NCBI GenBank assembly: GCA_036557525.1
Contig: DATBHH010000080.1
Span: 13,746-77,745 of the forward strand
Direction: 5' to 3'
DNA: 64,000 nt
DNA from: Solirubrobacterales bacterium
GTDB taxonomy: Bacteria > Actinomycetota > Thermoleophilia > Solirubrobacterales > 70-9
The notes below the pieces were generated by a model. It worked only from the letters and a program-made list of their open reading frames with translations. It was not told the origin of the DNA and did not search any database. The position numbers and the translations under genes are program-made. Numbering within the stretch: the stretch's first letter is position 1; each line of letters starts with the position of its first letter. Shown piece by piece: positions 1 to 64,000 of the stretch.

Positions 1-856
1 CTCCGCACCCCGACAAGGCCAGGATCCCGCCCGCAAGCATCAGCGCCGCGCCTCGGCGGGATTGCCGCCACGTCGGTCGCCAGCCCTGGCTGTAAGCGAA
101 CCAGAGCAGCCCGGCGATGCAGAGCAGCGTCGCTACATAGAAGTTGAGACGCAGGCCGAGGAAGTGGTGGGAGGGATCGACGCGCAGCGACTCCTCGAAG
201 ATGCGAAAGGCCGAGTAGCCGGCGACGTATAGGGCGAAGAGGCCCGGCGGGCGAATGCGTCGATGGTGCCCCAGCCAGACGAGGAAGGCGGCGAGCGCCA
301 GGTTCCAGATCAGCTCGTAGAGGAAGGTCGGGTGGAAGGTGGCGAAACTCTCGTATCCCGCCGGGCGGTGAGCGGGAGAGATCTGCAGGGCCCAGGGCAG
401 GCTGGTCGGGCCGCCGAAGAGCTCCTGGTTGAAGTAGTTGCCGATCCGGACGAACGTCGTGGCAACCAGCAGCGCCGGCGCGGCGGCGTCCAGGAAGGCG
501 GCGGCGGAGACCCCCGCTCGACGCAGCCGCCAGATCCCGACGGCGGTGCCCAGGGCGATCCCGCCCCAGCTCCCCATGCCGCCTTCCCAGATCGCGAACG
601 GCCCCCACCAATGCGGTGGCATTTCGCCCCAGCTGGTCAGGTCGAAGTAGAGGCGCCCACCGATGATCCCGGCCGGGAAGCCCCACATCGCAACGTCATA
701 GACGAGGGCGCGCGAGCCGCCCTGCGCCTCCCAACGCCGAACTGTGATGAGAATCGCGGCCGCCAGCCCGACCACGTACATCAGCCCGTATACGTGCACT
801 TCAAAGAAGCCGACGTGAAAGCCGTTTGAGCTAGGGCTTGGGATCGAGGCGATCAT
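1..856 (-). CDS. lgt: prolipoprotein diacylglyceryl transferase (C-terminal end runs off the window)
   Basis: Absent from the ORF track because it is open at the window edge. Minus-strand translation from ATG at 856 reads MIASIPSPSSNGFHVGFFEVHVYGLMYVVGLAAAILI, then ATTFVRIGNYFNQELFGGPTSLPWALQISP and HPTFLYELIWN, which are typical Lgt signature regions. The + ORFs 263..829 and 438..650 are its shadows. Confidence 0.85.
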   Translation of the reverse strand, partial: MIASIPSPSSNGFHVGFFEVHVYGLMYVVGLAAAILITVRRWEAQGGSRALVYDVAMWGFPAGIIGGRLYFDLTSWGEMPPHWWGPFAIWEGGMGSWGGIALGTAVGIWRLRRAGVSAAAFLDAAAPALLVATTFVRIGNYFNQELFGGPTSLPWALQISPAHRPAGYESFATFHPTFLYELIWNLALAAFLVWLGHHRRIRPPGLFALYVAGYSAFRIFEESLRVDPSHHFLGLRLNFYVATLLCIAGLLWFAYSQGWRPTWRQSRRGAALMLAGGILALSGCG

Positions 857-1400
857 CGCGGGGGCCTAGGCCGGGGCGTCACTCTGAAATTGCTCGCCCG
901 CAGAACCTACCCGAGCATCTGTCTGGCCTTTCTCTTGAGGATGCCAAGGGAAGCCAGCTGGGGGTGGGTCAGGATTACTCCTTCGCGCGCCAGCCCCTTG
1001 CCGTGCAGCATCTCGAGTGGCGAGGGGACCGCAACGTCGAAGCTCTCATGCATGACCTGGCCGGCGTCACGCGGGACTCGATGGACCGGGTTTGGGTCGC
1101 ATATGGATTCTCCCGATGCCCGTACTTCACGAATGACGGAAAGCCTAAGCCGGATCTTCACCGGCAGGATCGATCCTGCATCTGACAACCCCCGACCTTG
1201 TGAGTCCTTCTCCGCGTGAGGTCCTCCGCGCTCCCACAAGCCGCGAAGCAGCTAGCCGACGCTGAAGAGCGCGACACTGTGATCGGTGCGCGATAGTCGC
1301 GCGCCCGGTCAGGCGGTCTTGAGCGGAAAGCGGACCCGGCCGGGCTTGCAGGGCTACTCCCGGTTTTTCGCTCAACCAAGCCGACTGCCCCGTTAGAAAG

Positions 1401-1489
1401 CGGAGGGGGTGGGATTCGAACCCACGAGACCCCTGACGAGGCCTAACGGCTTTCAAGGCCGCCGCATTCAACCGCTCTGCCACCCCTCC
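1401..1489 (-). tRNA. tRNA-Ser (anticodon UGA), long variable arm
   Basis: Reverse complement GGAGGGGTGGCAGAGCGGTTGAATGCGGCGGCCTTGAAAGCCGT...GGTTCGAATCCCACCCCCTCCG. The 7-bp acceptor stem pairs, the anticodon loop is CUUGAAA, and there is a long extra arm and a GTTCGAATC T-loop. Confidence 0.9.
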
Positions 1490-1528
1490 GGGGGTTAGGC
1501 GAGTGAGCGTAGGTGATTGGATCGAGCG

Positions 1529-2686
1529 ATGCGCAGGTTGCTCGTCCTCGCCTCGACGATGGTTTTCTTCGACGTCGCCTTCTATGCGGCGATCGCGCCG
1601 CTGCTCCCTCACTACGTCTCGAAGTTCGACCTGAGCGAGGCCGAAGCCGGGATCCTCCAGGCCTCCTATGCGGCCGGGACGCTGCTCCTCGCCCTGCCGT
1701 CGGGCCTGCTCGCGGCGCGGATCGGGCCGCGCAGGACGGTGATCGGCGGCCTAGCCGTGTTCGGCGCCTCGGGGCTCGTGTTCGGGTTCGGGGACCAGAT
1801 CGCCGTGCTCGACCTCGCGCGGTTCTGCCAGGGTTGCGCCGGCGCGCTGATCTGGTCCGGCGCGCTCGCCTGGCTGATCGCCGCCTACCCGCCCGACCGG
1901 CGCGGCGCGGTGATCGGCACCGCGCTCGGCACCGCGGTCGCCGGAGCCCTGCTCGGGCCGCTGCTCGGCGGCATCGCGGCCAAGATCGGGACCGGGGCCG
2001 TCTTCGGCGCCGTCACCGTCATCGCCGTCGTTCTCGCCATCGCCGCCGCCCGCACGCCGGAGCTCGGGGTGAGCGAGGTCCAGGACCTTCGCACCGCGCT
2101 GCGGATCATCGCCACCCGCCCGATCGTGATCGCCACCGCGTTCGTCGCAGTCCCCTCGCTGATGGCGGGGGCGATAGAGGTGCTGGTGCCACTGCGGATC
2201 GACGACCTCGACGGCGGGTCGACGCTGATCGCCGCGGCGTTCGTCGTCGGGGCGGGGATCGAGGCCTCTCTCGCTCCGATCGCGGGCCGCTACTCGGACC
2301 GGGTCGGCCGGCGCGCCCCCTACGTCTTCGGGTCGGCGGTCTGCGCGGCGGCGATGGTCGGGATCGCGGCAGGCCAGGCGCTCGGGGTCGTGATCGGCTC
2401 GCTCCTGGTCATCTCCTTCGGCGCCGGGCTCTCGTTCACCCCGGCGATCGCGGCGCTCTCGGAGGCCGGCGAAACCGCGCGCCTCCACGAGGGCGTGGCC
2501 GCCGGGCTCTCGAACGTCGCCTGGGCCTCGGGGCAGGTCGTCGGCGCGATCGTCGGCGGCGGCCTGGCCAGCGCCGCCGGGTTCGCGACGCCGAACCTGG
2601 CCGTCGCAGCGCTGCTGGCGGCGACCGCGGTCTACGCAAGCCGGGTGCTGAAGGGCGGATACCCTGCGCCGGTGAGTGCGGAGTGA
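1529..2686 (+). CDS. MFS transporter
   Basis: ORF 1517..2686. The product is hydrophobic and multi-spanning (MRRLLVLASTMVFFDVAFYAAIAPLLP...), with a GPRRT loop after TM2 typical of MFS. ATG at 1529 is preferred over TTG at 1517. Confidence 0.85.
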   Translation: MRRLLVLASTMVFFDVAFYAAIAPLLPHYVSKFDLSEAEAGILQASYAAGTLLLALPSGLLAARIGPRRTVIGGLAVFGASGLVFGFGDQIAVLDLARFCQGCAGALIWSGALAWLIAAYPPDRRGAVIGTALGTAVAGALLGPLLGGIAAKIGTGAVFGAVTVIAVVLAIAAARTPELGVSEVQDLRTALRIIATRPIVIATAFVAVPSLMAGAIEVLVPLRIDDLDGGSTLIAAAFVVGAGIEASLAPIAGRYSDRVGRRAPYVFGSAVCAAAMVGIAAGQALGVVIGSLLVISFGAGLSFTPAIAALSEAGETARLHEGVAAGLSNVAWASGQVVGAIVGGGLASAAGFATPNLAVAALLAATAVYASRVLKGGYPAPVSAE

Positions 2687-2740
2687 GCAAGCGTCGAGAT
2701 CAGCGCGAAGGTTTGAGATGACCCCCGAGGGCGGGTAGAG

Positions 2741-4039
2741 GTGGCCGGAGCGGAGTGGCGCAACTGGGCGGGCGATCAGTCCTGCCGGCCGGCCGCGCGG
2801 GTGGCGCCGCGTGACCGCGACGAGCTTGCGGCGGCGGTCGCCTCGGCCGCGGAGGCCTCCGGGAAGGTGAGCGTCGCCGGCTCGGGGCACTCGTTCACCG
2901 AGGCGCCGCTGACCGACGGCACGCTGATCGACATCGGCGCTCTCAGCGGGGTGATCGACGCCGATCCCCCCTCCGGCCTCGTCCGGGCCGGCGGCGGGAC
3001 GGTCCTCGCCGACCTCAACCGGGAGCTCCACCGGCTCGGCCTGGCGATGGAGAACCTCGGCGACATCGACCGCCAGACGGTCGCGGGGGCGATCTCGACC
3101 GGAACCCACGGAACCGGCCTGAAGCTCGGCAACCTCTCGACCCAGGTGGTCGGGGTCGAGCTGGTGACCGGCGACGGCAGGGTGCGCGACCTGGCCGAGT
3201 CCGATGGCGACCTGCTGCGGGCGGCGCGGGTCGGACTCGGCGCGCTGGGGGCGATCAGCGCGGTGACTCTGCGCTGCGTCCCCGCCTTCGTCCTCGAGAT
3301 CGTCTCGAGGCCGCTGCCGCGCGAAGAGGTCCTCGACACCTTCCTCGAACGTGCCGAGGCCAACGATCATTTCGAGCTCTTCACCTTCCCCTACGCCGAC
3401 TCCGCGCTCGTCCTCGAACGCGACCGGACCGAGTCGGAGCCGCGCCCGCGCGGCAGGGTCGGGGCCTACCTCAACGACATCGTCCTCGAGAACTGGGCGC
3501 TGGGGGCGTTCTCGGGCGCGGGGAAGATCCTCCCGGCGTCGATCCCACTGCTCTCGCGGACCGCAGCGCGGCTCGCATCCGGCGGCCGGGTCGTCGACCG
3601 CAGCGACCGGGTGTTTGCCAGCGAGCGCCGGGTCCGATTCACCGAGATGGAGTACGGGGTCCCGCGCGAGAGCGGGCCCGAGGCCGCCCGGCGGGTGGTG
3701 GAGTGGGTCCGCGCCAACCGCTATCCGGTCTTCTTCCCGATCGAGATGCGGGTCGCCGCCGGCGACGACGCTCTGCTCAGCCCCTCGCACGAGCGCGACA
3801 CCACCTACATCGCGGTCCACCAGTACCGGGGGATGGAGTGGCGTCCCTACTTCGAGGCGGTCGAGGCGATCATGGACTCCTACGGCGGCCGTCCCCACTG
3901 GGGCAAGCGCCACTTCCAGACCGCGGAGACGCTGGCGCCCCGCTATCCGCGCTGGGGCGCGTTCGCGGCCGCCCGCGACGAGCTCGACCCCGGTCGCGTG
4001 TTCGGCAACGAGTACGCGATCCGGGTCCTCGGGCCCTGA
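2741..4039 (+). CDS. FAD-linked oxidoreductase, D-arabinono-1,4-lactone / L-gulonolactone oxidase family
   Basis: N-terminus WRNWAGDQSC, FAD-binding VSVAGSGHSFT, C-terminal GGRPHWGKRHF (ALO-domain HWGK motif). Confidence 0.8.
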   Translation: MAGAEWRNWAGDQSCRPAARVAPRDRDELAAAVASAAEASGKVSVAGSGHSFTEAPLTDGTLIDIGALSGVIDADPPSGLVRAGGGTVLADLNRELHRLGLAMENLGDIDRQTVAGAISTGTHGTGLKLGNLSTQVVGVELVTGDGRVRDLAESDGDLLRAARVGLGALGAISAVTLRCVPAFVLEIVSRPLPREEVLDTFLERAEANDHFELFTFPYADSALVLERDRTESEPRPRGRVGAYLNDIVLENWALGAFSGAGKILPASIPLLSRTAARLASGGRVVDRSDRVFASERRVRFTEMEYGVPRESGPEAARRVVEWVRANRYPVFFPIEMRVAAGDDALLSPSHERDTTYIAVHQYRGMEWRPYFEAVEAIMDSYGGRPHWGKRHFQTAETLAPRYPRWGAFAAARDELDPGRVFGNEYAIRVLGP

Positions 4040-4062
4040 CCCCCGTCCTCGCCCATCACGTT

Positions 4063-4081
4063 TTCCATCCCTGGGATGGAA
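4063..4081. terminator. candidate bidirectional terminator hairpin between convergent genes
   Basis: TTCCATCC-ctg-GGATGGAA: perfect 8-bp stem with a 3-nt loop, T-run on the 5' side and A-run on the 3' side. It lies between the stops of 2741..4039 (+) and 4100..5296 (-). The stem is AT-rich and weak. Confidence 0.35.
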
Positions 4082-4099
4082 AGCGTGCTTCGACTTCGC

Positions 4100-5296
4100 C
4101 TAGAGGAAGGCGCGGCCCTCGCCGCGGTAGGTCGGGACCTCGTCGATGATCCGGCCACCCTCGACCAGGCGCAGGGTGTCGAACCGCTCGCAGAGCTCGC
4201 CCGCCTTGGCGTGGCGCATGTAGACGCGATCGCCGATCCGCAGCTCGGCCGCCGGCGGGCCGAGCAGCGGTGTCTGCACCTCGCCCGCCCCCTCCTCGGC
4301 GTCGAGCTCGAGCCCCGGGGGGAGCCAGGGCGCGGGGAGGCGGGCGGGGTCGCCGCTGCCGGAGGCGAGGTAGCCGCCGCCCAGCGCGGTCGCGATCCGC
4401 GGCGAGGGCTTGCGGACGATCGGCAGCGCGAACCCCGCCGCCGGGGTCAGCGAGAAGCGGCTGTAGTGGTCGAAGAGCGTCGGCGCGTAGAAGCCCGAGC
4501 CGGCGGTGACCTCGGTGACGGCCTCCTCGGCGCCGGTCAGCTCGAGGCTGCCGGTGCCGCCGCCGTTGACGATCGGGAGCTCGGCGAACTCCCTGATCGC
4601 GGCCACGGTCTCGGCCCGGCGGGCGGCGATCTCGGCGGCCGAGCGGCGCTGCATGAACCGGATCGCCGCTCCCCGCAGGCGCCGCCCCGGGGGCGTGTCG
4701 CCGACTCCGGCGATCTGCCCCTCATAGGCCATCAGCGCCGCCAGCCGCAGCTGGGGACGTCGCTCGATCTCCCGCGCCAGGGCGACGGCCTGCTCGACGG
4801 TGTGGACGGGGGAGCGCTTCGGGCCGGCCTTGAGCCGGCCGCCCAGCGCCCACCAGCTCGCGTCGAGGTCGATGCAGACCCGGACCGGCGCCGCTCCCGC
4901 TCCGAGCACGGCCTCGATCGCGTCGAGATGCTCGGCGCAGTCGACCATCACGATCGGGGCGTCGTCCGGGTTCGCGGCCGAGCGCAGCGCCAGCTCGCCG
5001 AGCGCGTCGGAGTCGGCCGTCGGGTAGGCGAGGAGCAGGTTCTCGTAGCCACGCTCGGCCAGCCACAGGGTCTCGGGCAGGGTGAAGGTCATCAGCCCGG
5101 CGAAGCGCCGGTCGGAGTCGAGGATCCGGTCGAGGACCGCCCGGCAGCGCAGCGACTTGCTCGCGACGCGAACCGGCTTGGCGCCGGCCCGCCCGAGCAT
5201 CTCCTCCGCGTTCGCCGACATCGCGTCGAGGTCGACGAACGCGAACGGCGCCTCCACCTCCTCGAATATCGCCTCGTACTCCGCGTGGGTCGCCAT
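4100..5296 (-). CDS. PLP-dependent amino-acid deaminase/aldolase of the alanine-racemase N-terminal fold (D-serine dehydratase / D-threonine aldolase-like)
   Basis: FAFVDLDAMSANA...KPVRVASKSLRC (PLP-lysine context), overall alanine-racemase-like TIM barrel followed by a C-terminal beta domain. Confidence 0.7.
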   Translation of the reverse strand: MATHAEYEAIFEEVEAPFAFVDLDAMSANAEEMLGRAGAKPVRVASKSLRCRAVLDRILDSDRRFAGLMTFTLPETLWLAERGYENLLLAYPTADSDALGELALRSAANPDDAPIVMVDCAEHLDAIEAVLGAGAAPVRVCIDLDASWWALGGRLKAGPKRSPVHTVEQAVALAREIERRPQLRLAALMAYEGQIAGVGDTPPGRRLRGAAIRFMQRRSAAEIAARRAETVAAIREFAELPIVNGGGTGSLELTGAEEAVTEVTAGSGFYAPTLFDHYSRFSLTPAAGFALPIVRKPSPRIATALGGGYLASGSGDPARLPAPWLPPGLELDAEEGAGEVQTPLLGPPAAELRIGDRVYMRHAKAGELCERFDTLRLVEGGRIIDEVPTYRGEGRAFL

Positions 5297-5372
5297 CCGC
5301 GTTACGAGCCTAGCCCGGCAGGGCGGACGCGGGAGCGAGGGCAGAGGAGGCGGCGGTATCTTGTTCCCTCCC

Positions 5373-5461
5373 GGAGAGGTGGCCGAGTGGCTGAAGGCAC
5401 TCGCCTGCTAAGCGAGTAGGGGGCGCAAGCTCTCTCGAGGGTTCGAATCCCTCCCTCTCCG
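5373..5461 (+). tRNA. tRNA-Ser (anticodon GCU), long variable arm
   Basis: GGAGAGGTGGCCGAGTGGCTGAAGGCACTCGCCTGCTAAGCGAG...GGTTCGAATCCCTCCCTCTCCG. The acceptor stem pairs and the anticodon loop is CUGCUAA. Confidence 0.9.
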
Positions 5462-5469
5462 CTCCGGGC

Positions 5470-6903
5470 CTAGCCCCGCCGCGCGCGAACGACGACCCGC
5501 GCCCCCCCGGCGGGAATCATCGTCACGTTGCGGTGCCGGGCCCGCTCCGGCTCGGGCTCGGCCGCCTCGAGGTCGAGGCGCCGCGCCATCATCTCCAGCA
5601 CGACGCGCTGCTCGGCCATCGCCAGCGCCGCGCCGAGGCAGCGGCGGGTACCGCCGCCGAAGGGAATCCACTCGTAGGTGCCGGGCCTGCGGCCGCTCCA
5701 GCGCTCGGGGCGGAACTCGAACGGCCGCGGGTAGACGTCCTCGCGATGGTGGAGGAGGAGGATGCTGACCAGGATCGGGGTCTCGGCCCTGATCGCGTAG
5801 GGACTGAACTGCCACGGCGCCATCACCCGGCGGCCGACGATCGGCACGACCGGCCGCGACCGCATCGCCTCGAGGATCGTCGCCTCGACCTGCTCGGCGG
5901 ATTCCTCGCCGGAGCGGACCGCATCGCGCAGGCGATCGTGGGCGTCGGGCGCGCGGACCAGCCGCTCCCACGCCCAGGCGAGCGAGTTGGCCGTCGTCTC
6001 GTGGCCGGCGAGGACCAGCGTCAGCAGCTCGTCGCGGACCTCGCGGTCGCTCAGCGCCTCGCCGTCCTCGGTCCGCGCCTGCAGCAGCTGGGAGAGGATG
6101 TCGCGGCGCTCGCCGAGGTCCTCGGCGGCGCGGCGGCGGGAGATCACCGCGTAGGTCGGCCGATCGAGGATCTCGAGCCCGACCCGCGTCAAACCCACCG
6201 GCTCGTCGCGGAACAGGTTCATCAGCTCGCTGATCTGGGCCGCTGGTTTCGTCGAGGCGGCGACCAGCCGCTTGGTCGCGAATCGAAGCCAGAACTCGGG
6301 CGTGTCGCGCCGCGGCGTGCCCTCGATCCCGAAGATCCCGGACATGATCACGTCGAGGGTGATCGCCTGCATCCGCGGGGCGAGTGCGAACGGGCGCCCG
6401 AGCGGCCAGGTCCCGATCTCGCGCTCGGCCGCGGCGGCGATCGAGCGGGTGTAGCGCTCGATCGCCTCGCCGTGGAAGTTCGGCAGCAGCAGCTTTCGCT
6501 GCCGCATGTGGCGCGGTTCGAGCGCGGTGAGGACGGAGTTGGGGCCGACGATCGGCGCCAGTGGCGACTCGGCCGCAAGTGAGGGAGCCAGCTCCGGCGA
6601 GGCGGTGAACAGCGAGCGGACGTGGTCCGGATGACTGACGATGATCAGCCCGCCCGGCATCGCGGTCCGCATCCGGAAGGTCTCGCCCAGTCGCCGGCGG
6701 GCGCCGAAGACGAACTGGATCTGGCGCTGGTTGAAGCGGAGGATCTGCGCCGCCGGATGCATCTCGACGACCGGCGGGGCCGGGAGCGCCGCCTGTTCGG
6801 AGCTCGAGATCGGACCCGCGGGGGAGGCGGGGGCCTCGCCGGCGAGGTCGTTCGGGGCCCCATCCGGGGCCGCGGCGAGGGTCGATCCGGCGGGCGAGCT
6901 CAT
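5470..6903 (-). CDS. cytochrome P450
   Basis: Heme-thiolate loop FGGGTRRCLGAALAMAE, I-helix LAGHETT, and ExxR present. The ATG at 6903 (MSSPAGS) is preferred to 6954, which would leave only 11 bp to the divergent pyk. Confidence 0.85.
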   Translation of the reverse strand: MSSPAGSTLAAAPDGAPNDLAGEAPASPAGPISSSEQAALPAPPVVEMHPAAQILRFNQRQIQFVFGARRRLGETFRMRTAMPGGLIIVSHPDHVRSLFTASPELAPSLAAESPLAPIVGPNSVLTALEPRHMRQRKLLLPNFHGEAIERYTRSIAAAAEREIGTWPLGRPFALAPRMQAITLDVIMSGIFGIEGTPRRDTPEFWLRFATKRLVAASTKPAAQISELMNLFRDEPVGLTRVGLEILDRPTYAVISRRRAAEDLGERRDILSQLLQARTEDGEALSDREVRDELLTLVLAGHETTANSLAWAWERLVRAPDAHDRLRDAVRSGEESAEQVEATILEAMRSRPVVPIVGRRVMAPWQFSPYAIRAETPILVSILLLHHREDVYPRPFEFRPERWSGRRPGTYEWIPFGGGTRRCLGAALAMAEQRVVLEMMARRLDLEAAEPEPERARHRNVTMIPAGGARVVVRARRG

Positions 6904-6965
6904 CCCGATGGATGTTACACCGATCGGTGTCGCATAGAAGCGGGCGCCGACCATCTACAGTCGCT

Positions 6966-8411
6966 ATGACCATGGAGGCAGAACCGCGGAAGAGGGACGG
7001 GCGGCGGACGAAGATCATCGCGACCGTCGGGCCCGCGAGCTGGCAGGAGCACATGCTCGCCCAGCTGATCGAGGCCGGGGCCGACGTCTTCCGGCTCAAC
7101 TTCTCCCACGCTGACCGCGACCGCCACGCGGCGACGATCGAGGCGATCCGCAACGCGTCCGATCAGGTCGGGCGGGACGTCGCGGTGCTCGGCGATCTGC
7201 CGGGGCAGAAGCTGCGGATCGGCGAGCTGCGCGACGACGTCGCCGAGCTCGAGACCGGGATGCACGTGAAGCTGACGCCGCGGCAGGTCGAGGGCGACGC
7301 CGAGACGATCCCGGTCCAGTGGCCCGGGCTTTCGACCCTGCGCCGGGACGAGGAGGTCTACCTCGCCGACGGGGCGATCAGGCTCCGGGTCCGCGAGCCC
7401 GAGGCCGACGGAACCGGCGTCGACTGCGAGGTCGAGGTCGGCGGGACCCTCTCCTCGCACAAGGGGATGAACGTCCCCGGGGCGACGGCCCAGGCGACCG
7501 GCGACGGCGACATGGGCTGGGTCGAGTTCTCGGTCGAGCACGGCGTCGACCTGCTGGCGGTCTCGTTCGTCTCGACGGCCGCCGACCTCGACCCGGTGGC
7601 GGAGCGGGTGCGCTCGCTCGGCTCAGACATCCCGCTGATCGCGAAGATCGAGAAACGGCAGGCCGCCGAGAACGCCGCGGACATCATCGAGGCGGCGACA
7701 GCCGGGATCATGGTCGCCCGCGGCGATCTCGGGATCGAGCTGCCGCTGGCCGAGGTCCCGCTCGTCCAGAAGCGGCTGATCCGGGCCGCCGGCAAACGCT
7801 CGAAGCCGGCGATCACCGCGACCCAGATGCTCGCCTCGATGGTGACCGAGCGGCGCCCGACCCGGGCCGAGGTCACCGACGTCGCCAACGCGATCTTTGA
7901 CGGCACCGACGCCGTGATGCTCTCCGAGGAGACCGCGGTCGGCGGCAACCCGGTCGAGGCGGTGCGGGTCATGGACCGGATTGCGCGGGCGACTGAGCCC
8001 GACCTCCCCTACGGCGAGTGGCTGTTCAGCCGCACCGACCAGACCGACCAGGAGGTCGCCGACGCGGTCTCCTGGGGTGCGGTCGGCGCCGTTTACCGGC
8101 TCGGCCTCGCGGCGCTCGTCGTCCCCACATTCAGCGGCCGCACCGCTCGCCTCGTCTCGGCCCACCGGCCGAACGTCCCGGTGCTCGCGATCTCGCCGCG
8201 GATCGAGACCGTGCGCCGGCTCAACGTCCTGTTCGGGATCACCGCCCTGCACAGCGACCATGAGAAAGAGGTCAGCGCCCTGCTCAAGGACTGTGCCGCC
8301 CTCGCCGTCCAACAGGGGATCGCGAAATCCGGCGACCTGATCGCGATCACCGCCGGCCTGCCCCAGCAGGAACTGGGCACGAACCTGTTCGAGATCCACC
8401 GCGTGCCATGA
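6966..8411 (+). CDS. pyk: pyruvate kinase
   Basis: RRTKIIATVGPAS, FRLNFSH, MVARGDLGIELP, SEETAVG. ATG at 6966 chosen inside ORF 6912..8411. Confidence 0.9.
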   Translation: MTMEAEPRKRDGRRTKIIATVGPASWQEHMLAQLIEAGADVFRLNFSHADRDRHAATIEAIRNASDQVGRDVAVLGDLPGQKLRIGELRDDVAELETGMHVKLTPRQVEGDAETIPVQWPGLSTLRRDEEVYLADGAIRLRVREPEADGTGVDCEVEVGGTLSSHKGMNVPGATAQATGDGDMGWVEFSVEHGVDLLAVSFVSTAADLDPVAERVRSLGSDIPLIAKIEKRQAAENAADIIEAATAGIMVARGDLGIELPLAEVPLVQKRLIRAAGKRSKPAITATQMLASMVTERRPTRAEVTDVANAIFDGTDAVMLSEETAVGGNPVEAVRVMDRIARATEPDLPYGEWLFSRTDQTDQEVADAVSWGAVGAVYRLGLAALVVPTFSGRTARLVSAHRPNVPVLAISPRIETVRRLNVLFGITALHSDHEKEVSALLKDCAALAVQQGIAKSGDLIAITAGLPQQELGTNLFEIHRVP

Positions 8412-9190
8412 GCGAGGGACCTGTGCGCCTCGAGCGCGAGGAGGGCGGGCTCGCGGTCGTGACCTTCGACAGCCCGCCCCTCAACCTCTTCGACAGCAGC
8501 ATGTTCGAATCGCTGCGCCAGACGGTCGACGCGATCGAGCGCGAGCCGCCCCGCGCCGTCCTCTTCCGCGCCGAGGGCCGGGCGGTCTCCGGCGGGGTCG
8601 ACGTCCATGAGTTCGCCGGCGTGACGCCCGAGCAGGGGTCCGAGCTCTGGGCCGAGCTGCTGCGGGTCGTCGACCAGGTCGAACTGCTGCCGCTGCCGGT
8701 GGTGTTCGCCGCCCACGCGCTGACCCTGACCGCGGCGTTCGAGCTCGCCCTCGCCTGCGACCTGATCGTCGCCGCCCGCTCGGCCCGGTTCGGGCTGGTC
8801 GAGCGCGTCGTCGGCCTGACCCCGTCGATGGGCGGGACCCAGCGCCTCGCCGAGCGGGCCGGCAGCGGCCGCGCCCGGCAGCTGGTGATGACCGGCGACC
8901 TGTTCGGCGCCGAGGAGCTCGAGCGCTGGAACGTCGTCAACCACGTCTACGAGGACGGGGAGCTCGACGCGCGGGCGCGCGCACTCGCGGCCGATCTCGC
9001 CTCCGGACCGACCCGGGCCCACGCGATGACCAAGCACGTCCTGCGCCGGTTCCGCGAGGGCGGGATCCCGGCGGCCGACGACGCGATCCGCGAGGACGCC
9101 GCCGAGCTGTTCGCCACCGAGGACCTCCAGCGCGCGGTTCGGAGCTTTCTCGAGGAGGGCCCGGGCCAGGCCGAGTTCGAGGGCCGCTAG
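8408..9190 (+). CDS. enoyl-CoA hydratase/isomerase (crotonase) family protein
   Basis: LAVVTFDSPPLNLF, GGVDVHEF, crotonase-like length. ATGA overlap with the pyk stop. Confidence 0.8.
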   Translation: MSEGPVRLEREEGGLAVVTFDSPPLNLFDSSMFESLRQTVDAIEREPPRAVLFRAEGRAVSGGVDVHEFAGVTPEQGSELWAELLRVVDQVELLPLPVVFAAHALTLTAAFELALACDLIVAARSARFGLVERVVGLTPSMGGTQRLAERAGSGRARQLVMTGDLFGAEELERWNVVNHVYEDGELDARARALAADLASGPTRAHAMTKHVLRRFREGGIPAADDAIREDAAELFATEDLQRAVRSFLEEGPGQAEFEGR

Positions 9191-9771
9191 TCCCGCCCGG
9201 CTCCCGGCTCCCGCCACATCGTCGAGACGGTGACCGCCTCGTCGGGACGCCTGAACTCGCCGACCCGCTCGAACCCGAGTCGTTCGTAGCGGGGATCGTT
9301 GGCGGAGTTGCTCGACTCGAGATAGGCGGGCATCCGCTCGGCGTCGATCCGAGTCAGGCCATCGGCAAGCAGCGCCATCCCGGCTCCCTTTCCGCGGTGG
9401 TCGGGGTGGGTGCCGAGCAGGCTCAGGTAGTAGTGGGGCTCGTCGTCGGGATGGCTTCGCTCGAACCGATCGAGCAACTCGAGGACATCCGGTGCCCGCG
9501 AGCCGACCAGGTCGTGGAGCAGCGGCTCGACCCGGTGCTCCTCGTCCTCGGTCAGCTCGACCCCGCCGGGCGGGATCCACACCGACGCAGCGGCGCCGTC
9601 GTCGGCGACCAGCACCCACGGGTAGCGGAGTGCGCTCGAGACGTGGAAGCGCCACCAGGCCTCGAGGATCTCGCGCTCGGGGAAGGCCCAGCTCCAGAGC
9701 GGATCGTCGGCGAAAGCCGCCGTCAGCGTCTCCGTGACCCGGTCGAGGTCCCGCTCGGTGGCGACGCGCAC
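9187..9771 (-). CDS. GNAT family N-acetyltransferase
   Basis: LLGTHPDHRGKGAGMALL (acetyl-CoA-binding motif A), about 190 aa. Confidence 0.75.
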   Translation of the reverse strand: MRVATERDLDRVTETLTAAFADDPLWSWAFPEREILEAWWRFHVSSALRYPWVLVADDGAAASVWIPPGGVELTEDEEHRVEPLLHDLVGSRAPDVLELLDRFERSHPDDEPHYYLSLLGTHPDHRGKGAGMALLADGLTRIDAERMPAYLESSNSANDPRYERLGFERVGEFRRPDEAVTVSTMWREPGAGRD

Positions 9772-9784
9772 GACTATCCGTTGG

Positions 9785-10585
9785 TCAGGCGCCGCACGCC
9801 TTGAGGACGATTACCGTTTCGAGCTTCCTGCCGCCGCCCCGTTTCGCCTTGATGTGGAGCGTGTAGGTCTTGCCGAGTTCGGCGGCGAACTGCGACCCCG
9901 GCACCTTGGCGACGAGCTTCGTTCCCCGGACGACCCGCCGCCAGCTGTGTCCCACGCCCTCCTGGTCGAAGCCGAGGTCGACCGCGGCGGACATTTTTTT
10001 AACGCCCGGCGCCCTGGTCGAGGCGCGGAGGGTGAAGTCGCCCGTCACGCAGCCCTTGGGAAGGGCCCTCAGCTTGATCGCCTTCGAACCGCTGACCGCC
10101 GGGGGCGTGCTGACGGCGATCCTCTGGATCACCTCGTTGTTCGAGTTGTCGTCGTCCTGGTATCCGCCTTCGTAGGGGTTTGGGAGCAGGCTCACGAAGT
10201 GGTTCATCGATTCGTTCACCGTGACCGCCGCCTTCAGCTGCGCGCTCGCGCCGGGCGCGAGTGCCCCCAGTTCGCAGATCCAGTCGTTGTACTGATTGGC
10301 GAGATTCGCCGAGTTGTCCTTGCATGTCCCCTGCGACGTCGAGACCGAGGTGTAGGGATTGTCGGCGCCCAGCCCGTGCCCACGCAACGAGAAGAGCTCG
10401 ACGAAAACCGCTTCGTAGGGTTCGGTCCCGTGATTGGCGATGATGGCGTCGAAGCTGACCGACTGGCCGGGGCTGACCACCGTCGCCGACGGCGTCGCGC
10501 TGACCCCGAGGTCGATCTTGGCCTGCGCCGCCGCCGGCGCGACCAGCATCAGGAGCGCGGCCCCAAGGCAGGCTGCGAGTCTCAT
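9785..10585 (-). CDS. exported protein, beta-sandwich (DUF11/CARDB-like) N-domain and basic C-terminal domain
   Basis: Signal peptide MRLAACLGAALLMLVAPAAAQA from ATG at 10585, followed by GQSVSFDAIIANHGTEPYEAVFVELFS. Confidence 0.6.
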   Translation of the reverse strand: MRLAACLGAALLMLVAPAAAQAKIDLGVSATPSATVVSPGQSVSFDAIIANHGTEPYEAVFVELFSLRGHGLGADNPYTSVSTSQGTCKDNSANLANQYNDWICELGALAPGASAQLKAAVTVNESMNHFVSLLPNPYEGGYQDDDNSNNEVIQRIAVSTPPAVSGSKAIKLRALPKGCVTGDFTLRASTRAPGVKKMSAAVDLGFDQEGVGHSWRRVVRGTKLVAKVPGSQFAAELGKTYTLHIKAKRGGGRKLETVIVLKACGA

Positions 10586-10709
10586 CGCTCCGCGCACCGA
10601 GGAAGACTGTACGCCGGATCCGCGACCAGTCAATCGGTTTCTCGCGAAATCTCCGGGCGCGTCCGGCCGGCTGCCTGCTCCGCGCCACCCGTAGAATCCG
10701 CCTTCTCCC

Positions 10710-10783
10710 GCGCCCGTAGCTCAGTTGGATAGAGCGTCGGTCTACGAAACCGAAGGTCACAGGTTCGAATCCTGTCGGGCGCG
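10710..10783 (+). tRNA. tRNA-Arg (anticodon ACG)
   Basis: GCGCCCGTAGCTCAGTTGGATAGAGCGTCGGTCTACGAAACCGAAGGTCACAGGTTCGAATCCTGTCGGGCGCG. All four stems pair and the anticodon loop is CUACGAA. Confidence 0.9.
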
Positions 10784-10932
10784 TTGAGAATTTCGCCGTG
10801 AACCAGGCGCCGTTGACTGTTCCCAGGCGGAAGGCCAGGCGAGGACTTGGCGCTGCCCTCTCACCAGCAGGTCCCCGATTCAGGATCCTGGGCTGAGTTT
10901 GAGAAACCTGAGATCGCCGGTACCCTGCTGCA

Positions 10933-12309
10933 ATGCGCCTCGGGATTTGGGGGATAGCGAGCGTCGTCTTCTTGGCGCTGGCTCCTACCGCCTCTGCCGG
11001 GCAGCGCTACGCGGCGCCCGCCGGGACGGGAACCGAATGCACGCAGGAAAAACCCTGCGAACTCAAAGATGCCGTAGGCGCGGCGAATGCCGGCGACGAG
11101 GTGATCATCACCTCCGGGACCTACGAAGCGAAAAGCCCGATCTTTGCCCCAGCAGTCACAAACGTGCAGATCCACGGTGACACGAGCGGTCCGAAGCCGA
11201 GGATCATTGCCGCCTTCGCGGGCGCTGTGTTCTCGCTCTTCCAGACCGGTGACAGCCTCAGCTACGTCGACATTGAAGACAGTGCGAACAACGGCATCGG
11301 TGCTGCCTGCTTCGGCGCAAGGCTGGAAAGGATCAGCGTGCGGATAGTCGGCGCAAGCGCCATCGGTGCCGTTGCGCAACCCGAATGCGTGATCCGCAAC
11401 AGCCTCTTCCGGGTCGAAGGCGCCGGCTCGATCGGAATCCGCGGAATCGGATTGGCGCCGACCGGCTCGACCTTCGTGCGGAATGTGACAGCGATCGCGT
11501 CGGGCTCGGTATCAACCGGCGTCAGCGCCGAGTACGACGAACCGGTCGAAGGCAGCTACACCCTTGATCTGTTGAACTCGATCGCGCAGGGGGGCGAACA
11601 GGACCTGAAGGCGCTCGCAGGTGCAAAAGGCGTCGGCACCATCGCCGTCAACCATTCCAACTTCGATACCTCGAAAGCCGAAGGCGAAGCGAAAGTGATC
11701 GACGGGGGCGGCAACCAGACGGCGCCGCCGCTCTTCGTCGACGCCGAAAACCGCAACTACCACGAGGCGGCGGGCTCACCGACCATCGACGCCGGAATCG
11801 CGGGAGAACTCGGCCCGCTCGACCTAGACGGCAGCCCGCGCATCCTGGGTCCCGCGCCCGACATGGGTGCCTATGAGACCTCGAACCCGATGACGGTGAC
11901 GCCGGTGGCCCAGCTGCAGTCCCTGAAGCTGTCGCCGACCTCATTCCGCGCCGCGAAATCAGGCGCCGCCGTGGCCAGCGCCAAGAAGAAATCGAAGGGA
12001 CCGGTCGGGACGACGGTCACCTACTCCCTCTCCCTGGCCGGCAAGGTCGACTTTACCGTCGAACAGCTCACCACCGGCCGCAAGGTCGGAAAGAAGTGCG
12101 TGAAACAGACTCCGGCGAACAAGGGGAAGAAGAAGTGCGATCTGACCAAGCGGCTCAAGGGCGGCTTCTCCGAGACCGGGGCCACCGGGCAGAACCGCTT
12201 CAAGTTCACCGGGCGTCTGGGCAGCAAGGCACTGAAGCCCGGCCGCTACCGCCTGGCCGGCAGCGCGGGTGGCGTCGCCAAGCGCGCGAATTTCAAGATC
12301 GTCGGATGA
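10933..12309 (+). CDS. exported right-handed beta-helix protein with Lys/Arg-rich C-terminal module
   Basis: Signal peptide MRLGIWGIASVVFLALAPTASA. GTGTECTQEKPC...AGDEVIITSGTYE opening and LDLDGSPRILGPAPDMGAYE closing motif of parallel beta-helix proteins. The tail ends KPGRYRL...FKIVG. Confidence 0.7.
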   Translation: MRLGIWGIASVVFLALAPTASAGQRYAAPAGTGTECTQEKPCELKDAVGAANAGDEVIITSGTYEAKSPIFAPAVTNVQIHGDTSGPKPRIIAAFAGAVFSLFQTGDSLSYVDIEDSANNGIGAACFGARLERISVRIVGASAIGAVAQPECVIRNSLFRVEGAGSIGIRGIGLAPTGSTFVRNVTAIASGSVSTGVSAEYDEPVEGSYTLDLLNSIAQGGEQDLKALAGAKGVGTIAVNHSNFDTSKAEGEAKVIDGGGNQTAPPLFVDAENRNYHEAAGSPTIDAGIAGELGPLDLDGSPRILGPAPDMGAYETSNPMTVTPVAQLQSLKLSPTSFRAAKSGAAVASAKKKSKGPVGTTVTYSLSLAGKVDFTVEQLTTGRKVGKKCVKQTPANKGKKKCDLTKRLKGGFSETGATGQNRFKFTGRLGSKALKPGRYRLAGSAGGVAKRANFKIVG

Positions 12310-12464
12310 GAACCCCGCGGCGCTGGCGCAGAACGCTCAGCAGAAGGGCGTGAAGGGGTCGAAAACGGTTTCGCGCAGGATGCTTCGGTGACGCGAAGGT
12401 CCCCGCTCGGCAGGGTCATTTCGCGGGAACCGCTCCGTAGAGCAAATGCGGCACCCAAGCCGAA

Positions 12465-12506
12465 TCGGTCTACCGAGGGTCACAGGTTCGAATCCTGTCG
12501 GGCGCG
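12465..12506 (+). repeat. decayed copy of the tRNA-Arg 3' part (pseudo-tRNA / att-like repeat)
   Basis: 12478..12506 is identical (29/29) to 10755..10783. Similarity extends back to the anticodon stem (TCGGTCTA) with 3 nt missing from the anticodon loop, and there is no intact acceptor or D arm. Confidence 0.7.
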
Positions 12507-12628
12507 CTGAGCAGCGATCTCCCGACTTCTGCCACCTCGATATCCCGGCTCGGGCCCTGGAATTACGGCGGATCCGCCGCACGCGGTGAGACACTCGCGG
12601 CCCCCACCACCGCGAAAGGAGAGTCTCG

Positions 12629-13312
12629 ATGAGTGGATCGCGCCGTGAGGTATGGACGCCGATCGCCGGGATTGCGGCCACCATCACCTTCATCGTCGGC
12701 GTTGTGATGGTTGGCAATAGCCCTGAAGGCAGCGACTCCAATGCAAAGGTGCTCGCCTGGTATGCAGACAGCGGTCATCGCACCGGCGTGATTGTCGGGG
12801 CCTACGTTCTGATGTTTTTCGGTCTCTTTCTGCTCTGGTTTGCCGCCGGCCTGCGTCAGCGCCTGCGCACCGCGGTTGGCGAAGACGGTCGTCTCGCCAA
12901 CGTCGCGCTGGGGGGCGCGGTGCTCTGCGTCGCGCTGGTCTGGGGCGGAGCATTCGCCCTCGCGGCGATCCCCGCCGGGCAGTCCTTCGGCTCAGAGCCT
13001 GCGATCACCAATCCCGACCTGGCGCGGTTCCTGCCCCAGGCCGGCTTCGGCGCCATCCTGGTCGGCGGTATGTTCGGCGCGATCGCGATGATCGACGCAG
13101 CCTCGGTCGTCGGCCTTCGCACCGGCATATTCCCGCGCTGGCTGGTTTGGCTCGGATTTGTCTGCGGCGTCGTGCTGCTTTTCGGCGGCTTCTTCCTGCC
13201 GGCGATCGCCCTGCCGGTTTGGTTGATCGCGATGAGTATCTTTCTGTTCCGCGGCTCAGAGGAGGGGCCGTCCGCAAACGGGCGCTCCGCAGCGGTCCAG
13301 CCGGCTCCATAG
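12629..13312 (+). CDS. integral membrane protein, unknown function
   Basis: AAGGAGA Shine-Dalgarno sequence before the ATG. About six hydrophobic spans (IAGIAATITFIVGVVMVG, VIVGAYVLMFFGLFLLWFAAG, ...). Confidence 0.6.
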   Translation: MSGSRREVWTPIAGIAATITFIVGVVMVGNSPEGSDSNAKVLAWYADSGHRTGVIVGAYVLMFFGLFLLWFAAGLRQRLRTAVGEDGRLANVALGGAVLCVALVWGGAFALAAIPAGQSFGSEPAITNPDLARFLPQAGFGAILVGGMFGAIAMIDAASVVGLRTGIFPRWLVWLGFVCGVVLLFGGFFLPAIALPVWLIAMSIFLFRGSEEGPSANGRSAAVQPAP

Positions 13313-13366
13313 CTGGGAGGCCTCCTGAAGCGTGGTGTCGCCGCTCGCCCGCGCTAGCTTGCAGAG

Positions 13367-14611
13367 ATGACGGGAGGGCCCGACCCGCTTGGCGGAGGAC
13401 CGAATCACCGGCGCCGCCCCTGGATCGTGCTCGCCCTGCTGATCCTGCTCTTCCTCGCTGGGGCGGCGATCGTCCGCGCCGAGACCAAGGCGACGCCTCG
13501 AGTCGTCTTGCATCGCACCATCCCCGCGCTGCTGCACCTTCCCGGCAAGCCCTTCCACCCTGCCTGGCCGCGTGAAGGGCAGGCTGCGGTCGGGATCGAG
13601 GGACTCGCCAGCTTCGGGACCCACGGGCAGCAGGTCCCGGTTCCGATCGCGAGCGTCGCCAAGGTGATGACCGCCTACCTGACCCTCAGGAAGCACCCGC
13701 TGGTACCGGGCCGGGAAGGGTTTCGGATCCGGATCAGCCAGGCCGACGTCGATGACCTGCACGAACGGATCGCGCGCGATGAGTCGGTTGCGGAGGTGCG
13801 CGCCGGCGAGAGCCTCAGTGAGCGCGAGGCGCTCGAGGAGCTGCTGCTTCCCTCGGCCAACAACGTCGCCGCCCTGCTCGCCGTTCGCGATGCAGGCAGC
13901 ATCGGGTCCTTCGTCGCCCAGATGAACAGCGCCGCGGCCAAACTCGGTATGCGCCACACCCAGTACACCGATCCCAGCGGCTTCAAGGCCAGCACCGTCT
14001 CGACCGCGAGCGACCAGATGAAGCTCGCGCGCGAGGCCATGTCAGACCCGACATTTGCCCGGATCGTCGCGATGCGATCGGCAGAGCTGCCGGTCGCGGG
14101 CCGGGTCGTCAACTCGAACGAGTTGGTGGGCCACCACGGCTATCTGGGGATCAAGACCGGCTCCGACGAAGCGGCAGGAGGCTGCCTGCTCTTTGCCCGG
14201 CGAATCCAGGCGGGGAGCCGCACGCTGATGGTCCTCGGTGCGGTCTTCGGCCAGCACCACGGCGAATTGCTCGAGGGGGCCCTTGCCAGCGCAAATCGGC
14301 TCGCGAGCTCCCTTGCCGCCGAGTTCCGTGTCAGGACCGCGATCCCGGCCGGGGCCAAGGTCCTTGTCGCCCGCAGCCCGGACCTTCACACGGTGGACGG
14401 GATCACGGCAGCGCCGGTGCGCCAGCTGGGTTGGTCCGGCATGCCGGTCCGGGTGAGGTTGAGGATGGCGGCGCCCGGCAGCTCGGTCGCCGACCGCCAA
14501 CGGCTCGCCACTCTGACGGCCCACGGGACCAGCGTCACCAGGGTTCCCGTCATCGCCGGCGAAGCGTTGCCCGCTCCATCGGTCGAGTGGCGGCTGATGC
14601 ACCTTCCGTGA
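13367..14611 (+). CDS. D-alanyl-D-alanine carboxypeptidase (serine peptidase S11 / low-MW PBP)
   Basis: N-terminal membrane anchor. Motifs SVAK (SxxK), SANN (SxN) and KTGS (KTG) occur in the right order and spacing. Confidence 0.8.
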   Translation: MTGGPDPLGGGPNHRRRPWIVLALLILLFLAGAAIVRAETKATPRVVLHRTIPALLHLPGKPFHPAWPREGQAAVGIEGLASFGTHGQQVPVPIASVAKVMTAYLTLRKHPLVPGREGFRIRISQADVDDLHERIARDESVAEVRAGESLSEREALEELLLPSANNVAALLAVRDAGSIGSFVAQMNSAAAKLGMRHTQYTDPSGFKASTVSTASDQMKLAREAMSDPTFARIVAMRSAELPVAGRVVNSNELVGHHGYLGIKTGSDEAAGGCLLFARRIQAGSRTLMVLGAVFGQHHGELLEGALASANRLASSLAAEFRVRTAIPAGAKVLVARSPDLHTVDGITAAPVRQLGWSGMPVRVRLRMAAPGSSVADRQRLATLTAHGTSVTRVPVIAGEALPAPSVEWRLMHLP

Positions 14612-14617
14612 GCAAGT

Positions 14618-16624
14618 GTGGCGATGGCAAGAGGATCAGCGTTCGCCGTCACCCATTCTGAAGGTTGGCCGCCGCTGAGCGCGGTGGTTGACGAGGAGGC
14701 GGCTAAGCTTGATGCCCTGAGGTCGAGACGTTCAACCGATCGGTGGCGCAGACGTGTACGCGGCGCAAATCGGGCAGCCCTGGCGCTCGCGTTGGGGCTC
14801 TCGCTCACCGGCAGCCCGTCGGCTGATGCCCGAGGCATCCTCTTCGCCTCGAACTCGGGCTCGCTTGGTGGGATCGAAAGCATCACCCCGTTCACGGTGA
14901 ATGGGGATGGCAGCCTCGTCCCCCAGAAAGTCGTTTCGGTCGGAGACCGCCCCGAAGGCATGGCGATCACCCCCGATGGCCGCTTCCTATACGTGGCGAC
15001 AAGTGTCTCGCCGGGCGTTCGCGGCTACGCGATCGGCCAGGGCGGTGCCCTCACCGAGGTATCCGGGTCGCCGTTCAAAAGCGAAGGGATCGACACCTCC
15101 GGCGTCGCCGTTGCGCCCTCCGGCGACAGGCTCTTCGTCACGAATCGCGGCACCGGGCTCAACAACGCGGCGGATCCGGGTTCAGTAGCGGTCTACGACA
15201 TCGACCCCGCCAGTGGCTCGCTGACCCCCGTGGGCGGTTCTCCGTTCGGGGTCACGGGACTCGAGGATCCGGACGGCATCGCGGTTGCACCCGACGGAAG
15301 CCACGTGTTTGTCACCGGAGACGCCGCGGGCCCGACCTTCGACCCGCGGGTGGCGGTTTTCGAAATCGCTCCCGGCACCGGCTTCATCAGCCAGGTCGGG
15401 GGGTCCCCATTCGCGAGCGGGTCCAAACAGGCGGTCCCGATAGTCGTATCTCCGAATGGAAAGCGAGTCTTCGTCGGCAACGTGAATCTGGTTTCGGGAA
15501 ACACCATCTCGGTGCTGGATGTGAACCAGGAAACCGGTGCCCTCAGCCCGGTCCTCGGGTCGCCCTTCGCAACCGCAGGGACGGCGCCCGTAGGGCTCGC
15601 CATGACCCCGGACGGCTCGCGGTTGCTCTCGGGTGAGCGGGCGGCCGGGTTCGCCAGGGGAGTATCGGTATACGACCTCTTCGCCAGCGGGGTAATTACC
15701 CCGATTTTCGGCTCCCCATTCAGCACGGACGAAAGAGAAGTGAGGGGAGCGGCCGTATCCGCGGACGGCCGCAGGGTCTACGCAATGACGAGCGCCGAAC
15801 CCGGTGTCGTGATGGGATTCTCGATCGAAGGAGGGGGCGAGCTTTCGCCCCTCGCCGGCTCTCCCTATCCGACCGGTGACCAATTCTCCGGAAGTTTCCC
15901 GATCGCGATCGTCCCCACCCAGACTCCTCGACCCGCCTTCGGGCCGTCGACCACGGAGCTGGGTGACCCGACGGCGTTCGATGCGTCTGCGACGACGGTC
16001 GACGGAGGGGAGGCGACCAGCTTCGACTGGGACTTCGGTGACGGCACAAAGCTGGCGGACGGCGGTCCGAGACCAACCCACACCTACGCCGCGCTCGGCA
16101 CGTACCGGGTCACCCTGACGGTGAGGAACGATTGCGCGAGCGACGCCGTCTTCACAGGCAACACCGTCTTCACCGGGCAGACCGCCCTCTGCAACGGGCC
16201 TCCGACGGCAACATCGGCCAGGACGCTCGCGGTCGTCGATTCGAAGGCGCCGGTCATCAGCGGGCTGGCCATCGCCGGGCGCTTTGCACCGGGCTCCAAG
16301 CCGACCGCGAAGTCGGCCGTGGCATCGGCAGCGAAGCGAATACGGCGAGGGGCGAAGATCCGCTACTCGCTGTCCGAGACGGCGCAGACGACGATCGTGT
16401 TCGAGCGGAAGTCCAAGACCGGGAGGAGGAAGCGCTTCAAGAAGGTTGGCACCCTGACCCGCCGGGGCAAGGAGGGGCGGAACGTCGTGCCGTTCTCAGG
16501 ACGGATCGGACGCCGCCCGCTGGCGCCTGGCCGCTATCGCCTGGTGGTGACGGCGACCGACGGGTCCGGGAACACCTCGAAGCAGAAGCGAAAGGGCTTT
16601 TCGATCGTACCGGCGCCGCGTTGA
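14618..16624 (+). CDS. exported 7-bladed lactonase/YVTN-type beta-propeller, PKD domain and Lys/Arg-rich C-terminal module
   Basis: Repeated blades (LYVATS, LFVTN, VFVTGD, VFVGN with GGSPF connectors). PKD signature FDWDFGDGT...HTYAALGTYRVTLTVRND. The tail ends APGRYRLVVTATDGSGN...FSIV. Confidence 0.75.
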   Translation: MAMARGSAFAVTHSEGWPPLSAVVDEEAAKLDALRSRRSTDRWRRRVRGANRAALALALGLSLTGSPSADARGILFASNSGSLGGIESITPFTVNGDGSLVPQKVVSVGDRPEGMAITPDGRFLYVATSVSPGVRGYAIGQGGALTEVSGSPFKSEGIDTSGVAVAPSGDRLFVTNRGTGLNNAADPGSVAVYDIDPASGSLTPVGGSPFGVTGLEDPDGIAVAPDGSHVFVTGDAAGPTFDPRVAVFEIAPGTGFISQVGGSPFASGSKQAVPIVVSPNGKRVFVGNVNLVSGNTISVLDVNQETGALSPVLGSPFATAGTAPVGLAMTPDGSRLLSGERAAGFARGVSVYDLFASGVITPIFGSPFSTDEREVRGAAVSADGRRVYAMTSAEPGVVMGFSIEGGGELSPLAGSPYPTGDQFSGSFPIAIVPTQTPRPAFGPSTTELGDPTAFDASATTVDGGEATSFDWDFGDGTKLADGGPRPTHTYAALGTYRVTLTVRNDCASDAVFTGNTVFTGQTALCNGPPTATSARTLAVVDSKAPVISGLAIAGRFAPGSKPTAKSAVASAAKRIRRGAKIRYSLSETAQTTIVFERKSKTGRRKRFKKVGTLTRRGKEGRNVVPFSGRIGRRPLAPGRYRLVVTATDGSGNTSKQKRKGFSIVPAPR

Positions 16625-16727
16625 CGCGAACGTAGGCGGCATTGGGCTGGCCTCCTTCGCGCGCTTCGGTGGATGCGAAAGTCGCCGGTCAGCAGGGCTA
16701 TTTCGCCGGAATTGGCTCTGAATTCGG

Positions 16728-17420
16728 CTACGACAGAGGCCCGACCCAGTGCATCGAGAAGTGCGGCCCCCGGGAGCCATCGGTGCCTTCGACGGCGAGA
16801 GAGCCGCCGCTGGTCTGCTCGACCTCGGCGACCACGTATTCGCCGGCGCGGAGTGCGACCAAGCCCGAGACCGAGAGGCTCGTGGGAGCGGGGCTGGGCA
16901 CGGCGTTCGAGAGCTGAACCGCCGGCGGGCTGTTGTCGTTTTCCTTCACCTCGACCTTGAGCTGCCGGAAGCCGTTGGAGTTGGCCGCGAAGCTGACGTT
17001 CGCCGAGACCTGGTAGATGCCGTCGACGGGCGCCGTCAGCCGCGGCCCGCTTCCGGTGTGCATCTCGGCGGTGTCGAATTCCTCGGCGTCGAAATCGAGT
17101 GGCACGACGGTGTTGGTGTTGAACGATTGAGGTTCGTCATTGGTCACGCTGGCCGCGATCGTCCTCGTCGGTCCGGGGGGGCCGGGGGGACCCACGGGGC
17201 CGGGGTTGCCGGCGGGCAGGCTGCCGGCCTTGAAGTCGCGCGCTTCCAGGGATCCGTTCTTGACCTTCGGCGAGGTCACCGAGTTCTTCCTCAACTGCTT
17301 GGCGCCGACGCTGTTCCTCGGCAGATGGGTGGCCGCATAGGAGGCGCCGCCGAGGGCGACAAAGAGCGCGACCCCCGCGAGCACGTTGGCAAAGCTCAAG
17401 CGAGTTCGAAGCCACCGCAC
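16728..17420 (-). CDS. N-terminally anchored protein with decapeptide repeats, short collagen-like stalk and C1q/TNF-like head
   Basis: TM/signal anchor FANVLAGVALFVALGGASYA. NSVGAKQLRK/NSVTSPKVKN repeats. GNPGPVGPPGPPGP (17169..17210). VVPLDFDAEEFDTAEMHTGSGPRLTAPVDGIYQVSANVSF matches the C1q-domain core pattern. Confidence 0.7.
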   Translation of the reverse strand: MRWLRTRLSFANVLAGVALFVALGGASYAATHLPRNSVGAKQLRKNSVTSPKVKNGSLEARDFKAGSLPAGNPGPVGPPGPPGPTRTIAASVTNDEPQSFNTNTVVPLDFDAEEFDTAEMHTGSGPRLTAPVDGIYQVSANVSFAANSNGFRQLKVEVKENDNSPPAVQLSNAVPSPAPTSLSVSGLVALRAGEYVVAEVEQTSGGSLAVEGTDGSRGPHFSMHWVGPLS

Positions 17421-17457
17421 GAGCCGATCTTAAGGCGTGCCCGACGCGATCGCCAAT

Positions 17458-17477
17458 CGAAGGTTCGAATCCTGTCG
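17458..17477 (+). repeat. remnant of the tRNA-Arg T-arm region
   Basis: CGAAGG+TTCGAATCCTGTCG equals tRNA-Arg 10750..10778 with the 7 nt TCACAGG missing. The flank motif GAATTTCGGC recurs at 17532. Confidence 0.5.
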
Positions 17478-17566
17478 AGACCCGGGCCGGATTTCAGTCG
17501 CTACGCTGAGGGCCGGGTCGCGGTTGTGCGGGAATTTCGGCTCAAATCCAAGGAGCGGAGTGCAGC

Positions 17567-17998
17567 ATGAGCATCGACGAGGACCAGATGGTCCTGGCCC
17601 ACTTCATCGTCGCCGAGGACATCGAGCGGTCCCGCCGCTTCTACACCGAGGTCCTCGGAGGCAGGACGGTGATCGGGGGCGAGGCGGGCGACCAGGTGAC
17701 CTACGTTGCCCTTGCCAACAGCTGGATCATCATCAACGTCGGGGGCGGCCCGACCGACGACAAGCCCACGGTTACCCTCGAGACGCCGCCCGACCCCGAC
17801 CGGGTGTCGAGCTTCCTCAACATCCGGGTCGCCGACATCCAATCCGTCTACGAGGAGTGGAAAGGGCGTGGTGCCGAGTTCCTGACGCCGCCCAAGCAGC
17901 ATGAGACGGAGCTCCGTTGCTACGTCCGGGACCCCGACGGCTACATCATCGAGGTCGGCCAGACGACGCTGGCGCGGGGTTGGCGCCCCCCGTCTTGA
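17567..17998 (+). CDS. VOC / glyoxalase-bleomycin resistance family protein
   Basis: AAGGAG Shine-Dalgarno sequence. HFIVAEDIERSRRFYTEVLGG ... CYVRDPDGYIIEVGQ. Confidence 0.8.
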   Translation: MSIDEDQMVLAHFIVAEDIERSRRFYTEVLGGRTVIGGEAGDQVTYVALANSWIIINVGGGPTDDKPTVTLETPPDPDRVSSFLNIRVADIQSVYEEWKGRGAEFLTPPKQHETELRCYVRDPDGYIIEVGQTTLARGWRPPS

Positions 17999-18133
17999 GC
18001 TCACTCTGCCAACCAAACTGCCCCGCCGGCACGGCTCAGGGCACGCCTTGACAGGCCCGTGGTCGGCTGAAAGGGTCAGCCTGTCGTGGGACTGCCACCG
18101 AGTGAGGAGCGCACCCACCGACGGACCCGGGCA

Positions 18134-19261
18134 ATGCACCTGGCCGTTCTCGTCGCGGTGCTTGGCGCGATGGTTCTGCCGGCGAGCGCGGGTGCGTTCA
18201 TCTATTGGGCGAACACAGGAACGACGATCGGTCGGGCGAACACCGATGGCAGCGGGGCGAATCCGAATTTCCTCGCCTCCGGCCAAGCCTGTGGCGTCGC
18301 GGTCGATCGGGCCCACATCTATTGGACCGGCAATGCGAACGGCATGATCGGTGCCGGCACGATCGGTCGTGCCAATCTCGACGGCAGCGCCCCCGAACCG
18401 AACTTCATAACCGGCGCCAGCAATCCGTGCGGCCTCGCCGTCGACGGAGCCCATATCTACTGGTCCAACGACGTCGCGACCGGCACGATCGGTCGCGCCA
18501 ACCTCGACGGCACCGGCGTCGACCAGAGCTTCGTTCCCACCGAAGGCTATGCCTGCGGCGTGGCTGTCGATGGCTCCCATCTGTACTGGGCAAACCGCGA
18601 TTTCGGCACGATTGGACGGGCCAATCTCGACGGTAGCGCGGTCTCCGTAAGCCAGAGCTTCATAGCCGGAGGCAGCGACGACGTCTGCGGCGTCGCCGTA
18701 GATGCCGCCCATGTCTACTGGGCCAACTTCAAATCCGGCACGATCGGCCGCGCCGATCTCGACCGCAATCCCGGGAGCGTGAACCAGAGCTTCGTTACGA
18801 CCAAAGGCTACGCCTGCGGCGTGGCGGTCGACAGCTCCTCCATCTACTGGGCCAACCCGCTCGGAAACACGATCGGGAGGGCGAATCTCGATGCCACCGG
18901 CGTCAACGAAAGCCTCACCTCCGCCAACATCCCCTGCTGGGTCGCGGCGGACCTTCCGCCGCTTCCGGCACCCGGTCCGCCGGACACGGCCATCATCCGC
19001 TCGAAGGTCAAGCGCAGGGCCCGCAAGGCCAGGTTCACCTTCAGTGGCTCGGGGGGCAGTGGCGCCCTCAGCTTCCAGTGCAAGCTGGACAAAGGGCCCT
19101 TCCGTACCTGCACCTCGCCAAAGAGGTACAAACATCTTCGGCCGGGGAAACACATCTTCGAGGTGCGGGCGGTTGACTCGACCGGGCAGATCGACCCGAG
19201 CCCCGCCAGCCATAAATTCGGGATCTCCCATAAGAGGAAGAGACACAAGATCCACAGGTAG
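18134..19261 (+). CDS. exported six-bladed YWTD-type (LDL-receptor class B-like) beta-propeller with basic Ig-like C-terminal domain
   Basis: Signal peptide MHLAVLVAVLGAMVLPASAGA. Six repeats of the form (I/L/V)YW(A/T/S)(N/G)...GTIGRA(N/D)LDG....(N/Q)(F/SF/SL)(I/V/L)....CG(V/L)AVD. The tail reads FTFSGSGGSGALSFQCKLDKGPFRTCTSP...PGKHIFEVRAVDSTG. Confidence 0.75.
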   Translation: MHLAVLVAVLGAMVLPASAGAFIYWANTGTTIGRANTDGSGANPNFLASGQACGVAVDRAHIYWTGNANGMIGAGTIGRANLDGSAPEPNFITGASNPCGLAVDGAHIYWSNDVATGTIGRANLDGTGVDQSFVPTEGYACGVAVDGSHLYWANRDFGTIGRANLDGSAVSVSQSFIAGGSDDVCGVAVDAAHVYWANFKSGTIGRADLDRNPGSVNQSFVTTKGYACGVAVDSSSIYWANPLGNTIGRANLDATGVNESLTSANIPCWVAADLPPLPAPGPPDTAIIRSKVKRRARKARFTFSGSGGSGALSFQCKLDKGPFRTCTSPKRYKHLRPGKHIFEVRAVDSTGQIDPSPASHKFGISHKRKRHKIHR

Positions 19262-19316
19262 ACGGAAGGGGCGACAAAAGCCTTCAGCCGGCTTGCCCGG
19301 GCTGGGCTCAAATGCG

Positions 19317-19363
19317 ACCAGTGGTTGGACTATTGGTAGAACCATTGGTACCATCACCTGGTG
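19317..19363. promoter_or_regulatory. candidate TetR operator region (dense ACCA/TGGT palindromes)
   Basis: ACCAgTGGTtggactatTGGTagaACCAtTGGTACCAtcACCTGGTg lies immediately upstream of, and overlaps, the GTG of the TetR gene. It includes the perfect 8-mer palindrome TGGTACCA. Confidence 0.35.
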
Positions 19364-20050
19364 TCCGCGAGTCGAGTAAGGAGAAGCGCGACGCGACGCG
19401 AGCGCCGCAGCCAGCGCGAGCAAGCGATCGTCACGGCGGCACGCACGCTCCTGGACGAGCGCGGCTGGAGCGACGCGCCCGTCCAGAAGATCGCCCATGC
19501 CGCCGGCATGCACAAACCGGACGTCTATCGCACCTTCGACTCCAAGGAGGAGATCTTCGTCTTGACGCTCGCCGATTACCTCGCCGAGCTCGAGGGCCGC
19601 AGCGCCGCGGCGCGTGAACCCAAAGACCCGGCCGCCGCGCTTCGGCAAGCCTGTCTCCGCTACGTCGAGTTCTGCCTCGAGTACCCCGCCTTCATGGACT
19701 GTGCGTTGTCGCTCATGCATCGGCCCGCCGACGGATTGCGCGAGCAGGTCTCCGACGCGGTCTGGGTTCGCCTCGGCAAGGCGATGGCCGCCTGCGTGGG
19801 CCGGCTGGAGCGGATTCTCGCCGCCGGCGCCGAGCGCGGGGTGTTCGCGATCGAGGACCCCACCTTCACGGCCAACCTGCTGTGTACGCAGATGCTCGGT
19901 TCGATGCAGCTGGCGCGCATCGGCGCCGGCGTGCGCGAGGTGGCGCCCGGAGTCGCCGCCACCTTCGAAGTCAAGCCCGAGCGCGTCCGCGATGCCTGTG
20001 TCGGGGATGTGCTGACCGCGGCGCGAAACCCCGAGGGGGCTTCGGCGTGA
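19361..20050 (+). CDS. TetR/AcrR family transcriptional regulator
   Basis: HTH region AIVTAARTLLDERGWSDAPVQKIAHAAGMHKPDVYRTFDSKEEIF. Confidence 0.85.
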   Translation: MSASRVRRSATRRERRSQREQAIVTAARTLLDERGWSDAPVQKIAHAAGMHKPDVYRTFDSKEEIFVLTLADYLAELEGRSAAAREPKDPAAALRQACLRYVEFCLEYPAFMDCALSLMHRPADGLREQVSDAVWVRLGKAMAACVGRLERILAAGAERGVFAIEDPTFTANLLCTQMLGSMQLARIGAGVREVAPGVAATFEVKPERVRDACVGDVLTAARNPEGASA

Positions 20051-20952
20051 GCGCGATGGAGGTCAAGACCGAAACGCTCCACGGCCGCTCGGTGAGCTAC
20101 GCCGAGGCGGGCGAGGGCCCGGCCCTGCTGCTGATCCACGGCATGGGGGGGAACTTCGAAAACTGGCAGGAGGTGATCGAGCCGCTGGCGAGTAATCACA
20201 CCGTGATCGCCCCTGACCTGCCCGGGCACGGCGACTCGGCGCCGGGCGGCGGTGACTACTCCATCGGGGCGCTGGCCGCCGGCCTGCGTGATCTGCTCCT
20301 CGCGCTCGGCCATCAGCGCGTCACGCTCGTCGGGCACTCGCTCGGCGGCGGGATCGCGATGCAGTTCGCCTACCAGTTCCCGGAGATGGTCGAGCGCCTG
20401 GTGCTGGTCTCAAGCGGCGGCCTCGGCCGCGAGGTGAGCCCGATCCTGCGCGCCGCGGCGCTCCCCGGCGCCGAGCTCTTCATCTCGGCGACCGCCGGGG
20501 TCGGAGGGCGGGTCGGATCCGCGCTCGCGGGCGGCCTCGGGGCGATCGGCCTGCGACCGAACGCCGACATCGCCGAGGTTGCGCGCGGCTATGCCTCCTT
20601 GGCCGACCCCAAGCGCCGCGCCGCATTCCTGGCCACGGTGCACTCGGTAATCGGCACCGGTGGCCAACGGGTCAACGCCAGCGATCGCCTCTATCTGGCC
20701 GAGGCCGTTCCGGTGCTGATCGTCTGGGGCGCCCGTGATCCGATCATCCCGGCTCACCACGGCGAGCACGCCCACCGCAACATCCCGGGCAGCCGGCTCG
20801 AGGTCTTCGAGGGAGTGGGTCACCTGCCCCAGCTCGAGGCGCCGTCGCGTTTCGTCGTCGTGCTCGAGCGGTTCCTGGCCGAGACCGAGCCGGCGCGGTT
20901 CGACCCCGAGGACTGGCGGGCCCGGTTTCAGGCCGCTAGGGCCGCCTCTTAG
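20047..20952 (+). CDS. alpha/beta hydrolase
   Basis: LLLIHGMGGNFENW, nucleophile elbow GHSLGG, C-terminal GHLPQLE. The GTG at 20047 overlaps the TetR stop (GTGA). ATG at 20056 is the alternative start. Confidence 0.85.
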   Translation: MSAMEVKTETLHGRSVSYAEAGEGPALLLIHGMGGNFENWQEVIEPLASNHTVIAPDLPGHGDSAPGGGDYSIGALAAGLRDLLLALGHQRVTLVGHSLGGGIAMQFAYQFPEMVERLVLVSSGGLGREVSPILRAAALPGAELFISATAGVGGRVGSALAGGLGAIGLRPNADIAEVARGYASLADPKRRAAFLATVHSVIGTGGQRVNASDRLYLAEAVPVLIVWGARDPIIPAHHGEHAHRNIPGSRLEVFEGVGHLPQLEAPSRFVVVLERFLAETEPARFDPEDWRARFQAARAAS

Positions 20953-21029
20953 GCCGAGGGTGGCGGGGGAACACCGCATCGGGTTCGACCGAGGTTGTCC
21001 ACGCGGCTTCGGCGCGCCTAGGATGGGGT

Positions 21030-24000
21030 GTGGGTCCGGGGGCCGCAACTCGCACCGTCTGTCTCATCCTCGTCTCGGGCGCCGGCTTTTTCGCCGGCCT
21101 GGGCGCGCTGTCCCCGCCCCCGGCCGCGGCGGACGAACTGAAACTCGATTTTGAGTCGGGCCCGCCCCTCGACACCCCGATCGAAGCCGAGTACCGCGAA
21201 AGCGCCTTCGTCTTCTGGGAACGCCCCGACCCCGGCTTCCGTCCCTACCGCGAGCAGGCACCACTGGGGGTGCCGACTCAATCCGGCAGCGTCTACGCGG
21301 ACATCAGCGACCACTGCTACCCGGGCGAGAGCGACAACGCCGGCGATTGCGAGATCTTCATCCCGGGGACGCAGGGCAACCTGGTCCGCACCGCGAGCGG
21401 CGTGACGCTCTACGCGGGGCTCTCCTCGGCTTCCGCTGAAGCGGTCAGCGCGAAGCTGACCGCCTACGACGCCTCGCACCAGGAACTCGACAGCGCCGAA
21501 GTGCCGATCGGCGTCGGCTTCACGACACCGATCAGCGTCAGCAGCGCCGCCGCCAACATCGCCAGCTTCATCCTCACCGTGGAAGGGCCGGGCAAGTACG
21601 GCGCCGCGCTCGGCTTCGACGACCTCACGCTCGACTTCCCGACCAACTCGCTGCCCGACATCTCACTGGCCGCGCCGATCGAAACCGTCGCCGTCCTGGA
21701 GGGCGGCTCGGTCGAAGCGCCGCTGCGGGTGACGCGGCTCAACGGCTCAAACGGGCCGGTCGCGTTCTCGGTCACGGGGCTGCCAGCCGGCGTGACGGGC
21801 ACGGTGACGCCCGAACCGCTGCCCGGCACCCAGGCCAATGCGGTCATCCACCTCACCGCGGCCGAAGACGCCGAAGTCACCCCGCTGAAGACCGCGACGG
21901 TCACCGCCGACCCGCAGGGCGACGCCAACGTCGCGCCGGAACCGCGCAGCGCGCAGTTCAACGTCCGGGTGGCGCGGTCGTTCGGGATCGCGGGGAGCGG
22001 CGAAGCGCTTCACCTGCCGCAGTGCGCCCCGGTCGACCGCGAATTCGTGCTGGAACGCGACCGCTCGTTCGCCGGCACGCTCTTCCTCAGCGTCGAGGGC
22101 GCGCCGGCCGGGGTGCAGGTGCAGATCCTGCCCGGCAGCGTCGTCCCGCCGGGCGGCAACTTCAACGTGAACGGCACGCTGCGGGTCAGCCGCGGCGCCG
22201 AACCGGTCCCGCCCGAAAGCGTGCTGACGCTACGCGCGAGGGCCTCCGGCTTCCCCGACCAGACCCTCGCGGTGCCGATCGACAACGCCGCGCCGATGGC
22301 GACAGCGAGCCCCGGCTTCGCGCGGACGCCGCGCCGGGAGCAGCCCGGGACGACCGTTCGCCTCGACGGCAACGGCTTCTGCCCGGGGAGCGAGGTCGAC
22401 GTCGGCACGACCCCCTCGGGCGAACCCAACCTTCCCGCCCGGGCGGAAGCGACCGTGGCAGGTGACCTCCACAGCCTCACCTTCCAGGTGCCGCGGGCGG
22501 GCATGAGCGGGCCGGTCACGGTCCTGCCGCCGTTCGCGGGCGGCGGTGTCGCGTTCCCCGGACTCGCGCCCTCCTATCCAACCCAGAACTCAATCGAAGT
22601 CCGCAGCTTCCGCGGCGAGTTCGGCTTCGCCTTCCGGAACTACGACTTCTCCGGCCTCTCCCTGTCCGAGCTGACCGAAGCGGTCGGCGCCGACGACCTC
22701 TTCCTCCAGATCAACCCCTGCTGGCCCTGGGGCAGCTGCTACGTGCCGACCGGCATCCTCGATCCGATCGCGGCGATCGAGTGGCCGCTCTTCAGCGGCA
22801 TCCTGATCGGGAGTGACGGCCACTGCTACGGGATGAACCGCGCCGTCCAGGAGTTCATGGCCCACAAGGTCCCCTACAATCGCTTCGCCTCCGGCGTCCA
22901 TGACGTCTTCGACCTGCCGAGCGCAGGCGGCCCCCAGAACGGCCTCGGCAGCTACCTCGACTCGCGCCAGGCGCTGCAGCTGACCGCGGAGGCGCTCTAC
23001 CGCCGGCTCACCCGCGACCCCCGCCTCGACGTGCAGCTCGAACGCATCCAGTACCAGTTCGAACACGGCATGCACCCCGGCGTGACGATGAGGCGCGGGA
23101 CCATCGGCGGACACGAGGTGACGGCGACCGACATGGTCCACCACCCGGACGGCTCGCTCGAAATCCTCAGCTACGACAACAACTTCCCGCAGACGCAGAA
23201 AGAGCTGGAAGACCCGGTCACCCACAGCTTCATGGAGACGGACGGCGGGGCGATCAGGATCAACGCCGCCCACGACCACTGGGAATTCACCAGCGCCGGC
23301 GGGACCAAATTCTCGGGCGGAGGAGACGACGGCACCCTCTATGCGGTGCCGCTCGAAGACATCCCGGACAACCCGAGTCTGCCCGGCCTCACCGACCTCG
23401 ACCTGATCGTCGACATCTTCGGCTCGGTGGAGGGCGCGGCGACGACCGGTGGCGCCTCGCCCGGGGCAGAGGACGAACCGCTTGTGGCCGGCGCGGGCGG
23501 CAACGAAGCTGCCGGGATGGTGCTGGCGAGGAAGGGCGCCGACTCCCTCAGCCACAGGATGAAGGGCCTGAAGGGCGGCAGCTACTCACAGCTGATCGCG
23601 GGCCCCGGCTTCGTCGCCGCGACGCCCAAGGTCGAGACCGCGAAGGGCGTCGTCGACAGGATGTCGATCAGGCCGGTGGCCGGCAGGGTCACCTTCGTCG
23701 GCGGCCGCGATCGCGAGCTGGCGCTCGATCTCGCGATCGACAGGGGCAGGGTGCATCGCGGGGCGTCGGTCGAGACGACGGCGAGCAAGGGTGGCGAGGA
23801 CGTGGCCGCGCTGGGCCACGGCAAGTCGCTCGTCTACACGCACGATGGCGGCGCGGCGCGGGTGAGGATCTCGCTCACCAACGTGGCCCGCGCCGGCGGC
23901 CCCGCCACCTTCCGCTCGCCCGGGATGACCGTTCGCCGCGGCGAGCGCCTGAAGATGACCCCGCTCGACTGGCACTCGCTCCACCGGGTCCGGGTCACGG

Positions 24001-24368
24001 CAAGGCTCAGGGGCGGGAAGACCAGGACCCGCGTCCTCCGCAACACCGCCGGAGCCAGCGAGCGCTTCGCCATCGGCCGACCACGGCTCAAGGGCCACCG
24101 GGCCGAGGTTCCCCTCCGCTTCCTCCACGTATCGCAGCCGGCGGTCGGCGGCCTCGTCCTCCGCCTCCTCCGCGGGAACCGCATCCTCGCCAAGAAGGCG
24201 ATCGCGATCAAGCACCCGAAGCGCGGCCGCCGCAGCTTCGATTGGCGCCTGCCCCGGGTCCCCGCCGGCGACTACCGCCTGCAGGTCAACGCGGCCCTCG
24301 CCGGCGGCGCAGATCACCCGTCGCGTCGTACTGCGGCCCGCCATGCCTCGGTCCGCATCTCGAGATGA
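21030..24368 (+). CDS. large (1112 aa) exported multidomain protein, unknown function
   Basis: N-terminal hydrophobic signal, Ig-like segments, an IPT/TIG-like segment (TTVRLDGNGFCPGSEVDVG), a central region with ordered Cys/His/Asp-Asn candidates, and a basic C-terminal module ending PAGDYRLQV. Confidence 0.7.
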   Translation: MGPGAATRTVCLILVSGAGFFAGLGALSPPPAAADELKLDFESGPPLDTPIEAEYRESAFVFWERPDPGFRPYREQAPLGVPTQSGSVYADISDHCYPGESDNAGDCEIFIPGTQGNLVRTASGVTLYAGLSSASAEAVSAKLTAYDASHQELDSAEVPIGVGFTTPISVSSAAANIASFILTVEGPGKYGAALGFDDLTLDFPTNSLPDISLAAPIETVAVLEGGSVEAPLRVTRLNGSNGPVAFSVTGLPAGVTGTVTPEPLPGTQANAVIHLTAAEDAEVTPLKTATVTADPQGDANVAPEPRSAQFNVRVARSFGIAGSGEALHLPQCAPVDREFVLERDRSFAGTLFLSVEGAPAGVQVQILPGSVVPPGGNFNVNGTLRVSRGAEPVPPESVLTLRARASGFPDQTLAVPIDNAAPMATASPGFARTPRREQPGTTVRLDGNGFCPGSEVDVGTTPSGEPNLPARAEATVAGDLHSLTFQVPRAGMSGPVTVLPPFAGGGVAFPGLAPSYPTQNSIEVRSFRGEFGFAFRNYDFSGLSLSELTEAVGADDLFLQINPCWPWGSCYVPTGILDPIAAIEWPLFSGILIGSDGHCYGMNRAVQEFMAHKVPYNRFASGVHDVFDLPSAGGPQNGLGSYLDSRQALQLTAEALYRRLTRDPRLDVQLERIQYQFEHGMHPGVTMRRGTIGGHEVTATDMVHHPDGSLEILSYDNNFPQTQKELEDPVTHSFMETDGGAIRINAAHDHWEFTSAGGTKFSGGGDDGTLYAVPLEDIPDNPSLPGLTDLDLIVDIFGSVEGAATTGGASPGAEDEPLVAGAGGNEAAGMVLARKGADSLSHRMKGLKGGSYSQLIAGPGFVAATPKVETAKGVVDRMSIRPVAGRVTFVGGRDRELALDLAIDRGRVHRGASVETTASKGGEDVAALGHGKSLVYTHDGGAARVRISLTNVARAGGPATFRSPGMTVRRGERLKMTPLDWHSLHRVRVTARLRGGKTRTRVLRNTAGASERFAIGRPRLKGHRAEVPLRFLHVSQPAVGGLVLRLLRGNRILAKKAIAIKHPKRGRRSFDWRLPRVPAGDYRLQVNAALAGGADHPSRRTAARHASVRISR

Positions 24369-24436
24369 CCCCGCTCTCCCGCTGCCTCGCGGCGACTGCT
24401 TTCGCCCGGCGCCGGGAGCGGACGCCCCTCTCGCCG

Positions 24437-25342
24437 CTAGAAGCCACGCGAAAGGTGGGACTTGAACAGCGAGCCGGTCATCGCCACGTCGGGGTCGCCG
24501 AGAAAGGATGCCGTCAAATCACCGGTCCAGGTGCGAGACCCGTTCCCTGCCCGGCTCAGGGCGGCGGTGCCGGCGAAGGGCGCAACCCCTTTCACGCTCG
24601 CTGAGCTCAGTGCGCGGGAGGCTCGCAGGTCACTTCGGGGGGCAGACGCAGAGACGATGCGGTACGTCCCGAGGCGGTCAACCACGTCCTCCTCGGCTGC
24701 GGTCATCCGGACCCTGCCCCGGGCCCGCTTCGTAGCTTCAAAGGCTCGCGCCACGGGTCCCGAGCGAAAGCCGGCGAACAGACGGGTTCGAGGCCTCCGC
24801 CTTGTCGGGAACAGTTCGGTGGCCGGGGGACGGAATCCGGCGCGCCGTCCGACCCGCAGGCTCCGACGATCCCCCCGCTCGCCACTCGATCGGCAGGCGC
24901 CACCCCCCAGCTCGCTGCCACGGGCCCGCCTGCGAACCGCGGCCAGGTAGCGATGCTCGCCGACGAAGCGCAGGTTGCCGGCGAAGACGCCATCCCGCTT
25001 CATGCGAGGGTGCCCGGGTGCGCAGTGAGCAACGGTGTGCCAGTGGCCCGTCGGCTCGAAACGCATCGCGATCCGCCCGATGCCGGGAAAGACCGCTCGC
25101 AGACCGCCGGCCGTGGCGCCACGTGCGATGTAGTCGGTCTCCGCACGGCGATGCTTGGCGCGTTCGTGGCGCCTGACCTTGATGACGACTGTCGCCCCTC
25201 TGCCGCCCACCGCGACAAGGTAGCCGTGGTCCTTGAACGAGAACCGCAACACGGTCGATCTCGCCGCCAGAGCGTGGGAGGGGCCGAGCGGCAGCAGCAA
25301 TGCCACCCAGAAGACGAGCGACGTGATTGCTCGTGCCCTCAC
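24437..25342 (-). CDS. exported Arg-rich hypothetical protein
   Basis: Signal peptide MRARAITSLVFWVALLLPLGPSHALA. The GTG start overlaps the upstream protease stop (GTGA). No recognisable motif. Confidence 0.5.
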   Translation of the reverse strand: MRARAITSLVFWVALLLPLGPSHALAARSTVLRFSFKDHGYLVAVGGRGATVVIKVRRHERAKHRRAETDYIARGATAGGLRAVFPGIGRIAMRFEPTGHWHTVAHCAPGHPRMKRDGVFAGNLRFVGEHRYLAAVRRRARGSELGGGACRSSGERGDRRSLRVGRRAGFRPPATELFPTRRRPRTRLFAGFRSGPVARAFEATKRARGRVRMTAAEEDVVDRLGTYRIVSASAPRSDLRASRALSSASVKGVAPFAGTAALSRAGNGSRTWTGDLTASFLGDPDVAMTGSLFKSHLSRGF

Positions 25343-26091
25343 CGGATTCTCCCGGCCACGTGCGCCAACCTGGCGACGGCGTCCCCGAAGTAGGGCCCAT
25401 AGTCGGTTACCGGGTCGTCGTAGTAGGAGCTGGACGTGACGCCGTTGAGCAGATCGCCGTCGATGAACCAGCCGCCTCCCGAGGCGCCGTCGCTGATCCG
25501 ACAGGAAACGCCAAGCTCGAGCGGACCGGGCATGAGGAGGGCCTCGAGGTCTGGACCGCGGCGTGCCGCTCCCTGGCAGACCTGAAGTGTCCCGCCGTTG
25601 AAAGGGCGGGCGACCGGATACCCGTACACGTCGAAGGTGCGCGGATGGCGACCGGTCACAAGCCGGTCGGCGCCGACTGCCTGGGCCAGGAGTTCACCCC
25701 GTTCGTTCCGACCGACGACGGCGGCCCCGACGTCGAAGTTGTCGTTCTCGGCTCGACGCCACTGCGGCGTCGTGCCCAGCCAATCGGCGATGAAGGTCCC
25801 GAATGGCCGTTCGCCGTGCCGGTACCCGGGGACGAAGACCCAGCGCCGGCCGGACCAATGGCCTTCGTCGAATACGCAATGGCCGGCGGTGATCACGAGG
25901 CTCCTGTTGGGGGCGACCGCTGACGTCCCCGAACAGCGGCCGTAGCCGCCGTCTTCCCGGATGAAGATCGCGCCGTTGACCGAGGGTCCCGGTGCGGTGG
26001 GATCCGGGACCGTGACCGATTTCGCCGCCGAGGCGAGGCTCGGCAGCGCCAGCAGCGCGATCGACATCGCAGCGAGGCTGAGCAAGCGCAT
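25339..26091 (-). CDS. exported trypsin-like (S1) serine protease
   Basis: Signal peptide MRLLSLAAMSIALLALPSLASA from ATG at 26091. His motif VITAGHCV, Ser motif DGASGGGW. The longer ORF start at 26181 would read through the tRNA-like repeat. Confidence 0.8.
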   Translation of the reverse strand: MRLLSLAAMSIALLALPSLASAAKSVTVPDPTAPGPSVNGAIFIREDGGYGRCSGTSAVAPNRSLVITAGHCVFDEGHWSGRRWVFVPGYRHGERPFGTFIADWLGTTPQWRRAENDNFDVGAAVVGRNERGELLAQAVGADRLVTGRHPRTFDVYGYPVARPFNGGTLQVCQGAARRGPDLEALLMPGPLELGVSCRISDGASGGGWFIDGDLLNGVTSSSYYDDPVTDYGPYFGDAVARLAHVAGRIR

Positions 26092-26121
26092 CGCGTGTGA
26101 TTCTCCTCCGAGACCGGGATT

Positions 26122-26179
26122 CTGCGAACCCGAGGGTCGCCGGTTCGAATCCTGTTGAGCGCATTGAGAATTTCGGCGC
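26122..26179 (+). repeat. degenerate copy of tRNA-Arg (anticodon loop to 3' end) plus its 3' flank
   Basis: Hand alignment to 10742..10799 gives 48/58 matches, including TTCGAATCCTGT and the 12-nt post-tRNA flank TTGAGAATTTCG. Same orientation as the intact tRNA. Confidence 0.65.
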
Positions 26180-26185
26180 ATCCGG

Positions 26186-27028
26186 CTAGATCTCCGGAGC
26201 CGACGGCGTCGAGGCCGTGCGCAGAGCTCCGGCGCTGGCGCAGACGACGAGTGCTATCGCGATCAGCTGCGCCGCCGAGAGGCTCTGCGAGAGGGCGATG
26301 AAGCCGATCATCGCCGCGACCGCGGGCTCGAGGCTCATGAGCACGCCGAAGACTGCGTTTGGAAGCCGCCGCAGCGCCTCCAGCTCGAGCGCGTAGGGGA
26401 TGGCCGAACTGAGAAGGCCGGCGCCCAATCCCACCGCGAGGACAGCCGGGACGAAGAGGTCGGCGCCGCCGGCGGCGATGCCGACAGGCGTGACCAGCAG
26501 GGTGGAGAGCATCGCCGCGAGCGCCAGACCGCCGAGGCCGGGCTCGCGCCCGACCCTGGCGCTCTGGAGAATGTAGAGGCCCCAGAAGGCGCCGGCCGTC
26601 AGCGCCAGCGCAATCCCGAGGGCGTCGACCTCGCCGCCTCCGCCCTTGGAGAGGAGGACGATTCCGACCGTGGCGAGAATCCCCCAGACGGCATCGATGC
26701 GCCGTCGGGTGCCGAGGATCGCGACGCCAAGAGGCCCGACGAACTCGAAGGTGACGGCGACGCCGAGGGGCAGGCGGTCGATCGACTCGTAGAAGCAGAG
26801 GTTCATCGCCGCCAGGGCCAGCGCAAAGATCGCGACGTCCGTCATCTGCCTCCGGCCGACCCGGCGGACCTGACCGCGCGCCATGGCGGCGAGGGCGAGC
26901 GCCGCAAAGAGAGAGCGCAACAACACGGCTCCGGCCGGCCCGACTTCGTCGAACAGCGTCGTCGCCAGCGCCGCCCCGCACTGGACGGAGACGATCGAGC
27001 TGAGCACGAGTGCGACGGCGCGGCGCAT
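26186..27028 (-). CDS. EamA/DMT family transporter (RhtA-like)
   Basis: Ten-span hydrophobic profile with two EamA-like halves. ATG at 27028 preferred to TTG at 27046. Confidence 0.8.
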   Translation of the reverse strand: MRRAVALVLSSIVSVQCGAALATTLFDEVGPAGAVLLRSLFAALALAAMARGQVRRVGRRQMTDVAIFALALAAMNLCFYESIDRLPLGVAVTFEFVGPLGVAILGTRRRIDAVWGILATVGIVLLSKGGGGEVDALGIALALTAGAFWGLYILQSARVGREPGLGGLALAAMLSTLLVTPVGIAAGGADLFVPAVLAVGLGAGLLSSAIPYALELEALRRLPNAVFGVLMSLEPAVAAMIGFIALSQSLSAAQLIAIALVVCASAGALRTASTPSAPEI

Positions 27029-27076
27029 ACGGGGATGGACTCGCAAGGGCAGAGCACGATAGGCATGGGCCGCCGG

Positions 27077-27790
27077 ATGGGTTGGCAGCGTCTAGGCTGG
27101 ATCGAGCTTGTCCCGCACCCTTCGGAGCCACGGTTCTTGATCGAAGCGGTCGTCTTCGATCTCGACGGCGTCCTGATCGACTCCGAGTCGGTCTGGGACC
27201 GGACGCGGCGCAGCTACGTCGAGCAGCACGGGGGTCGCTGGAACGAACGCGCTACGCGGGAGATGATGGGCATGAGCTCGACCGAGTGGTCCCGCTACCT
27301 CGCCGAGCGGCTCGGGGTCGACCGGCCGCGGGAGACGATCGCGACCGAGGTCGCGGGCCAGGTCGGCGAGGCCTACCGCGAGCATCTGCCCCTCCTGCCG
27401 GGGGCCAGGGGGGCCGTGACGCGCCTTGCCGGGCACTGGCCCCTCGGGCTGGCTTCCTCGGCGAACCGCGAGCTGATCGACCTCGTGCTGCAGCTCGCCG
27501 ACCTCGACTCGTTCTTCGCCGCGACGGTCTCCTCCGAAGAGGTCAGCCGTGGAAAGCCGGCCCCCGACGTCTACCTGCTGGCGGCGAGCCGCCTCTCGGC
27601 GCAGCCGGAGCGCTGCGCGGCAGTCGAGGACTCCCGCAACGGGATCCTCTCCGCGGCGGCGGCCGCCATGCGCGTCGTCGCCGTGCCGAACCGGGACTTC
27701 CCCCCGGGCCAGGAGGCGCTGGCTGCGACCGATCTGGTCCTTGGCGAGATCGACGAGCTGACCGTCGAGGCGGTGTCCGAGCTGGGGTAG
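27077..27790 (+). CDS. HAD-superfamily hydrolase (subfamily IA)
   Basis: Motif I VVFDLDGVLIDSE, SSANRE (motif II-like), VEDSRNGILSA (motif IV). Start uncertain (27035/27065/27077). Confidence 0.8.
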   Translation: MGWQRLGWIELVPHPSEPRFLIEAVVFDLDGVLIDSESVWDRTRRSYVEQHGGRWNERATREMMGMSSTEWSRYLAERLGVDRPRETIATEVAGQVGEAYREHLPLLPGARGAVTRLAGHWPLGLASSANRELIDLVLQLADLDSFFAATVSSEEVSRGKPAPDVYLLAASRLSAQPERCAAVEDSRNGILSAAAAAMRVVAVPNRDFPPGQEALAATDLVLGEIDELTVEAVSELG

Positions 27791-27828
27791 CGGCGATCGC
27801 TGGCAGGCTCGCCGGGCGCGCCCGCCCT

Positions 27829-28254
27829 CTAGAGCCGCTCGCGCAGCTCGTGCGCGTCCTTTGCGAGCCCGCCCTCGAGGCGGTCCATCTCCTTGCTGCG
27901 CTGGTGGAAGAAGGCCCCGAAGGAGCCGGCCAGGGTGGCGACGACGGTGATCGCGTAGATGTCGAAGAAGAGCTCCAGGACCTTGCCGGCGTTGGTCGCC
28001 GGGTTGGCGACCGAGGAGGCGGTCAACAGCTGCGAGGTGGAGAAGAGGAAGGCGTCGAAGAGGTTGTGGATTTCGGTTCCCCGCGCGTGGCGCTCGGTCA
28101 GGAAGACGACGATCGTGCAGGCCACCGCGAACACCGCCGTGACGACGAAGATCGTCAGCAGCCGACGGCGCAGGTGCGCGTGCGTAGAGGTCTTCGCGCT
28201 CGCCACGGCGATCACCTCGCGGCGGGCGTGGTTCACGTGACGGCGCGCGTTCAC
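27829..28254 (-). CDS. two-TM ion-channel-like protein with degenerate pore signature
   Basis: TM1, pore helix and TM2 layout. DAFLFSTSQLLTASSVANP aligns with the DALYFS..TLTTVGYGD segment of K+ channel pores, but the filter sequence is not conserved. Confidence 0.5.
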   Translation of the reverse strand: MNARRHVNHARREVIAVASAKTSTHAHLRRRLLTIFVVTAVFAVACTIVVFLTERHARGTEIHNLFDAFLFSTSQLLTASSVANPATNAGKVLELFFDIYAITVVATLAGSFGAFFHQRSKEMDRLEGGLAKDAHELRERL

Positions 28255-28259
28255 GGCGA

Positions 28260-29000
28260 GTGATTATGGGATCAGGTGCGGTGGGAATGCCGGGGCGGTG
28301 CTATACACGCCCGGTGGCCGCCGATGCAGGGCTCGAAAGCTTCGCCGCCTACGCCGCGGCGCGCGGCCTGACGCTCGAGCCCGGCGCCCACCTGCCGCGC
28401 ACCACGCCGCTCCTCGCAGAGGGGGAGTTGCGCTCAGTCGACGCCCTGATGACCGGCTGGCTCGGGACCTACCTCGAAGCGCAGATGGCGCTGATCACCC
28501 GCGAGGAGACGACCACCGACGCCGCCGGCGGCGAGACCAGGGGCGACGCCCACTTCACCGTAGCCGTCGCGCACGTCCCCAGGGCCAAGCGGTTCATCCC
28601 CTGGCTGCTCTGCCGGCGGGCGGATGAGGGCGTCTTCGGCCGCGCCGCCGAGGCGCTGATCCATGGGCACGACCGCCTCGACCTCGAGAGCGCCGAGCTC
28701 GACAGCCGCTACCGGATCTATGTCTCTCCCGACAGCGACGCGGTCTGGGTCCGCGAGCTCTTCTCACCGAGCTTCATCGTCTTCCTGCTCGAACGGGCGC
28801 CGCGGGGGTTCGCCTTCGAGTACGTCGACGGGACCCTCTGCGTGAGCCTGGTCGGGCGCCGGACGCTGACCGAGGACCTCGACGCTCTGCGCGACGCGAC
28901 GGTCGAACTGGTCGGCCGCCTGCGGGCCGAGATCCGCGAGAGGCTCGGCTCCGCCCGGGGGCGGTCCTCGCCGAGCGCTCCGGGCTTCCCCGATCGGTGA
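28260..29000 (+). CDS. hypothetical protein
   Basis: ORF with genome-typical codon usage. Its stop overlaps the start of the S8 protease gene. No motif recognised. Confidence 0.5.
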   Translation: MIMGSGAVGMPGRCYTRPVAADAGLESFAAYAAARGLTLEPGAHLPRTTPLLAEGELRSVDALMTGWLGTYLEAQMALITREETTTDAAGGETRGDAHFTVAVAHVPRAKRFIPWLLCRRADEGVFGRAAEALIHGHDRLDLESAELDSRYRIYVSPDSDAVWVRELFSPSFIVFLLERAPRGFAFEYVDGTLCVSLVGRRTLTEDLDALRDATVELVGRLRAEIRERLGSARGRSSPSAPGFPDR

Positions 29001-31723
29001 CCGCGATGGCGTCGATGTTCAGGATGGGCTCCGTCTCCGTGGCGGCACTCTCGGCGATGCTGATTGCCGCCGGCAGCGCCGTGGCGGGGCCGCCGCCCGC
29101 GCCGGACCGGGTGATCGTCGAGTGGGCCCCGGGCGCGAATCCCGCCCAGCGCCGTGCGGTGCGCGAGGAAGCCGGCGTCGGCTTCGGCGAGGATCTCGGC
29201 GGTCGCCGCTTTCAGGTCGTCGAGACAGGGCCGGGGCAGACGCCGCGAGAGGCGGTCCGCGGGCTCGAGGCCGAGCCGGGCGTCGTCCTCGCCGAACGCG
29301 ACGGATACATCGGGATGGACGCGGTTCCCGACGACCCCCTTTTCGACCAGCTCTGGGGACTCCAGAACACCGGCCTTGGCATCGACGGCTTCTCCGGCGC
29401 CGTGGCGGGTGCCGACATCGACGCGAGCGGCGCCTGGGATCGGACGGTCGGCACTCCGACCACCGTCGTCGCCGACATCGATTCGGGCTACCGCTTCGAA
29501 CACCCGGACCTTGCGAACGTCGCCTGGACTAACCCGGATGAGATCCCGGACAACGGCATCGACGATGACCACGACGGGATCGTCGACGACGTCCACGGCG
29601 CCGACTTCGTCGGCGCCAACGCCGAATCGCCGACCCCCGACGGCGACCCGACCGACGACGATCTGTTCGAAGGCGGCCACGGAGTCCACACCGCGGGGAC
29701 GATCGGCGCTCAGGGGAACAACGAAATCGGGATCACCGGAGTCGCGCAGGACGTCAGCATCATGCCGCTGCGGGTCTGCTCCCATCTCCTCCTGGCCAAC
29801 GAAAGCTCCTGTCCGACCTCGGCCGTCATCGCGGCGATCAACTACGCCGGCGCCCATGGAGCGCGGGTGGCGAACATCTCGCTGGGGACCGCGGTCGGCA
29901 TCCCCACGGTCCGCGACGCGCTCGCCGCCAATCCGCAGACTCTGTTCGCGATCGCCGCGGGCAACAGGCACGAAGACAACGACGTCACGCCCCACTACCC
30001 GTGCGACTACGACCCCCTCGCCGAAGGCAAGGGCGCGGTCGACAACGTGATCTGCGTCGCCGCCACCGATCAGGCCGACCGGCTGGCCGAATTCTCGAAT
30101 TGGGGCGCGCGGACGGTCGACATCGGCGCACCGGGGACCCAGACGCTCAGCACCTTCCCGATCACACATCTGATCGCCGACGACTTCGAGGTCGACGACT
30201 TCGCCACCAGGTGGACCGCCACCGGGCCGGACGGAGGCTTCGCCCGCACCAACGAGCCGCCGCTGACCTCCTTTGGCATCACCGACACGCCCGGGGCGCC
30301 GCCCGACCCCGGCTCGACCCGGGCGTCGACGTCGGCCCCGGTCACGATCCCGCCCGGCTTCCAGGAATGCGTCGTGGAAGTGACCCGCCATGTCTCCGGC
30401 AACCACGTCGCCTGGTTCGATGTCCTGCTCGACGGAGAAATCGATCTCGGCTTCGGCAACACCACCTCCGGCCGCATATCCCACCGCCTCCTCGGCGACC
30501 TGAGCGAAGGCGGCGAAGTGGCCGTCGACGTCGAATACACGGCCGCCGAAAATCCCAGTCCCACCGCCGGCGCCTGGTTCGACGACATCGACCTGCACTG
30601 CATCTCGCAGGTCGGCGAACCGGGCGGATACGCCTTCATGGAAGGCACCTCGATGGCCACTCCGCACGTGACCGGCGCCGCCGCCCTGCTGTTTTCGATG
30701 AAACCGAGCGCGAGTGTCACCGAAGTCCGGCAGGCGCTGCTCGGGAGCGTCGATCCCGACCCGGCACTGGCTGGGAAAACGACCTCCGGCGGCCGCCTCG
30801 ACGTCTCCGCAGCTGTCGACCTCTTCGACTCGGTCCCGCCGCCGACCCCGATCCTGAGCTCCACCGACCCGCCCTCCCCGTCGACGAGCAACCAGCCGCG
30901 AGTGATCGGGTCCGCCCAACCCGGCACGACGGTCGACGTCTATGCCAACGCGAGCTGCGAAAGCCCTGCGGTGGCGAGCGCGAGTGCCGCCGAGCTCGCG
31001 GAAGCGGGCATCGCCGTCACCGTCGAGCGCGGAACCCTCACCGAGCTCTCCGCACGCGCAACCGACATGGTTCCTCTCGAATCGCCCTGCTCGGCGCCGA
31101 TCTCCTATACGGAGAGCAGCGACGTCGTGCCGCCGGCGCCACCCCAGCTCACCGGCACCGACCCGGCTTCGCCGAACGCGAGCGGCACCCCGCGGATCCT
31201 CGGCACCGCCGAGCCCGGGTCGGTGGTGAGGGTCCATGCGGGCTCGGTCTGCGCGGGCCCGCCGGTCGCCACCGCAGGCGCGGACGAGCTTGCCTCGCCG
31301 GGCATTCCGGTCGAGGTCGCCGAGGGCGAGACCGCCGTGTTCTCGGCGAATGCGACCGATGCGAGCGGCAACACATCGACCTGCTCGGCGCCGATCTCCT
31401 ACAGGCGCCTGGCGGCGAGCACCAAGCAGCGCGTGCAGGGGAATCCGGGGAGCGGCACCAGCACCGGCACCGTCACTCAGACCCCCGCGTGCATCGTCCC
31501 GAAGCTGGCCGGCAGGACGCTCCCGCGGGCGAAGGCGGCGTTGAGGGCGGCCGGCTGCAGGCTCGGCAGGGTGCGGAGGCCGCACCGGCCCAGGGGCCGG
31601 AGACGGCGGGCTCTGGTCGTCCGGTCCTCAGCGCCCGCGGTCGGCGCCAGTCCCGCCGACGGCAGGGTCAGCATCACGCTCGCGGCCAGACGGAGAAGGA
31701 CGTCTCGCCGCAGGGGTCGCTAG
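28997..31723 (+). CDS. exported subtilisin-like serine protease (S8) with two tandem Ig-like repeats and a PASTA-like, Arg-rich C-terminus
   Basis: Signal peptide. Catalytic triad motifs VVADIDSGY (Asp), HGVHTAGTIGA (His), GTSMATPHVTGAAALL (Ser). Tandem repeats about 95 aa each at roughly 30835..31120 and 31124..31407, both ending C(S/T)APISY. Then CIVPKLAGRTLPRAKAALRAAGCRLGRV. Confidence 0.85.
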   Translation: MTAMASMFRMGSVSVAALSAMLIAAGSAVAGPPPAPDRVIVEWAPGANPAQRRAVREEAGVGFGEDLGGRRFQVVETGPGQTPREAVRGLEAEPGVVLAERDGYIGMDAVPDDPLFDQLWGLQNTGLGIDGFSGAVAGADIDASGAWDRTVGTPTTVVADIDSGYRFEHPDLANVAWTNPDEIPDNGIDDDHDGIVDDVHGADFVGANAESPTPDGDPTDDDLFEGGHGVHTAGTIGAQGNNEIGITGVAQDVSIMPLRVCSHLLLANESSCPTSAVIAAINYAGAHGARVANISLGTAVGIPTVRDALAANPQTLFAIAAGNRHEDNDVTPHYPCDYDPLAEGKGAVDNVICVAATDQADRLAEFSNWGARTVDIGAPGTQTLSTFPITHLIADDFEVDDFATRWTATGPDGGFARTNEPPLTSFGITDTPGAPPDPGSTRASTSAPVTIPPGFQECVVEVTRHVSGNHVAWFDVLLDGEIDLGFGNTTSGRISHRLLGDLSEGGEVAVDVEYTAAENPSPTAGAWFDDIDLHCISQVGEPGGYAFMEGTSMATPHVTGAAALLFSMKPSASVTEVRQALLGSVDPDPALAGKTTSGGRLDVSAAVDLFDSVPPPTPILSSTDPPSPSTSNQPRVIGSAQPGTTVDVYANASCESPAVASASAAELAEAGIAVTVERGTLTELSARATDMVPLESPCSAPISYTESSDVVPPAPPQLTGTDPASPNASGTPRILGTAEPGSVVRVHAGSVCAGPPVATAGADELASPGIPVEVAEGETAVFSANATDASGNTSTCSAPISYRRLAASTKQRVQGNPGSGTSTGTVTQTPACIVPKLAGRTLPRAKAALRAAGCRLGRVRRPHRPRGRRRRALVVRSSAPAVGASPADGRVSITLAARRRRTSRRRGR

Positions 31724-32319
31724 CAGACCAGCGTCAGATCGACGGACTCCTGTTTGTTGGAGCCGTCGGCCTTCGCAAACGTCTTGATCTCGTTGGGAAT
31801 CAGCGGGTTTCGCAGCGTTTCGACGGTCCTCGTCTCAACGACGATCAGGCCCGAGGTCCGCAGCGCGGGGGTCGCGGTCGCGGCGCAGTTGAGGACGCTG
31901 CCGGGGAAGTCCACCTTGCAACCCGATGTCCCGACCGCGGACGCGGAGACGCCGCTCGGGAACGGAGCGGCCGCCGTGCAGTTGCCGTTGAGCGCGACGC
32001 CGTAGACGTTGGAGGCGCGGACGGAATTCAGCGTCGACTGATTGATGTTGGCGCCGGTCAGCGACCCGTCGGCGACGTTGGCGCCGGTCAGCGAGGAGGC
32101 TTTGACCTGGGTCCCGGTGATCGTCCCATTCGCGATCTTCGCGGCGGTGACCGCTCCCGTCTTGATCTTTGCGGTGGTGACCGAGTTCTTCTTCAGCTGA
32201 TTGGGGCCGACCGAGTTCTTCGCCAACTTGCCGGCCGCGTAGGCGGCTCCTCCTCCGACCAACAGGAAGAGGCAGAGGGTGGAAACGACATTCGAGTAGG
32301 TCAGCCTGGGGCGGATCAT
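31720..32319 (-). CDS. N-terminally anchored fibre-like protein (paralog of 16728..17420) with about 7 decapeptide repeats and a Cys-containing head
   Basis: MIRPRLTYSNVVSTLCLFLLVGGGAAYAAGKLAKNSVGPNQLKKNSVTTAKIKTGAVTAAKIANGTITGTQVKASSLTGANVADGSLTGANINQ. The N-terminal ~55 aa align with 16728..17420. Confidence 0.65.
   Translation of the reverse strand: MIRPRLTYSNVVSTLCLFLLVGGGAAYAAGKLAKNSVGPNQLKKNSVTTAKIKTGAVTAAKIANGTITGTQVKASSLTGANVADGSLTGANINQSTLNSVRASNVYGVALNGNCTAAAPFPSGVSASAVGTSGCKVDFPGSVLNCAATATPALRTSGLIVVETRTVETLRNPLIPNEIKTFAKADGSNKQESVDLTLVC
32047..32094. repeat. 30-bp-period tandem repeat inside 31720..32319
   Basis: GTTGGCGCCGGTCAGCGA occurs at 32047..32064 and again at 32077..32094. 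It encodes the SLTGANV/SLTGANI decapeptide units on the minus strand. Confidence 0.8.
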
Positions 32320-32425
32320 CAGCGTCCTCCTTGTTGCGACAACGATGGCCAGCGATCGGACGAGTCGGGGTGCTTCCTCCCCGCGTGAAGGCTATCTATC
32401 GCGATCGGCGTATCGCGATCTCCGG

Positions 32426-33634
32426 CTAGGTCGAGTCGAGGACCTGCTCGGCGGCGCGCCGCCCGCTGCGCAGTGCGCCCTCCATCAGGCCGTGCCACTC
32501 GCCGGCGGTGTGCTCGCCGGCGAAGTGCAGGGGCCCGATCGGACGCGCGAGATCGGCGTCGCGCAGCGGCGAGGAGAGGGCGCGGGCCGAGTAGGACCCC
32601 TGGGCCCAGGGGTCGTCGTGCCAGCTCGAGAGCAGCGCCGCGCCGGGGTCGGGATCGAGGTCGAGGTCGGTCCGAAGGGCCGTCAGCGCCTCGAGCCAGC
32701 GCCCGCTCGCCTCCGGACTGCTGATCTCGGCGACAGCGGCGGCGGTTCCGGTGTATGCGACCGCGTACGGGGCCGGGTCGCCGCCGGACCCGAGCTGGGT
32801 GTAGGACCAGAAATGCCCGGCCACCGACATGATCGCGCTCGGCGGCGCCGGCGAGCGGAGGCCGACGAACAGCTTCGAGTTCTGGCCGTAGGTGACGGCG
32901 CGGAGCGCCTCCGCGGTCGCCCCCTCCAGCGGCGGGTCGAAATCGATCTCGCCCAGCGGCCGGGTCGGGATCGCGATCACCGCCGCGTCGGCGACGACAT
33001 CCCCATCGTCGCTGGCGACCGTCACGCCACCACCGGCCCAGCGCACCCTCCTGACCGGAGACGAGAGCCGAACGGCGGGGCCGAGGTCAAACGCCAGCGC
33101 CTCGGCGAGCCGCATGTTGCCCCCGTCGAGCGTGTGGTTGTCGAAGTCGCCGAAGGTCGACGCGCCCTCGTCGAGGACCGATGGCTCGAGGTCGTCGGGG
33201 GGGTGGCCGTTGGATATCGCGACACGGGTCCGGATCAGGGCCGAGAGGGGCGGGTCGAGGTCGAGCGCGTCGATCGCGTCGGCCGCGCTCCCGGCGCCGG
33301 CGCGGACTCCCCCGGCCAGCCGCTCGAACGCCGACTCGAGGGCGGCCTGCGGGACCGCCTCCGGCCCGACCGGCACCCGCCGTCCGTACGGCGTTCCCTT
33401 GAGAGTCAGCGGAATTCGGAAGCGGGCGGCGAGTGCCGCCATCGTCTCGTAGCCGGGGAGGATGAACTCCGCACCCCGCTCGACGACGGCGCCATCGCCG
33501 AAGGGGACCGACCAGACCCGGCCACCGACCCGATCGCGGGCCTCTAGGACCGTCACCTCGGCGCCCGACGATCGCAGGGCGTCGGCCGCAGCGAGCCCGG
33601 CGAAACCGGCGCCGACGACGACAACCCGCTTCAT
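32426..33634 (-). CDS. flavin-containing amine oxidase
   Basis: Dinucleotide fold KRVVVVGAGFAGLAAADAL...VTVLEARDRVGGRV. C-terminal FAGEHT motif. Confidence 0.85.
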   Translation of the reverse strand: MKRVVVVGAGFAGLAAADALRSSGAEVTVLEARDRVGGRVWSVPFGDGAVVERGAEFILPGYETMAALAARFRIPLTLKGTPYGRRVPVGPEAVPQAALESAFERLAGGVRAGAGSAADAIDALDLDPPLSALIRTRVAISNGHPPDDLEPSVLDEGASTFGDFDNHTLDGGNMRLAEALAFDLGPAVRLSSPVRRVRWAGGGVTVASDDGDVVADAAVIAIPTRPLGEIDFDPPLEGATAEALRAVTYGQNSKLFVGLRSPAPPSAIMSVAGHFWSYTQLGSGGDPAPYAVAYTGTAAAVAEISSPEASGRWLEALTALRTDLDLDPDPGAALLSSWHDDPWAQGSYSARALSSPLRDADLARPIGPLHFAGEHTAGEWHGLMEGALRSGRRAAEQVLDST

Positions 33635-33733
33635 GTTCCCAGCCTAGACGCCCCCTCCGGTCGCGGCCCGACTGTAACGCCGCGCCGCCCCGCGGGACTG
33701 AACCGGCGTCACTCCAATCCGAAGGAGAGGGAA

Positions 33734-34855
33734 ATGAAATCGATAACTCGTGCCGCCGCGGCGGCATTCGCGCTCGCGGCGATGCTGGTCGCGCTGGGCG
33801 GGACCGCAAATGCGTCGCTGAGGCAGAGGCCTCCCGTGTTCGTCCAGAACGACAACCCGGCGGGCAACCAGGTGATCGCCTACGACCGTGCTCCCGACGG
33901 CAGGCTGTCGCAGGCGGGCGTCTACGACACGGGCGGCAAGGGCGGCGTCCTCGAAGGGTCGGCCGTCGACCACCTCGCCTCGCAGGGCGCTCTTGCGTAC
34001 GACAGCCAGCACGGCCTTCTCTTCGCTGTGAACGCCGGCAGCGACACGGTGTCGGTATTCGGTGTCTTCGGGGACCATCTGGCGCTGCGCCAGGTGATCG
34101 ACTCCGGCGGCTCGTTCCCGGTCAGCGTCGCCGTCCGGAGGGGGATCGTCTACGTTCTCAACGCCGAAGGCGAAGGCTCGATCCAGGGATACGCCGTCCT
34201 CGGCGACCGCCTGCTGCGGCTGCCAGGCTCCAACCGCTCGCTCGGCCTGGACCCGGCATTGAAGCCGCGCTTCACCAGCACCCCGGGGCAGGTTGCCTTC
34301 TCACCCGACGGCCGCCGGCTCGTGGTCACGACCAAGGGCAACGGCAGCGCCATCGACGTGTTCCGCATCCACCCGTTCGGACGCCCTTCGGCCGAACCGG
34401 TGGTGAACTCGCTTCCGGGCGAGGTGCCGTTCGCGGTCGACTTCGACAATCGGGGCCGGCTGCTGGTCGCCGAGGCCGGGACGAACGCGCTCGCGAGCTT
34501 CACGCTCAACGACGACGGGACGCTGACGAAGCTCGATTCCGTCGGCACCGGCCAGGCCGCGACATGCTGGGTCGCGGGCGCCGCCGGGTTCTTCTATGCC
34601 TCCAACGCCGGCAGCGCATCGCTCAGCCGGTTCGGGGAGGGGCTGAATGGAAGCCTGAGCCTGTTGGGCAACACGGGCACGGCCGGCGGCACGGTCGACG
34701 CGGCGATATCCGCCGACGGTCGCTTCCTCTATGTCCAGGCAGGCGCCGAAGGGTTGGTCGACGAGTTCGAAATCGGCGCGGGCGGAAGCCTGAGCGCCCT
34801 CGGCTCGGTCACCGTTCCGAGCGCCGTCGGCGGCGAGGGCATCGTCGCCCTCTGA
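33734..34855 (+). CDS. exported 7-bladed lactonase-type beta-propeller protein
   Basis: AAGGAGAGGG Shine-Dalgarno sequence. Signal peptide MKSITRAAAAAFALAAMLVALGGTANA. Repeated blades (LFAVNAGSD, VYVLNAEG, LVVTTKG, LLVAEAGTN, FYASNAGS, LYVQAGAEG). Confidence 0.75.
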   Translation: MKSITRAAAAAFALAAMLVALGGTANASLRQRPPVFVQNDNPAGNQVIAYDRAPDGRLSQAGVYDTGGKGGVLEGSAVDHLASQGALAYDSQHGLLFAVNAGSDTVSVFGVFGDHLALRQVIDSGGSFPVSVAVRRGIVYVLNAEGEGSIQGYAVLGDRLLRLPGSNRSLGLDPALKPRFTSTPGQVAFSPDGRRLVVTTKGNGSAIDVFRIHPFGRPSAEPVVNSLPGEVPFAVDFDNRGRLLVAEAGTNALASFTLNDDGTLTKLDSVGTGQAATCWVAGAAGFFYASNAGSASLSRFGEGLNGSLSLLGNTGTAGGTVDAAISADGRFLYVQAGAEGLVDEFEIGAGGSLSALGSVTVPSAVGGEGIVAL

Positions 34856-34920
34856 TCGCGACCACGCGAGCCGCGGCGTCCTCGGGCGCCGCGGCTCGCC
34901 GCCGGCCTGAGGGCGGCGAG

Positions 34921-35433
34921 CTATTGCGGCTCGAGCCCCAGCCGCTCGCTCAGCCAGGCGGCCTGGGCCGCGCGCTCGGCGCGGAACCCGTCGGGGCCAT
35001 CGATCTCTTCGGCGATCCTGGCGGCGGCGAAGCCCGCCGGCCCCGGGCCCTGGGAGGCGAGCGAGTCGACCAGCTCGTCCCAGTCGGCGAGGGTCGGCGC
35101 GGCGCTCGCGGCGAGCCGGTGGGCGCGCTCTCCGCACATCCGCTGGTAGGAGGCGCGCACCTCCTCCTCCCAGGCGTCGATGTGCCTCAGCAGCCGGCCC
35201 CGGACGGCGACGACCTTGCTGGCGGATTCGACGATCTCGCCCTCGAGCTCGATCTCGTAGAGCGAGTGACCCGTCCAGTACGGGAGGTGCGCCGGGCGGC
35301 AGGCATGGATCCCGCTGCGGCAGGGATCGGCCGTGGCATTCACCCAGGCGCCGGGACGCCCGCCGGGCAGCTCCCAGCGATATCCGGAGAACGGGGCGGT
35401 TCCGTCGGCCCGCAGGAACTTGTAGCCGATCAC
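34921..35433 (-). CDS. hypothetical protein co-transcribed with the ECF sigma/anti-sigma pair
   Basis: The GTG at 35433 overlaps the anti-sigma stop (GTGA). Product begins VIGYKFLRADGTAPFSGYRWELP...GIHACR...LYEIELEG. The upstream part of ORF 34921..35565 is Arg-rich and implausible. Confidence 0.55.
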   Translation of the reverse strand: MIGYKFLRADGTAPFSGYRWELPGGRPGAWVNATADPCRSGIHACRPAHLPYWTGHSLYEIELEGEIVESASKVVAVRGRLLRHIDAWEEEVRASYQRMCGERAHRLAASAAPTLADWDELVDSLASQGPGPAGFAAARIAEEIDGPDGFRAERAAQAAWLSERLGLEPQ

Positions 35434-35681
35434 GACGACCTCTCCCGGCGGAACTCGTCCAACAGGCGCTCGAGCGTCGCGGTCGGGACGGCGTCGTCGC
35501 GGAGCCCGGCGCCGATCCCGATCGTCCTGCGCATCGCGTCGACGTATCGCTCGCAGCCCTCGCAATAGACGAGGTGCTGCTCGAACAGCTCCGCGTCTTC
35601 GCTCTCCAGCGCCAGCTCGAGGTAATCGCTGACCAGCTCGACCAGCCGTTGGCAGGGGATGTGGTTCACGGCATCAGCCAT
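35430..35681 (-). CDS. soluble zinc-binding anti-sigma factor (ZAS, RsrA-like)
   Basis: 83 aa with no TM segment. Has C10, H36, C40 and C43 (HLVYCEGC = HxxxCxxC). Overlaps the sigma gene by 8 nt. Confidence 0.75.
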   Translation of the reverse strand: MADAVNHIPCQRLVELVSDYLELALESEDAELFEQHLVYCEGCERYVDAMRRTIGIGAGLRDDAVPTATLERLLDEFRRERSS

Positions 35682-36333
35682 CGAGGTGGCTCTCGATCGC
35701 GCCGCGAACCTTCGTCCGGGCGCGATGGAGGAGAACCCTCTGATTGGCGGCCGAGACGTCGAGCACCTCGCAGACCTCCTGGGCGCTGCAGCCGGCGACG
35801 TCGCGCATCGTGATCACCGCGCGCTGGGCCTCGGGCAGCTCCCCGATTCTGCGCTTCACGACGTCGAGGGTCTCACGCCCGAGCAGCATCTGCTCGGGCA
35901 TCGATCCCCAGTCGGCGGGAAAACTGACCCAATTCCCGGCGAAGGGCTCGCCGGGGGGCAGGAAACGCTCCGGCTCCACGGCCGGCGCCGACCGATCCTC
36001 GGCCGCAAGCGAGGAGAACGGGACGCTTCGAGCTTCGCGAGCCCCGCGGGTCATCGCCCTGTTCACCACGATGCGAAGTATCCATGTGCCGAGAGCGGAA
36101 CGGCCTTCGAAACCGTCGAGCCCCTGAAGGACCGCGAGCCAGGATTCCTGCACGACCTCTTCGGCCACCGCCCTCGTCTTCACATAGCCGCTCGCCACCG
36201 CGACCATCCGTCCGTGGTGTGCCTCGACGAGTGCCCTGAAGGCGCTCTCGTCGCCGCCGCGCAACTGCGCCACCAGATCGCGCTCGTCCGAAGCGTCGAC
36301 GCGCCGGTCTTCCTCGACGGGGGCCACGAGCAC
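35674..36333 (-). CDS. ECF-type RNA polymerase sigma-70 family factor
   Basis: Region 2 AFRALVEAHHGRMVAVASGYV...AEEVVQESWLAVLQGLDGFEGRSALGTWILRIVVNRAMT. Region 4 LPEAQRAVITMRDVAGCSAQEVCEVLDVSAANQRVLLHRAR. Confidence 0.85.
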   Translation of the reverse strand: MLVAPVEEDRRVDASDERDLVAQLRGGDESAFRALVEAHHGRMVAVASGYVKTRAVAEEVVQESWLAVLQGLDGFEGRSALGTWILRIVVNRAMTRGAREARSVPFSSLAAEDRSAPAVEPERFLPPGEPFAGNWVSFPADWGSMPEQMLLGRETLDVVKRRIGELPEAQRAVITMRDVAGCSAQEVCEVLDVSAANQRVLLHRARTKVRGAIESHLDG

Positions 36334-36398
36334 CCGACTGTAGGCGCGACATCTTTCGATTCGATTACAGACGCCGTCGGTTAGATTCGCGGCTGACG

Positions 36399-37754
36399 AT
36401 GGGTGAGATCGACCGCGGCCGGCTGCGCGAAGCCCTCACCGCCGAGGAGGAGCGTTTCCTCTCGACCCACCGGCGCTCGGGTGAGCTCTTCGAGCAGGCC
36501 AGTGGATCTCTCCTCGCCGGGGTGCCGATGCCGTGGATGACGGAGTGGGCCGGCCCGTATCCGGTCTTCGCCGCAACCGCCGAGGGGGCCCACTTCACCG
36601 ACGTCGACGGCAACGAGTACGTCGACCTCTGCCTCGGCGACACCGGGGCGATGACGGGTCACTCGCCGGCGCCGACCGTGACGGCGATCGCCGAGCAGTC
36701 GGCGCGCGGGATCACCCTGATGCTCCCGACCGAGGACTCGACCTGGGTGGCGGCCGAGCTCGAGCGCCGCTTCGGCCTGCCCTACTGGCAGTTCGCGCTC
36801 ACCGCGACCGACGCCAACCGGTTCACGATCCGCCTGGCACGGGCGATCACGGGACGCCCGAAGGTCCTGGTCTATTCCTGGTGCTACCACGGCACAGTCG
36901 ACGAGACATTCGCGATCGCCGTCGAGGGCGAGACGAGGTCGCGGCCCGACAACATCGGTCCGCCGGTCGATCCGTCGCTGACGACGGTCGCGGTCGAGTG
37001 GAACGACGTCGGGGCGCTCGATGCGGCGCTGGCCGGCGGCGAGATCGCCTGCGTGCTGGCCGAGCCGGCGATGACCAACATCGGGATCGTCCTGCCCGAG
37101 CCCGGCTACCACGACGCGCTCCGGTCGCTGACCCGCGAGCACGGGACCCTGCTGGTGATCGACGAGACCCACACGATCTGCGCCGGGCCCGGCGGCTACA
37201 CGGCGGCCAATGGCCTCGAGCCGGACTTCCTCACGATCGGCAAGCCGCTCGCGGCGGGGGTTCCGGCCGCCACCTACGGAATGAGCGAGGCGGTCGCCGC
37301 ACGTGTCCTCGAGCACAACGAGGTGCTCGAGGTCTCCGACGTCGGCGGGATCGGCGGCACTCTCTCGGGCAACGCGCTCTCGCTCGCCGCGATGCGGGCG
37401 ACTCTCGAGGGCGTCCTCACCGATGAGGCCTTCGCGCGGATGATCGCCCTCGGCGAGCGCTTCGAGGCCGGCGTCCGCGATGGGATCGAGTCGAACCGGC
37501 TCCCCTGGCACGTGACCCGGCTGGGCTGCCGCGTCGAGTACGCGTTCAGCGCCGAGGAGCCGCGCAACGGGGGCGAGGCTGCGGCGGCTCAGGATCGTGA
37601 GCTCGACCGCTTCCTCCACCTCCACGCGCTCAACCGCGGAATCCTGATGACCCCGTTCCACAACATGGCGCTGATGTCGCCCGCGACCACGGCGGAGGAC
37701 GTCGACCGCCACACCGAAGCCTTCGCCGAGGCGATCGGAGACCTGCTCGGCTGA
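36399..37754 (+). CDS. class III aminotransferase (glutamate-1-semialdehyde aminomutase-like)
   Basis: FTDVDGNEYVDLCLGDTGAMTGH, LVIDETHT, FLTIGKPLAAG (PLP lysine context). Confidence 0.85.
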   Translation: MGEIDRGRLREALTAEEERFLSTHRRSGELFEQASGSLLAGVPMPWMTEWAGPYPVFAATAEGAHFTDVDGNEYVDLCLGDTGAMTGHSPAPTVTAIAEQSARGITLMLPTEDSTWVAAELERRFGLPYWQFALTATDANRFTIRLARAITGRPKVLVYSWCYHGTVDETFAIAVEGETRSRPDNIGPPVDPSLTTVAVEWNDVGALDAALAGGEIACVLAEPAMTNIGIVLPEPGYHDALRSLTREHGTLLVIDETHTICAGPGGYTAANGLEPDFLTIGKPLAAGVPAATYGMSEAVAARVLEHNEVLEVSDVGGIGGTLSGNALSLAAMRATLEGVLTDEAFARMIALGERFEAGVRDGIESNRLPWHVTRLGCRVEYAFSAEEPRNGGEAAAAQDRELDRFLHLHALNRGILMTPFHNMALMSPATTAEDVDRHTEAFAEAIGDLLG

Positions 37755-37765
37755 GGGGCGGCAGC

Positions 37766-37951
37766 CTACGGGAGCGGCACCTTCTTGCCCGGGTTGAGAA
37801 GAAGCTTGGGGTCGAAGGCCCGCTTGATCTCGGCCTCGAGGCGGATCAACGGCCTTCGGCCCTGTCGGCGCAGTCCACGGTCGTGACCTGGGCGGGCTGC
37901 CGCGGTGGCGTCGAGATTGGATTGCGGGATGCGCAGGGTAAATGCGCCCAC
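37766..37951 (-). pseudogene. 3'-terminal remnant of a GlcD-like FAD-linked oxidase gene
   Basis: Only the C-terminal about 50 aa survive: ...GHDRGLRRQGRRPLIRLEAEIKRAFDPKLLLNPGKKVPLP, the typical tail of FAD-binding oxidoreductases. No upstream body. Confidence 0.5.
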
Positions 37952-38075
37952 CCCGGGGGTCGACTACTGCGCGCCCTTCGGCGGTGAGCGGCGCTCGGGC
38001 TTCGGCCCGCGTGAGCGGGGCCGCGCCGCCCGCGACTTCTTCACCTCGCGCCGAACGATGACGGTCGGTCCCTGA
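37929..38075 (+). pseudogene. 3'-terminal remnant of an aldehyde dehydrogenase gene
   Basis: Frame reads VNAPTPGVDYCAPFGGERRSGFGPRERGRAARDFFTSRRTMTVGP*, matching the ALDH C-terminal PFGGxKxSGxGRE...T block. It is followed by the hairpin CGGCCGG-ctgatc-CCGGCCG (38079..38098). Confidence 0.55.
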
Positions 38076-38165
38076 AACGGCCGGCTGATCCCGGCCGGCT
38101 AACGGCGGGGCCCGCAGCGAGGGCCCGCGTCGAGCGTCTAGTATCTCGAACTGCGGTTCCGAGAG

Positions 38166-39572
38166 ATGAATTCCTCGATCACGACACCGGACGCGAAGGA
38201 AGCACTCGGCGAGGTCGCGTTGACCGCTCCGTCAGACGTCGAAGCCATCGTCGCCGCGGCAAGCGACTCCCAGGGCCGGTGGCGTGAGCTGCCGGTCGCG
38301 GAGCGAGCGCGGATTCTCGACACCGCGGCGCGGGCGCTCGAGCCCGAGGCTCCGGAGCTCGGTCGGCTGCTGGCCGCCGAGTCGGGAAAGCCCCTGGCCC
38401 AGGCCGAATTCGAGATCGGTGGAGCGATCGCCCTTCTCCACGGGAACGCCGAGGAGGGTCGGAGGCTGGGCGGCCGAGTCCTTCCTACGGAGGGGAACCC
38501 GGGCACCGAGTGGGATCTGGCCTACACCAGGCGCGAGCCGCTCGGCGTCGTCGCGGCGATCCTCCCGTTCAACTTCCCGGTCGAGCTCTTCATCGAGAAG
38601 TGCGCCGCCGCGCTCGTGGCGGGGAACTCCGTCGTCGTCAAGCCGCCGCTCGAGGACCCGCTGACAGTCGAGAGACTGCGTCGGGCGCTGATCGACGCCG
38701 GGGTGCCGCCCGCCGCCGTCGCGGCCGTCAACGGCGGCGCCGACGTCGGCGCCGCTCTGGCGGGAGCAGCCGAGGTCGACGCCGTCTCGCTGACCGGTTC
38801 GACCGCCGCCGGAATCGCCGTCGCCGAAGCCGCGGCGCCGATCCTGCGCCCCCTCCATCTCGAGCTTGGGGGCAACAACGCGTGCCTGGTGCGGGCCGAT
38901 GCCGACCTCGACCTGGTCGCGAGCGAGGTGATCCGGGGCCGGCTGCTGATGAACGGTCAGGCCTGCGCGGCCAGCAAGCGGATCGTCGTCGACGCCTCGG
39001 TCCACGACGACCTTGCCGAGCGGCTCACCGCGGCGCTCGGCTCGCAGCGGGTCGGGCCCGCGACCGACCCGACGACGACCGTCGGGCCGCTGATCACGCC
39101 CACGGCCGCCGCCCGTGTCGAGTCCCAGATCTCGCGAGGGCGGAAGGAAGGCGCCGAGCTGGTCGCCGGGGAGGGGATCGCCGACGGACCCTACGTCGGG
39201 CCGACACTGCTCGGCTCGGTCCCGGCGAGTGCCGCGGTGGCCCGCGATGACGAGATCTTCGGGCCGGTCTTTGCGCTGATCCCGGTCGACAGTGACGAGG
39301 AGGCGCTGGCTGTCGCCAACGCGTCCTCCTTCGGGCTGATGGCCAGCGTCTTCTCGGCTGATGTCCGCCGCGCGGTGGCGATCGGCGAGCGGATCGAGGC
39401 GGGCGGGGTGGTGATCAACGGGACCGACAATTACCGGCCGCCGGTGATTCCGTTCGGGGGGGTCAAGCTGTCCGGGCTCGGGAGGGAGGGTCTGGGCTAC
39501 ACGATCGCCGAGCTATCGCGGGAGAAGACCTTCGTCCTGCGCCGCTTCCGGGCGCCCGGAGACGCCGGATGA
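38166..39572 (+). CDS. NAD(P)-dependent aldehyde dehydrogenase
   Basis: FNFPVEL, LELGGNNACLV (catalytic Glu), NGQACAASKRIVV (catalytic Cys), PFGGVKLSGLGREG. Confidence 0.85.
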   Translation: MNSSITTPDAKEALGEVALTAPSDVEAIVAAASDSQGRWRELPVAERARILDTAARALEPEAPELGRLLAAESGKPLAQAEFEIGGAIALLHGNAEEGRRLGGRVLPTEGNPGTEWDLAYTRREPLGVVAAILPFNFPVELFIEKCAAALVAGNSVVVKPPLEDPLTVERLRRALIDAGVPPAAVAAVNGGADVGAALAGAAEVDAVSLTGSTAAGIAVAEAAAPILRPLHLELGGNNACLVRADADLDLVASEVIRGRLLMNGQACAASKRIVVDASVHDDLAERLTAALGSQRVGPATDPTTTVGPLITPTAAARVESQISRGRKEGAELVAGEGIADGPYVGPTLLGSVPASAAVARDDEIFGPVFALIPVDSDEEALAVANASSFGLMASVFSADVRRAVAIGERIEAGGVVINGTDNYRPPVIPFGGVKLSGLGREGLGYTIAELSREKTFVLRRFRAPGDAG

Positions 39573-40354
39573 GTGGTTACCGGGTTCCCGCCGTCGTGTC
39601 CGCGATCCGCGTCCTCGGCCATCTCGACGCCCAGGGCGACGGCGGGGTGACCCAGTCCGAGCTCGTTGAGGCGCTCGGCGTCTCGAAGAGCACCATGCAC
39701 AACCTGGTCCGCACCCTGGAGTCGGAGGGCTTTGTCCGCCGCGACGCGAACACGCGGCGTTACTGCCTCGGCCCCGCACTGATCCCACTCGGCGCCGCGG
39801 CCCTGCGGCAGACCCAGCTCATCAGGCTCGCCTCCGACGCGGTCGCTCCGCTGGCCGCCCACCACGATCTCTCCTTCGCGGTTGCGCAACGCACCGCCGA
39901 CGATTTCGCACAGGTGGTCGAGCGCTTCTACCCCCCGCAGGACGTTCACGTGGGCATCACCCTCGGCAGCCGGTTCGGGATCTCCGAGGGGGCTCTGGGC
40001 AAGCTGCTGCTGGCCGCGATGGACGCCGATCAGGCCGAGCGCCTTCTCTCGGGGCGCAAGCTGCCCGCTCACACCGACCTCACGATCACCGACCCGGATG
40101 CCCTCCTGCGCGAGGTCGCCCGCGCCCGCGAGCGCGGCTGGGCGGTAAGCGCCCAGGAGCTGAACGAGAACAACGCGGTCGCGGCCTCGGTCTGGGGGCC
40201 GAGCGGCGACGTCGAGCTGTTCCTGATCAGTCTCGGCTTCCCCGCGCAGCTGGAGGAGGACCGCCTTGCCGAGATCGGAGAGATGCTCCGCGGAGTCGCC
40301 GACTCGGTGATGGAGGCGGCCGGCTCGACCCGCCCAGAGCCGACCCAGCCATGA
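39569..40354 (+). CDS. IclR family transcriptional regulator
   Basis: Winged HTH VTQSELVEALGVSKSTMHNLVRTLESEGFVRRD plus an effector domain. ATGA overlap with the ALDH stop. Confidence 0.85.
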   Translation: MSGYRVPAVVSAIRVLGHLDAQGDGGVTQSELVEALGVSKSTMHNLVRTLESEGFVRRDANTRRYCLGPALIPLGAAALRQTQLIRLASDAVAPLAAHHDLSFAVAQRTADDFAQVVERFYPPQDVHVGITLGSRFGISEGALGKLLLAAMDADQAERLLSGRKLPAHTDLTITDPDALLREVARARERGWAVSAQELNENNAVAASVWGPSGDVELFLISLGFPAQLEEDRLAEIGEMLRGVADSVMEAAGSTRPEPTQP

Positions 40355-41214
40355 GCGGCGCGCCGGAGTCGGTCAGGCTCGCGGTGATCCAGCCGCGGCC
40401 GGGCTCCGGCCCCGAGGAGCACAAGGTCGGGCGGGCGGTCGAGCTCCTCGAGCAGGCGGTGGCCGACGGCGCCCGGCTGGCCCTGTTTCCCGAGGGGTAC
40501 CCCGGCCCGCTGCGGGCCGCGAGCGAGTACGACGCGATGCCGGACCTCGCCGCCGCCGCGCGGTCCCTCGGCTGCGGGATCTGCTGGAGCAGGGTCGAGG
40601 CCGAGGAGGAAGGGAGGCACCGGATGGTGGCGTACCTGCACGACAGCTCGGGCGAGGTTCGGCTGCGCTACGAGCGAGCCCATCCCGCGACGGGGGACGT
40701 TCACCCCACCCTCTCCGGCGTTCCGATCCTTCCCGGCGACGATCTCAAGCCGGCCGAGGTGGATGGCGTCTCGGTCGGGGTCCTGATCTGCTCGGAGCTC
40801 TGGATTCCGGAGGCCGCGCGCGTGCTGGCGGTCGCCGGCGCCGAGCTGCTGCTCGCTCCTGCGGGCGGCGGCTTCCACGAGGTCGCGCCGAACTGGCGGC
40901 TGATCGCGCGGGCGCGGGCGGTCGAGAACGAGTGCCACGTCGGCCTCACCCAGCATCTGTTCGGCAAGGAGGAGGGCTCGGCCCTGATCGCCGGGCCGGA
41001 GGAGACGCTCGCGCGACTGATAGGGGAGGGAGTGGTCGTCGCCGACCTCGACCTCGACCGGGCTCGCTGGCTTCGCGCGACGGACGACTCGATGCGCGAG
41101 CCGAAGCCGTTCTCGTCGCTCCCGGGCCTGCTCCGGGCGCGCCGGCCGTGCCTTTACGGCGATCTCTCCAAGCCCGTTCCAGGGCTCTACGACTACTCCG
41201 ATCCTACGGCTTGA
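40351..41214 (+). CDS. carbon-nitrogen hydrolase (nitrilase superfamily; carbamoylase/amidase-like)
   Basis: LALFPEGY (Glu), VGVLICSELWIPE (Cys). Length about 287 aa. ATGA overlap upstream. Confidence 0.8.
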   Translation: MSGAPESVRLAVIQPRPGSGPEEHKVGRAVELLEQAVADGARLALFPEGYPGPLRAASEYDAMPDLAAAARSLGCGICWSRVEAEEEGRHRMVAYLHDSSGEVRLRYERAHPATGDVHPTLSGVPILPGDDLKPAEVDGVSVGVLICSELWIPEAARVLAVAGAELLLAPAGGGFHEVAPNWRLIARARAVENECHVGLTQHLFGKEEGSALIAGPEETLARLIGEGVVVADLDLDRARWLRATDDSMREPKPFSSLPGLLRARRPCLYGDLSKPVPGLYDYSDPTA

Positions 41215-41250
41215 CACGTTTTGAGCCGCTGGGATATAAAGACTCTCCCA

Positions 41251-41275
41251 CTGAACTACGTTCAGTCAGCTGAAC
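41251..41275. promoter_or_regulatory. candidate operator: three CTGAAC/GTTCAG half-sites
   Basis: CTGAAC-tac-GTTCAG-tcag-CTGAAC lies in the only sizeable gap (41215..41312) of the locus. It follows a GATATAAAG (-10-like) element and is about 25 nt upstream of the AAGGAG Shine-Dalgarno sequence. Confidence 0.4.
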
Positions 41276-41312
41276 AAGCGTACTCGCTACGCGGTGCCGG
41301 AAGGAGAATTTG

Positions 41313-42821
41313 ATGAGCGCAATCCACGAGCTGGTCGACCTGGCGATCACCGGCGGTACCGTCGTCTCCCCGAGCGGCTGTCGGAGAGTGGGGATCGCGA
41401 TCGACGGCGGGCGGGTCGTAGCCGTCGCCGAGGATCACCTGCTGCCGCCGGCGCGGGAGACCTACGACGCGAGCGGTCTCCACGTGATCCCGGGGCTCGT
41501 CGACACCGAGTCCCACCCCGGCTGCTACTCCCCGCTCAAGGACGACCTCGCCACCGAGTCCCGCGCGGCCGTCACCTCAGGGGTCACGACCTGGGGGGTG
41601 CACGCGCCCTCGACGCGGATGGGGCATCCAAACTTCGTCGACTTCGTCCAGCCCGATGACGTCGTCTCGTTCCACGACTCGTTCGAGCACTTCACCAACC
41701 TCACCGAGACCGACTCTGCGGTCGACATCTTCCTCACCTACATGGTCGAGACCGATCAACAGGCCAGGGAGATTCCCGAGTACGCCCGTGACCACGGTGT
41801 CACCTCCTACAAGCTCTACCTCCAGTCGATGAGCCCGGAGGCGGAGCCGCACTGGCCGGGCCGGCGCGCCGGGCTCGGCCACGGGTTCGACGACGGCACC
41901 TGCTGGCTGGTGATGGAGGCGGTCGCCGATCTCGGCTCCCCGGGCGTGGTCTGCATGCACTGCGAGAACTGGGAGATCGCGCGCATCTTCGACGAGCGGC
42001 TCCGCTCCGAAGGCCGTACCGACTGGGCGGCCTGGTCGGACCGCTCGCCGCACTTCCTCGAGTCGACCCACATCCGCACCTACGGCGACATGGCCGGGGA
42101 GCTCGATTGCCCGATCTACATTCAGCACGCGACCACGCCTGAGAGCTACCGCGAGATCCTCGAGCTGCGCGGCAGAGGCGTGACCTGTCACGCCCAGACC
42201 GGCCCGCACTGGCTGCACTTCGGCAAGGGCGAGCCGAACGCGTGGCGGATCAACGTCCCCCTTCGCTCGCGCGAGAACAATCCCAACATCTGGCGCGCCC
42301 TCCGCGACGACGTCATCAACTCGGTCGGCTCCGACCACGTCGTCTCCTGGAAGCCCTCCGACTACGAGAGCTCGTTCAACGAGAACCTCTGGGAGCTGAA
42401 GACCGGGTTCACGTCCCGGGTCGAGATGCTGTTGCCGGTCCTGCTCGAGGGCGTGCACGCGGAGAAACTCTCGCTCGAGCGGATGGTCGAGGTCGCCTGC
42501 GCCAACCCGGCGCGCATCTTTGGCCTCTACCCGCGCAAGGGCACCCTCGATATCGGTGCCGACGCCGACCTCGTCCTCGTCGACCTCGACAGGGTGGTCG
42601 AGGTCTCCAACGACCGGGTCCTGACCCGCTCGGGCTGGACGGTCCTCGACGGCCACACGATCCACGGGTGGAACGTCGCCACCTTCCTCCGCGGTAAGCA
42701 GATGTCGCGCTGGCAGGACGGCGCCCCCGGCCCTGAGTTCATCGGCGACGCCGACGGCGAATACCTGCGTCGGGTTCCTGGCCGCGACCTGGTGGAGCTC
42801 CAGGCTCCGCTGGAGGCGTGA
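41313..42821 (+). CDS. cyclic amidohydrolase (D-hydantoinase/dihydropyrimidinase-like)
   Basis: LAITGGTVVSP...VIPGLVDTESHPG, GVTSYKLYL (carboxylated-Lys position), CMHCEN, IQHATT, GSDHV. AAGGAG Shine-Dalgarno sequence 6 nt before ATG 41313. Confidence 0.8.
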   Translation: MSAIHELVDLAITGGTVVSPSGCRRVGIAIDGGRVVAVAEDHLLPPARETYDASGLHVIPGLVDTESHPGCYSPLKDDLATESRAAVTSGVTTWGVHAPSTRMGHPNFVDFVQPDDVVSFHDSFEHFTNLTETDSAVDIFLTYMVETDQQAREIPEYARDHGVTSYKLYLQSMSPEAEPHWPGRRAGLGHGFDDGTCWLVMEAVADLGSPGVVCMHCENWEIARIFDERLRSEGRTDWAAWSDRSPHFLESTHIRTYGDMAGELDCPIYIQHATTPESYREILELRGRGVTCHAQTGPHWLHFGKGEPNAWRINVPLRSRENNPNIWRALRDDVINSVGSDHVVSWKPSDYESSFNENLWELKTGFTSRVEMLLPVLLEGVHAEKLSLERMVEVACANPARIFGLYPRKGTLDIGADADLVLVDLDRVVEVSNDRVLTRSGWTVLDGHTIHGWNVATFLRGKQMSRWQDGAPGPEFIGDADGEYLRRVPGRDLVELQAPLEA

Positions 42822-43600
42822 TGGCGGTCTGGGACGACGTCCTCCCCGAGCAGGACCGGGCCGTCTACGAGGCGGCGGGGTGGGGCCGGGACGCCGGCTT
42901 CGGCAGCCGCCCGGTGCTGCTCGTCGTGGACGTCATCTACAACTTCGTCGGCGACCGGCCCGAGCCGATCCTCGATTCGATCCGGCGCTGGCGCTACAGC
43001 TGTGGCGAGCGCGGCTGGGAGGGGGTCGCCCACCTCCGCCGGCTTATTGCCGCCACGCGCGAGAAGGAGGTGCCGATCATCTACACGGGGATGGATCGGC
43101 GCCCCGACGGATTCGACCAGGGCTCATGGAACTGGAAGTCGAGCCGCTCCGCCGACGCGTCCGACATCGTCGGCTCCCTCGGCAACGAGATCGTCGCCGA
43201 GGTCGCCCCCGAGCCGCAGGACGTCTACTTCGTCAAGCGCAAGCCGAGCGCGTTCCTCGGCACGCCGCTGCTTGGCCACCTCGTCTACCTCGGCGCCGAC
43301 ACGGTGATCACGACCGGGACGACTACGAGCGGCTGCGTCCGGGCCACCGCCGTCGACGCCGCGCAGTACAACCTTCGCTCGGTCGTTCCCGAGGAGTGCG
43401 TCTGGGACCGGGGGGAGCTCACCCACAAGGTCAACCTCTTCGACATCCAGATGAAGTACGGCGACGTCAAGTCGACCGACGAGGTGATCTCCTACCTTCG
43501 CTCGCTGCCGCAGAGGCCGTGCGGGGAGACGACCCCGACCGGCATGCCCAACACCGACGAGAAGGTGCCGACCACGGTCGGGGACGGCCGTGAGGGCTGA
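42821..43600 (+). CDS. isochorismatase-family (cysteine) hydrolase
   Basis: PVLLVVDVIYNF (Asp), FVKRKPSAF (Lys), TGTTTSGCVRATAVDA (Cys). The start overlaps the upstream stop (GTG 42818 or ATG 42821). Confidence 0.8.
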   Translation: MAVWDDVLPEQDRAVYEAAGWGRDAGFGSRPVLLVVDVIYNFVGDRPEPILDSIRRWRYSCGERGWEGVAHLRRLIAATREKEVPIIYTGMDRRPDGFDQGSWNWKSSRSADASDIVGSLGNEIVAEVAPEPQDVYFVKRKPSAFLGTPLLGHLVYLGADTVITTGTTTSGCVRATAVDAAQYNLRSVVPEECVWDRGELTHKVNLFDIQMKYGDVKSTDEVISYLRSLPQRPCGETTPTGMPNTDEKVPTTVGDGREG

Positions 43601-43601
43601 G

Positions 43602-44183
43602 ATGAGCCTCTCGATCCGCAGGATCGTCGCCTTCGTCGACGAGGTGCGTTCCGAAGGCGGCCGCGAGGACGGGGAGCCGCTGCGGAAAGCCGCGGTCGCC
43701 GCGGTGTTCGCGAACCCTTACGCCGGCCGCGGCTACTCGGCCGACCTCTCGGAGCTGATCGAGCCGAGCGCCGAGCTCGGCACGCTGATCGGCGAGCGCT
43801 GCGCCACCGCCCTCGGGGCGCCGGTCGAGAGCCATGGCAAGGCGGTGATGGTCGGCACCGCCGGCGAGCAGGAGCATGGCAATGCGGTGAAGACGACCAC
43901 CTTCGGGAATCCCTTCCGGGAGGCGTTCGGCGGTGGCGCCGCATGGCTCCCCTCGACGACCAAGCGGTGTGCGCCGGGCGCCCAGATCGACGTACCCCTG
44001 TGCTTCAAGGACGAGATCTGGGTCCGCTCGCACTACGACACGATCACGATCTTCGTCCCGGACGCGCCGGCGCCCGACGAGATCGTGTTGATCGGGGCGG
44101 TCGCCTCGCGTGGCCGTCTCAACGCCCGCCTCGGCGGCAAGAGCAAGGAGGAGGCGCTTGCCGAACGAGGGGAGAGCGGTTGA
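43602..44183 (+). CDS. amino-acid-synthesis family protein (DUF1185-like)
   Basis: IRRIVAFVDEVRSEGGRE...KAAVAAVFANPYAGRGYSADLSELI...HGKAVMVGTAGEQEHG matches my recollection of this family. Not verified by search. Confidence 0.65.
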   Translation: MSLSIRRIVAFVDEVRSEGGREDGEPLRKAAVAAVFANPYAGRGYSADLSELIEPSAELGTLIGERCATALGAPVESHGKAVMVGTAGEQEHGNAVKTTTFGNPFREAFGGGAAWLPSTTKRCAPGAQIDVPLCFKDEIWVRSHYDTITIFVPDAPAPDEIVLIGAVASRGRLNARLGGKSKEEALAERGESG

Positions 44184-45343
44184 GCGAGCTCCTCGAGATC
44201 CGCAACCTCGGCGGCCTCTTCAGCGGGCGCCTCGGCGACGGGCTGCGCGACGTCGAGGCGATCCGAATCGAGGACGGGCGAATCGCGTCGTTCGACGCCG
44301 GCGAGGGCGCCGAGACGGTGATCGACGCGGGCGGCGCCATCGCCGTCCCCGGGCTGATCGACTCCCACGTCCACGTCGTCTTCGGCGACTGGACCCCGCG
44401 GCAGTCCGCCCTCGGGTGGATCGAGTCCTCGATGCACGGCGGGGTGACGATGATGATGTCCGCCTCCGAGGTCCACCTCCCCGGCCGACCGCGGGACCGC
44501 GAGGGGGTGAAGGCGCTGGCGGTCGCCGCCCAGCGGGCCTTCCGGGAGTTCCGGCCCGGCGGCGTCAAGGTCCTCGCCGGGTCGGTGATCATCGAGCCCA
44601 GCCTCGAGCCCTCCGACTTCGCCGAGCTCGCCGCTCACGGGGTCGGCCTCGCCAAGGTCGGGTTCGGCGACTTTCACCCTCAGGCCGACGCGGCGCCGCT
44701 CGTGCGCGCAGCCCAGGCGGCCGGCTTCGTGGTAATGAACCACACCGGCGGGGCGTCGATACCAGATTCCTCGCCGGTCACGATCGATGACGTTCTCGCC
44801 CTCGGCTGCGACATCATCGGCCATGCCAACGGGGGGACCACGGCGCTTCCCGACGCCGATCTGCCGCGGCTCTTCGAGGCGCCCGGCGCAATCCAGCTCG
44901 TGCAGGCGGGGAACCTCCGCTCCTCCCTGGCGATCCTCGAGATCGCCAGGGAGCGCGACGCGCTCGACCGGATCGTGCTTGCCACCGACACCCCGACCGG
45001 CACCGGGGTCATGCCACTCGGGATGGTCAAGACGGTCTGCGAGATCTCCTCGCTCGGGCGCATCCCGGCCGGGGACGCCGTCGCTCTGGCGACCGGCAAC
45101 AACGGCGCCGTCCTGCGCCGGGAGGAGGGCGTGCTGGAGCCCGGCCGGCCGGCCGACCTGTTCCTCTGCTTCGCGCCGCTCGGGTCAGCCTGGGAGGACC
45201 CGGTGGCGGCGATCGAGCACGGCGACATCCCCGGCATCGCCGCTGTCGTCATCGACGGCGGCCTGCGGGCGCTGAGGTCGCGAAACACCCCGGCGCCCGC
45301 CGGCGGATGCGCAATCGTCGAGGGGGCGGGGGTGGGGGCGTGA
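44180..45343 (+). CDS. amidohydrolase-superfamily enzyme (enamidase/imidazolonepropionase-like)
   Basis: The TTG at 44180 overlaps the upstream stop (TTGA). IAVPGLIDSHVHVVFGD (HxH). Body of ORF 43943..45343. Confidence 0.75.
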   Translation: MSELLEIRNLGGLFSGRLGDGLRDVEAIRIEDGRIASFDAGEGAETVIDAGGAIAVPGLIDSHVHVVFGDWTPRQSALGWIESSMHGGVTMMMSASEVHLPGRPRDREGVKALAVAAQRAFREFRPGGVKVLAGSVIIEPSLEPSDFAELAAHGVGLAKVGFGDFHPQADAAPLVRAAQAAGFVVMNHTGGASIPDSSPVTIDDVLALGCDIIGHANGGTTALPDADLPRLFEAPGAIQLVQAGNLRSSLAILEIARERDALDRIVLATDTPTGTGVMPLGMVKTVCEISSLGRIPAGDAVALATGNNGAVLRREEGVLEPGRPADLFLCFAPLGSAWEDPVAAIEHGDIPGIAAVVIDGGLRALRSRNTPAPAGGCAIVEGAGVGA

Positions 45344-45933
45344 CCGAGGTGGCGGTACCCGCACGCGAGGCCCGCACGATCGAGGTCGGCGCCGGCCAGA
45401 TCCTGGAGGTGATCGACGTCGAGGGCCGCCAGGTCGGCGATCTCGCCGCCTGGATGGCGGCCGACCCTGACGAGTACATGTCTCCGGGCCACACCCTCTC
45501 CTGCCTGACGAAGCTGACGCCCGAGGTCGGGGACAGGATCTTCTCCAACCACAGGCGGCCGCTGCTGGAGATCGTCGCCGACGAGGTCGGCCGCCACGAC
45601 CTGATCGTCCCCTGCTGCGACCCGGAGCGCTACTCGCGCGACTACGGGGTCGAGGGCCATCCCTCATGCCTCGCCTCGCTGCAGCAGGCACTCGAGGAGT
45701 CCGGGCGGGATCTCCCCCTCCGCGGCGAGCAGTGCTGGAACGTGTTCATGAACAACCGCCACGAGAACGGCCGGATCGTCACCCACGAGCCTGAGCACGG
45801 CCCCGGGTCGAAGCTCACGCTGAGGGCTCTCGAGGACATGGTCGTCGCCCTGTCCGCCTGTCCGCAGGACCTCTCGCCCTGCAACGCCTACGAACCGACC
45901 TCGATGGCGCTCGGTGTGCGAGGGGAGGCATGA
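45340..45933 (+). CDS. DUF1989 (urea-carboxylase-associated) family protein, copy 1
   Basis: GTGA overlap upstream. VPAREARTIEVGAGQILEVIDVEGRQVGDLAAW...SPGHT...NHRRPLLEIVADEVGRHDLIVPCCD. Confidence 0.7.
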   Translation: MTEVAVPAREARTIEVGAGQILEVIDVEGRQVGDLAAWMAADPDEYMSPGHTLSCLTKLTPEVGDRIFSNHRRPLLEIVADEVGRHDLIVPCCDPERYSRDYGVEGHPSCLASLQQALEESGRDLPLRGEQCWNVFMNNRHENGRIVTHEPEHGPGSKLTLRALEDMVVALSACPQDLSPCNAYEPTSMALGVRGEA

Positions 45934-46658
45934 GCGTGGTGACCGCGGGGCCGGGCACCGATGCCCGCGAGGCGGTCGCCTCGGCGGCGCGACTGCTGGC
46001 GGCCGCCGGGCTGGTCGAGGGGTTCGGCCACGTCTCGGTCCGGGCCCCGGAAGGCTTCCTGATCACCGCGACCGACCCGCTGGGCAGTGCCGCGGAGGCG
46101 CGGGTCCACGCGATCGCCGCCACCGGCGAGGCGGAGCCCGAGGCCGAGGGGGTCCCGATCGAGGCCCCGCTCCACGCCGCCGTCTACTCGGCGCGTCCCG
46201 ACGTGGCGGCGATCTGCCGCACCCACTCGCCGGCGATGGTCGCCTTCGGCGCCCGCGGCGAGGTCCCGCCGCTGTTCCACGGCCTCGGCGGGCTCGCCGG
46301 CGAGGTGCGCCTGCATCCCGCCACCGGTCTGATCGCCTCGCGCGAGGCCGGCGAGGACGCCGTCGGCTCGCTCGGGGTCGCCGACTGCCTGATCCTGCGC
46401 GCCAACGGCGGTATCGCCACCGGCCCGGACATCGGCCGGGCGTGCGTGCGCGCCTACTTCCTGGAGGAGCGATGCAAGGTCGCGCTCGCCGCGGGTCCCG
46501 CCGCGGTGGAGTTGTCCGACGCGGACACGGCTGCTCGCTCTCGCTGGTTTGCGCCCGAGGCGGCCCGGGCGTGGAGATGGCTTCAGTGGCGGTTCGGGGA
46601 TGGCCCCGTCGTGCCAGCTGAGGAGGCAGTCAAAGGCAAGGATAGGAGCCACCCATGA
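45930..46658 (+). CDS. class II aldolase/adducin-domain protein
   Basis: ASAARLLAAAGLVEGFGHVSVR...EAPLHAAVYSARPDVAAICRTHSP. ATGA overlaps at both ends. Confidence 0.8.
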   Translation: MSVVTAGPGTDAREAVASAARLLAAAGLVEGFGHVSVRAPEGFLITATDPLGSAAEARVHAIAATGEAEPEAEGVPIEAPLHAAVYSARPDVAAICRTHSPAMVAFGARGEVPPLFHGLGGLAGEVRLHPATGLIASREAGEDAVGSLGVADCLILRANGGIATGPDIGRACVRAYFLEERCKVALAAGPAAVELSDADTAARSRWFAPEAARAWRWLQWRFGDGPVVPAEEAVKGKDRSHP

Positions 46659-47698
46659 ATGGATCGACGAAGAGGCCGCTGGCAACCGCGGCAGCCCTGC
46701 TTGCGGCGGCCGCGCTGAGCATCGGCGTTGCGGCATGCGGCGGCAGCGGAGAATCGACGACGGCCGAATCGAGCTCGGGCGGAGCGCTCAGCTCGATGAC
46801 CGACGCCACCCTGGTGCTCGACTTCATCCCGAACGGGGTTCACGCCGGCATCTACCGCGCGTTGGAAGAAGGCTATTACAGCGAAAACAACATCAACCTC
46901 AAGATCATCCAGCCGACGTCGACGGCCGACACCCTGAAACTGATCGACGCGGGCAAGGCGGACTTCGGGATCGCCGACGGGATCGATGTCGGCAACCAGA
47001 TCGTCGAAGGTCGCGACGCGAAGGGGGTCATGGCGCTGCTCGAGCATCCTCCCGGTGGGCTGATCACACTGAAAAAGAGCGGGATCACCGACCCCAAGGA
47101 ACTTGAAGGCGAAACGGTCGGGATCACCGGCGTGCCCTCCGACACTGCGATTCTCAACACGGTCGTCTCCGACGCCGGCGGCAACCCCGAAAACATCAAC
47201 GTCGTGACGATCGGGTTCAACGGGGTCCAGAACCTGGAAAACGAAAAGGTCGCGGCCTTCACCGGCTTCGTCCCGGCCGACGGCGTCCAGGTCGAACAGA
47301 ACGGCAACCCGATCGAATCGTTCCCGCTCGACGAATGGGGCGGGCCCAGCTATCCCGGGCTGGTCGTCTTCTCGACCCAGGAAAAGATCATGCAGGATCC
47401 GGCGTTGATGCAGGCGTTCGTCTCGGCGACCATCAAGGGGTACGAAGAAACCTTCAAAACCCCCGACAAGAGCATCGAAGACCTGGTCGACGCGAATCCG
47501 GGGATCAACGAAGAACTGGCGAAAGCGACGCTGAGCGCCTATATGCCGCTGTTCGAAGGAGAAGGTGAATACGGCGAATTCGAAACCAAGAACATCGAAG
47601 CGCTGTCCAAGTTCATGGTCGAAAACGAACTCGCGAAGTCGGGGTTCACGCCCGAACGCTACGGAACCAACGAGTTCGTCACCGGCGAAGAAGGGTGA
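46655..47698 (+). CDS. ABC transporter substrate-binding lipoprotein, NMT1/THI5-like (NitT/TauT family)
   Basis: Lipobox LSIGVAACGG. FIPNGVHAGIYRALEEGYY, GKADFGIA. Confidence 0.8.
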   Translation: MNGSTKRPLATAAALLAAAALSIGVAACGGSGESTTAESSSGGALSSMTDATLVLDFIPNGVHAGIYRALEEGYYSENNINLKIIQPTSTADTLKLIDAGKADFGIADGIDVGNQIVEGRDAKGVMALLEHPPGGLITLKKSGITDPKELEGETVGITGVPSDTAILNTVVSDAGGNPENINVVTIGFNGVQNLENEKVAAFTGFVPADGVQVEQNGNPIESFPLDEWGGPSYPGLVVFSTQEKIMQDPALMQAFVSATIKGYEETFKTPDKSIEDLVDANPGINEELAKATLSAYMPLFEGEGEYGEFETKNIEALSKFMVENELAKSGFTPERYGTNEFVTGEEG

Positions 47699-47719
47699 CG
47701 CGGGGTCGAGCGTGACCAG

Positions 47720-48301
47720 GTGAGCGGGACGGCTGCCAGGATCGAGCCCGGCGAGGCCGTGGCGATCGAGCTCGTCGAGGGAGAGGAGCTCGTCGTCACG
47801 GCTCCCGACGGCGGCCAGGGGGGCGACCTCTCCTTCGCCGGGTTCGACCAGGCCCTGACCCGCAACGCCAACGGCTGGGAGCGCTACGGCGAGCCCTGGC
47901 TCGTCCTCTGGGTCGAGGAGGGAATGCGACTGTTCGACGTCGACGCGGAGCCGGTGCTTGCGGTGGGGCCCAGCCGCGGTCCCGGCCATCTCGACGTCAC
48001 CTATCCGGGGTGCTGGAGTGAGATCTACGAGGACCGGCGCCTCGGGTGCCAGGACCTGATCTCGGCTGCGCTCGGGATCGAGCGACGCGAGCTGACCGGG
48101 ATGTTGTCGTTCTTCATGGACGGCGAGGTCGAGGGCGGCGTCTATCGGGGCTTCTCGCGCCCCGCGGTCGTCGAGGCCGGCGACTACGTGACCTTCAGCG
48201 CGCTGCGCCCGGTCGAGGTCGCCGTCAGCGCCTGCCCGGACGACGCCGTCAGCGGCTGGCGACCGGCGGCCCTGGAGATCGAGGTGCGCGACGATGGCTG
48301 A
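47720..48301 (+). CDS. DUF1989 family protein, copy 2 (divergent)
   Basis: RIEPGEAVAIELVEGEELVVTAPDGGQGGDLSFAGF has the same beta-barrel opening pattern as copy 1, and the length is similar. Confidence 0.6.
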   Translation: MSGTAARIEPGEAVAIELVEGEELVVTAPDGGQGGDLSFAGFDQALTRNANGWERYGEPWLVLWVEEGMRLFDVDAEPVLAVGPSRGPGHLDVTYPGCWSEIYEDRRLGCQDLISAALGIERRELTGMLSFFMDGEVEGGVYRGFSRPAVVEAGDYVTFSALRPVEVAVSACPDDAVSGWRPAALEIEVRDDG

Positions 48302-49118
48302 CGCCGGGGCCGGGATCGCGAACGGGTCGGTCCCGAAGCTGCGCGCAGAGGGCCTCTGCAAGACCTATCCGAGCGCCGGCGGTCCCGGCGACGTCGCCGC
48401 CCTCCGCGACGTCGAGTTCGAGGTCGGCGCCGGGGAGTTCGTCTCGATCGTCGGCCCCTCCGGCTGCGGCAAGTCGACGCTGTTCAGCATCATCGCCGGC
48501 CTGATCCGGCCGTCGGCGGGCAACGTCCTGCTCGACGGCAGCGAGCCGAAGCAGCTCCTGGGCGAGATCGGCTACATGCTCCAGCGCGATTTGCTGATGC
48601 CGTGGCGCACCGTCCTCGACAACACCACGGTCGGCCTCGAGTTGAACGGAGTATCGCGCCGGAAGGCCCGGCGTCGTGCGCTCGACGAGTTCGAGCGCTT
48701 CGGCCTGACCGGGTTCGAGCGCCACTGGCCGGCGAAGCTCTCGGGCGGGATGCGCCAGCGGGCCGCGCTTCTGCGGACCTTCCTCGCCGGTCGCCAGGTG
48801 ATGCTCCTCGACGAGCCGTTCGGGGCCCTCGACGCCCTGACGAGGCAGCGGATGCAGGAGTGGCTGCTCGACATCTGGCAGGAAGACAGCAAGACCATCG
48901 TCTTCGTCACCCACGACGTCGAGGAGGCCGTATTCCTGTCCGACCGGGTCCACGTGATGTCGGGAAGGCCCGGCCGGATAGTCCTCAGCCTCGAGGTCGA
49001 CCTGCCCCGGCCGCGCAATCCGCAGGTGACGATGACCGAGAAGTTCCTTGGCCTCAAGCAGCGCCTGATGGAACCACTGGAGGAGGCAATCGGGCCTCCG
49101 GGGAAGCGGGAGGCCTGA
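48294..49118 (+). CDS. ABC transporter ATP-binding protein (NitT/TauT type)
   Basis: Walker A GPSGCGKST, signature LSGGMRQR, Walker B MLLDEPFGALD. Confidence 0.9.
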   Translation: MADAGAGIANGSVPKLRAEGLCKTYPSAGGPGDVAALRDVEFEVGAGEFVSIVGPSGCGKSTLFSIIAGLIRPSAGNVLLDGSEPKQLLGEIGYMLQRDLLMPWRTVLDNTTVGLELNGVSRRKARRRALDEFERFGLTGFERHWPAKLSGGMRQRAALLRTFLAGRQVMLLDEPFGALDALTRQRMQEWLLDIWQEDSKTIVFVTHDVEEAVFLSDRVHVMSGRPGRIVLSLEVDLPRPRNPQVTMTEKFLGLKQRLMEPLEEAIGPPGKREA

Positions 49119-49993
49119 TGGCGACCGCGGGCTCGGTGATGGGGCTCGGCCGCAGAGCGAGGCCGCGCGGGCCCGCCTCGATCGGCCGCCGCCTGGGGCG
49201 CGCCGCAAAGGGGGCGCTGCCGCCGCTGGTGTTCGCCGCGATCGCCCTCGGGCTCTGGCAGCTCTACGCGACGGTGAGCGGCGTTTCCTCGGCGACGCTG
49301 CCGAAGCCGACCGAAATCGCCAAGGCGCTGGTCGAAGAACGGTCGCTCCTGCTCGAAAACGCCTGGGTGACGATCGAGGAGATACTGCTCGGGTTCGGGC
49401 TGGCGATCGTGGTCGGGATCATCCTCGCCGTGCTGATCCGCTCCTCGCGCATCATCGAACGCGCGATCTACCCCTGGCTGGTGGCATCGCAGATGGTCCC
49501 GATTCCGGCGATCGCACCGCTGATCGTCATCTGGACCGGCTTCGATCTGCGACCGAAGGTGATCGTGATAGCCCTCGTCTGCTTCTTCCCGATCACGGTC
49601 AACGCGATCGACGGCCTCAGGGCCGCCGACCCCGAGCTCCTCAACCTGCTGAAGACGCTGCGCGCCGGCCGCTGGCAGCGGTTCCGCAAGGCCCAGCTCC
49701 CGGCGGCGCTGCCGTTCATCTTCTCGGGCCTCAAGGTCGGCGCGGCCTTCAGCGTGATCGGCGCCGTCTTCGCCGAGTGGGTCGGCTCCTCCGAAGGGCT
49801 GGGCTACCTGATCCTGCTCCTCAACAACCAGACCGCGACGACCGCGATGTTCGCCGTGATCGTCGTCCTCGCCGCGATCGGGATCGGCCTTTTCCTCCTC
49901 GTCCGCCTTCTCGAGCACCTGGCGCTGCCCTGGTATTACGAGGGACGGGGCGAGGAGCCCGAGGGCCTCGGCATCGACACGGGCCAGTCGTGA
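49118..49993 (+). CDS. ABC transporter permease
   Basis: The ATG at 49118 overlaps the ATPase stop (TGATG). Six hydrophobic spans. EAA-like loop NAIDGLRAADPELLNLLKTLRA. Confidence 0.85.
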   Translation: MATAGSVMGLGRRARPRGPASIGRRLGRAAKGALPPLVFAAIALGLWQLYATVSGVSSATLPKPTEIAKALVEERSLLLENAWVTIEEILLGFGLAIVVGIILAVLIRSSRIIERAIYPWLVASQMVPIPAIAPLIVIWTGFDLRPKVIVIALVCFFPITVNAIDGLRAADPELLNLLKTLRAGRWQRFRKAQLPAALPFIFSGLKVGAAFSVIGAVFAEWVGSSEGLGYLILLLNNQTATTAMFAVIVVLAAIGIGLFLLVRLLEHLALPWYYEGRGEEPEGLGIDTGQS

Positions 49994-51405
49994 GCGGAAA
50001 GCCGGCCACCGTCGTCCGCGGCGCCTGGGCGCTGACCATGGACCCCGCGCTGGGCCCGGTCCGCGACGGTGCGGTCGCGATCGGCTCCGACGGCTCGATC
50101 CTCGACGTCGGCCCGGCCGAGGCGATCGTCGCCGCCGACCCCGAGGCCGAGGTGGTGGGCGACGGCAACGGGATCGTGCTTCCCGGCCTCGTCAATGCCC
50201 ACACCCACCTCAGCGAGTGCCTGATCGGCGGGATGGGCGAGACGGCGAACCTCTTCGAGTGGTTCGAGCGGGTCGTGAACCCGGCCGGGAGGGTGATCGA
50301 GCGTTCCGACATGAACGTCGGCACCCGGCTCAAGAGCATCGAGATGCTCCGTTCGGGGATCACGACGGTCAACGACATGACCTGCCACCGGAACCTCGGA
50401 GCCGAGGTCGCGCTCGGAGCCGTCGACGGCCTGGCGGCCATGGGCATGCGGGCGATCGTCAGCTTCGGGGCCGAGGACGCCTATCCCGGCGCCCCCCGGC
50501 CGGAGGCCTTCATGGCCGAGCACGAGGAGCTGGCGGACCGGATCTCCGACGAGCCGCTGATCGGGTTCCGGCTCGGGGTCGGCACCGTTCTCGGGATCAG
50601 CCCAGCCCTGTTCGAGATGACGGTCGAGGCCGGTCGCGAGCACGGATGGGGAGTGCACACCCATCTCGCCGAGGTCCGCGAGGAGCTAAGCGAGGCCAGG
50701 GTCCGCTACGGGCACGGGACGATTGAGGAGGCGGACCGGGTCGGGATGCTCGAGCTCGAGGTGATCGCCGGCCACTGCATCTGGTGCGGCGAGCGGGACA
50801 TCGGCCTGCTTGCGAGCCGCGACGTCGCGGTCGCCCACAACCCGGTCGCGAACATGATCCTCGCCTCGGGGATCTGCCCCGTCCCCCGCCTCCTGCGCGA
50901 GGGGGTCGCGGTCGGCCTCGGGACCGACGGGGCCGCCTCGAACGACAACCAGGACATGTTCGGAGTCCTGAAGTGCGCGGCACTGCTGCAGAAGGTCGGT
51001 GCCCTCGACGCCGCAGCGATGACGGCGCCGGCGGTGCTGGAGATGGCGACGGCCGGCGGTGCACGCGCGCTCGGCCTCGAGGGGTCAATCGGCAGCCTCA
51101 GCCCCGGCAAGCGGGGCGACATCGTCCTCCTCGACGGCAACACGCCCGAGCTCGCTGCGATCCACGACCCCTTCCAGCAGGTCGTCTACTGCGCGACGGC
51201 CCGGTGCGTCTCCGACGTCTGGGTCGACGGGACACGTCGGTTGCGCGGCGGCGAGGTGATCGGTGCGGACCTGCGGGCGCTGAGCGGCGAGGCGCGCGAG
51301 GCCGCGGTCGCGCTGGCGAAGCGCGCCGGTCTCGGCGCGGAGTCCGTCTACGCCGGGCCAGGGAGGCTGACGGAGTCCGAGGCGATCCTTGAGCGAATCG
51401 GTTGA
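49990..51405 (+). CDS. amidohydrolase-superfamily deaminase/chlorohydrolase-like enzyme (SsnA/TrzA/guanine-deaminase group)
   Basis: GTGA overlap upstream. LPGLVNAHTHLSE (HxH), HTHLAEVREE, GTDGAASN. Confidence 0.8.
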   Translation: MSGKPATVVRGAWALTMDPALGPVRDGAVAIGSDGSILDVGPAEAIVAADPEAEVVGDGNGIVLPGLVNAHTHLSECLIGGMGETANLFEWFERVVNPAGRVIERSDMNVGTRLKSIEMLRSGITTVNDMTCHRNLGAEVALGAVDGLAAMGMRAIVSFGAEDAYPGAPRPEAFMAEHEELADRISDEPLIGFRLGVGTVLGISPALFEMTVEAGREHGWGVHTHLAEVREELSEARVRYGHGTIEEADRVGMLELEVIAGHCIWCGERDIGLLASRDVAVAHNPVANMILASGICPVPRLLREGVAVGLGTDGAASNDNQDMFGVLKCAALLQKVGALDAAAMTAPAVLEMATAGGARALGLEGSIGSLSPGKRGDIVLLDGNTPELAAIHDPFQQVVYCATARCVSDVWVDGTRRLRGGEVIGADLRALSGEAREAAVALAKRAGLGAESVYAGPGRLTESEAILERIG

Positions 51406-53026
51406 CGTCTGCCTGATCGGCGGCGGGCACAACGGGCTCGCCTGCGCCTGCTACCTGGCCCGCGCCGGCCTCGACGTCCTCGTCGTCGAGTCGGCCCGCG
51501 AGCCGGGGGGGTGCATCGCGACGGTGGAGCTGCCGGACGGTCGCGGCCGGCTCGAGCTCGGCGCCTACGAGCACGGGGGGATCCGCGCCAGCGGGGTGGT
51601 CGCCGACCTCGAGTTGGAGAGCCGCCACGGGCTGCGGTTCCACGAGCGCCGGGAGCTGACCCTCTCGCCCTGCGACGACGGCACCCAGCTGGCCTTCTGG
51701 AGCTCGCTCGAGCGGACCGTCGAGGCGCTCGGAGGCGTGGTCGGGCCCGCCGATGCCGAGGCATACCGCCGGTTCGCGGTTTGGGCCGACGCGGCGACGG
51801 GAGTCTTGAGCCAGGCCGACGGGGGCCCGCCGCCGACCCTGCGGCAGCTCGCTGCGCTGGCCGAGGCGGCTCTCGGCCGCGAGGGAGAGCGCCTGATCCA
51901 AGCCTTCCTCGCTCCGGCCAGCTCACTCGTCGCCGGCATCTTCGAGGACGGGCGCCTGCGCGGCGCGCTCGCGCACTGGGCGGCGCATTCTCAGCTCCCC
52001 CCACAGATGCCAGGCACGGGGGCCGGCGCGCTTTTCCTCGCCGCCGCCCACGGCTCGTCGGCGATCCGGCCGCATGGCGGGTCGCGGGGGACCGTGGACG
52101 CGCTGGTCAGCTGCCTCGAGGCGGCCGGCGGCAGGCTGCGCTGCTCGGCGCCGGCCGAAGCGATTGAGGTCTCCGGCGGGCGGGCCCGGGCGGTGGTCGC
52201 CGGCGGCGAGCGGATCGAGGCGCGCCGCGCGGTCGTCTCCGCGATCGACGCGCGTCGGGTGTTCCTCGGGCTGATCGACCCCGATGCCGTGCCTGCGCCC
52301 CTTCTGGCCGAGGTCGAGCGCATCCACGGCACCCAGCACAACGTCTCCGAGCTGAAGGTGGACGCGATCCTCTCGAGGTTGCCCGCGATCCCCGGCCCGG
52401 CGGGGTTCGAGCGCGCGTTCATGCTCTCCGCCAATCGGGGGACGGACATCGCCTCCGCCTTCGCCAGCATCTCCCTCGGCGAGCTCCCCGAGCGACCGCC
52501 GGTCATGATTGCGTTCCCCTCGACCCTCGAGCAGGGATGGGCCCCCGACGGCGGCGAGGTGGCCTGGATCTCGACCTTCGTCCCCTGGAGGCTCCGGGGG
52601 GGCGATTGGGGGTCCGGGAGCCTGGAGCGCGCAGCCGACCTCGCCTGGGGGACGGTCGAGCGGGCGCTGGGCTCCGAGCTCGCGGCGACCGAGAGGGTCA
52701 TCACCGGACCCGACGAGTGGGTCGCTCGCCACGGAAACGCGGGCGCCAACCCGAACCACATCGAGATGAGCATCGACCAGCTGATGGCGCTGCGCCCCTC
52801 GCCCGCGCTGGCCGGGTACCGGACGCCCGTTGCGGGGCTGTTTCTGACCGGCGCCGGGACGCACCCGGGAGGTGGGGTCACCGGTATGCCGGGCCGCAAC
52901 GCGGCGGCCGTCGTCCTCGCCGATCTCGGCATCTCGCGCCGAACCCGCGGCGCCCGAATTCGTGCCCAGATCGGCGTCCTGCGCGACGCTGCCCGTGCGG
53001 CCCGCGCCCTGCGGAGGGCCGCATGA
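51389..53026 (+). CDS. FAD/NAD(P)-dependent oxidoreductase, phytoene-desaturase (CrtI)-like
   Basis: VCLIGGGHNGLACACYLARAGLDVLVVESAREPGGC. C-terminal GLFLTGAGTHPGGGVTG. Confidence 0.8.
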   Translation: MSESVDVCLIGGGHNGLACACYLARAGLDVLVVESAREPGGCIATVELPDGRGRLELGAYEHGGIRASGVVADLELESRHGLRFHERRELTLSPCDDGTQLAFWSSLERTVEALGGVVGPADAEAYRRFAVWADAATGVLSQADGGPPPTLRQLAALAEAALGREGERLIQAFLAPASSLVAGIFEDGRLRGALAHWAAHSQLPPQMPGTGAGALFLAAAHGSSAIRPHGGSRGTVDALVSCLEAAGGRLRCSAPAEAIEVSGGRARAVVAGGERIEARRAVVSAIDARRVFLGLIDPDAVPAPLLAEVERIHGTQHNVSELKVDAILSRLPAIPGPAGFERAFMLSANRGTDIASAFASISLGELPERPPVMIAFPSTLEQGWAPDGGEVAWISTFVPWRLRGGDWGSGSLERAADLAWGTVERALGSELAATERVITGPDEWVARHGNAGANPNHIEMSIDQLMALRPSPALAGYRTPVAGLFLTGAGTHPGGGVTGMPGRNAAAVVLADLGISRRTRGARIRAQIGVLRDAARAARALRRAA

Positions 53027-54003
53027 CGGACTCCCCGGGCCCGCTGGAGTTGCTCGAGCCGATCACCGCCTATCAGCGCTCGGCGCTGATAGCAGCTGCG
53101 GTCGAGACCGGGATCGCCGACGCCCTCGCGCCCGCGCCCCGGCAGGTCGACGCGGTCGCAAGGGCCTGCGGCACCGACCGCCGCGGCACCCAGGCCCTCC
53201 TCTCGGGGCTGTCCGCGATCGGGATCGCCGAGAGGGGGAGAGATGGGTTTCGGCTGACCGCCCTGGGAGCCCCACTCGCAACCGACCACCCTCAGAGCAT
53301 CGCTTCGATAGTCCGGAAGGAGTGGTTCTTCTACCGAGCCTGGGCCGAGCTGCCCGGCGCGGTGCGCGATGGCCACGCCCGCATCGCGCCGTGGCGCGAG
53401 CGCCTCGCGGAGGATCCGGAGACCTCGTTGGAGTTCCTGCGCGCCCTCGACGACCTCGCTCGGCTCGGCGGTGGGGAGCTGCCCTCCCTGGCGGGACCGT
53501 GCCAGGGCAGCTTGCTCGACGTCGGCGGTGGGGCCGGTTCGCACTCGGCGGCGCTGGTGGAGGCGAATCCGGGACTGGCCGCAACGGTCCTCGACCTCCC
53601 CGCGGTCGAGCCGCTCGTCGCCGAGCGCAACCCGGGGGTCGGGTTCGTCGGCGGCGACCTCGAATCGGAGCGGTTCGGGATGCCGGAGGGCGAGCGCTGG
53701 GACGCTGTTCTCCTCGCCAACATCCTCCACGACCACCCGCCCGAGCGCTGCGCCCGCTACGTGCGCGAGGCCGTGAGCCTGCTTGGGCCGGGTGGGAGCC
53801 TGATCGTCTACGAGTGGGTGATCGACCCCGATCGAGACGCTCCCCCCGCCGTTGCCCTCTTCACTCCGATGATGCTGGTCGAGAACGAGGGCGGCTTCAC
53901 CTGGACAGACGCGGAGATCGCCTCGTGGATTCGCGAAACGGGGCTCGTCCCGGAGCCGGTTCGGCGTGGGCAGGGACCGATCGCCGTGATCAGGGCGACC
54001 TGA
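53023..54003 (+). CDS. SAM-dependent O-methyltransferase (family 2, with N-terminal dimerisation/winged-helix domain)
   Basis: ATGA overlap upstream. SAM motif LLDVGGGAGSHS. LLANILHDH. Confidence 0.8.
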   Translation: MTDSPGPLELLEPITAYQRSALIAAAVETGIADALAPAPRQVDAVARACGTDRRGTQALLSGLSAIGIAERGRDGFRLTALGAPLATDHPQSIASIVRKEWFFYRAWAELPGAVRDGHARIAPWRERLAEDPETSLEFLRALDDLARLGGGELPSLAGPCQGSLLDVGGGAGSHSAALVEANPGLAATVLDLPAVEPLVAERNPGVGFVGGDLESERFGMPEGERWDAVLLANILHDHPPERCARYVREAVSLLGPGGSLIVYEWVIDPDRDAPPAVALFTPMMLVENEGGFTWTDAEIASWIRETGLVPEPVRRGQGPIAVIRAT

Positions 54004-54028
54004 CCTTCCGACCGCCTGGCGCCCGCGG

Positions 54029-54412
54029 TCAGCCGGCGGTTGAGGCCGAGGCCGAGCAGAGCCCGAAGATGATCAACGAGTCGATCAGGATCGCGGTGAG
54101 GCCGAAGATCGGCAGGACCGGAAGCGCGATGAACCAGAAGACGGCGCTGATGATCGCGAGGACGATCCCCACTTCGCGGCCGCTCGGGGAGCCGGTCAGC
54201 AGCAGGTAGGAGCCGTAGAGCACGATCGCGCCCCAGATCACGGCGACCCAGCCCCAGAACCCCAGCGAGGCGAAGAGCACGCCGTTGTCGGAGAGGTACG
54301 CCTTGTCCGCGATCGCGCCGATGCCCCAGATCACGTTCGCGCAACCGGCGATGACGAACATGATCCCGGCGAACGCGACCCAGCCCGAACCGCCACCAGT
54401 CCTCGACTCCAT
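54029..54412 (-). CDS. small integral membrane protein (four spans)
   Basis: ATG at 54412. WVAFAGIMFVIAGCANVIWGIGAI...FWGWVAVIWGAIVLYGSYLLL. The longer ORF to 54883 is Arg/Pro-rich and overlaps the next gene. Confidence 0.65.
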   Translation of the reverse strand: MESRTGGGSGWVAFAGIMFVIAGCANVIWGIGAIADKAYLSDNGVLFASLGFWGWVAVIWGAIVLYGSYLLLTGSPSGREVGIVLAIISAVFWFIALPVLPIFGLTAILIDSLIIFGLCSASASTAG

Positions 54413-54498
54413 CGCTGACCTCCTATCCAATCGGTGGGGATGTGCCGATCGGCACGGGTCCATCCTTTCGACCTCGCTGTCGGCTGTAAAGCCCGGCG

Positions 54499-55269
54499 TC
54501 AGCTCTCGGCCAATGACCCCAGTGTCTGGCCGAGCCACTCGAGCGATCGGTGGGCGAGCTGGCCTCCCCAGCTCACGCGCGCGACCCCGAGCTCGGCGAG
54601 CTGGGCGAGCGAGGGGCCGGGCGGGATCCGGACGGCGTTGATCGGCCCGCGGTGCCGGGAGATGAAGCTGCGCAGGGCCTCCCGTTCCCAGAGGAGGATC
54701 GGGTAGACGCAGTCGACGCCCGCGTCGGAATAGGCCGCGGCGCGACGCAGCGCCTCCTCGACCAGCTCCGACTGCGATTGCTCCGCCCCGGCCGATGCAG
54801 CCCGGACGAAGACGTCGATGCGGGCGTTGATCACCAGCTCGTACTCCCGCCGGGCGGCAGCCTCGCGAACCGCCGCCAGCCACTCGGCGTGCACGCCGGG
54901 TTCGCGCAGCTCACCCGTCCGGTGATCGGTGTCCTCGAGATTGCAGCCGGCGGCCCCGATCTCGTGCAGGGCGGCGACCAGGTCCTGCGGGTCCATCCCG
55001 TAGCCGGCCTCGGCGTCGACGGTCACCGGCACCGCGATCCCGCGCGCGATTCGGGCCGCGGCGGCGAGCATCTCATCGCCCGGGGCGCCCTCGTGGTCCT
55101 CGAAGCCGAGCGCCGCCGCGACGCCGGCGCTGGTCGTCGCGACGACCGGGAATCCGGCGGCCTCGACGGCCCGCGCGCTGGCGACGTCCCAGGCGTTCGG
55201 CAGCAGCAGCGGCCGGCCCGGGACGTGGAGCGAGCGGAGCGTGCGGCAGCGGGCGTCGAGGTCGCTCAC
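54499..55269 (-). CDS. isocitrate lyase/PEP mutase family protein
   Basis: LLLPNAWDVASARAVEAAGFPVVATTSAGVAAALGFED, DAEAGYG, CNLEDT. Confidence 0.8.
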   Translation of the reverse strand: MSDLDARCRTLRSLHVPGRPLLLPNAWDVASARAVEAAGFPVVATTSAGVAAALGFEDHEGAPGDEMLAAAARIARGIAVPVTVDAEAGYGMDPQDLVAALHEIGAAGCNLEDTDHRTGELREPGVHAEWLAAVREAAARREYELVINARIDVFVRAASAGAEQSQSELVEEALRRAAAYSDAGVDCVYPILLWEREALRSFISRHRGPINAVRIPPGPSLAQLAELGVARVSWGGQLAHRSLEWLGQTLGSLAES

Positions 55270-56894
55270 GGCTCTCCCCGCCCCGGGCGGCCGGCCTTCC
55301 GGATCAGCCGGATCCTCCGCGCCCGGGTCGCGGCGCTTCCGCCGGTCGGCGTGAAGGCGACCTCGATCGAGGTCTTCGCCGAGCGCTTCGACCGCAGAGC
55401 CCGGGCGAGGTTCCGCTTCGGGACGATCGAGAGCGAGAACGCGCCGGCGCGCCCGGCTTCGACCGCCGCCCGCTTCACCTTCCTGCCCGACAGGGCGAGC
55501 GACCCCGGCCCGGGGATCTCCACGTCGAGCTTCGCGGTGCCCCTGCGCTTGTTGCGCCTAAGCTTGCCGAAACTGAAGGAGTTCGCGGGTCCGATGGCGG
55601 GCGGCCCGGAGGTTGGGGGTGGTGGCGTGGGGAGCTCATAGGCGCCCCGGTCAATGACTGCGACGCCGTCGCCGTCGCCGTCGAGGACCCTGGGGTTGCC
55701 GTCGAGGTCGACGGTCGAGAGCGCTTCCCCTTCGGTGCCGCTGTCGACCGCGGGCGAGCCCGTTGAGAGGTGCCAATCGGCGGCGCCCGGCGCGAACACG
55801 CTCGACGGGGGCGCAAACAGGTTACCGGCGCCGGCGCCGCATTCGATCACGCCTTCGGGCCCATCGACCTCCCGGACGGGAACGATGCTCGAGCTGCAGA
55901 CGACCGACTGCGTCCCTCCGCCTTCGACTTCCTGCTTCTCCAACGCGATCGTGTTGACGAGCCGCAACCTGGCGGTGCTGGCGCCTTCTGCCTCAGCCGT
56001 TACCGCGGCGGCGAATTTGTCGACGACCTTCGGTTCGCCGGCGTCGATCGTGTCGTTTGAGAGCGTCAGCGAGTTCGATGCCCCGTAGCTCGCGTGCACC
56101 TCGGCGCCGATCTGGCCACCGGTGAGCAGCGAGGTGTCGATCAGGACCTCGGGTGAGAGGACGGTCACCAGATGGCTGCCTTCGGTGGCGAGCCGGGTCC
56201 TGACGACGCGCGTCCCTTCCCCCGCGATCTCGACGTCGAGGGCCTGGGCGACAGCGCTCCAGATGTCCGAGTCGGTGACGGTGGCCCTGGGCCCGAAGAT
56301 CGCCAGGGCACGGGATTCGGCGCTGCGGACCCGAGCATCGCGAACGAACGCGTCGGCTGCGGTCGGCGTCACTTCGATCCCTTCGGTGTTGATGCCGCCG
56401 GCGCTGCGGACGTCGACGTCGTCGACGCTCTCGGCAGCGCCCCCGATCGAGATCCCGCCACCGTTGGAGAACCCGGCCGGTACCTCCACCCGGAGGGCTT
56501 CGATCGAGACCGCCGAGGGGGTCGTGATTTCCACCTCGGCCCCTTTGTTCGTTTCCGGCGCCCGGAGCGTGGTCGCGTCGGGCGGGGTCGTTTCCTGGTC
56601 CGGCCCGCGCCCGGCCCCGTGCAGGGTCAGCCCCGAGTCTTCGGCCTTGTCGATCACCACGCGTTCCTCGTAGAGGCCGGGCGCGACCTCGATCCGGTCT
56701 CCCGTGCCCGGGGTCGCTCGCGACGCGGCGAGCGCCTCCGAGATCGTCGCGCAGGGCGCCGCCTCGGTGCATTCGGTCCCCGACCCCGACTGGTCGACGA
56801 AGAAGGATTCGGCCTGCGCCGTGGCCGGCGCCGCCATCGCCGCGCAGGCGAGGAGGATCGCTGGGAGCGCGCGGCCGCGGGTCGGCGGGGTCAT
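55266..56894 (-). CDS. exported right-handed beta-helix protein with a second type of basic C-terminal module
   Basis: Signal peptide ending ATAQA. SGSGTECTEAAPC...GDRIEVAPGLYEE opening. VDLDGNPRVLDGDGDGVAVIDRGAYE closing motif. Tail FSFGKLRRNKRRGTAKLDVEIPGPGSLALSGRKVK...VAFTPTGG. Confidence 0.7.
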   Translation of the reverse strand: MTPPTRGRALPAILLACAAMAAPATAQAESFFVDQSGSGTECTEAAPCATISEALAASRATPGTGDRIEVAPGLYEERVVIDKAEDSGLTLHGAGRGPDQETTPPDATTLRAPETNKGAEVEITTPSAVSIEALRVEVPAGFSNGGGISIGGAAESVDDVDVRSAGGINTEGIEVTPTAADAFVRDARVRSAESRALAIFGPRATVTDSDIWSAVAQALDVEIAGEGTRVVRTRLATEGSHLVTVLSPEVLIDTSLLTGGQIGAEVHASYGASNSLTLSNDTIDAGEPKVVDKFAAAVTAEAEGASTARLRLVNTIALEKQEVEGGGTQSVVCSSSIVPVREVDGPEGVIECGAGAGNLFAPPSSVFAPGAADWHLSTGSPAVDSGTEGEALSTVDLDGNPRVLDGDGDGVAVIDRGAYELPTPPPPTSGPPAIGPANSFSFGKLRRNKRRGTAKLDVEIPGPGSLALSGRKVKRAAVEAGRAGAFSLSIVPKRNLARALRSKRSAKTSIEVAFTPTGGSAATRARRIRLIRKAGRPGRGEP

Positions 56895-56925
56895 CGGCCG
56901 ATTATCCGCCCCCTCGAAACCGGTG

Positions 56926-57642
56926 CTATCCCCAGGACGGCTCGGAGTTGGGCCGGAAGCTGGTCGTCAGGATTCGCATCCCGCGTGGCCGGGTCACGGT
57001 GAAGCGCACGACCTCGGCGACCTCCTCCGCGCTCATCATCTCATCGAGGGCCGGATCGCCCTCTTCGCGGCCGATCCCGATCGCGAACCCGGTCTTGACT
57101 CCGCCGGGGCAGATGCAGGCCGCCCGCACGCCCTTCTCGCGCAGCTCGTGGTCGAGCGAACGTGTGAAGCCGAGCTGGCCGAACTTCGAGGCGTTGTAGA
57201 CCGACTCGCCGGGAAATGCGCGGAGGCCGGCGACGCTGGCGATCGAGACGAAGTCGCCCGCGCCGGAGTCGATCAGGTGGGGCAGGGCGGCGGCCGCGGT
57301 GTAGATGGTGCCCTTGAGGTTGACGTCGATCATCTCCTCGACCAGCTCGGGATCGAGCTCGAGGAACGGCCCGTAGGCGCCCATCCCGGCATTGGCGACG
57401 GCGATGTCGAGCCCGCCGAAGCGCTCGACGACGGCCTCGGTCGCCGCGATCACCGCGGGGCGGTCGCGGATGTCGCAGGCGAGCCCCAATGCCCGCTCGA
57501 GGCCGAGATCGTTCCCGCGCCGGGAGAGCAGGCCGATCGATGCGCCCGCGCCGTGCAGGCTGCGGGCGACTGCGGCGCCGATCCCGGCGCTGGCGCCGGT
57601 GACGAGCGCCACTTTGCCCTCGAGCTCGATCGGCTCCGACAT
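56926..57642 (-). CDS. short-chain dehydrogenase/reductase (SDR)
   Basis: ATG at 57642. GKVALVTGASAGIG, NAG, YNASK. The rest of ORF 56926..58701 is a shadow. Confidence 0.85.
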   Translation of the reverse strand: MSEPIELEGKVALVTGASAGIGAAVARSLHGAGASIGLLSRRGNDLGLERALGLACDIRDRPAVIAATEAVVERFGGLDIAVANAGMGAYGPFLELDPELVEEMIDVNLKGTIYTAAAALPHLIDSGAGDFVSIASVAGLRAFPGESVYNASKFGQLGFTRSLDHELREKGVRAACICPGGVKTGFAIGIGREEGDPALDEMMSAEEVAEVVRFTVTRPRGMRILTTSFRPNSEPSWG

Positions 57643-57656
57643 ACCCGGATTGTGCC

Positions 57657-58421
57657 TCAGGAGACGACGAGGACGACGACGATCGCGATCAGGCCGACGC
57701 TCTGGGTCGAGTGGACGAGGATCCCCATCCATGCGCTTTGGTAGCGGCGCGAGGGGTAGGAGATCGCGAAGACGTTGATCAGCGCGGTCGGGATCACCCA
57801 GGGAGTGTGCAGGTGGTAGCAGGCGAAGAGCACTCCGTTCGCGACCCAGTCGTAGCGTCCGAAGACCCCCCTCATCCGCGGCAGCAGCAGCCCGCGGAAC
57901 AGGAGCTCCTCGCCGAGCACCGTGTTGAAGACGGCGAAGACTACGACCACGGCGAGCCAGCCCCAGGCGCCTTGGAAGAAGGCTTCGCCGGCGCCGGTCC
58001 CGAGGAACTCGGCGAGGCCACGCGGAGAGGGGGCGGGTATGCCCGGCAGCACGAACCCGAGGCCGAAGATCGCCATGAACGGCAGCACCCAGAGCCACAC
58101 CCGTCCCCCGGTCCGCCCGCTCCTCGGATCCCGCGGCGGCCGCAGCCAGAGCCCGTCGCGAAGCCGGGGCCAGGAGAGCGTTCCCTGCTCGCGCCGGGTG
58201 AGGATCACGACCAGGGCGCACTCCCAGATCAGCCCCAGGGGAATGCAGATCAGCAGCGCCTGGACCAGCGGCTCCTCCCCGCCGAGGCGGTCGGCGAGCC
58301 AGGGGGCGACGAGCCAGGAGAGAACTCCCATCGGGATCGCGGCCGCGGCCCAGACCGCGAGGATCTGCACCAGGGAGTACTGCGGTATCCCGGCATGCCT
58401 GTCGGGTCGACCTGCGCTCAC
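57657..58421 (-). CDS. CPBP-family intramembrane glutamic endopeptidase (CAAX protease-like)
   Basis: Multi-span protein. Motif 1 GEELLFRG, plus the later FACYH motif. Confidence 0.8.
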   Translation of the reverse strand: MSAGRPDRHAGIPQYSLVQILAVWAAAAIPMGVLSWLVAPWLADRLGGEEPLVQALLICIPLGLIWECALVVILTRREQGTLSWPRLRDGLWLRPPRDPRSGRTGGRVWLWVLPFMAIFGLGFVLPGIPAPSPRGLAEFLGTGAGEAFFQGAWGWLAVVVVFAVFNTVLGEELLFRGLLLPRMRGVFGRYDWVANGVLFACYHLHTPWVIPTALINVFAISYPSRRYQSAWMGILVHSTQSVGLIAIVVVLVVS

Positions 58422-58462
58422 CTGACTTCTTCCTCGACGGCGACGAGGTCGAATACGTCGGC

Positions 58463-58963
58463 TTGCCCGCCGGCAGGTTTGTGCGTAGGGTCGAGGGGTC
58501 CCTCCCAGGAGGTCTGATGCGTTCGGGAATCAAGCTGGCGTTCGGTGGCAACGTGATCGACCATAACGTCGTGATGAACAACGACGGGGAAAACACCTGC
58601 ACCGACCCCGAGGACACGGTGTGCCAGGTGCCGCCGGGAACCGGAATCCTCCTGATGGCGGTCGACCAGAACCTGGTCAAGGCCAATCTGGTCACCGGCA
58701 ACGACTCCTACGGGATCGCGGTCGCCAATATCTGCCAGGCCCAGGAACTGCCGGAAGAAGTGTGCGCCGCGCTCGACATCGAGCCCAACCCCGACAACAA
58801 CCACGTCATCTTCAACGTCGCCCTCGGCAACGGCCTGAACCCGGCGCCGTCGCTGCCGCCGGTCTTTGCCAAGGACCTCGCCTGGGACGGGAGCGGGAGC
58901 GGCAACTGCTGGGCGCACAACGTCTTCGCGACCGTATTCCCGGACCCGCTGCCGAGCTGCTGA
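58463..58963 (+). pseudogene. 5'-truncated parallel beta-helix (NosD-like) gene fragment
   Basis: Encodes only C-terminal beta-helix turns (NVIDHNVVMNNDG, NLVKANLVTGNDSYGIAV, NHVIFNVALGNG, WDGSGSGNCWAHNVF). It has no signal peptide or N-terminal body and starts 41 bp from a divergent gene. Confidence 0.4.
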
Positions 58964-59391
58964 CCGCGCTCAGGCTAGAACTGAGTCGAGTTCTCCCCGC
59001 GTCTCCTGAGCGCGTCTGGGCCGCCTTCGTCGATCCTGCGATCCTCGCCAAGTGGTGGGGGCCGCAGGGATTCACTGTCTCGAGCCTCGAGTTCGACCCC
59101 CGCGCCGGCGAGAGCTACAGGATCGAGATGCAGCCCCCCGAGGGCGACCCCTTCTTCCTCGCGGGGGAATTCCGCGAGGTCGAGCCTCCGACGCGTCTCG
59201 TCTTCACGTTCGGCTACGAGGAGCCGGACCCCGACGACGTCGAGAACATCGCCACGCTGTTGTTCGTCGATCGCGGCGGGTCGACCGAGGTCGGCTTCAC
59301 CCAGTCCCCGTTCAAGACCGACGCCCGCCTTGCCCTCCATCGCGAGGGCTGGTCGGACAGCTTCGACAAGCTCCAGCGGTTGCTCGGCTAG
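58960..59391 (+). CDS. SRPBCC/AHSA1-domain protein (start codon unclear)
   Basis: LELSRVLPASPERVWAAFVDPAILAKWWGPQGF...EGWSDSFDKL is full-length for the family, but no in-frame ATG/GTG/TTG lies near the N-terminus. CTG 58960 and ATT 58936 are the only nearby options. Confidence 0.6.
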   Translation: MTALRLELSRVLPASPERVWAAFVDPAILAKWWGPQGFTVSSLEFDPRAGESYRIEMQPPEGDPFFLAGEFREVEPPTRLVFTFGYEEPDPDDVENIATLLFVDRGGSTEVGFTQSPFKTDARLALHREGWSDSFDKLQRLLG

Positions 59392-60959
59392 CGCCTGGAG
59401 CGTTTGCGTTTTTTCGGCCCGACGACCTTGAAGTTGACCGTCTCTGTTCGCGACACCTGGCCGGAGGCGTCGGTGATCACCAGGCTGGCGCGATAGCGCC
59501 CCGGCTTCAGCTTGCGGCCGGCGATCCGGCCGTTGAACTCGATCGTGTTGGCACCCGCGGTCACCGCCTGGCGGATCTCGCCGACCCTCCGGTAGGCGGT
59601 GCAGTTCTTTTTCTGCCTTTTTTTCGCCGCAACGCAGAGCCGTTTGCCTTTCCGTTTCTTCTTCGTCCCCCTGAAGCGCTGTTCGATCGTCAGCACCGCC
59701 TGGCCGGCCTTCGTCGATTGGAAGCTGAAGCGGGCGCTCTGTCCCGGCCGCAGCGTGCGGCTGTCGATCCCGAGGCCGCTGACGCTCGGCGGCGTCGTGT
59801 CGGGGGCGGACGCACTCGGTTCCTGCTGCGGGTCGAGCGGCACCACCCTGATCGCACCGGATATGCCCGGCGTCCAGGTCGCGAACCCGCGGCCGTCGGC
59901 GCCCGCCGCGACCTCCGGCTGGTAGAACCCTTCCGAGGCGGCCAGGGTGCCGGGGGTCGAGAAGTTGGAGCCCGAGGTGTCACTCACCGTGTAGCGCAGT
60001 CGCCCGCCTTCGTAGAGCGAGGTCCAGACGACGTGGACCCTGCCGGAGGGGTCCTGGTAGCTGTCGGGCGCGCCGATGCTGCTGTTCTCGATCTGGCTCG
60101 ATCCCTCGATGAAGGTCGAGCCCCCGAACGTGTTCGTCCCCGGGTCGAAATGGCGCAGGGCGATGTGGTCGTCGCCGGCGACGAAGTTGAGGTAGGTGAG
60201 GAAGACGCCGTTCGGACCGCTGTCGAGGGCCGTCTCGCTGTTGTCGGGCTCGGGGGAGGTCAGCGTCTTGTCGACTTCCCAGTTGCCGACGTTGTTGATC
60301 GAGGCGGCATTGAGCGTTCCGCCTTTGAAGACGCCGTACTTGACGACTTCGAGGTCGTTGGATGCGGCCACCAGCTTGGTGGTGCCCTGGAGGCGGACGA
60401 CCTCGGGCCCGTAGACGAACAGCCCGCCGGTCGCGAACTGGACGCCGAATTCGCCGTCGACGAGGGCCGCCTTCACGTTCGCGCCGCTGGCGCCGACGAA
60501 GATCCCGACGTCGTCGAGCCAGGCGCCGCTGCCGCTCGTTTCCGGCCCGGTCCCGATTTCCAGCGGGGCGCCGAAGCTGTCGCCGTTGTTGGTCGAGATC
60601 CAGCGATAGGTCCGATTCTGGGTCCCCGTTGGGCACTCCCAGCAGCCGGCGACGATCACGACCTTGCCGGGCGCCGGCGCGAACACCCGCGCTTTGCCGG
60701 CGCTCTGCGCTTCGGTCGAACCGGGGAAGTTGAGGATTTCGGTGTGGTTGCAGCTCGTGGCCTCGGCCGCGACCCGGCAGTAGCCGACTTGGGTGTTGGC
60801 CGCAACCGTCTCCCAGGCGATGTGGCCGCTCCCGTCCGAACCGACGGCGACGTCCGGATAGGCCCCCGAGCCGGCGGTGAACGGAGTTGCGGCCTGCGCG
60901 CCGGCGGGCAGGGCGAGGCAGGCGGTGGCGATCAGAAGGGAACGGACGAGCGGGCGCAT
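59388..60959 (-). CDS. exported protein (beta-rich N-domain) with Lys/Arg-rich C-terminal module
   Basis: Signal peptide MRPLVRSLLIATACLALPAGAQA. The C-terminal 136 aa align with the tails of 10933..12309 and 14618..16624 (KPGRYRASLVITDASG...FKVVG). Confidence 0.7.
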   Translation of the reverse strand: MRPLVRSLLIATACLALPAGAQAATPFTAGSGAYPDVAVGSDGSGHIAWETVAANTQVGYCRVAAEATSCNHTEILNFPGSTEAQSAGKARVFAPAPGKVVIVAGCWECPTGTQNRTYRWISTNNGDSFGAPLEIGTGPETSGSGAWLDDVGIFVGASGANVKAALVDGEFGVQFATGGLFVYGPEVVRLQGTTKLVAASNDLEVVKYGVFKGGTLNAASINNVGNWEVDKTLTSPEPDNSETALDSGPNGVFLTYLNFVAGDDHIALRHFDPGTNTFGGSTFIEGSSQIENSSIGAPDSYQDPSGRVHVVWTSLYEGGRLRYTVSDTSGSNFSTPGTLAASEGFYQPEVAAGADGRGFATWTPGISGAIRVVPLDPQQEPSASAPDTTPPSVSGLGIDSRTLRPGQSARFSFQSTKAGQAVLTIEQRFRGTKKKRKGKRLCVAAKKRQKKNCTAYRRVGEIRQAVTAGANTIEFNGRIAGRKLKPGRYRASLVITDASGQVSRTETVNFKVVGPKKRKRSRR

Positions 60960-61099
60960 GATCTCCTCTGCGTAATCGATGGCGGGGGCGCCAAAGATTC
61001 TCAGAGTGGGTTCCGGCCCGTCTCCCCGCCTGGACGGATTGCGACCAATTTCGGGGACTTCCCTCAGCCGGGTGCGGCGGGGCCTCGGCCCGGCGGCTC

Positions 61100-62515
61100 C
61101 TATTCGTCCTTCTCGCAGGCGCTGATGCCGAGCTTGCCCGCGAGTCTCTTGGCCGACTTCGACAGCTGATCCGAGTTCCGGGAGATGCGTTTCATGGTCC
61201 CGTAGTCGCCGACTTCCATCGCGTGGGTGTCGGCCCGCAGGTCCTCAGCCTCGAGCCCGTTCAGCTTCAGGTAACGCCGGTACTCGGCCGCCATCGAGGA
61301 AGGCGGCGCGAGCGCCGAGACACGGTCGATCCAGCGCTGGACGAGTTCGAGGAACGGCTTGAAATACCCCCGGGCCACATCCTGGCCGGCTTGCAGCGTC
61401 GCCTGGAGGTCTGCCCGCTTGGCGACGCGCTGCCAACGCTGCAGCAGGGGGCGGCTCTCGTGCTTCAGCCGGTCGGCCTCCCCCTGCATCTCGCCGCAGA
61501 TGCCGTTGACCCTCGCCTGGAAGCTCGCCCGCGAGAGCGGCCTGCCGCTGGTCGGACCGGCGCCGCTCGCCGGCGGAGATTCCCCGGGCGCATCGGTGCT
61601 GCCGAGCTTGGCCTTGACGAGGGGGGTGGCGTCGAACACCTTGCTTGCCGGCGGCAGCGATATCTCGGGTTCGGTCCCGAAGTCGTAGAACTCCATCCGC
61701 ATGTCCATCGTCAGCGCTGTGCCGCCGCTGTCGTTCTCAAGCGGCATCACCTCGCGGATGCGGCGGACGATCCCTTCCCCGTCGATCCAGACCTCGACCG
61801 GGATCGACGTCTTGTCTTCCGGGAACGAGTGCTCGACGAGCTTCGCCACATCGGCCTTCCCTTCGCTTCGAAGTTTTTCTTCGAGCCGGTTCTGCTCGAT
61901 CGTGGCGCGGTAGTGCGTTGTTTCGACCCCGCGGACCGTCTCCTCGCCGAGGTCCTCGGTGTCACCCCCCGTGGATTCCAGCGACCGCAGTATTTCCCCG
62001 GCATCGGCGCTGCCCGCAAGCGCGGTGTCCGGTTCGTGTCCCAGGAACGGTTCGACCCCGACCCATTCCTTGCCCGGCGGCAGTCCCTGATCCGGCGCCG
62101 AGGTCCGGAGGTAGATCGTGTCTGCGTCGGTGATCGTCTCGACGGTGATTTCGTGACCGGCGAGGGACGTCGTCAAAGTCGCCCGGCCGCGATCGGTTCG
62201 CCAGTTCATCTCGCCCTCGCCCTGGGCGCTGAAGGTCAGGTTCCGGTCCGGCGTCGAGTAGTCGGCGGTAAGGCTCATCTTCGCCCCGGGCATGGCCGCG
62301 GTCCTTTCCGCCGCCTCGGCGATCGGATTGAGATCCGCTTCACCACCGCCGTACTTGAGGGCGATCGCAACCAGGACGAGGAGGAGGACGGCGAGCCCGG
62401 CGACGATCTTCAGCAGCGTCTGCGACATGCGGTCCGGGCTGGGGCCCGGGTCCGGCGCCGCCGAGTACCCCCAGTCGGCTCCCGGCGTATAGCGCGGAGG
62501 TGGGCCCGATGTCAT
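61100..62515 (-). CDS. membrane-anchored hypothetical protein (Pro-rich cytoplasmic N-tail, one TM, large extracytoplasmic domain)
   Basis: TM segment LLKIVAGLAVLLLVLVAIAL. No catalytic motif recognised. Confidence 0.6.
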   Translation of the reverse strand: MTSGPPPRYTPGADWGYSAAPDPGPSPDRMSQTLLKIVAGLAVLLLVLVAIALKYGGGEADLNPIAEAAERTAAMPGAKMSLTADYSTPDRNLTFSAQGEGEMNWRTDRGRATLTTSLAGHEITVETITDADTIYLRTSAPDQGLPPGKEWVGVEPFLGHEPDTALAGSADAGEILRSLESTGGDTEDLGEETVRGVETTHYRATIEQNRLEEKLRSEGKADVAKLVEHSFPEDKTSIPVEVWIDGEGIVRRIREVMPLENDSGGTALTMDMRMEFYDFGTEPEISLPPASKVFDATPLVKAKLGSTDAPGESPPASGAGPTSGRPLSRASFQARVNGICGEMQGEADRLKHESRPLLQRWQRVAKRADLQATLQAGQDVARGYFKPFLELVQRWIDRVSALAPPSSMAAEYRRYLKLNGLEAEDLRADTHAMEVGDYGTMKRISRNSDQLSKSAKRLAGKLGISACEKDE

Positions 62516-62658
62516 CGCTTCTCACCCACTTCCCTGCGCTATCGGCTCATTTCGCACAGCTCTTTACCGATCTCCCCGGCGCCGACCTAGGAATCGGGCG
62601 ATCGGCGGCGAACCGAGGCCCAGCCGGTGGGCGGCCCGACTGCCCGAAGTACTAACTT

Positions 62659-64000
62659 GTGGAAGTGGCTGGCCAGCGGGCCAGTTCGAAGGTGGCAACC
62701 ACGGCAAAAAAGCAAGAGCGGGTGATCGTCAGGTTCGCTGGAGACTCTGGCGATGGCATGCAACTCGTCGGCGCCAGGTTCACGGCGGCGACGGCGCTGG
62801 TCGGCAACGACCTCTCGACACTGCCCGACTTCCCGGCCGAGATTCGCGCTCCGGCGGGGACGCCCCACGGTGTGTCCGCGTTCCAGATCCACTTCGCCTC
62901 GCGCGACATCCTAACCCCGGGCGACTACCCCAACACGCTCGTCGCGATGAACCCGGCAGCCCTCTCGGCCCACCTCGCGGCGCTCGAGCAGGGCGGCACG
63001 GTGATCGTCAACGAGGACGCGTTCACGAAAGGCAACCTCGCCAAAGCGGGCTATGAGGAGAACCCGCTCGACGACGGCTCGCTCGACGGCTACCAGCTCT
63101 TCCGGGTCCCGATGACGACGCTTACGACGCGTGCGACCGAGGACGTCGAGGGCCTGAAACCGGCCGAAGCGCAGCGCACCAAGAACATCTTCGCGCTCGG
63201 GCTGATCTCCTGGATGTACGGGCGGCCGACCGAGTCGACGATCACCTGGCTGGAGACGAAATTCGCCAAGCGCCCGGCCGTCCGCGACGCCAACATCGCG
63301 GCGTTCAAGGCCGGCTACAACTTCGGCGAGACCACCGAGATCGCGGCGACGCCGGTCGAGATCGAGCCGGCGCCGCTCGAGCCGGGCGAGTACCGGAACA
63401 TCGACGGGACCCAGGCGATGGCGATCGGCCTGATCGCGGCCAGCGTCCGAAGCGGGCTGCAGATGTTCTTCGCCAGCTACCCGATCACCCCGGCCTCCGA
63501 GCTCCTGCACGCGCTCGCCAGCCGCGGCCGCTTCGGCGTCCGCACCGTCCAGGCCGAGGACGAGATCGCCGCCGCCAACATGGCGCTCGGCGCAGCCTTC
63601 GCCGGCAAGCTCGGGGTGACCGCGACCAGCGGCCCGGGGATGGACCTGAAGGCGGAGACGATCGGGCTGGCGGCGATGGTCGAGCTGCCGATGGTGATAG
63701 TCGACGTCCAGCGGGCGGGCCCCTCGACCGGGATGCCGACCAAGACCGAGCAGGGCGACCTGCTGATGGCGATCCACGGCCGCCATGGCGAGAATCCGAT
63801 CCCGGTCTTCGCCCCCGCGACCCCGGCCGACTGCTTCACGGTGGCGGTCGAAGCCGTTCGCACCGCGGTCCGCTACCGGACTCCGGTGATCCTCCTCGGC
63901 GATACCTTCCTCGCCAACTCCTCCGAGCCGTGGCGGATCCCGGATTCCGCCGGGCTGCCGGAGATCGACCCGGATTTCGCCGCGGCGCCCAACACCGGCG
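62659..64000 (+). CDS. korA: 2-oxoacid:ferredoxin/acceptor oxidoreductase alpha subunit (3' end beyond the window)
   Basis: Open at the window edge, so absent from the track. Frame reads VIVRFAGDSGDGMQLVG...DFPAEIRAPAGT...SYPITPASE...ATSGPGMDL...GPSTGMPTKTEQGDL. Start uncertain (GTG 62659/62665/62692/62722). Confidence 0.85.
   Translation, partial: MEVAGQRASSKVATTAKKQERVIVRFAGDSGDGMQLVGARFTAATALVGNDLSTLPDFPAEIRAPAGTPHGVSAFQIHFASRDILTPGDYPNTLVAMNPAALSAHLAALEQGGTVIVNEDAFTKGNLAKAGYEENPLDDGSLDGYQLFRVPMTTLTTRATEDVEGLKPAEAQRTKNIFALGLISWMYGRPTESTITWLETKFAKRPAVRDANIAAFKAGYNFGETTEIAATPVEIEPAPLEPGEYRNIDGTQAMAIGLIAASVRSGLQMFFASYPITPASELLHALASRGRFGVRTVQAEDEIAAANMALGAAFAGKLGVTATSGPGMDLKAETIGLAAMVELPMVIVDVQRAGPSTGMPTKTEQGDLLMAIHGRHGENPIPVFAPATPADCFTVAVEAVRTAVRYRTPVILLGDTFLANSSEPWRIPDSAGLPEIDPDFAAAPNTG

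Follow-up and report, generated by a model that had tools for sequence, protein, structure and literature searches.

The window, the whole 64,000-nucleotide stretch of DNA analysed here, carries 16 open reading frames in the same direction on the + strand at positions 38166-54003 (Table 1), as a preliminary description had it. These genes make up a genuine, compact operon from a soil actinobacterium of the order Solirubrobacterales. With start codons picked by translational coupling, and that of the enamidase homologue by alignment with its homologues, the 15 junctions comprise 12 overlaps of stop and start codons (five ATGA, two GTGA, one TTGA, two 1-nt TGATG, one of 8 nt and one of 17 nt) and three gaps of 1 nt (43600/43602), 21 nt (47698/47720) and 98 nt (41215-41312); the gaps are those reported before, while the earlier count of 11 overlaps is one short for 16 genes. 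HMM annotation with Pfam agrees with every protein family named in that description, and none of the 16 proteins reaches the equivalog cut-off of an NCBIfam model.

Table 1. Genes and regulatory features of the operon (positions in the window).
Feature	Position	Strand	Basis
Aldehyde dehydrogenase (ALDH; accessory)	38166..39572	+	PF00171 (Aldedh), 438 bits
IclR-family regulator (accessory)	39569..40354	+	HTH_IclR + IclR_C
Nitrilase-superfamily CN_hydrolase (accessory)	40351..41214	+	PF00795, 79 bits
Promoter-like TTGACA-18 nt-TATAAA	41211..41240	+	Sequence reading
Operator-like TGAAC-N3-GTTCA-N6-TGAAC	41250..41275	+	Palindrome + third half-site
Hydantoinase/dihydropyrimidinase-like cyclic amidohydrolase (core)	41313..42821	+	Amidohydro_1; PDB 1GKR, 1NFG
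Isochorismatase-fold amidase (core)	42821..43600	+	PF00857
DUF1185 / AA_synth protein (core)	43602..44183	+	PF06684, 221 bits
Enamidase homologue (core)	44180..45343	+	Amidohydro; PDB 2VUN, E = 2.9e-91
DUF1989 protein a (core)	45340..45933	+	PF09347, 148 bits
Class II aldolase-fold protein (core)	45930..46658	+	PF00596 (Aldolase_II)
NMT1/ThiY-type lipoprotein, ABC importer binding protein	46655..47698	+	PF09084, 174 bits
DUF1989 protein b, divergent lineage-specific copy	47720..48301	+	PF09347, 39.5 bits (weak)
ABC transporter ATPase, taurine/nitrate/sulfonate-type family	48294..49118	+	PF00005 (ABC_tran)
ABC transporter permease	49118..49993	+	PF00528 (BPD_transp_1)
TRZ/ATZ (COG0402) amidohydrolase (core)	49990..51405	+	PF01979 (Amidohydro_1), 186 bits
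CrtO/CrtI-like FAD enzyme (core in this cluster type)	51389..53026	+	NAD_binding_8 + Amino_oxidase
SAM-dependent Methyltransf_2 enzyme	53023..54003	+	PF00891 + PF08100 (dimerisation domain)

The 98-nt gap, where a palindromic operator-like element had been noted, holds the promoter-like element, then the 17-nt palindrome ACTGAAC-TAC-GTTCAGT and a third half-site, CTGAAC; the palindrome has a single match in the window, where 0.05 would be expected by chance. The first promoter hexamer overlaps the stop codon of the CN_hydrolase gene, and the element is not called by a consensus scanner because its -10 hexamer ends in A; the upstream regions of L003 and L086, two of the related loci (L numbers) in other genomes, likewise show TTGACA ahead of a TAnnnT-type element. 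All three half-sites lie with identical spacing upstream of the hydantoinase-like orthologue in L001, L003, L004 and L086, and in L002 and L005 the first half-site reads AGAAC, the core palindrome and the spacing being retained. The IclR gene, which overlaps the ALDH gene by ATGA, has orthologues in L001-L003, L005 and L086, and the Acidimicrobiia clusters L011 and L014 contain neither an IclR gene nor the operator. We presume that the IclR protein acts at this operator, as repressor or activator. The locus would be an IclR-controlled catabolic one with two transcription units, ALDH-IclR-CN_hydrolase and the 13 genes behind the internal promoter and operator.

Other genomes show the same gene order, with proteins 50-90% identical, and a gene-neighbourhood survey found the core conserved in two actinobacterial classes. 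The Solirubrobacterales loci L001-L005 share the order of the window, the Acidimicrobiia clusters are rearranged at about 50% identity, and L086 retains the core at 67-82% identity (49% for the aldolase-fold protein). This recurrence, together with the retained operator, argues for one conserved unit. Its core consists of the hydantoinase-like, isochorismatase-fold, DUF1185, enamidase-homologue, DUF1989 and decarboxylase-like class II aldolase genes, and also takes in the TRZ/ATZ amidohydrolase, the CrtI-like flavoenzyme and the methyltransferase; the second DUF1989, nitrilase-family, IclR and aldehyde dehydrogenase genes are accessory.

The closest structural matches of the hydantoinase-like protein are an L-hydantoinase (1GKR, 156 bits) and a D-hydantoinase (1NFG, 147 bits), and it scores 184 against a cut-off of 393 for TIGR02033 (dihydropyrimidinase/D-hydantoinase), a model to which we take HyuA to belong. 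Its metal motif is E-x-H (VDTESHPG) rather than H-x-H, and both Thermoleophilia and Acidimicrobiia preserve the Lys, His, His and Asp ligands, with overall identities of 75-85% in Solirubrobacterales and 50-52% in Acidimicrobiia. The gene is always followed by that of the isochorismatase-fold protein, which matches the isochorismatase-family hydrolase 4L07 and an N-carbamoylsarcosine amidohydrolase best (119 bits each), then 1NBA (94 bits) and 3OT4/3UAO (78 bits); 4L07 and 3UAO are presumably maleamate amidases. The carbamoylase role suggested earlier for the nitrilase-family protein is not supported: the gene is accessory, being absent from L002, L005, L011 and L014, and in its motif LRYERAHP an Arg replaces the expected catalytic Lys. 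This substitution is kept in five orthologues, and that of L003 lacks the catalytic Glu as well; the best structural match of the window protein is Nit2/omega-amidase, at 42 bits.

The enamidase homologue, previously listed as one more amidohydrolase, aligns over its full length with the Eubacterium barkeri enamidase 2VUN, has an intact H-x-H motif, and is found at 76-100% identity in many Solirubrobacterales contigs. It forms a module with DUF1185, the two genes being adjacent in 51 of 82 loci, many of which are nicotinate/cyclic-enamide clusters; this module is widespread, and its most familiar setting is nicotinate catabolism via a cyclic enamide. [quoted passage not shown] In 21-23 loci, enamidase relatives stand beside DUF1185, CoxLMS-type molybdenum hydroxylases and an Fe-S protein of ~500 residues with two 4Fe-4S motifs. 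The closest relative outside Solirubrobacterales (L006, 74% identity) adjoins a CoxL-type molybdenum hydroxylase gene, and that in L008 (69%) adjoins genes for CoxM and CoxL subunits and XdhC.

DUF1989 protein a is conserved in every full cluster, and among known structures it comes closest to 3ORU and the DUF1989 domain of TMAO demethylase. The aldolase-fold protein is closest to Mlr6791 (2Z7B), which we take to be the pyridine-dicarboxylate decarboxylase of vitamin B6 degradation, and among NCBIfam models to 3,4-dihydroxyphthalate decarboxylase (64 bits, below cut-off). ALDH is below all NCBIfam cut-offs and best matches omega-oxo-acid semialdehyde dehydrogenases; its orthologues in L001-L003, L005 and L007 share 65-70% identity with it, the L011 cluster contains one at 54%, and L004, L014 and L086 have none. 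The importer's binding protein, with a signal peptide and lipobox (...GVAAC), matches 4NMY (107 bits) and the formylaminopyrimidine-binding ThiY 3IX1 (99 bits), and its gene is missing from L014 and L086; the ATPase is nearest to TauB/SsuB-type models, below cut-off. The TRZ protein retains HxH, HxxE and D motifs, resembles the MTA/SAH deaminase 4F0R most closely among known structures, scores 305 for PRK09045 (cut-off 540), and is 52% identical in Acidimicrobiia. The FAD gene recurs in L011, L014, L087 and L088, and its product matches 4DGK at 42 bits. The methyltransferase, with the SAM motif LLDVGGGAG, is encoded after it in L001-L005, L014 and L087 and near it in L088.

The operon most likely takes up a nitrogen-containing ring compound to dismantle it by hydrolysis, with uptake by the ThiY-like ABC system and breakdown that would involve neither oxygenases nor molybdenum hydroxylases. 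We found no characterised pathway or orthologous characterised cluster matching the locus, in agreement with the preliminary description; its remark that biotin carboxylase, allophanate hydrolase and dihydropyrimidine dehydrogenase are missing is borne out by the flanking ORFs scanned in the window, where we also found no urea carboxylase and no guanidine or TPP riboswitch. The idea that a conserved and co-regulated locus serves to take up an N-heterocycle and open its ring by hydrolysis stands, but its 'ureide/guanidino-type' nature is not established, because urea carboxylase, allophanate hydrolase and a guanidine riboswitch are absent from the window, DUF1989 protein a falls far below CgdAB-type models (95 bits for UAAP2, cut-off 285; 57 against 206), and the second DUF1989 occurs only in the window and L003.

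Variant clusters point instead to a purine-like compound, since purine-type genes accompany an orthologous core in them. L084 (Conexibacter woesei) and L086 combine an A_deaminase gene (PF00962; adenosine-deaminase family) with an ABC system of ribose/nucleoside type, L004, L087 and L089 have one of PnrA/Bmp type, and L004, L007 and L014 encode a stand-alone protein with the exact motif PC-X3-KPY-X2-S-X2-H, documented as the C1 motif of archaeosine synthase (ArcS). These genes and the presence of two ring-opening enzymes, the hydantoinase-like protein and the enamidase homologue, lead us to favour, tentatively, the stepwise hydrolysis of a purine-like fused pyrimidine through two ring openings. 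There is precedent in the successive opening of purine's two rings by a flavoreductase, a COG0402 hydrolase (SsnA) and a hydantoinase (HyuA) (PMC12507026). The classical clostridial order, in which xanthine amidohydrolase is followed by hydrolytic and decarboxylative steps, also supports this reading, as do Mlr6791 and the ThiY-like binding protein. The substrate would most likely be such a compound of the guanine/xanthine, 7-deazaguanine or pterin type.

We propose that the TRZ/ATZ amidohydrolase would deaminate the ring; alternatively, it and the adjacent flavoenzyme, coupled to it in ring reduction or oxidation, may attack a reduced ring in the manner of YgfK and SsnA. The hydantoinase-like enzyme would then make the first opening, in the pyrimidine ring, and the isochorismatase-fold amidase would act on the resulting linear ureido acid or amide, releasing the ureido/amide carbon as CO2 and NH3. 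The amino-heteroaryl carboxylate could next be decarboxylated by the class II aldolase-fold enzyme, and the remaining exocyclic amidine or amine hydrolysed by DUF1989, acting as C-N hydrolase or deiminase. The enamidase homologue, with DUF1185 as a putative helper in enamine/imine hydrolysis, would open the second ring, either a lactam or a cyclic enamide, giving NH3 and an aldehyde or amidine, and ALDH would pass the carbon skeleton to central metabolism. Against this scheme, no protein reaches an equivalog cut-off, and the methyltransferase has no place in it. The flavoenzyme is CrtI-like and unrelated to YgfK or PydA, the TRZ and hydantoinase-like proteins fall far short of their respective models, SsnA (180 against 455) and TIGR02033, and the E-x-H motif is unusual. 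Genes for an A_deaminase, a Bmp transporter or an ArcS-C1-like protein are lacking in the window itself. Enamidase relatives are most familiar from pyridine (nicotinate) catabolism, and L088, an ArcS-C1-like context, contains a NicX-type pyridine dioxygenase.

The NicX gene of L088 and the Cox-type neighbours of enamidase relatives, including those in L006 and L008, would fit a nicotinate-like catabolism of a pyridine or pyridone without molybdenum hydroxylase, which we consider unlikely. Here the TRZ enzyme would form a 6-oxo-pyridine by hydrolytic substitution, as the TRZ/ATZ-like Cch2 converts 6-chloronicotinate to 6-hydroxynicotinate, the flavoenzyme would reduce it to a tetrahydro-oxo-pyridine, the enamidase homologue and DUF1185 would yield a formyl acid and NH3, and ALDH, the decarboxylase-like aldolase and the amidases would complete the breakdown. 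The resemblances to 2VUN, to 4L07 and 3UAO and to Mlr6791 suit this route. However, the window's enamidase homologue belongs to a clade without the Fe-S reductase, the hydantoinase-like enzyme with its constant amidase partner is left without a role, the A_deaminase and nucleoside-type transporters of the variants go unexplained, and the binding protein is ThiY-like, whereas that of nicotinate-type clusters is Liv-type.

Equally improbable is the original proposal of a monocyclic ureide, amidine or guanidine-type ring, such as a dihydropyrimidine, hydantoin, creatinine, isocytosine or thiamine pyrimidine (HMP, formylaminopyrimidine), which a hydantoinase/carbamoylase-type pair would open and whose amidine or guanidine fragment DUF1989 would hydrolyse. 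The hydantoinase matches, the 94-119 bits to N-carbamoylsarcosine amidase, the resemblance to ThiY, a binder of 2-methyl-4-aminopyrimidine, and the precedent of carboxyguanidine deiminase within DUF1989 (UAAP models match weakly) favour it; TRZ-type enzymes also deaminate cytosine-like rings. Yet the auxiliary enzymes and riboswitches sought in the window are lacking, DUF1989 protein b and CN_hydrolase are not conserved, the enamidase-DUF1185 pair is core although a second ring-opening enzyme would be superfluous, and the variant clusters carry purine-type genes.

Finally, at least two unrelated functions might simply abut, for example a carotenoid-type CrtO/CrtF pair placed behind a ring-hydrolase operon, as the likeness of the final two genes to CrtO and CrtF/BchU models and the hydrolase core of L086, which lacks both, would allow, but this is very improbable: the junctions overlap by 17 nt (TRZ/FAD) and 4 nt, the CrtO and CrtF cut-offs are far above the observed scores (259 against 1000 for CrtO), the TRZ-FAD(-methyltransferase) genes remain with the core in Acidimicrobiia too, and L087 and L088 have the FAD-methyltransferase pair next to other genes of heterocycle catabolism.

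Our analysis concerns a cluster of 16 open reading frames which, as the preliminary description had it, are all co-directional (+ strand) and which very probably work together as one unit in the breakdown of an N-heterocycle. Twelve of the 15 gene junctions are overlaps (ATGA five times, GTGA twice, TTGA once, a 1-nt TGATG overlap twice, and one overlap each of 8 and 17 nt), one more than the eleven counted originally; the three others are gaps of 1 nt, 21 nt and, uniquely, 98 nt with a palindrome, just as described. Start codons were picked by stop/start coupling, that of the enamidase homologue being backed also by N-terminal alignment with its homologues. Annotation with Pfam confirms the family first named for every one of the 16 proteins, and none of them reaches the cut-off of an NCBIfam equivalog model; the families are thus right, yet curated models give no specific function.

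The gene order recurs beyond this genome, in two actinobacterial classes. It is shared by two long contigs and three Solirubrobacterales genomes (loci L003-L005), and by a 2.6-Mb MAG contig (L086) in which the core proteins are 67-82% identical to those of the window and the aldolase-fold protein 49%. In the two Acidimicrobiia clusters (L011 and L014) the set is rearranged, with most proteins at 40-60% identity and the binding protein and methyltransferase lower, and an ArgD-like aminotransferase is inserted ahead of the TRZ/ATZ (COG0402) amidohydrolase, here called TRZ. The first block of the core encodes a hydantoinase-like amidohydrolase, an isochorismatase-fold amidase, DUF1185 (AA_synth, PF06684), an enamidase homologue, the DUF1989 protein DUF1989a and a class II aldolase-fold protein; the second block, in clusters of the window's type, encodes TRZ, a CrtI-like flavoenzyme and a methyltransferase. 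Accessory to these are a CN_hydrolase, an IclR regulator, an aldehyde dehydrogenase (ALDH), an NMT1-type ABC system (absent from L014 and L086) and a second DUF1989 protein, DUF1989b (window and L003 only). Synteny that persists at about 50% identity over two classes is strong evidence for a single functional unit. The enamidase homologue has many relatives at 76-100% identity, several of them named as Solirubrobacterales MAGs; many Solirubrobacterales contigs carry the cluster, and Acidimicrobiia have kept it, both groups being abundant soil Actinomycetota with a poorly known nitrogen metabolism.

The opposite strand downstream of the cluster encodes a DUF7144 protein and a member of the PEP-mutase family. 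Genes of an ECF-type sigma-70 factor and a flavin amine oxidase (PF01593, 212 bits) lie upstream, and neither showed linkage to the cluster elsewhere. A nearer aminotransferase was considered as a member and left out, because it belongs to another subfamily (PRK07046) than the ArgD-like enzyme of the Acidimicrobiia and its adjacency is not conserved.

Coordinates of the features discussed, in the window and in other loci.
Feature	Locus	Position	Strand	Remark
Pfam-less long ORF	window	10912-12309	+	coding-like composition
1142-aa ORF	window	20940-24368	+	GC3 0.90
Flavin amine oxidase	window	32426-33643	-	upstream of cluster
ECF-type sigma-70	window	35674-36435	-	upstream of cluster
Aminotransferase	window	36399-37754	+	left out of cluster
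Cluster	window	38166-54003	+	16 genes
CN_hydrolase	window	40351-41214	+	LRYERAHP
TTGACA	window	41211-41216		overlaps preceding stop codon
98-nt gap	window	41215-41312		
ACTGAAC-TAC-GTTCAGT	window	41250-41266		palindrome
CTGAAC	window	41270-41275		third half-site
Hydantoinase-like amidohydrolase	window	41313-42821	+	VDTESHPG
DUF1185	window	43602-44183	+	
Enamidase homologue	window	44180-45343	+	
Binding protein	window	46655-47698	+	lipoprotein
TRZ	window	49990-51405	+	
CrtI-like flavoenzyme	window	51389-53026	+	
Pfam-less long ORF	window	55266-56894	-	coding-like composition
Pfam-less long ORF	window	59388-61244	-	coding-like composition
Pfam-less long ORF	window	61100-62521	-	coding-like composition
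tRNA gene	window	1401-1489	-	Rfam
tRNA gene	window	5373-5461	+	Rfam
tRNA gene	window	10710-10783	+	Rfam
ArcS-C1-like, stand-alone, ~320 aa	L004	6032-6991		exact C1 motif
ArcS-C1-like, stand-alone, ~320 aa	L007	2725-3666		exact C1 motif
ArcS-C1-like, stand-alone, ~320 aa	L014	11857-12891		exact C1 motif
ArcS-C1-like, stand-alone, ~320 aa	L084	10001-10960		exact C1 motif
ArcS-C1-like, stand-alone, ~320 aa	L086	10001-10963		exact C1 motif
Variant cluster	Conexibacter woesei DSM 14684, CP001854.1	4,611,669-4,632,628		
ArcS-C1-like cluster	L085	1959-12586		Nitrospinota MAG
HpaB-type context	L038, L031	around 8486-11125		Bradyrhizobium sp.

The enamidase homologue aligns end to end with 2VUN, the enamidase of Eubacterium barkeri (E = 2.9e-91), and belongs to a small family, with 176 clusters (50% identity) at E < 1e-30. 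A genome scan with an 11-sequence alignment gave 80 loci in many phyla, or 82 with L001 and L002. DUF1185 adjoins the enamidase homologue in 51 of the 82, across many phyla and sometimes as two tandem copies. The fold of DUF1185 is common to RidA-type enamine/imine deaminases, from which we infer that it may be a helper that hydrolyses the enamine released on ring opening. A CoxL-type molybdenum hydroxylase is the neighbour in 23 of the 82 loci, and in 21 the enamidase homologue is followed by a ~500-aa Fe-S protein with two 4Fe-4S motifs, a ~280-aa ApbE-like protein (so labelled, by eye, from its GGDIA motif) and DUF1185; these two groups of Pfam-less ORFs, checked as possible shadow ORFs, proved to be a genuine Fe-S protein and an ApbE-like one. 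In a neighbour-joining tree the window enzyme falls in a second major clade, which is without the Fe-S reductase and whose neighbours vary between HpaB-type monooxygenases, TctC, molybdenum hydroxylases and the full window-type cluster. Of the closest homologues outside Solirubrobacterales, that of L006 (74% identical to the window's) adjoins a CoxL-type molybdenum hydroxylase and that of L008 (69%) the molybdenum-hydroxylase subunits CoxM and CoxL together with XdhC, while L007 (74%) has the order CN_hydrolase, deacetylase-like protein, ArcS-C1-like protein, enamidase homologue, ALDH. Alphaproteobacteria and Rokubacteria have an HpaB-type flavin monooxygenase directly before the enamidase homologue, often with DUF1185 too (L038 and L031, and also L015, L035, L025 and L033). 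KpiC, an amidohydrolase whose identity to enamidase is only 28%, has been reported to be a dioxygenase that cleaves rings (PMC7356986), and hydrolase activity therefore need not hold for every member of this clade.

The hydantoinase-like protein is closest to L- and D-hydantoinases (156 bits to 1GKR) and scores 184 against a cut-off of 393 on TIGR02033, the dihydropyrimidinase/D-hydantoinase model of which we take HyuA to be a member. Its metal motif is E-x-H instead of H-x-H (at about residue 64), the first His being changed to Glu, and is kept in the Thermoleophilia and Acidimicrobiia orthologues. Plasmid relatives found by tblastn were set aside, being only ~30% identical and, in Hydrogenophaga, adjacent to an isochorismatase gene that is not clearly related. 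The isochorismatase-fold protein has the Asp-Lys-Cys motifs by eye; it scores 94-119 bits to N-carbamoylsarcosine amidohydrolases, with an equal top score for 4L07 and then 3OT4/3UAO (4L07 and 3UAO being presumably maleamate amidases), and 33 against a cut-off of 378 on the RutB model. The CN_hydrolase, a nitrilase-family protein missing in L002, L005, L011 and L014, has Arg at the catalytic Lys position of its superfamily in all five orthologues, and in L003 additionally Val for the catalytic Glu; this may reflect either an enzyme variant or decay. TRZ carries the HxH, HxxE and Asp motifs and is closest to MTA/SAH deaminases; a score of 180 against 455 on the SsnA model (TIGR03314) indicates that it is related to SsnA at the level of the superfamily only. 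For the aldolase-fold protein the best NCBIfam match is 3,4-dihydroxyphthalate decarboxylase, with a score below cut-off, and the best PDB match is Mlr6791, neither of them a sugar-phosphate aldolase. DUF1989a resembles 3ORU and the TMAO-demethylase domain more closely than CgdAB-type models (UAAP models 95 against 285 and 57 against 206), and DUF1989b has no UAAP match. Relatives of the binding protein, a lipoprotein, are ThiY, which binds formylaminopyrimidine, and 4NMY, its closest structure, for which a ligand search gave none.

The preliminary description held that this combination matches no known pathway, and indeed no characterised orthologous cluster appears in the searchable literature; nor is the window cluster described in that on DUF1989, DUF1185/PF06684, enamidase or the combined family terms. 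On present evidence the operon is of a hydrolytic N-heterocycle catabolic type in which several enzymes have no assigned reaction. The presence of two ring-opening enzymes in the conserved core is most simply explained by a bicyclic substrate, and among such compounds a fused pyrimidine is the reading we lean towards, with somewhat less than even confidence.

The likeness to two purine routes speaks for a fused pyrimidine. [quoted passage not shown] The window cluster similarly combines a flavoenzyme with a COG0402 amidohydrolase and has a hydantoinase-family enzyme that would open the other ring, with ureido hydrolysis presumably next. However, its flavoenzyme is CrtI-like, TRZ and the ring amidohydrolase fall below the SsnA and TIGR02033 models, and Pfam finds none of the XdhD, YgfK/UacX, YgeW/YgeY and YgeX families among the 16 genes, which add the enamidase homologue, DUF1185, DUF1989, the aldolase-fold protein and the methyltransferase. 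The clostridial xanthinase pathway, whose full list of steps reportedly goes back to Rabinowitz, has the reaction logic proposed for the window cluster: hydrolysis of the pyrimidine ring and then of the ureido group, followed by decarboxylation, deamination and hydrolysis of the second ring. Its hosts are Clostridia and Bacilli, for which Tong et al. in 2023 are said to have reported the xanthinase genes, whereas the window cluster comes from aerobic Actinomycetota. Hydrolysis of xanthine between atoms 1 and 6 yields a ureido-imidazole carboxylate, from which formiminoglycine is formed. The later steps are hydrolytic and decarboxylative, with glycine as the end product (PMC12507026).

Variants of the cluster point to a purine-like compound as well. 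L004 has, in place of the ALDH-IclR genes, another set coupled to the same downstream core, which encodes a PnrA/Bmp binding protein, a two-domain ABC ATPase, two BPD_transp_2 permeases, a CN_hydrolase, a deacetylase-like protein and a 319-aa protein. This last protein and the L007 and L014 homologues of it all contain the exact motif PC-X3-KPY-X2-S-X2-H, the catalytic signature of the archaeosine synthase C1 domain that acts on the nitrile of 7-cyano-7-deazaguanine, and match DUF5591 and ArcS models weakly. The ArcS-C1-like family is small (192 matches, annotated only as hypothetical or DUF5591), and its bacterial genes lie inside catabolic clusters. Conexibacter woesei DSM 14684 (L084) has an ABC system, Peripla_BP_4, A_deaminase (PF00962), the hydantoinase-like and isochorismatase-fold proteins (75% and 80% identical to the window's), a second COG0402 amidohydrolase, CN_hydrolase, an ArcS-C1-like protein and ALDH, in that order; L086 has the same upper genes and then the complete lower core. 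A Bmp-type ABC system accompanies CN_hydrolase and an ArcS-C1-like protein in L087, where the flavoenzyme-methyltransferase pair comes first, and in L089. L085, with an ArcS-C1-like protein, molybdenum hydroxylase, UbiD decarboxylase, AllF/AllG homologues and a PrpD-like protein, is a further uncharacterised heteroaromatic-acid cluster, and L088 (Chloroflexota) has aminotransferases, an OYE-type reductase, a methyltransferase, NicX and a CrtI-like flavoenzyme. Across these varied contexts the lower core pairs with different 'upper' modules, of which several bear marks of purines or nucleosides (A_deaminase, transporters of Bmp and ribose type) and one bears a pyridine signature (NicX); genes for A_deaminase, a Bmp/ribose-type transporter, ArcS-C1-like proteins and NicX were not found in the window itself.

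A pyridine substrate, for which that NicX-bearing variant and the nicotinate clusters would speak, is unlikely. The THON nicotinate branch of E. barkeri, Azorhizobium caulinodans and Bradyrhizobiaceae strain SG-6C shares the adjacent enamidase homologue and DUF1185, and Cch2, a TRZ/ATZ-like enzyme, makes 6-hydroxynicotinate from 6-chloronicotinate, feeding this branch. The molybdenum nicotinate dehydrogenase, Fe-S 6-hydroxynicotinate reductase and ApbE-like protein are nevertheless absent from the 16 genes and scanned flanking ORFs, genes of the molybdenum hydroxylase and Fe-S reductase types being present in 21-23 other enamidase loci. The window enzyme sits in another clade than those of clusters with the Fe-S reductase, and its cluster has in addition the hydantoinase-like/isochorismatase-fold pair, DUF1989 and aldolase-fold genes.

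The monocyclic ureide, amidine or guanidine substrate originally proposed is improbable too. As in the hydantoinase/carbamoylase and Pyd pathways, a dihydropyrimidinase/hydantoinase-family cyclic amidohydrolase comes before an amidase that would take off a carbamoyl or amide group, but the conserved partner is isochorismatase-fold rather than a nitrilase-family or M20 carbamoylase, and the metal motif is E-x-H. A DUF1989 protein is shared with the guanidine/urea carboxylase system that has CgdAB, from which the cluster differs in UAAP scores far below cut-off, a second DUF1989 copy that is not conserved and the lack of a guanidine riboswitch. Urea carboxylase, allophanate hydrolase and dihydropyrimidine dehydrogenase (PydA), which had been noted as missing, were not found in the 16 genes, the scanned flanking ORFs or the annotated flanks. 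Among the 16 genes Pfam likewise finds neither the ATP-dependent N-methylhydantoinase nor the sarcosine oxidase of the creatinine pathway, and a RutA-type protein of the Rut pathway is absent.

For a fused pyrimidine, an order of steps can be modelled on the two published purine routes: TRZ, with or without the flavoenzyme, would be followed by the hydantoinase-like enzyme, the isochorismatase-fold amidase, the aldolase-fold protein as a decarboxylase, DUF1989, the enamidase homologue with DUF1185, and finally ALDH. With 7-deazaguanine the eight conserved enzymes would balance to succinate, 2 CO2 and 4 NH3, and an equivalent order could be written for guanine or a pterin; the methyltransferase would have no role in this scheme. 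We offer as a doubtful but specific proposal that the operon and its variants constitute a new, purely hydrolytic and decarboxylative route by which aerobic Actinomycetota mineralise guanine-like fused pyrimidines, with 7-deazaguanines (preQ0, preQ1), pterins and purines as candidates. Such a route would dispense with molybdenum hydroxylase, uricase and oxygenase. If the proposal is true, DUF1185/AA_synth would gain its first biochemical role, as the enamine-hydrolysing partner of enamidase-type enzymes; non-CgdAB DUF1989 proteins would gain theirs as heteroaryl-amine or amidine hydrolases, and stand-alone bacterial ArcS-C1-like proteins as processors of side-chain nitriles or amidines.

The cluster joins nine conserved enzymes of which none reaches a curated functional model, and DUF1185 and the window's branch of DUF1989 are still 'domains of unknown function'. 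Working it out would reveal a further, hydrolytic way in which N-heterocycles are turned over, account for the 'conserved proteins of unknown function' that have been on record in nicotinate clusters since 2012, and test the flavoenzyme and COG0402 hydrolase as a general device for opening aromatic N-rings; the question is directly testable, since a variant is present in the cultured relative C. woesei DSM 14684.

The 98-nt gap also offers a view of regulation. TTGACA is separated from TATAAA by an 18-nt spacer; a scan for consensus promoters and terminators called no promoter, and terminator-like sites were at chance level. The palindrome occurs once in the window, against 0.05 occurrences expected by chance, and with its third half-site forms an arrangement, TGAAC-N3-GTTCA-N6-TGAAC, that is also found upstream of the orthologous hydantoinase-like gene in L001, L003, L004 and L086. 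In L002 and L005 the first half-site reads AGAAC, the GAAC-N3-GTTC core and the spacing being unchanged, and Conexibacter has the arrangement in degenerate form; it is absent from both Acidimicrobiia clusters, which are also without an IclR gene. The conserved element fits a candidate IclR operator. Between positions 37000 and 55000 Rfam gave no match at E <= 1, including the guanidine riboswitch, and no regulatory RNA was found in or near the cluster.

Elsewhere in the window, the 1142-aa ORF has a strong coding signal and no Pfam family at E <= 1e-4, and four further long Pfam-less ORFs and three tRNA genes are listed in the table. The window is about 70% G+C overall, with a fraction of 0.65-0.68 between ~10 and 20 kb against 0.70-0.74 elsewhere.
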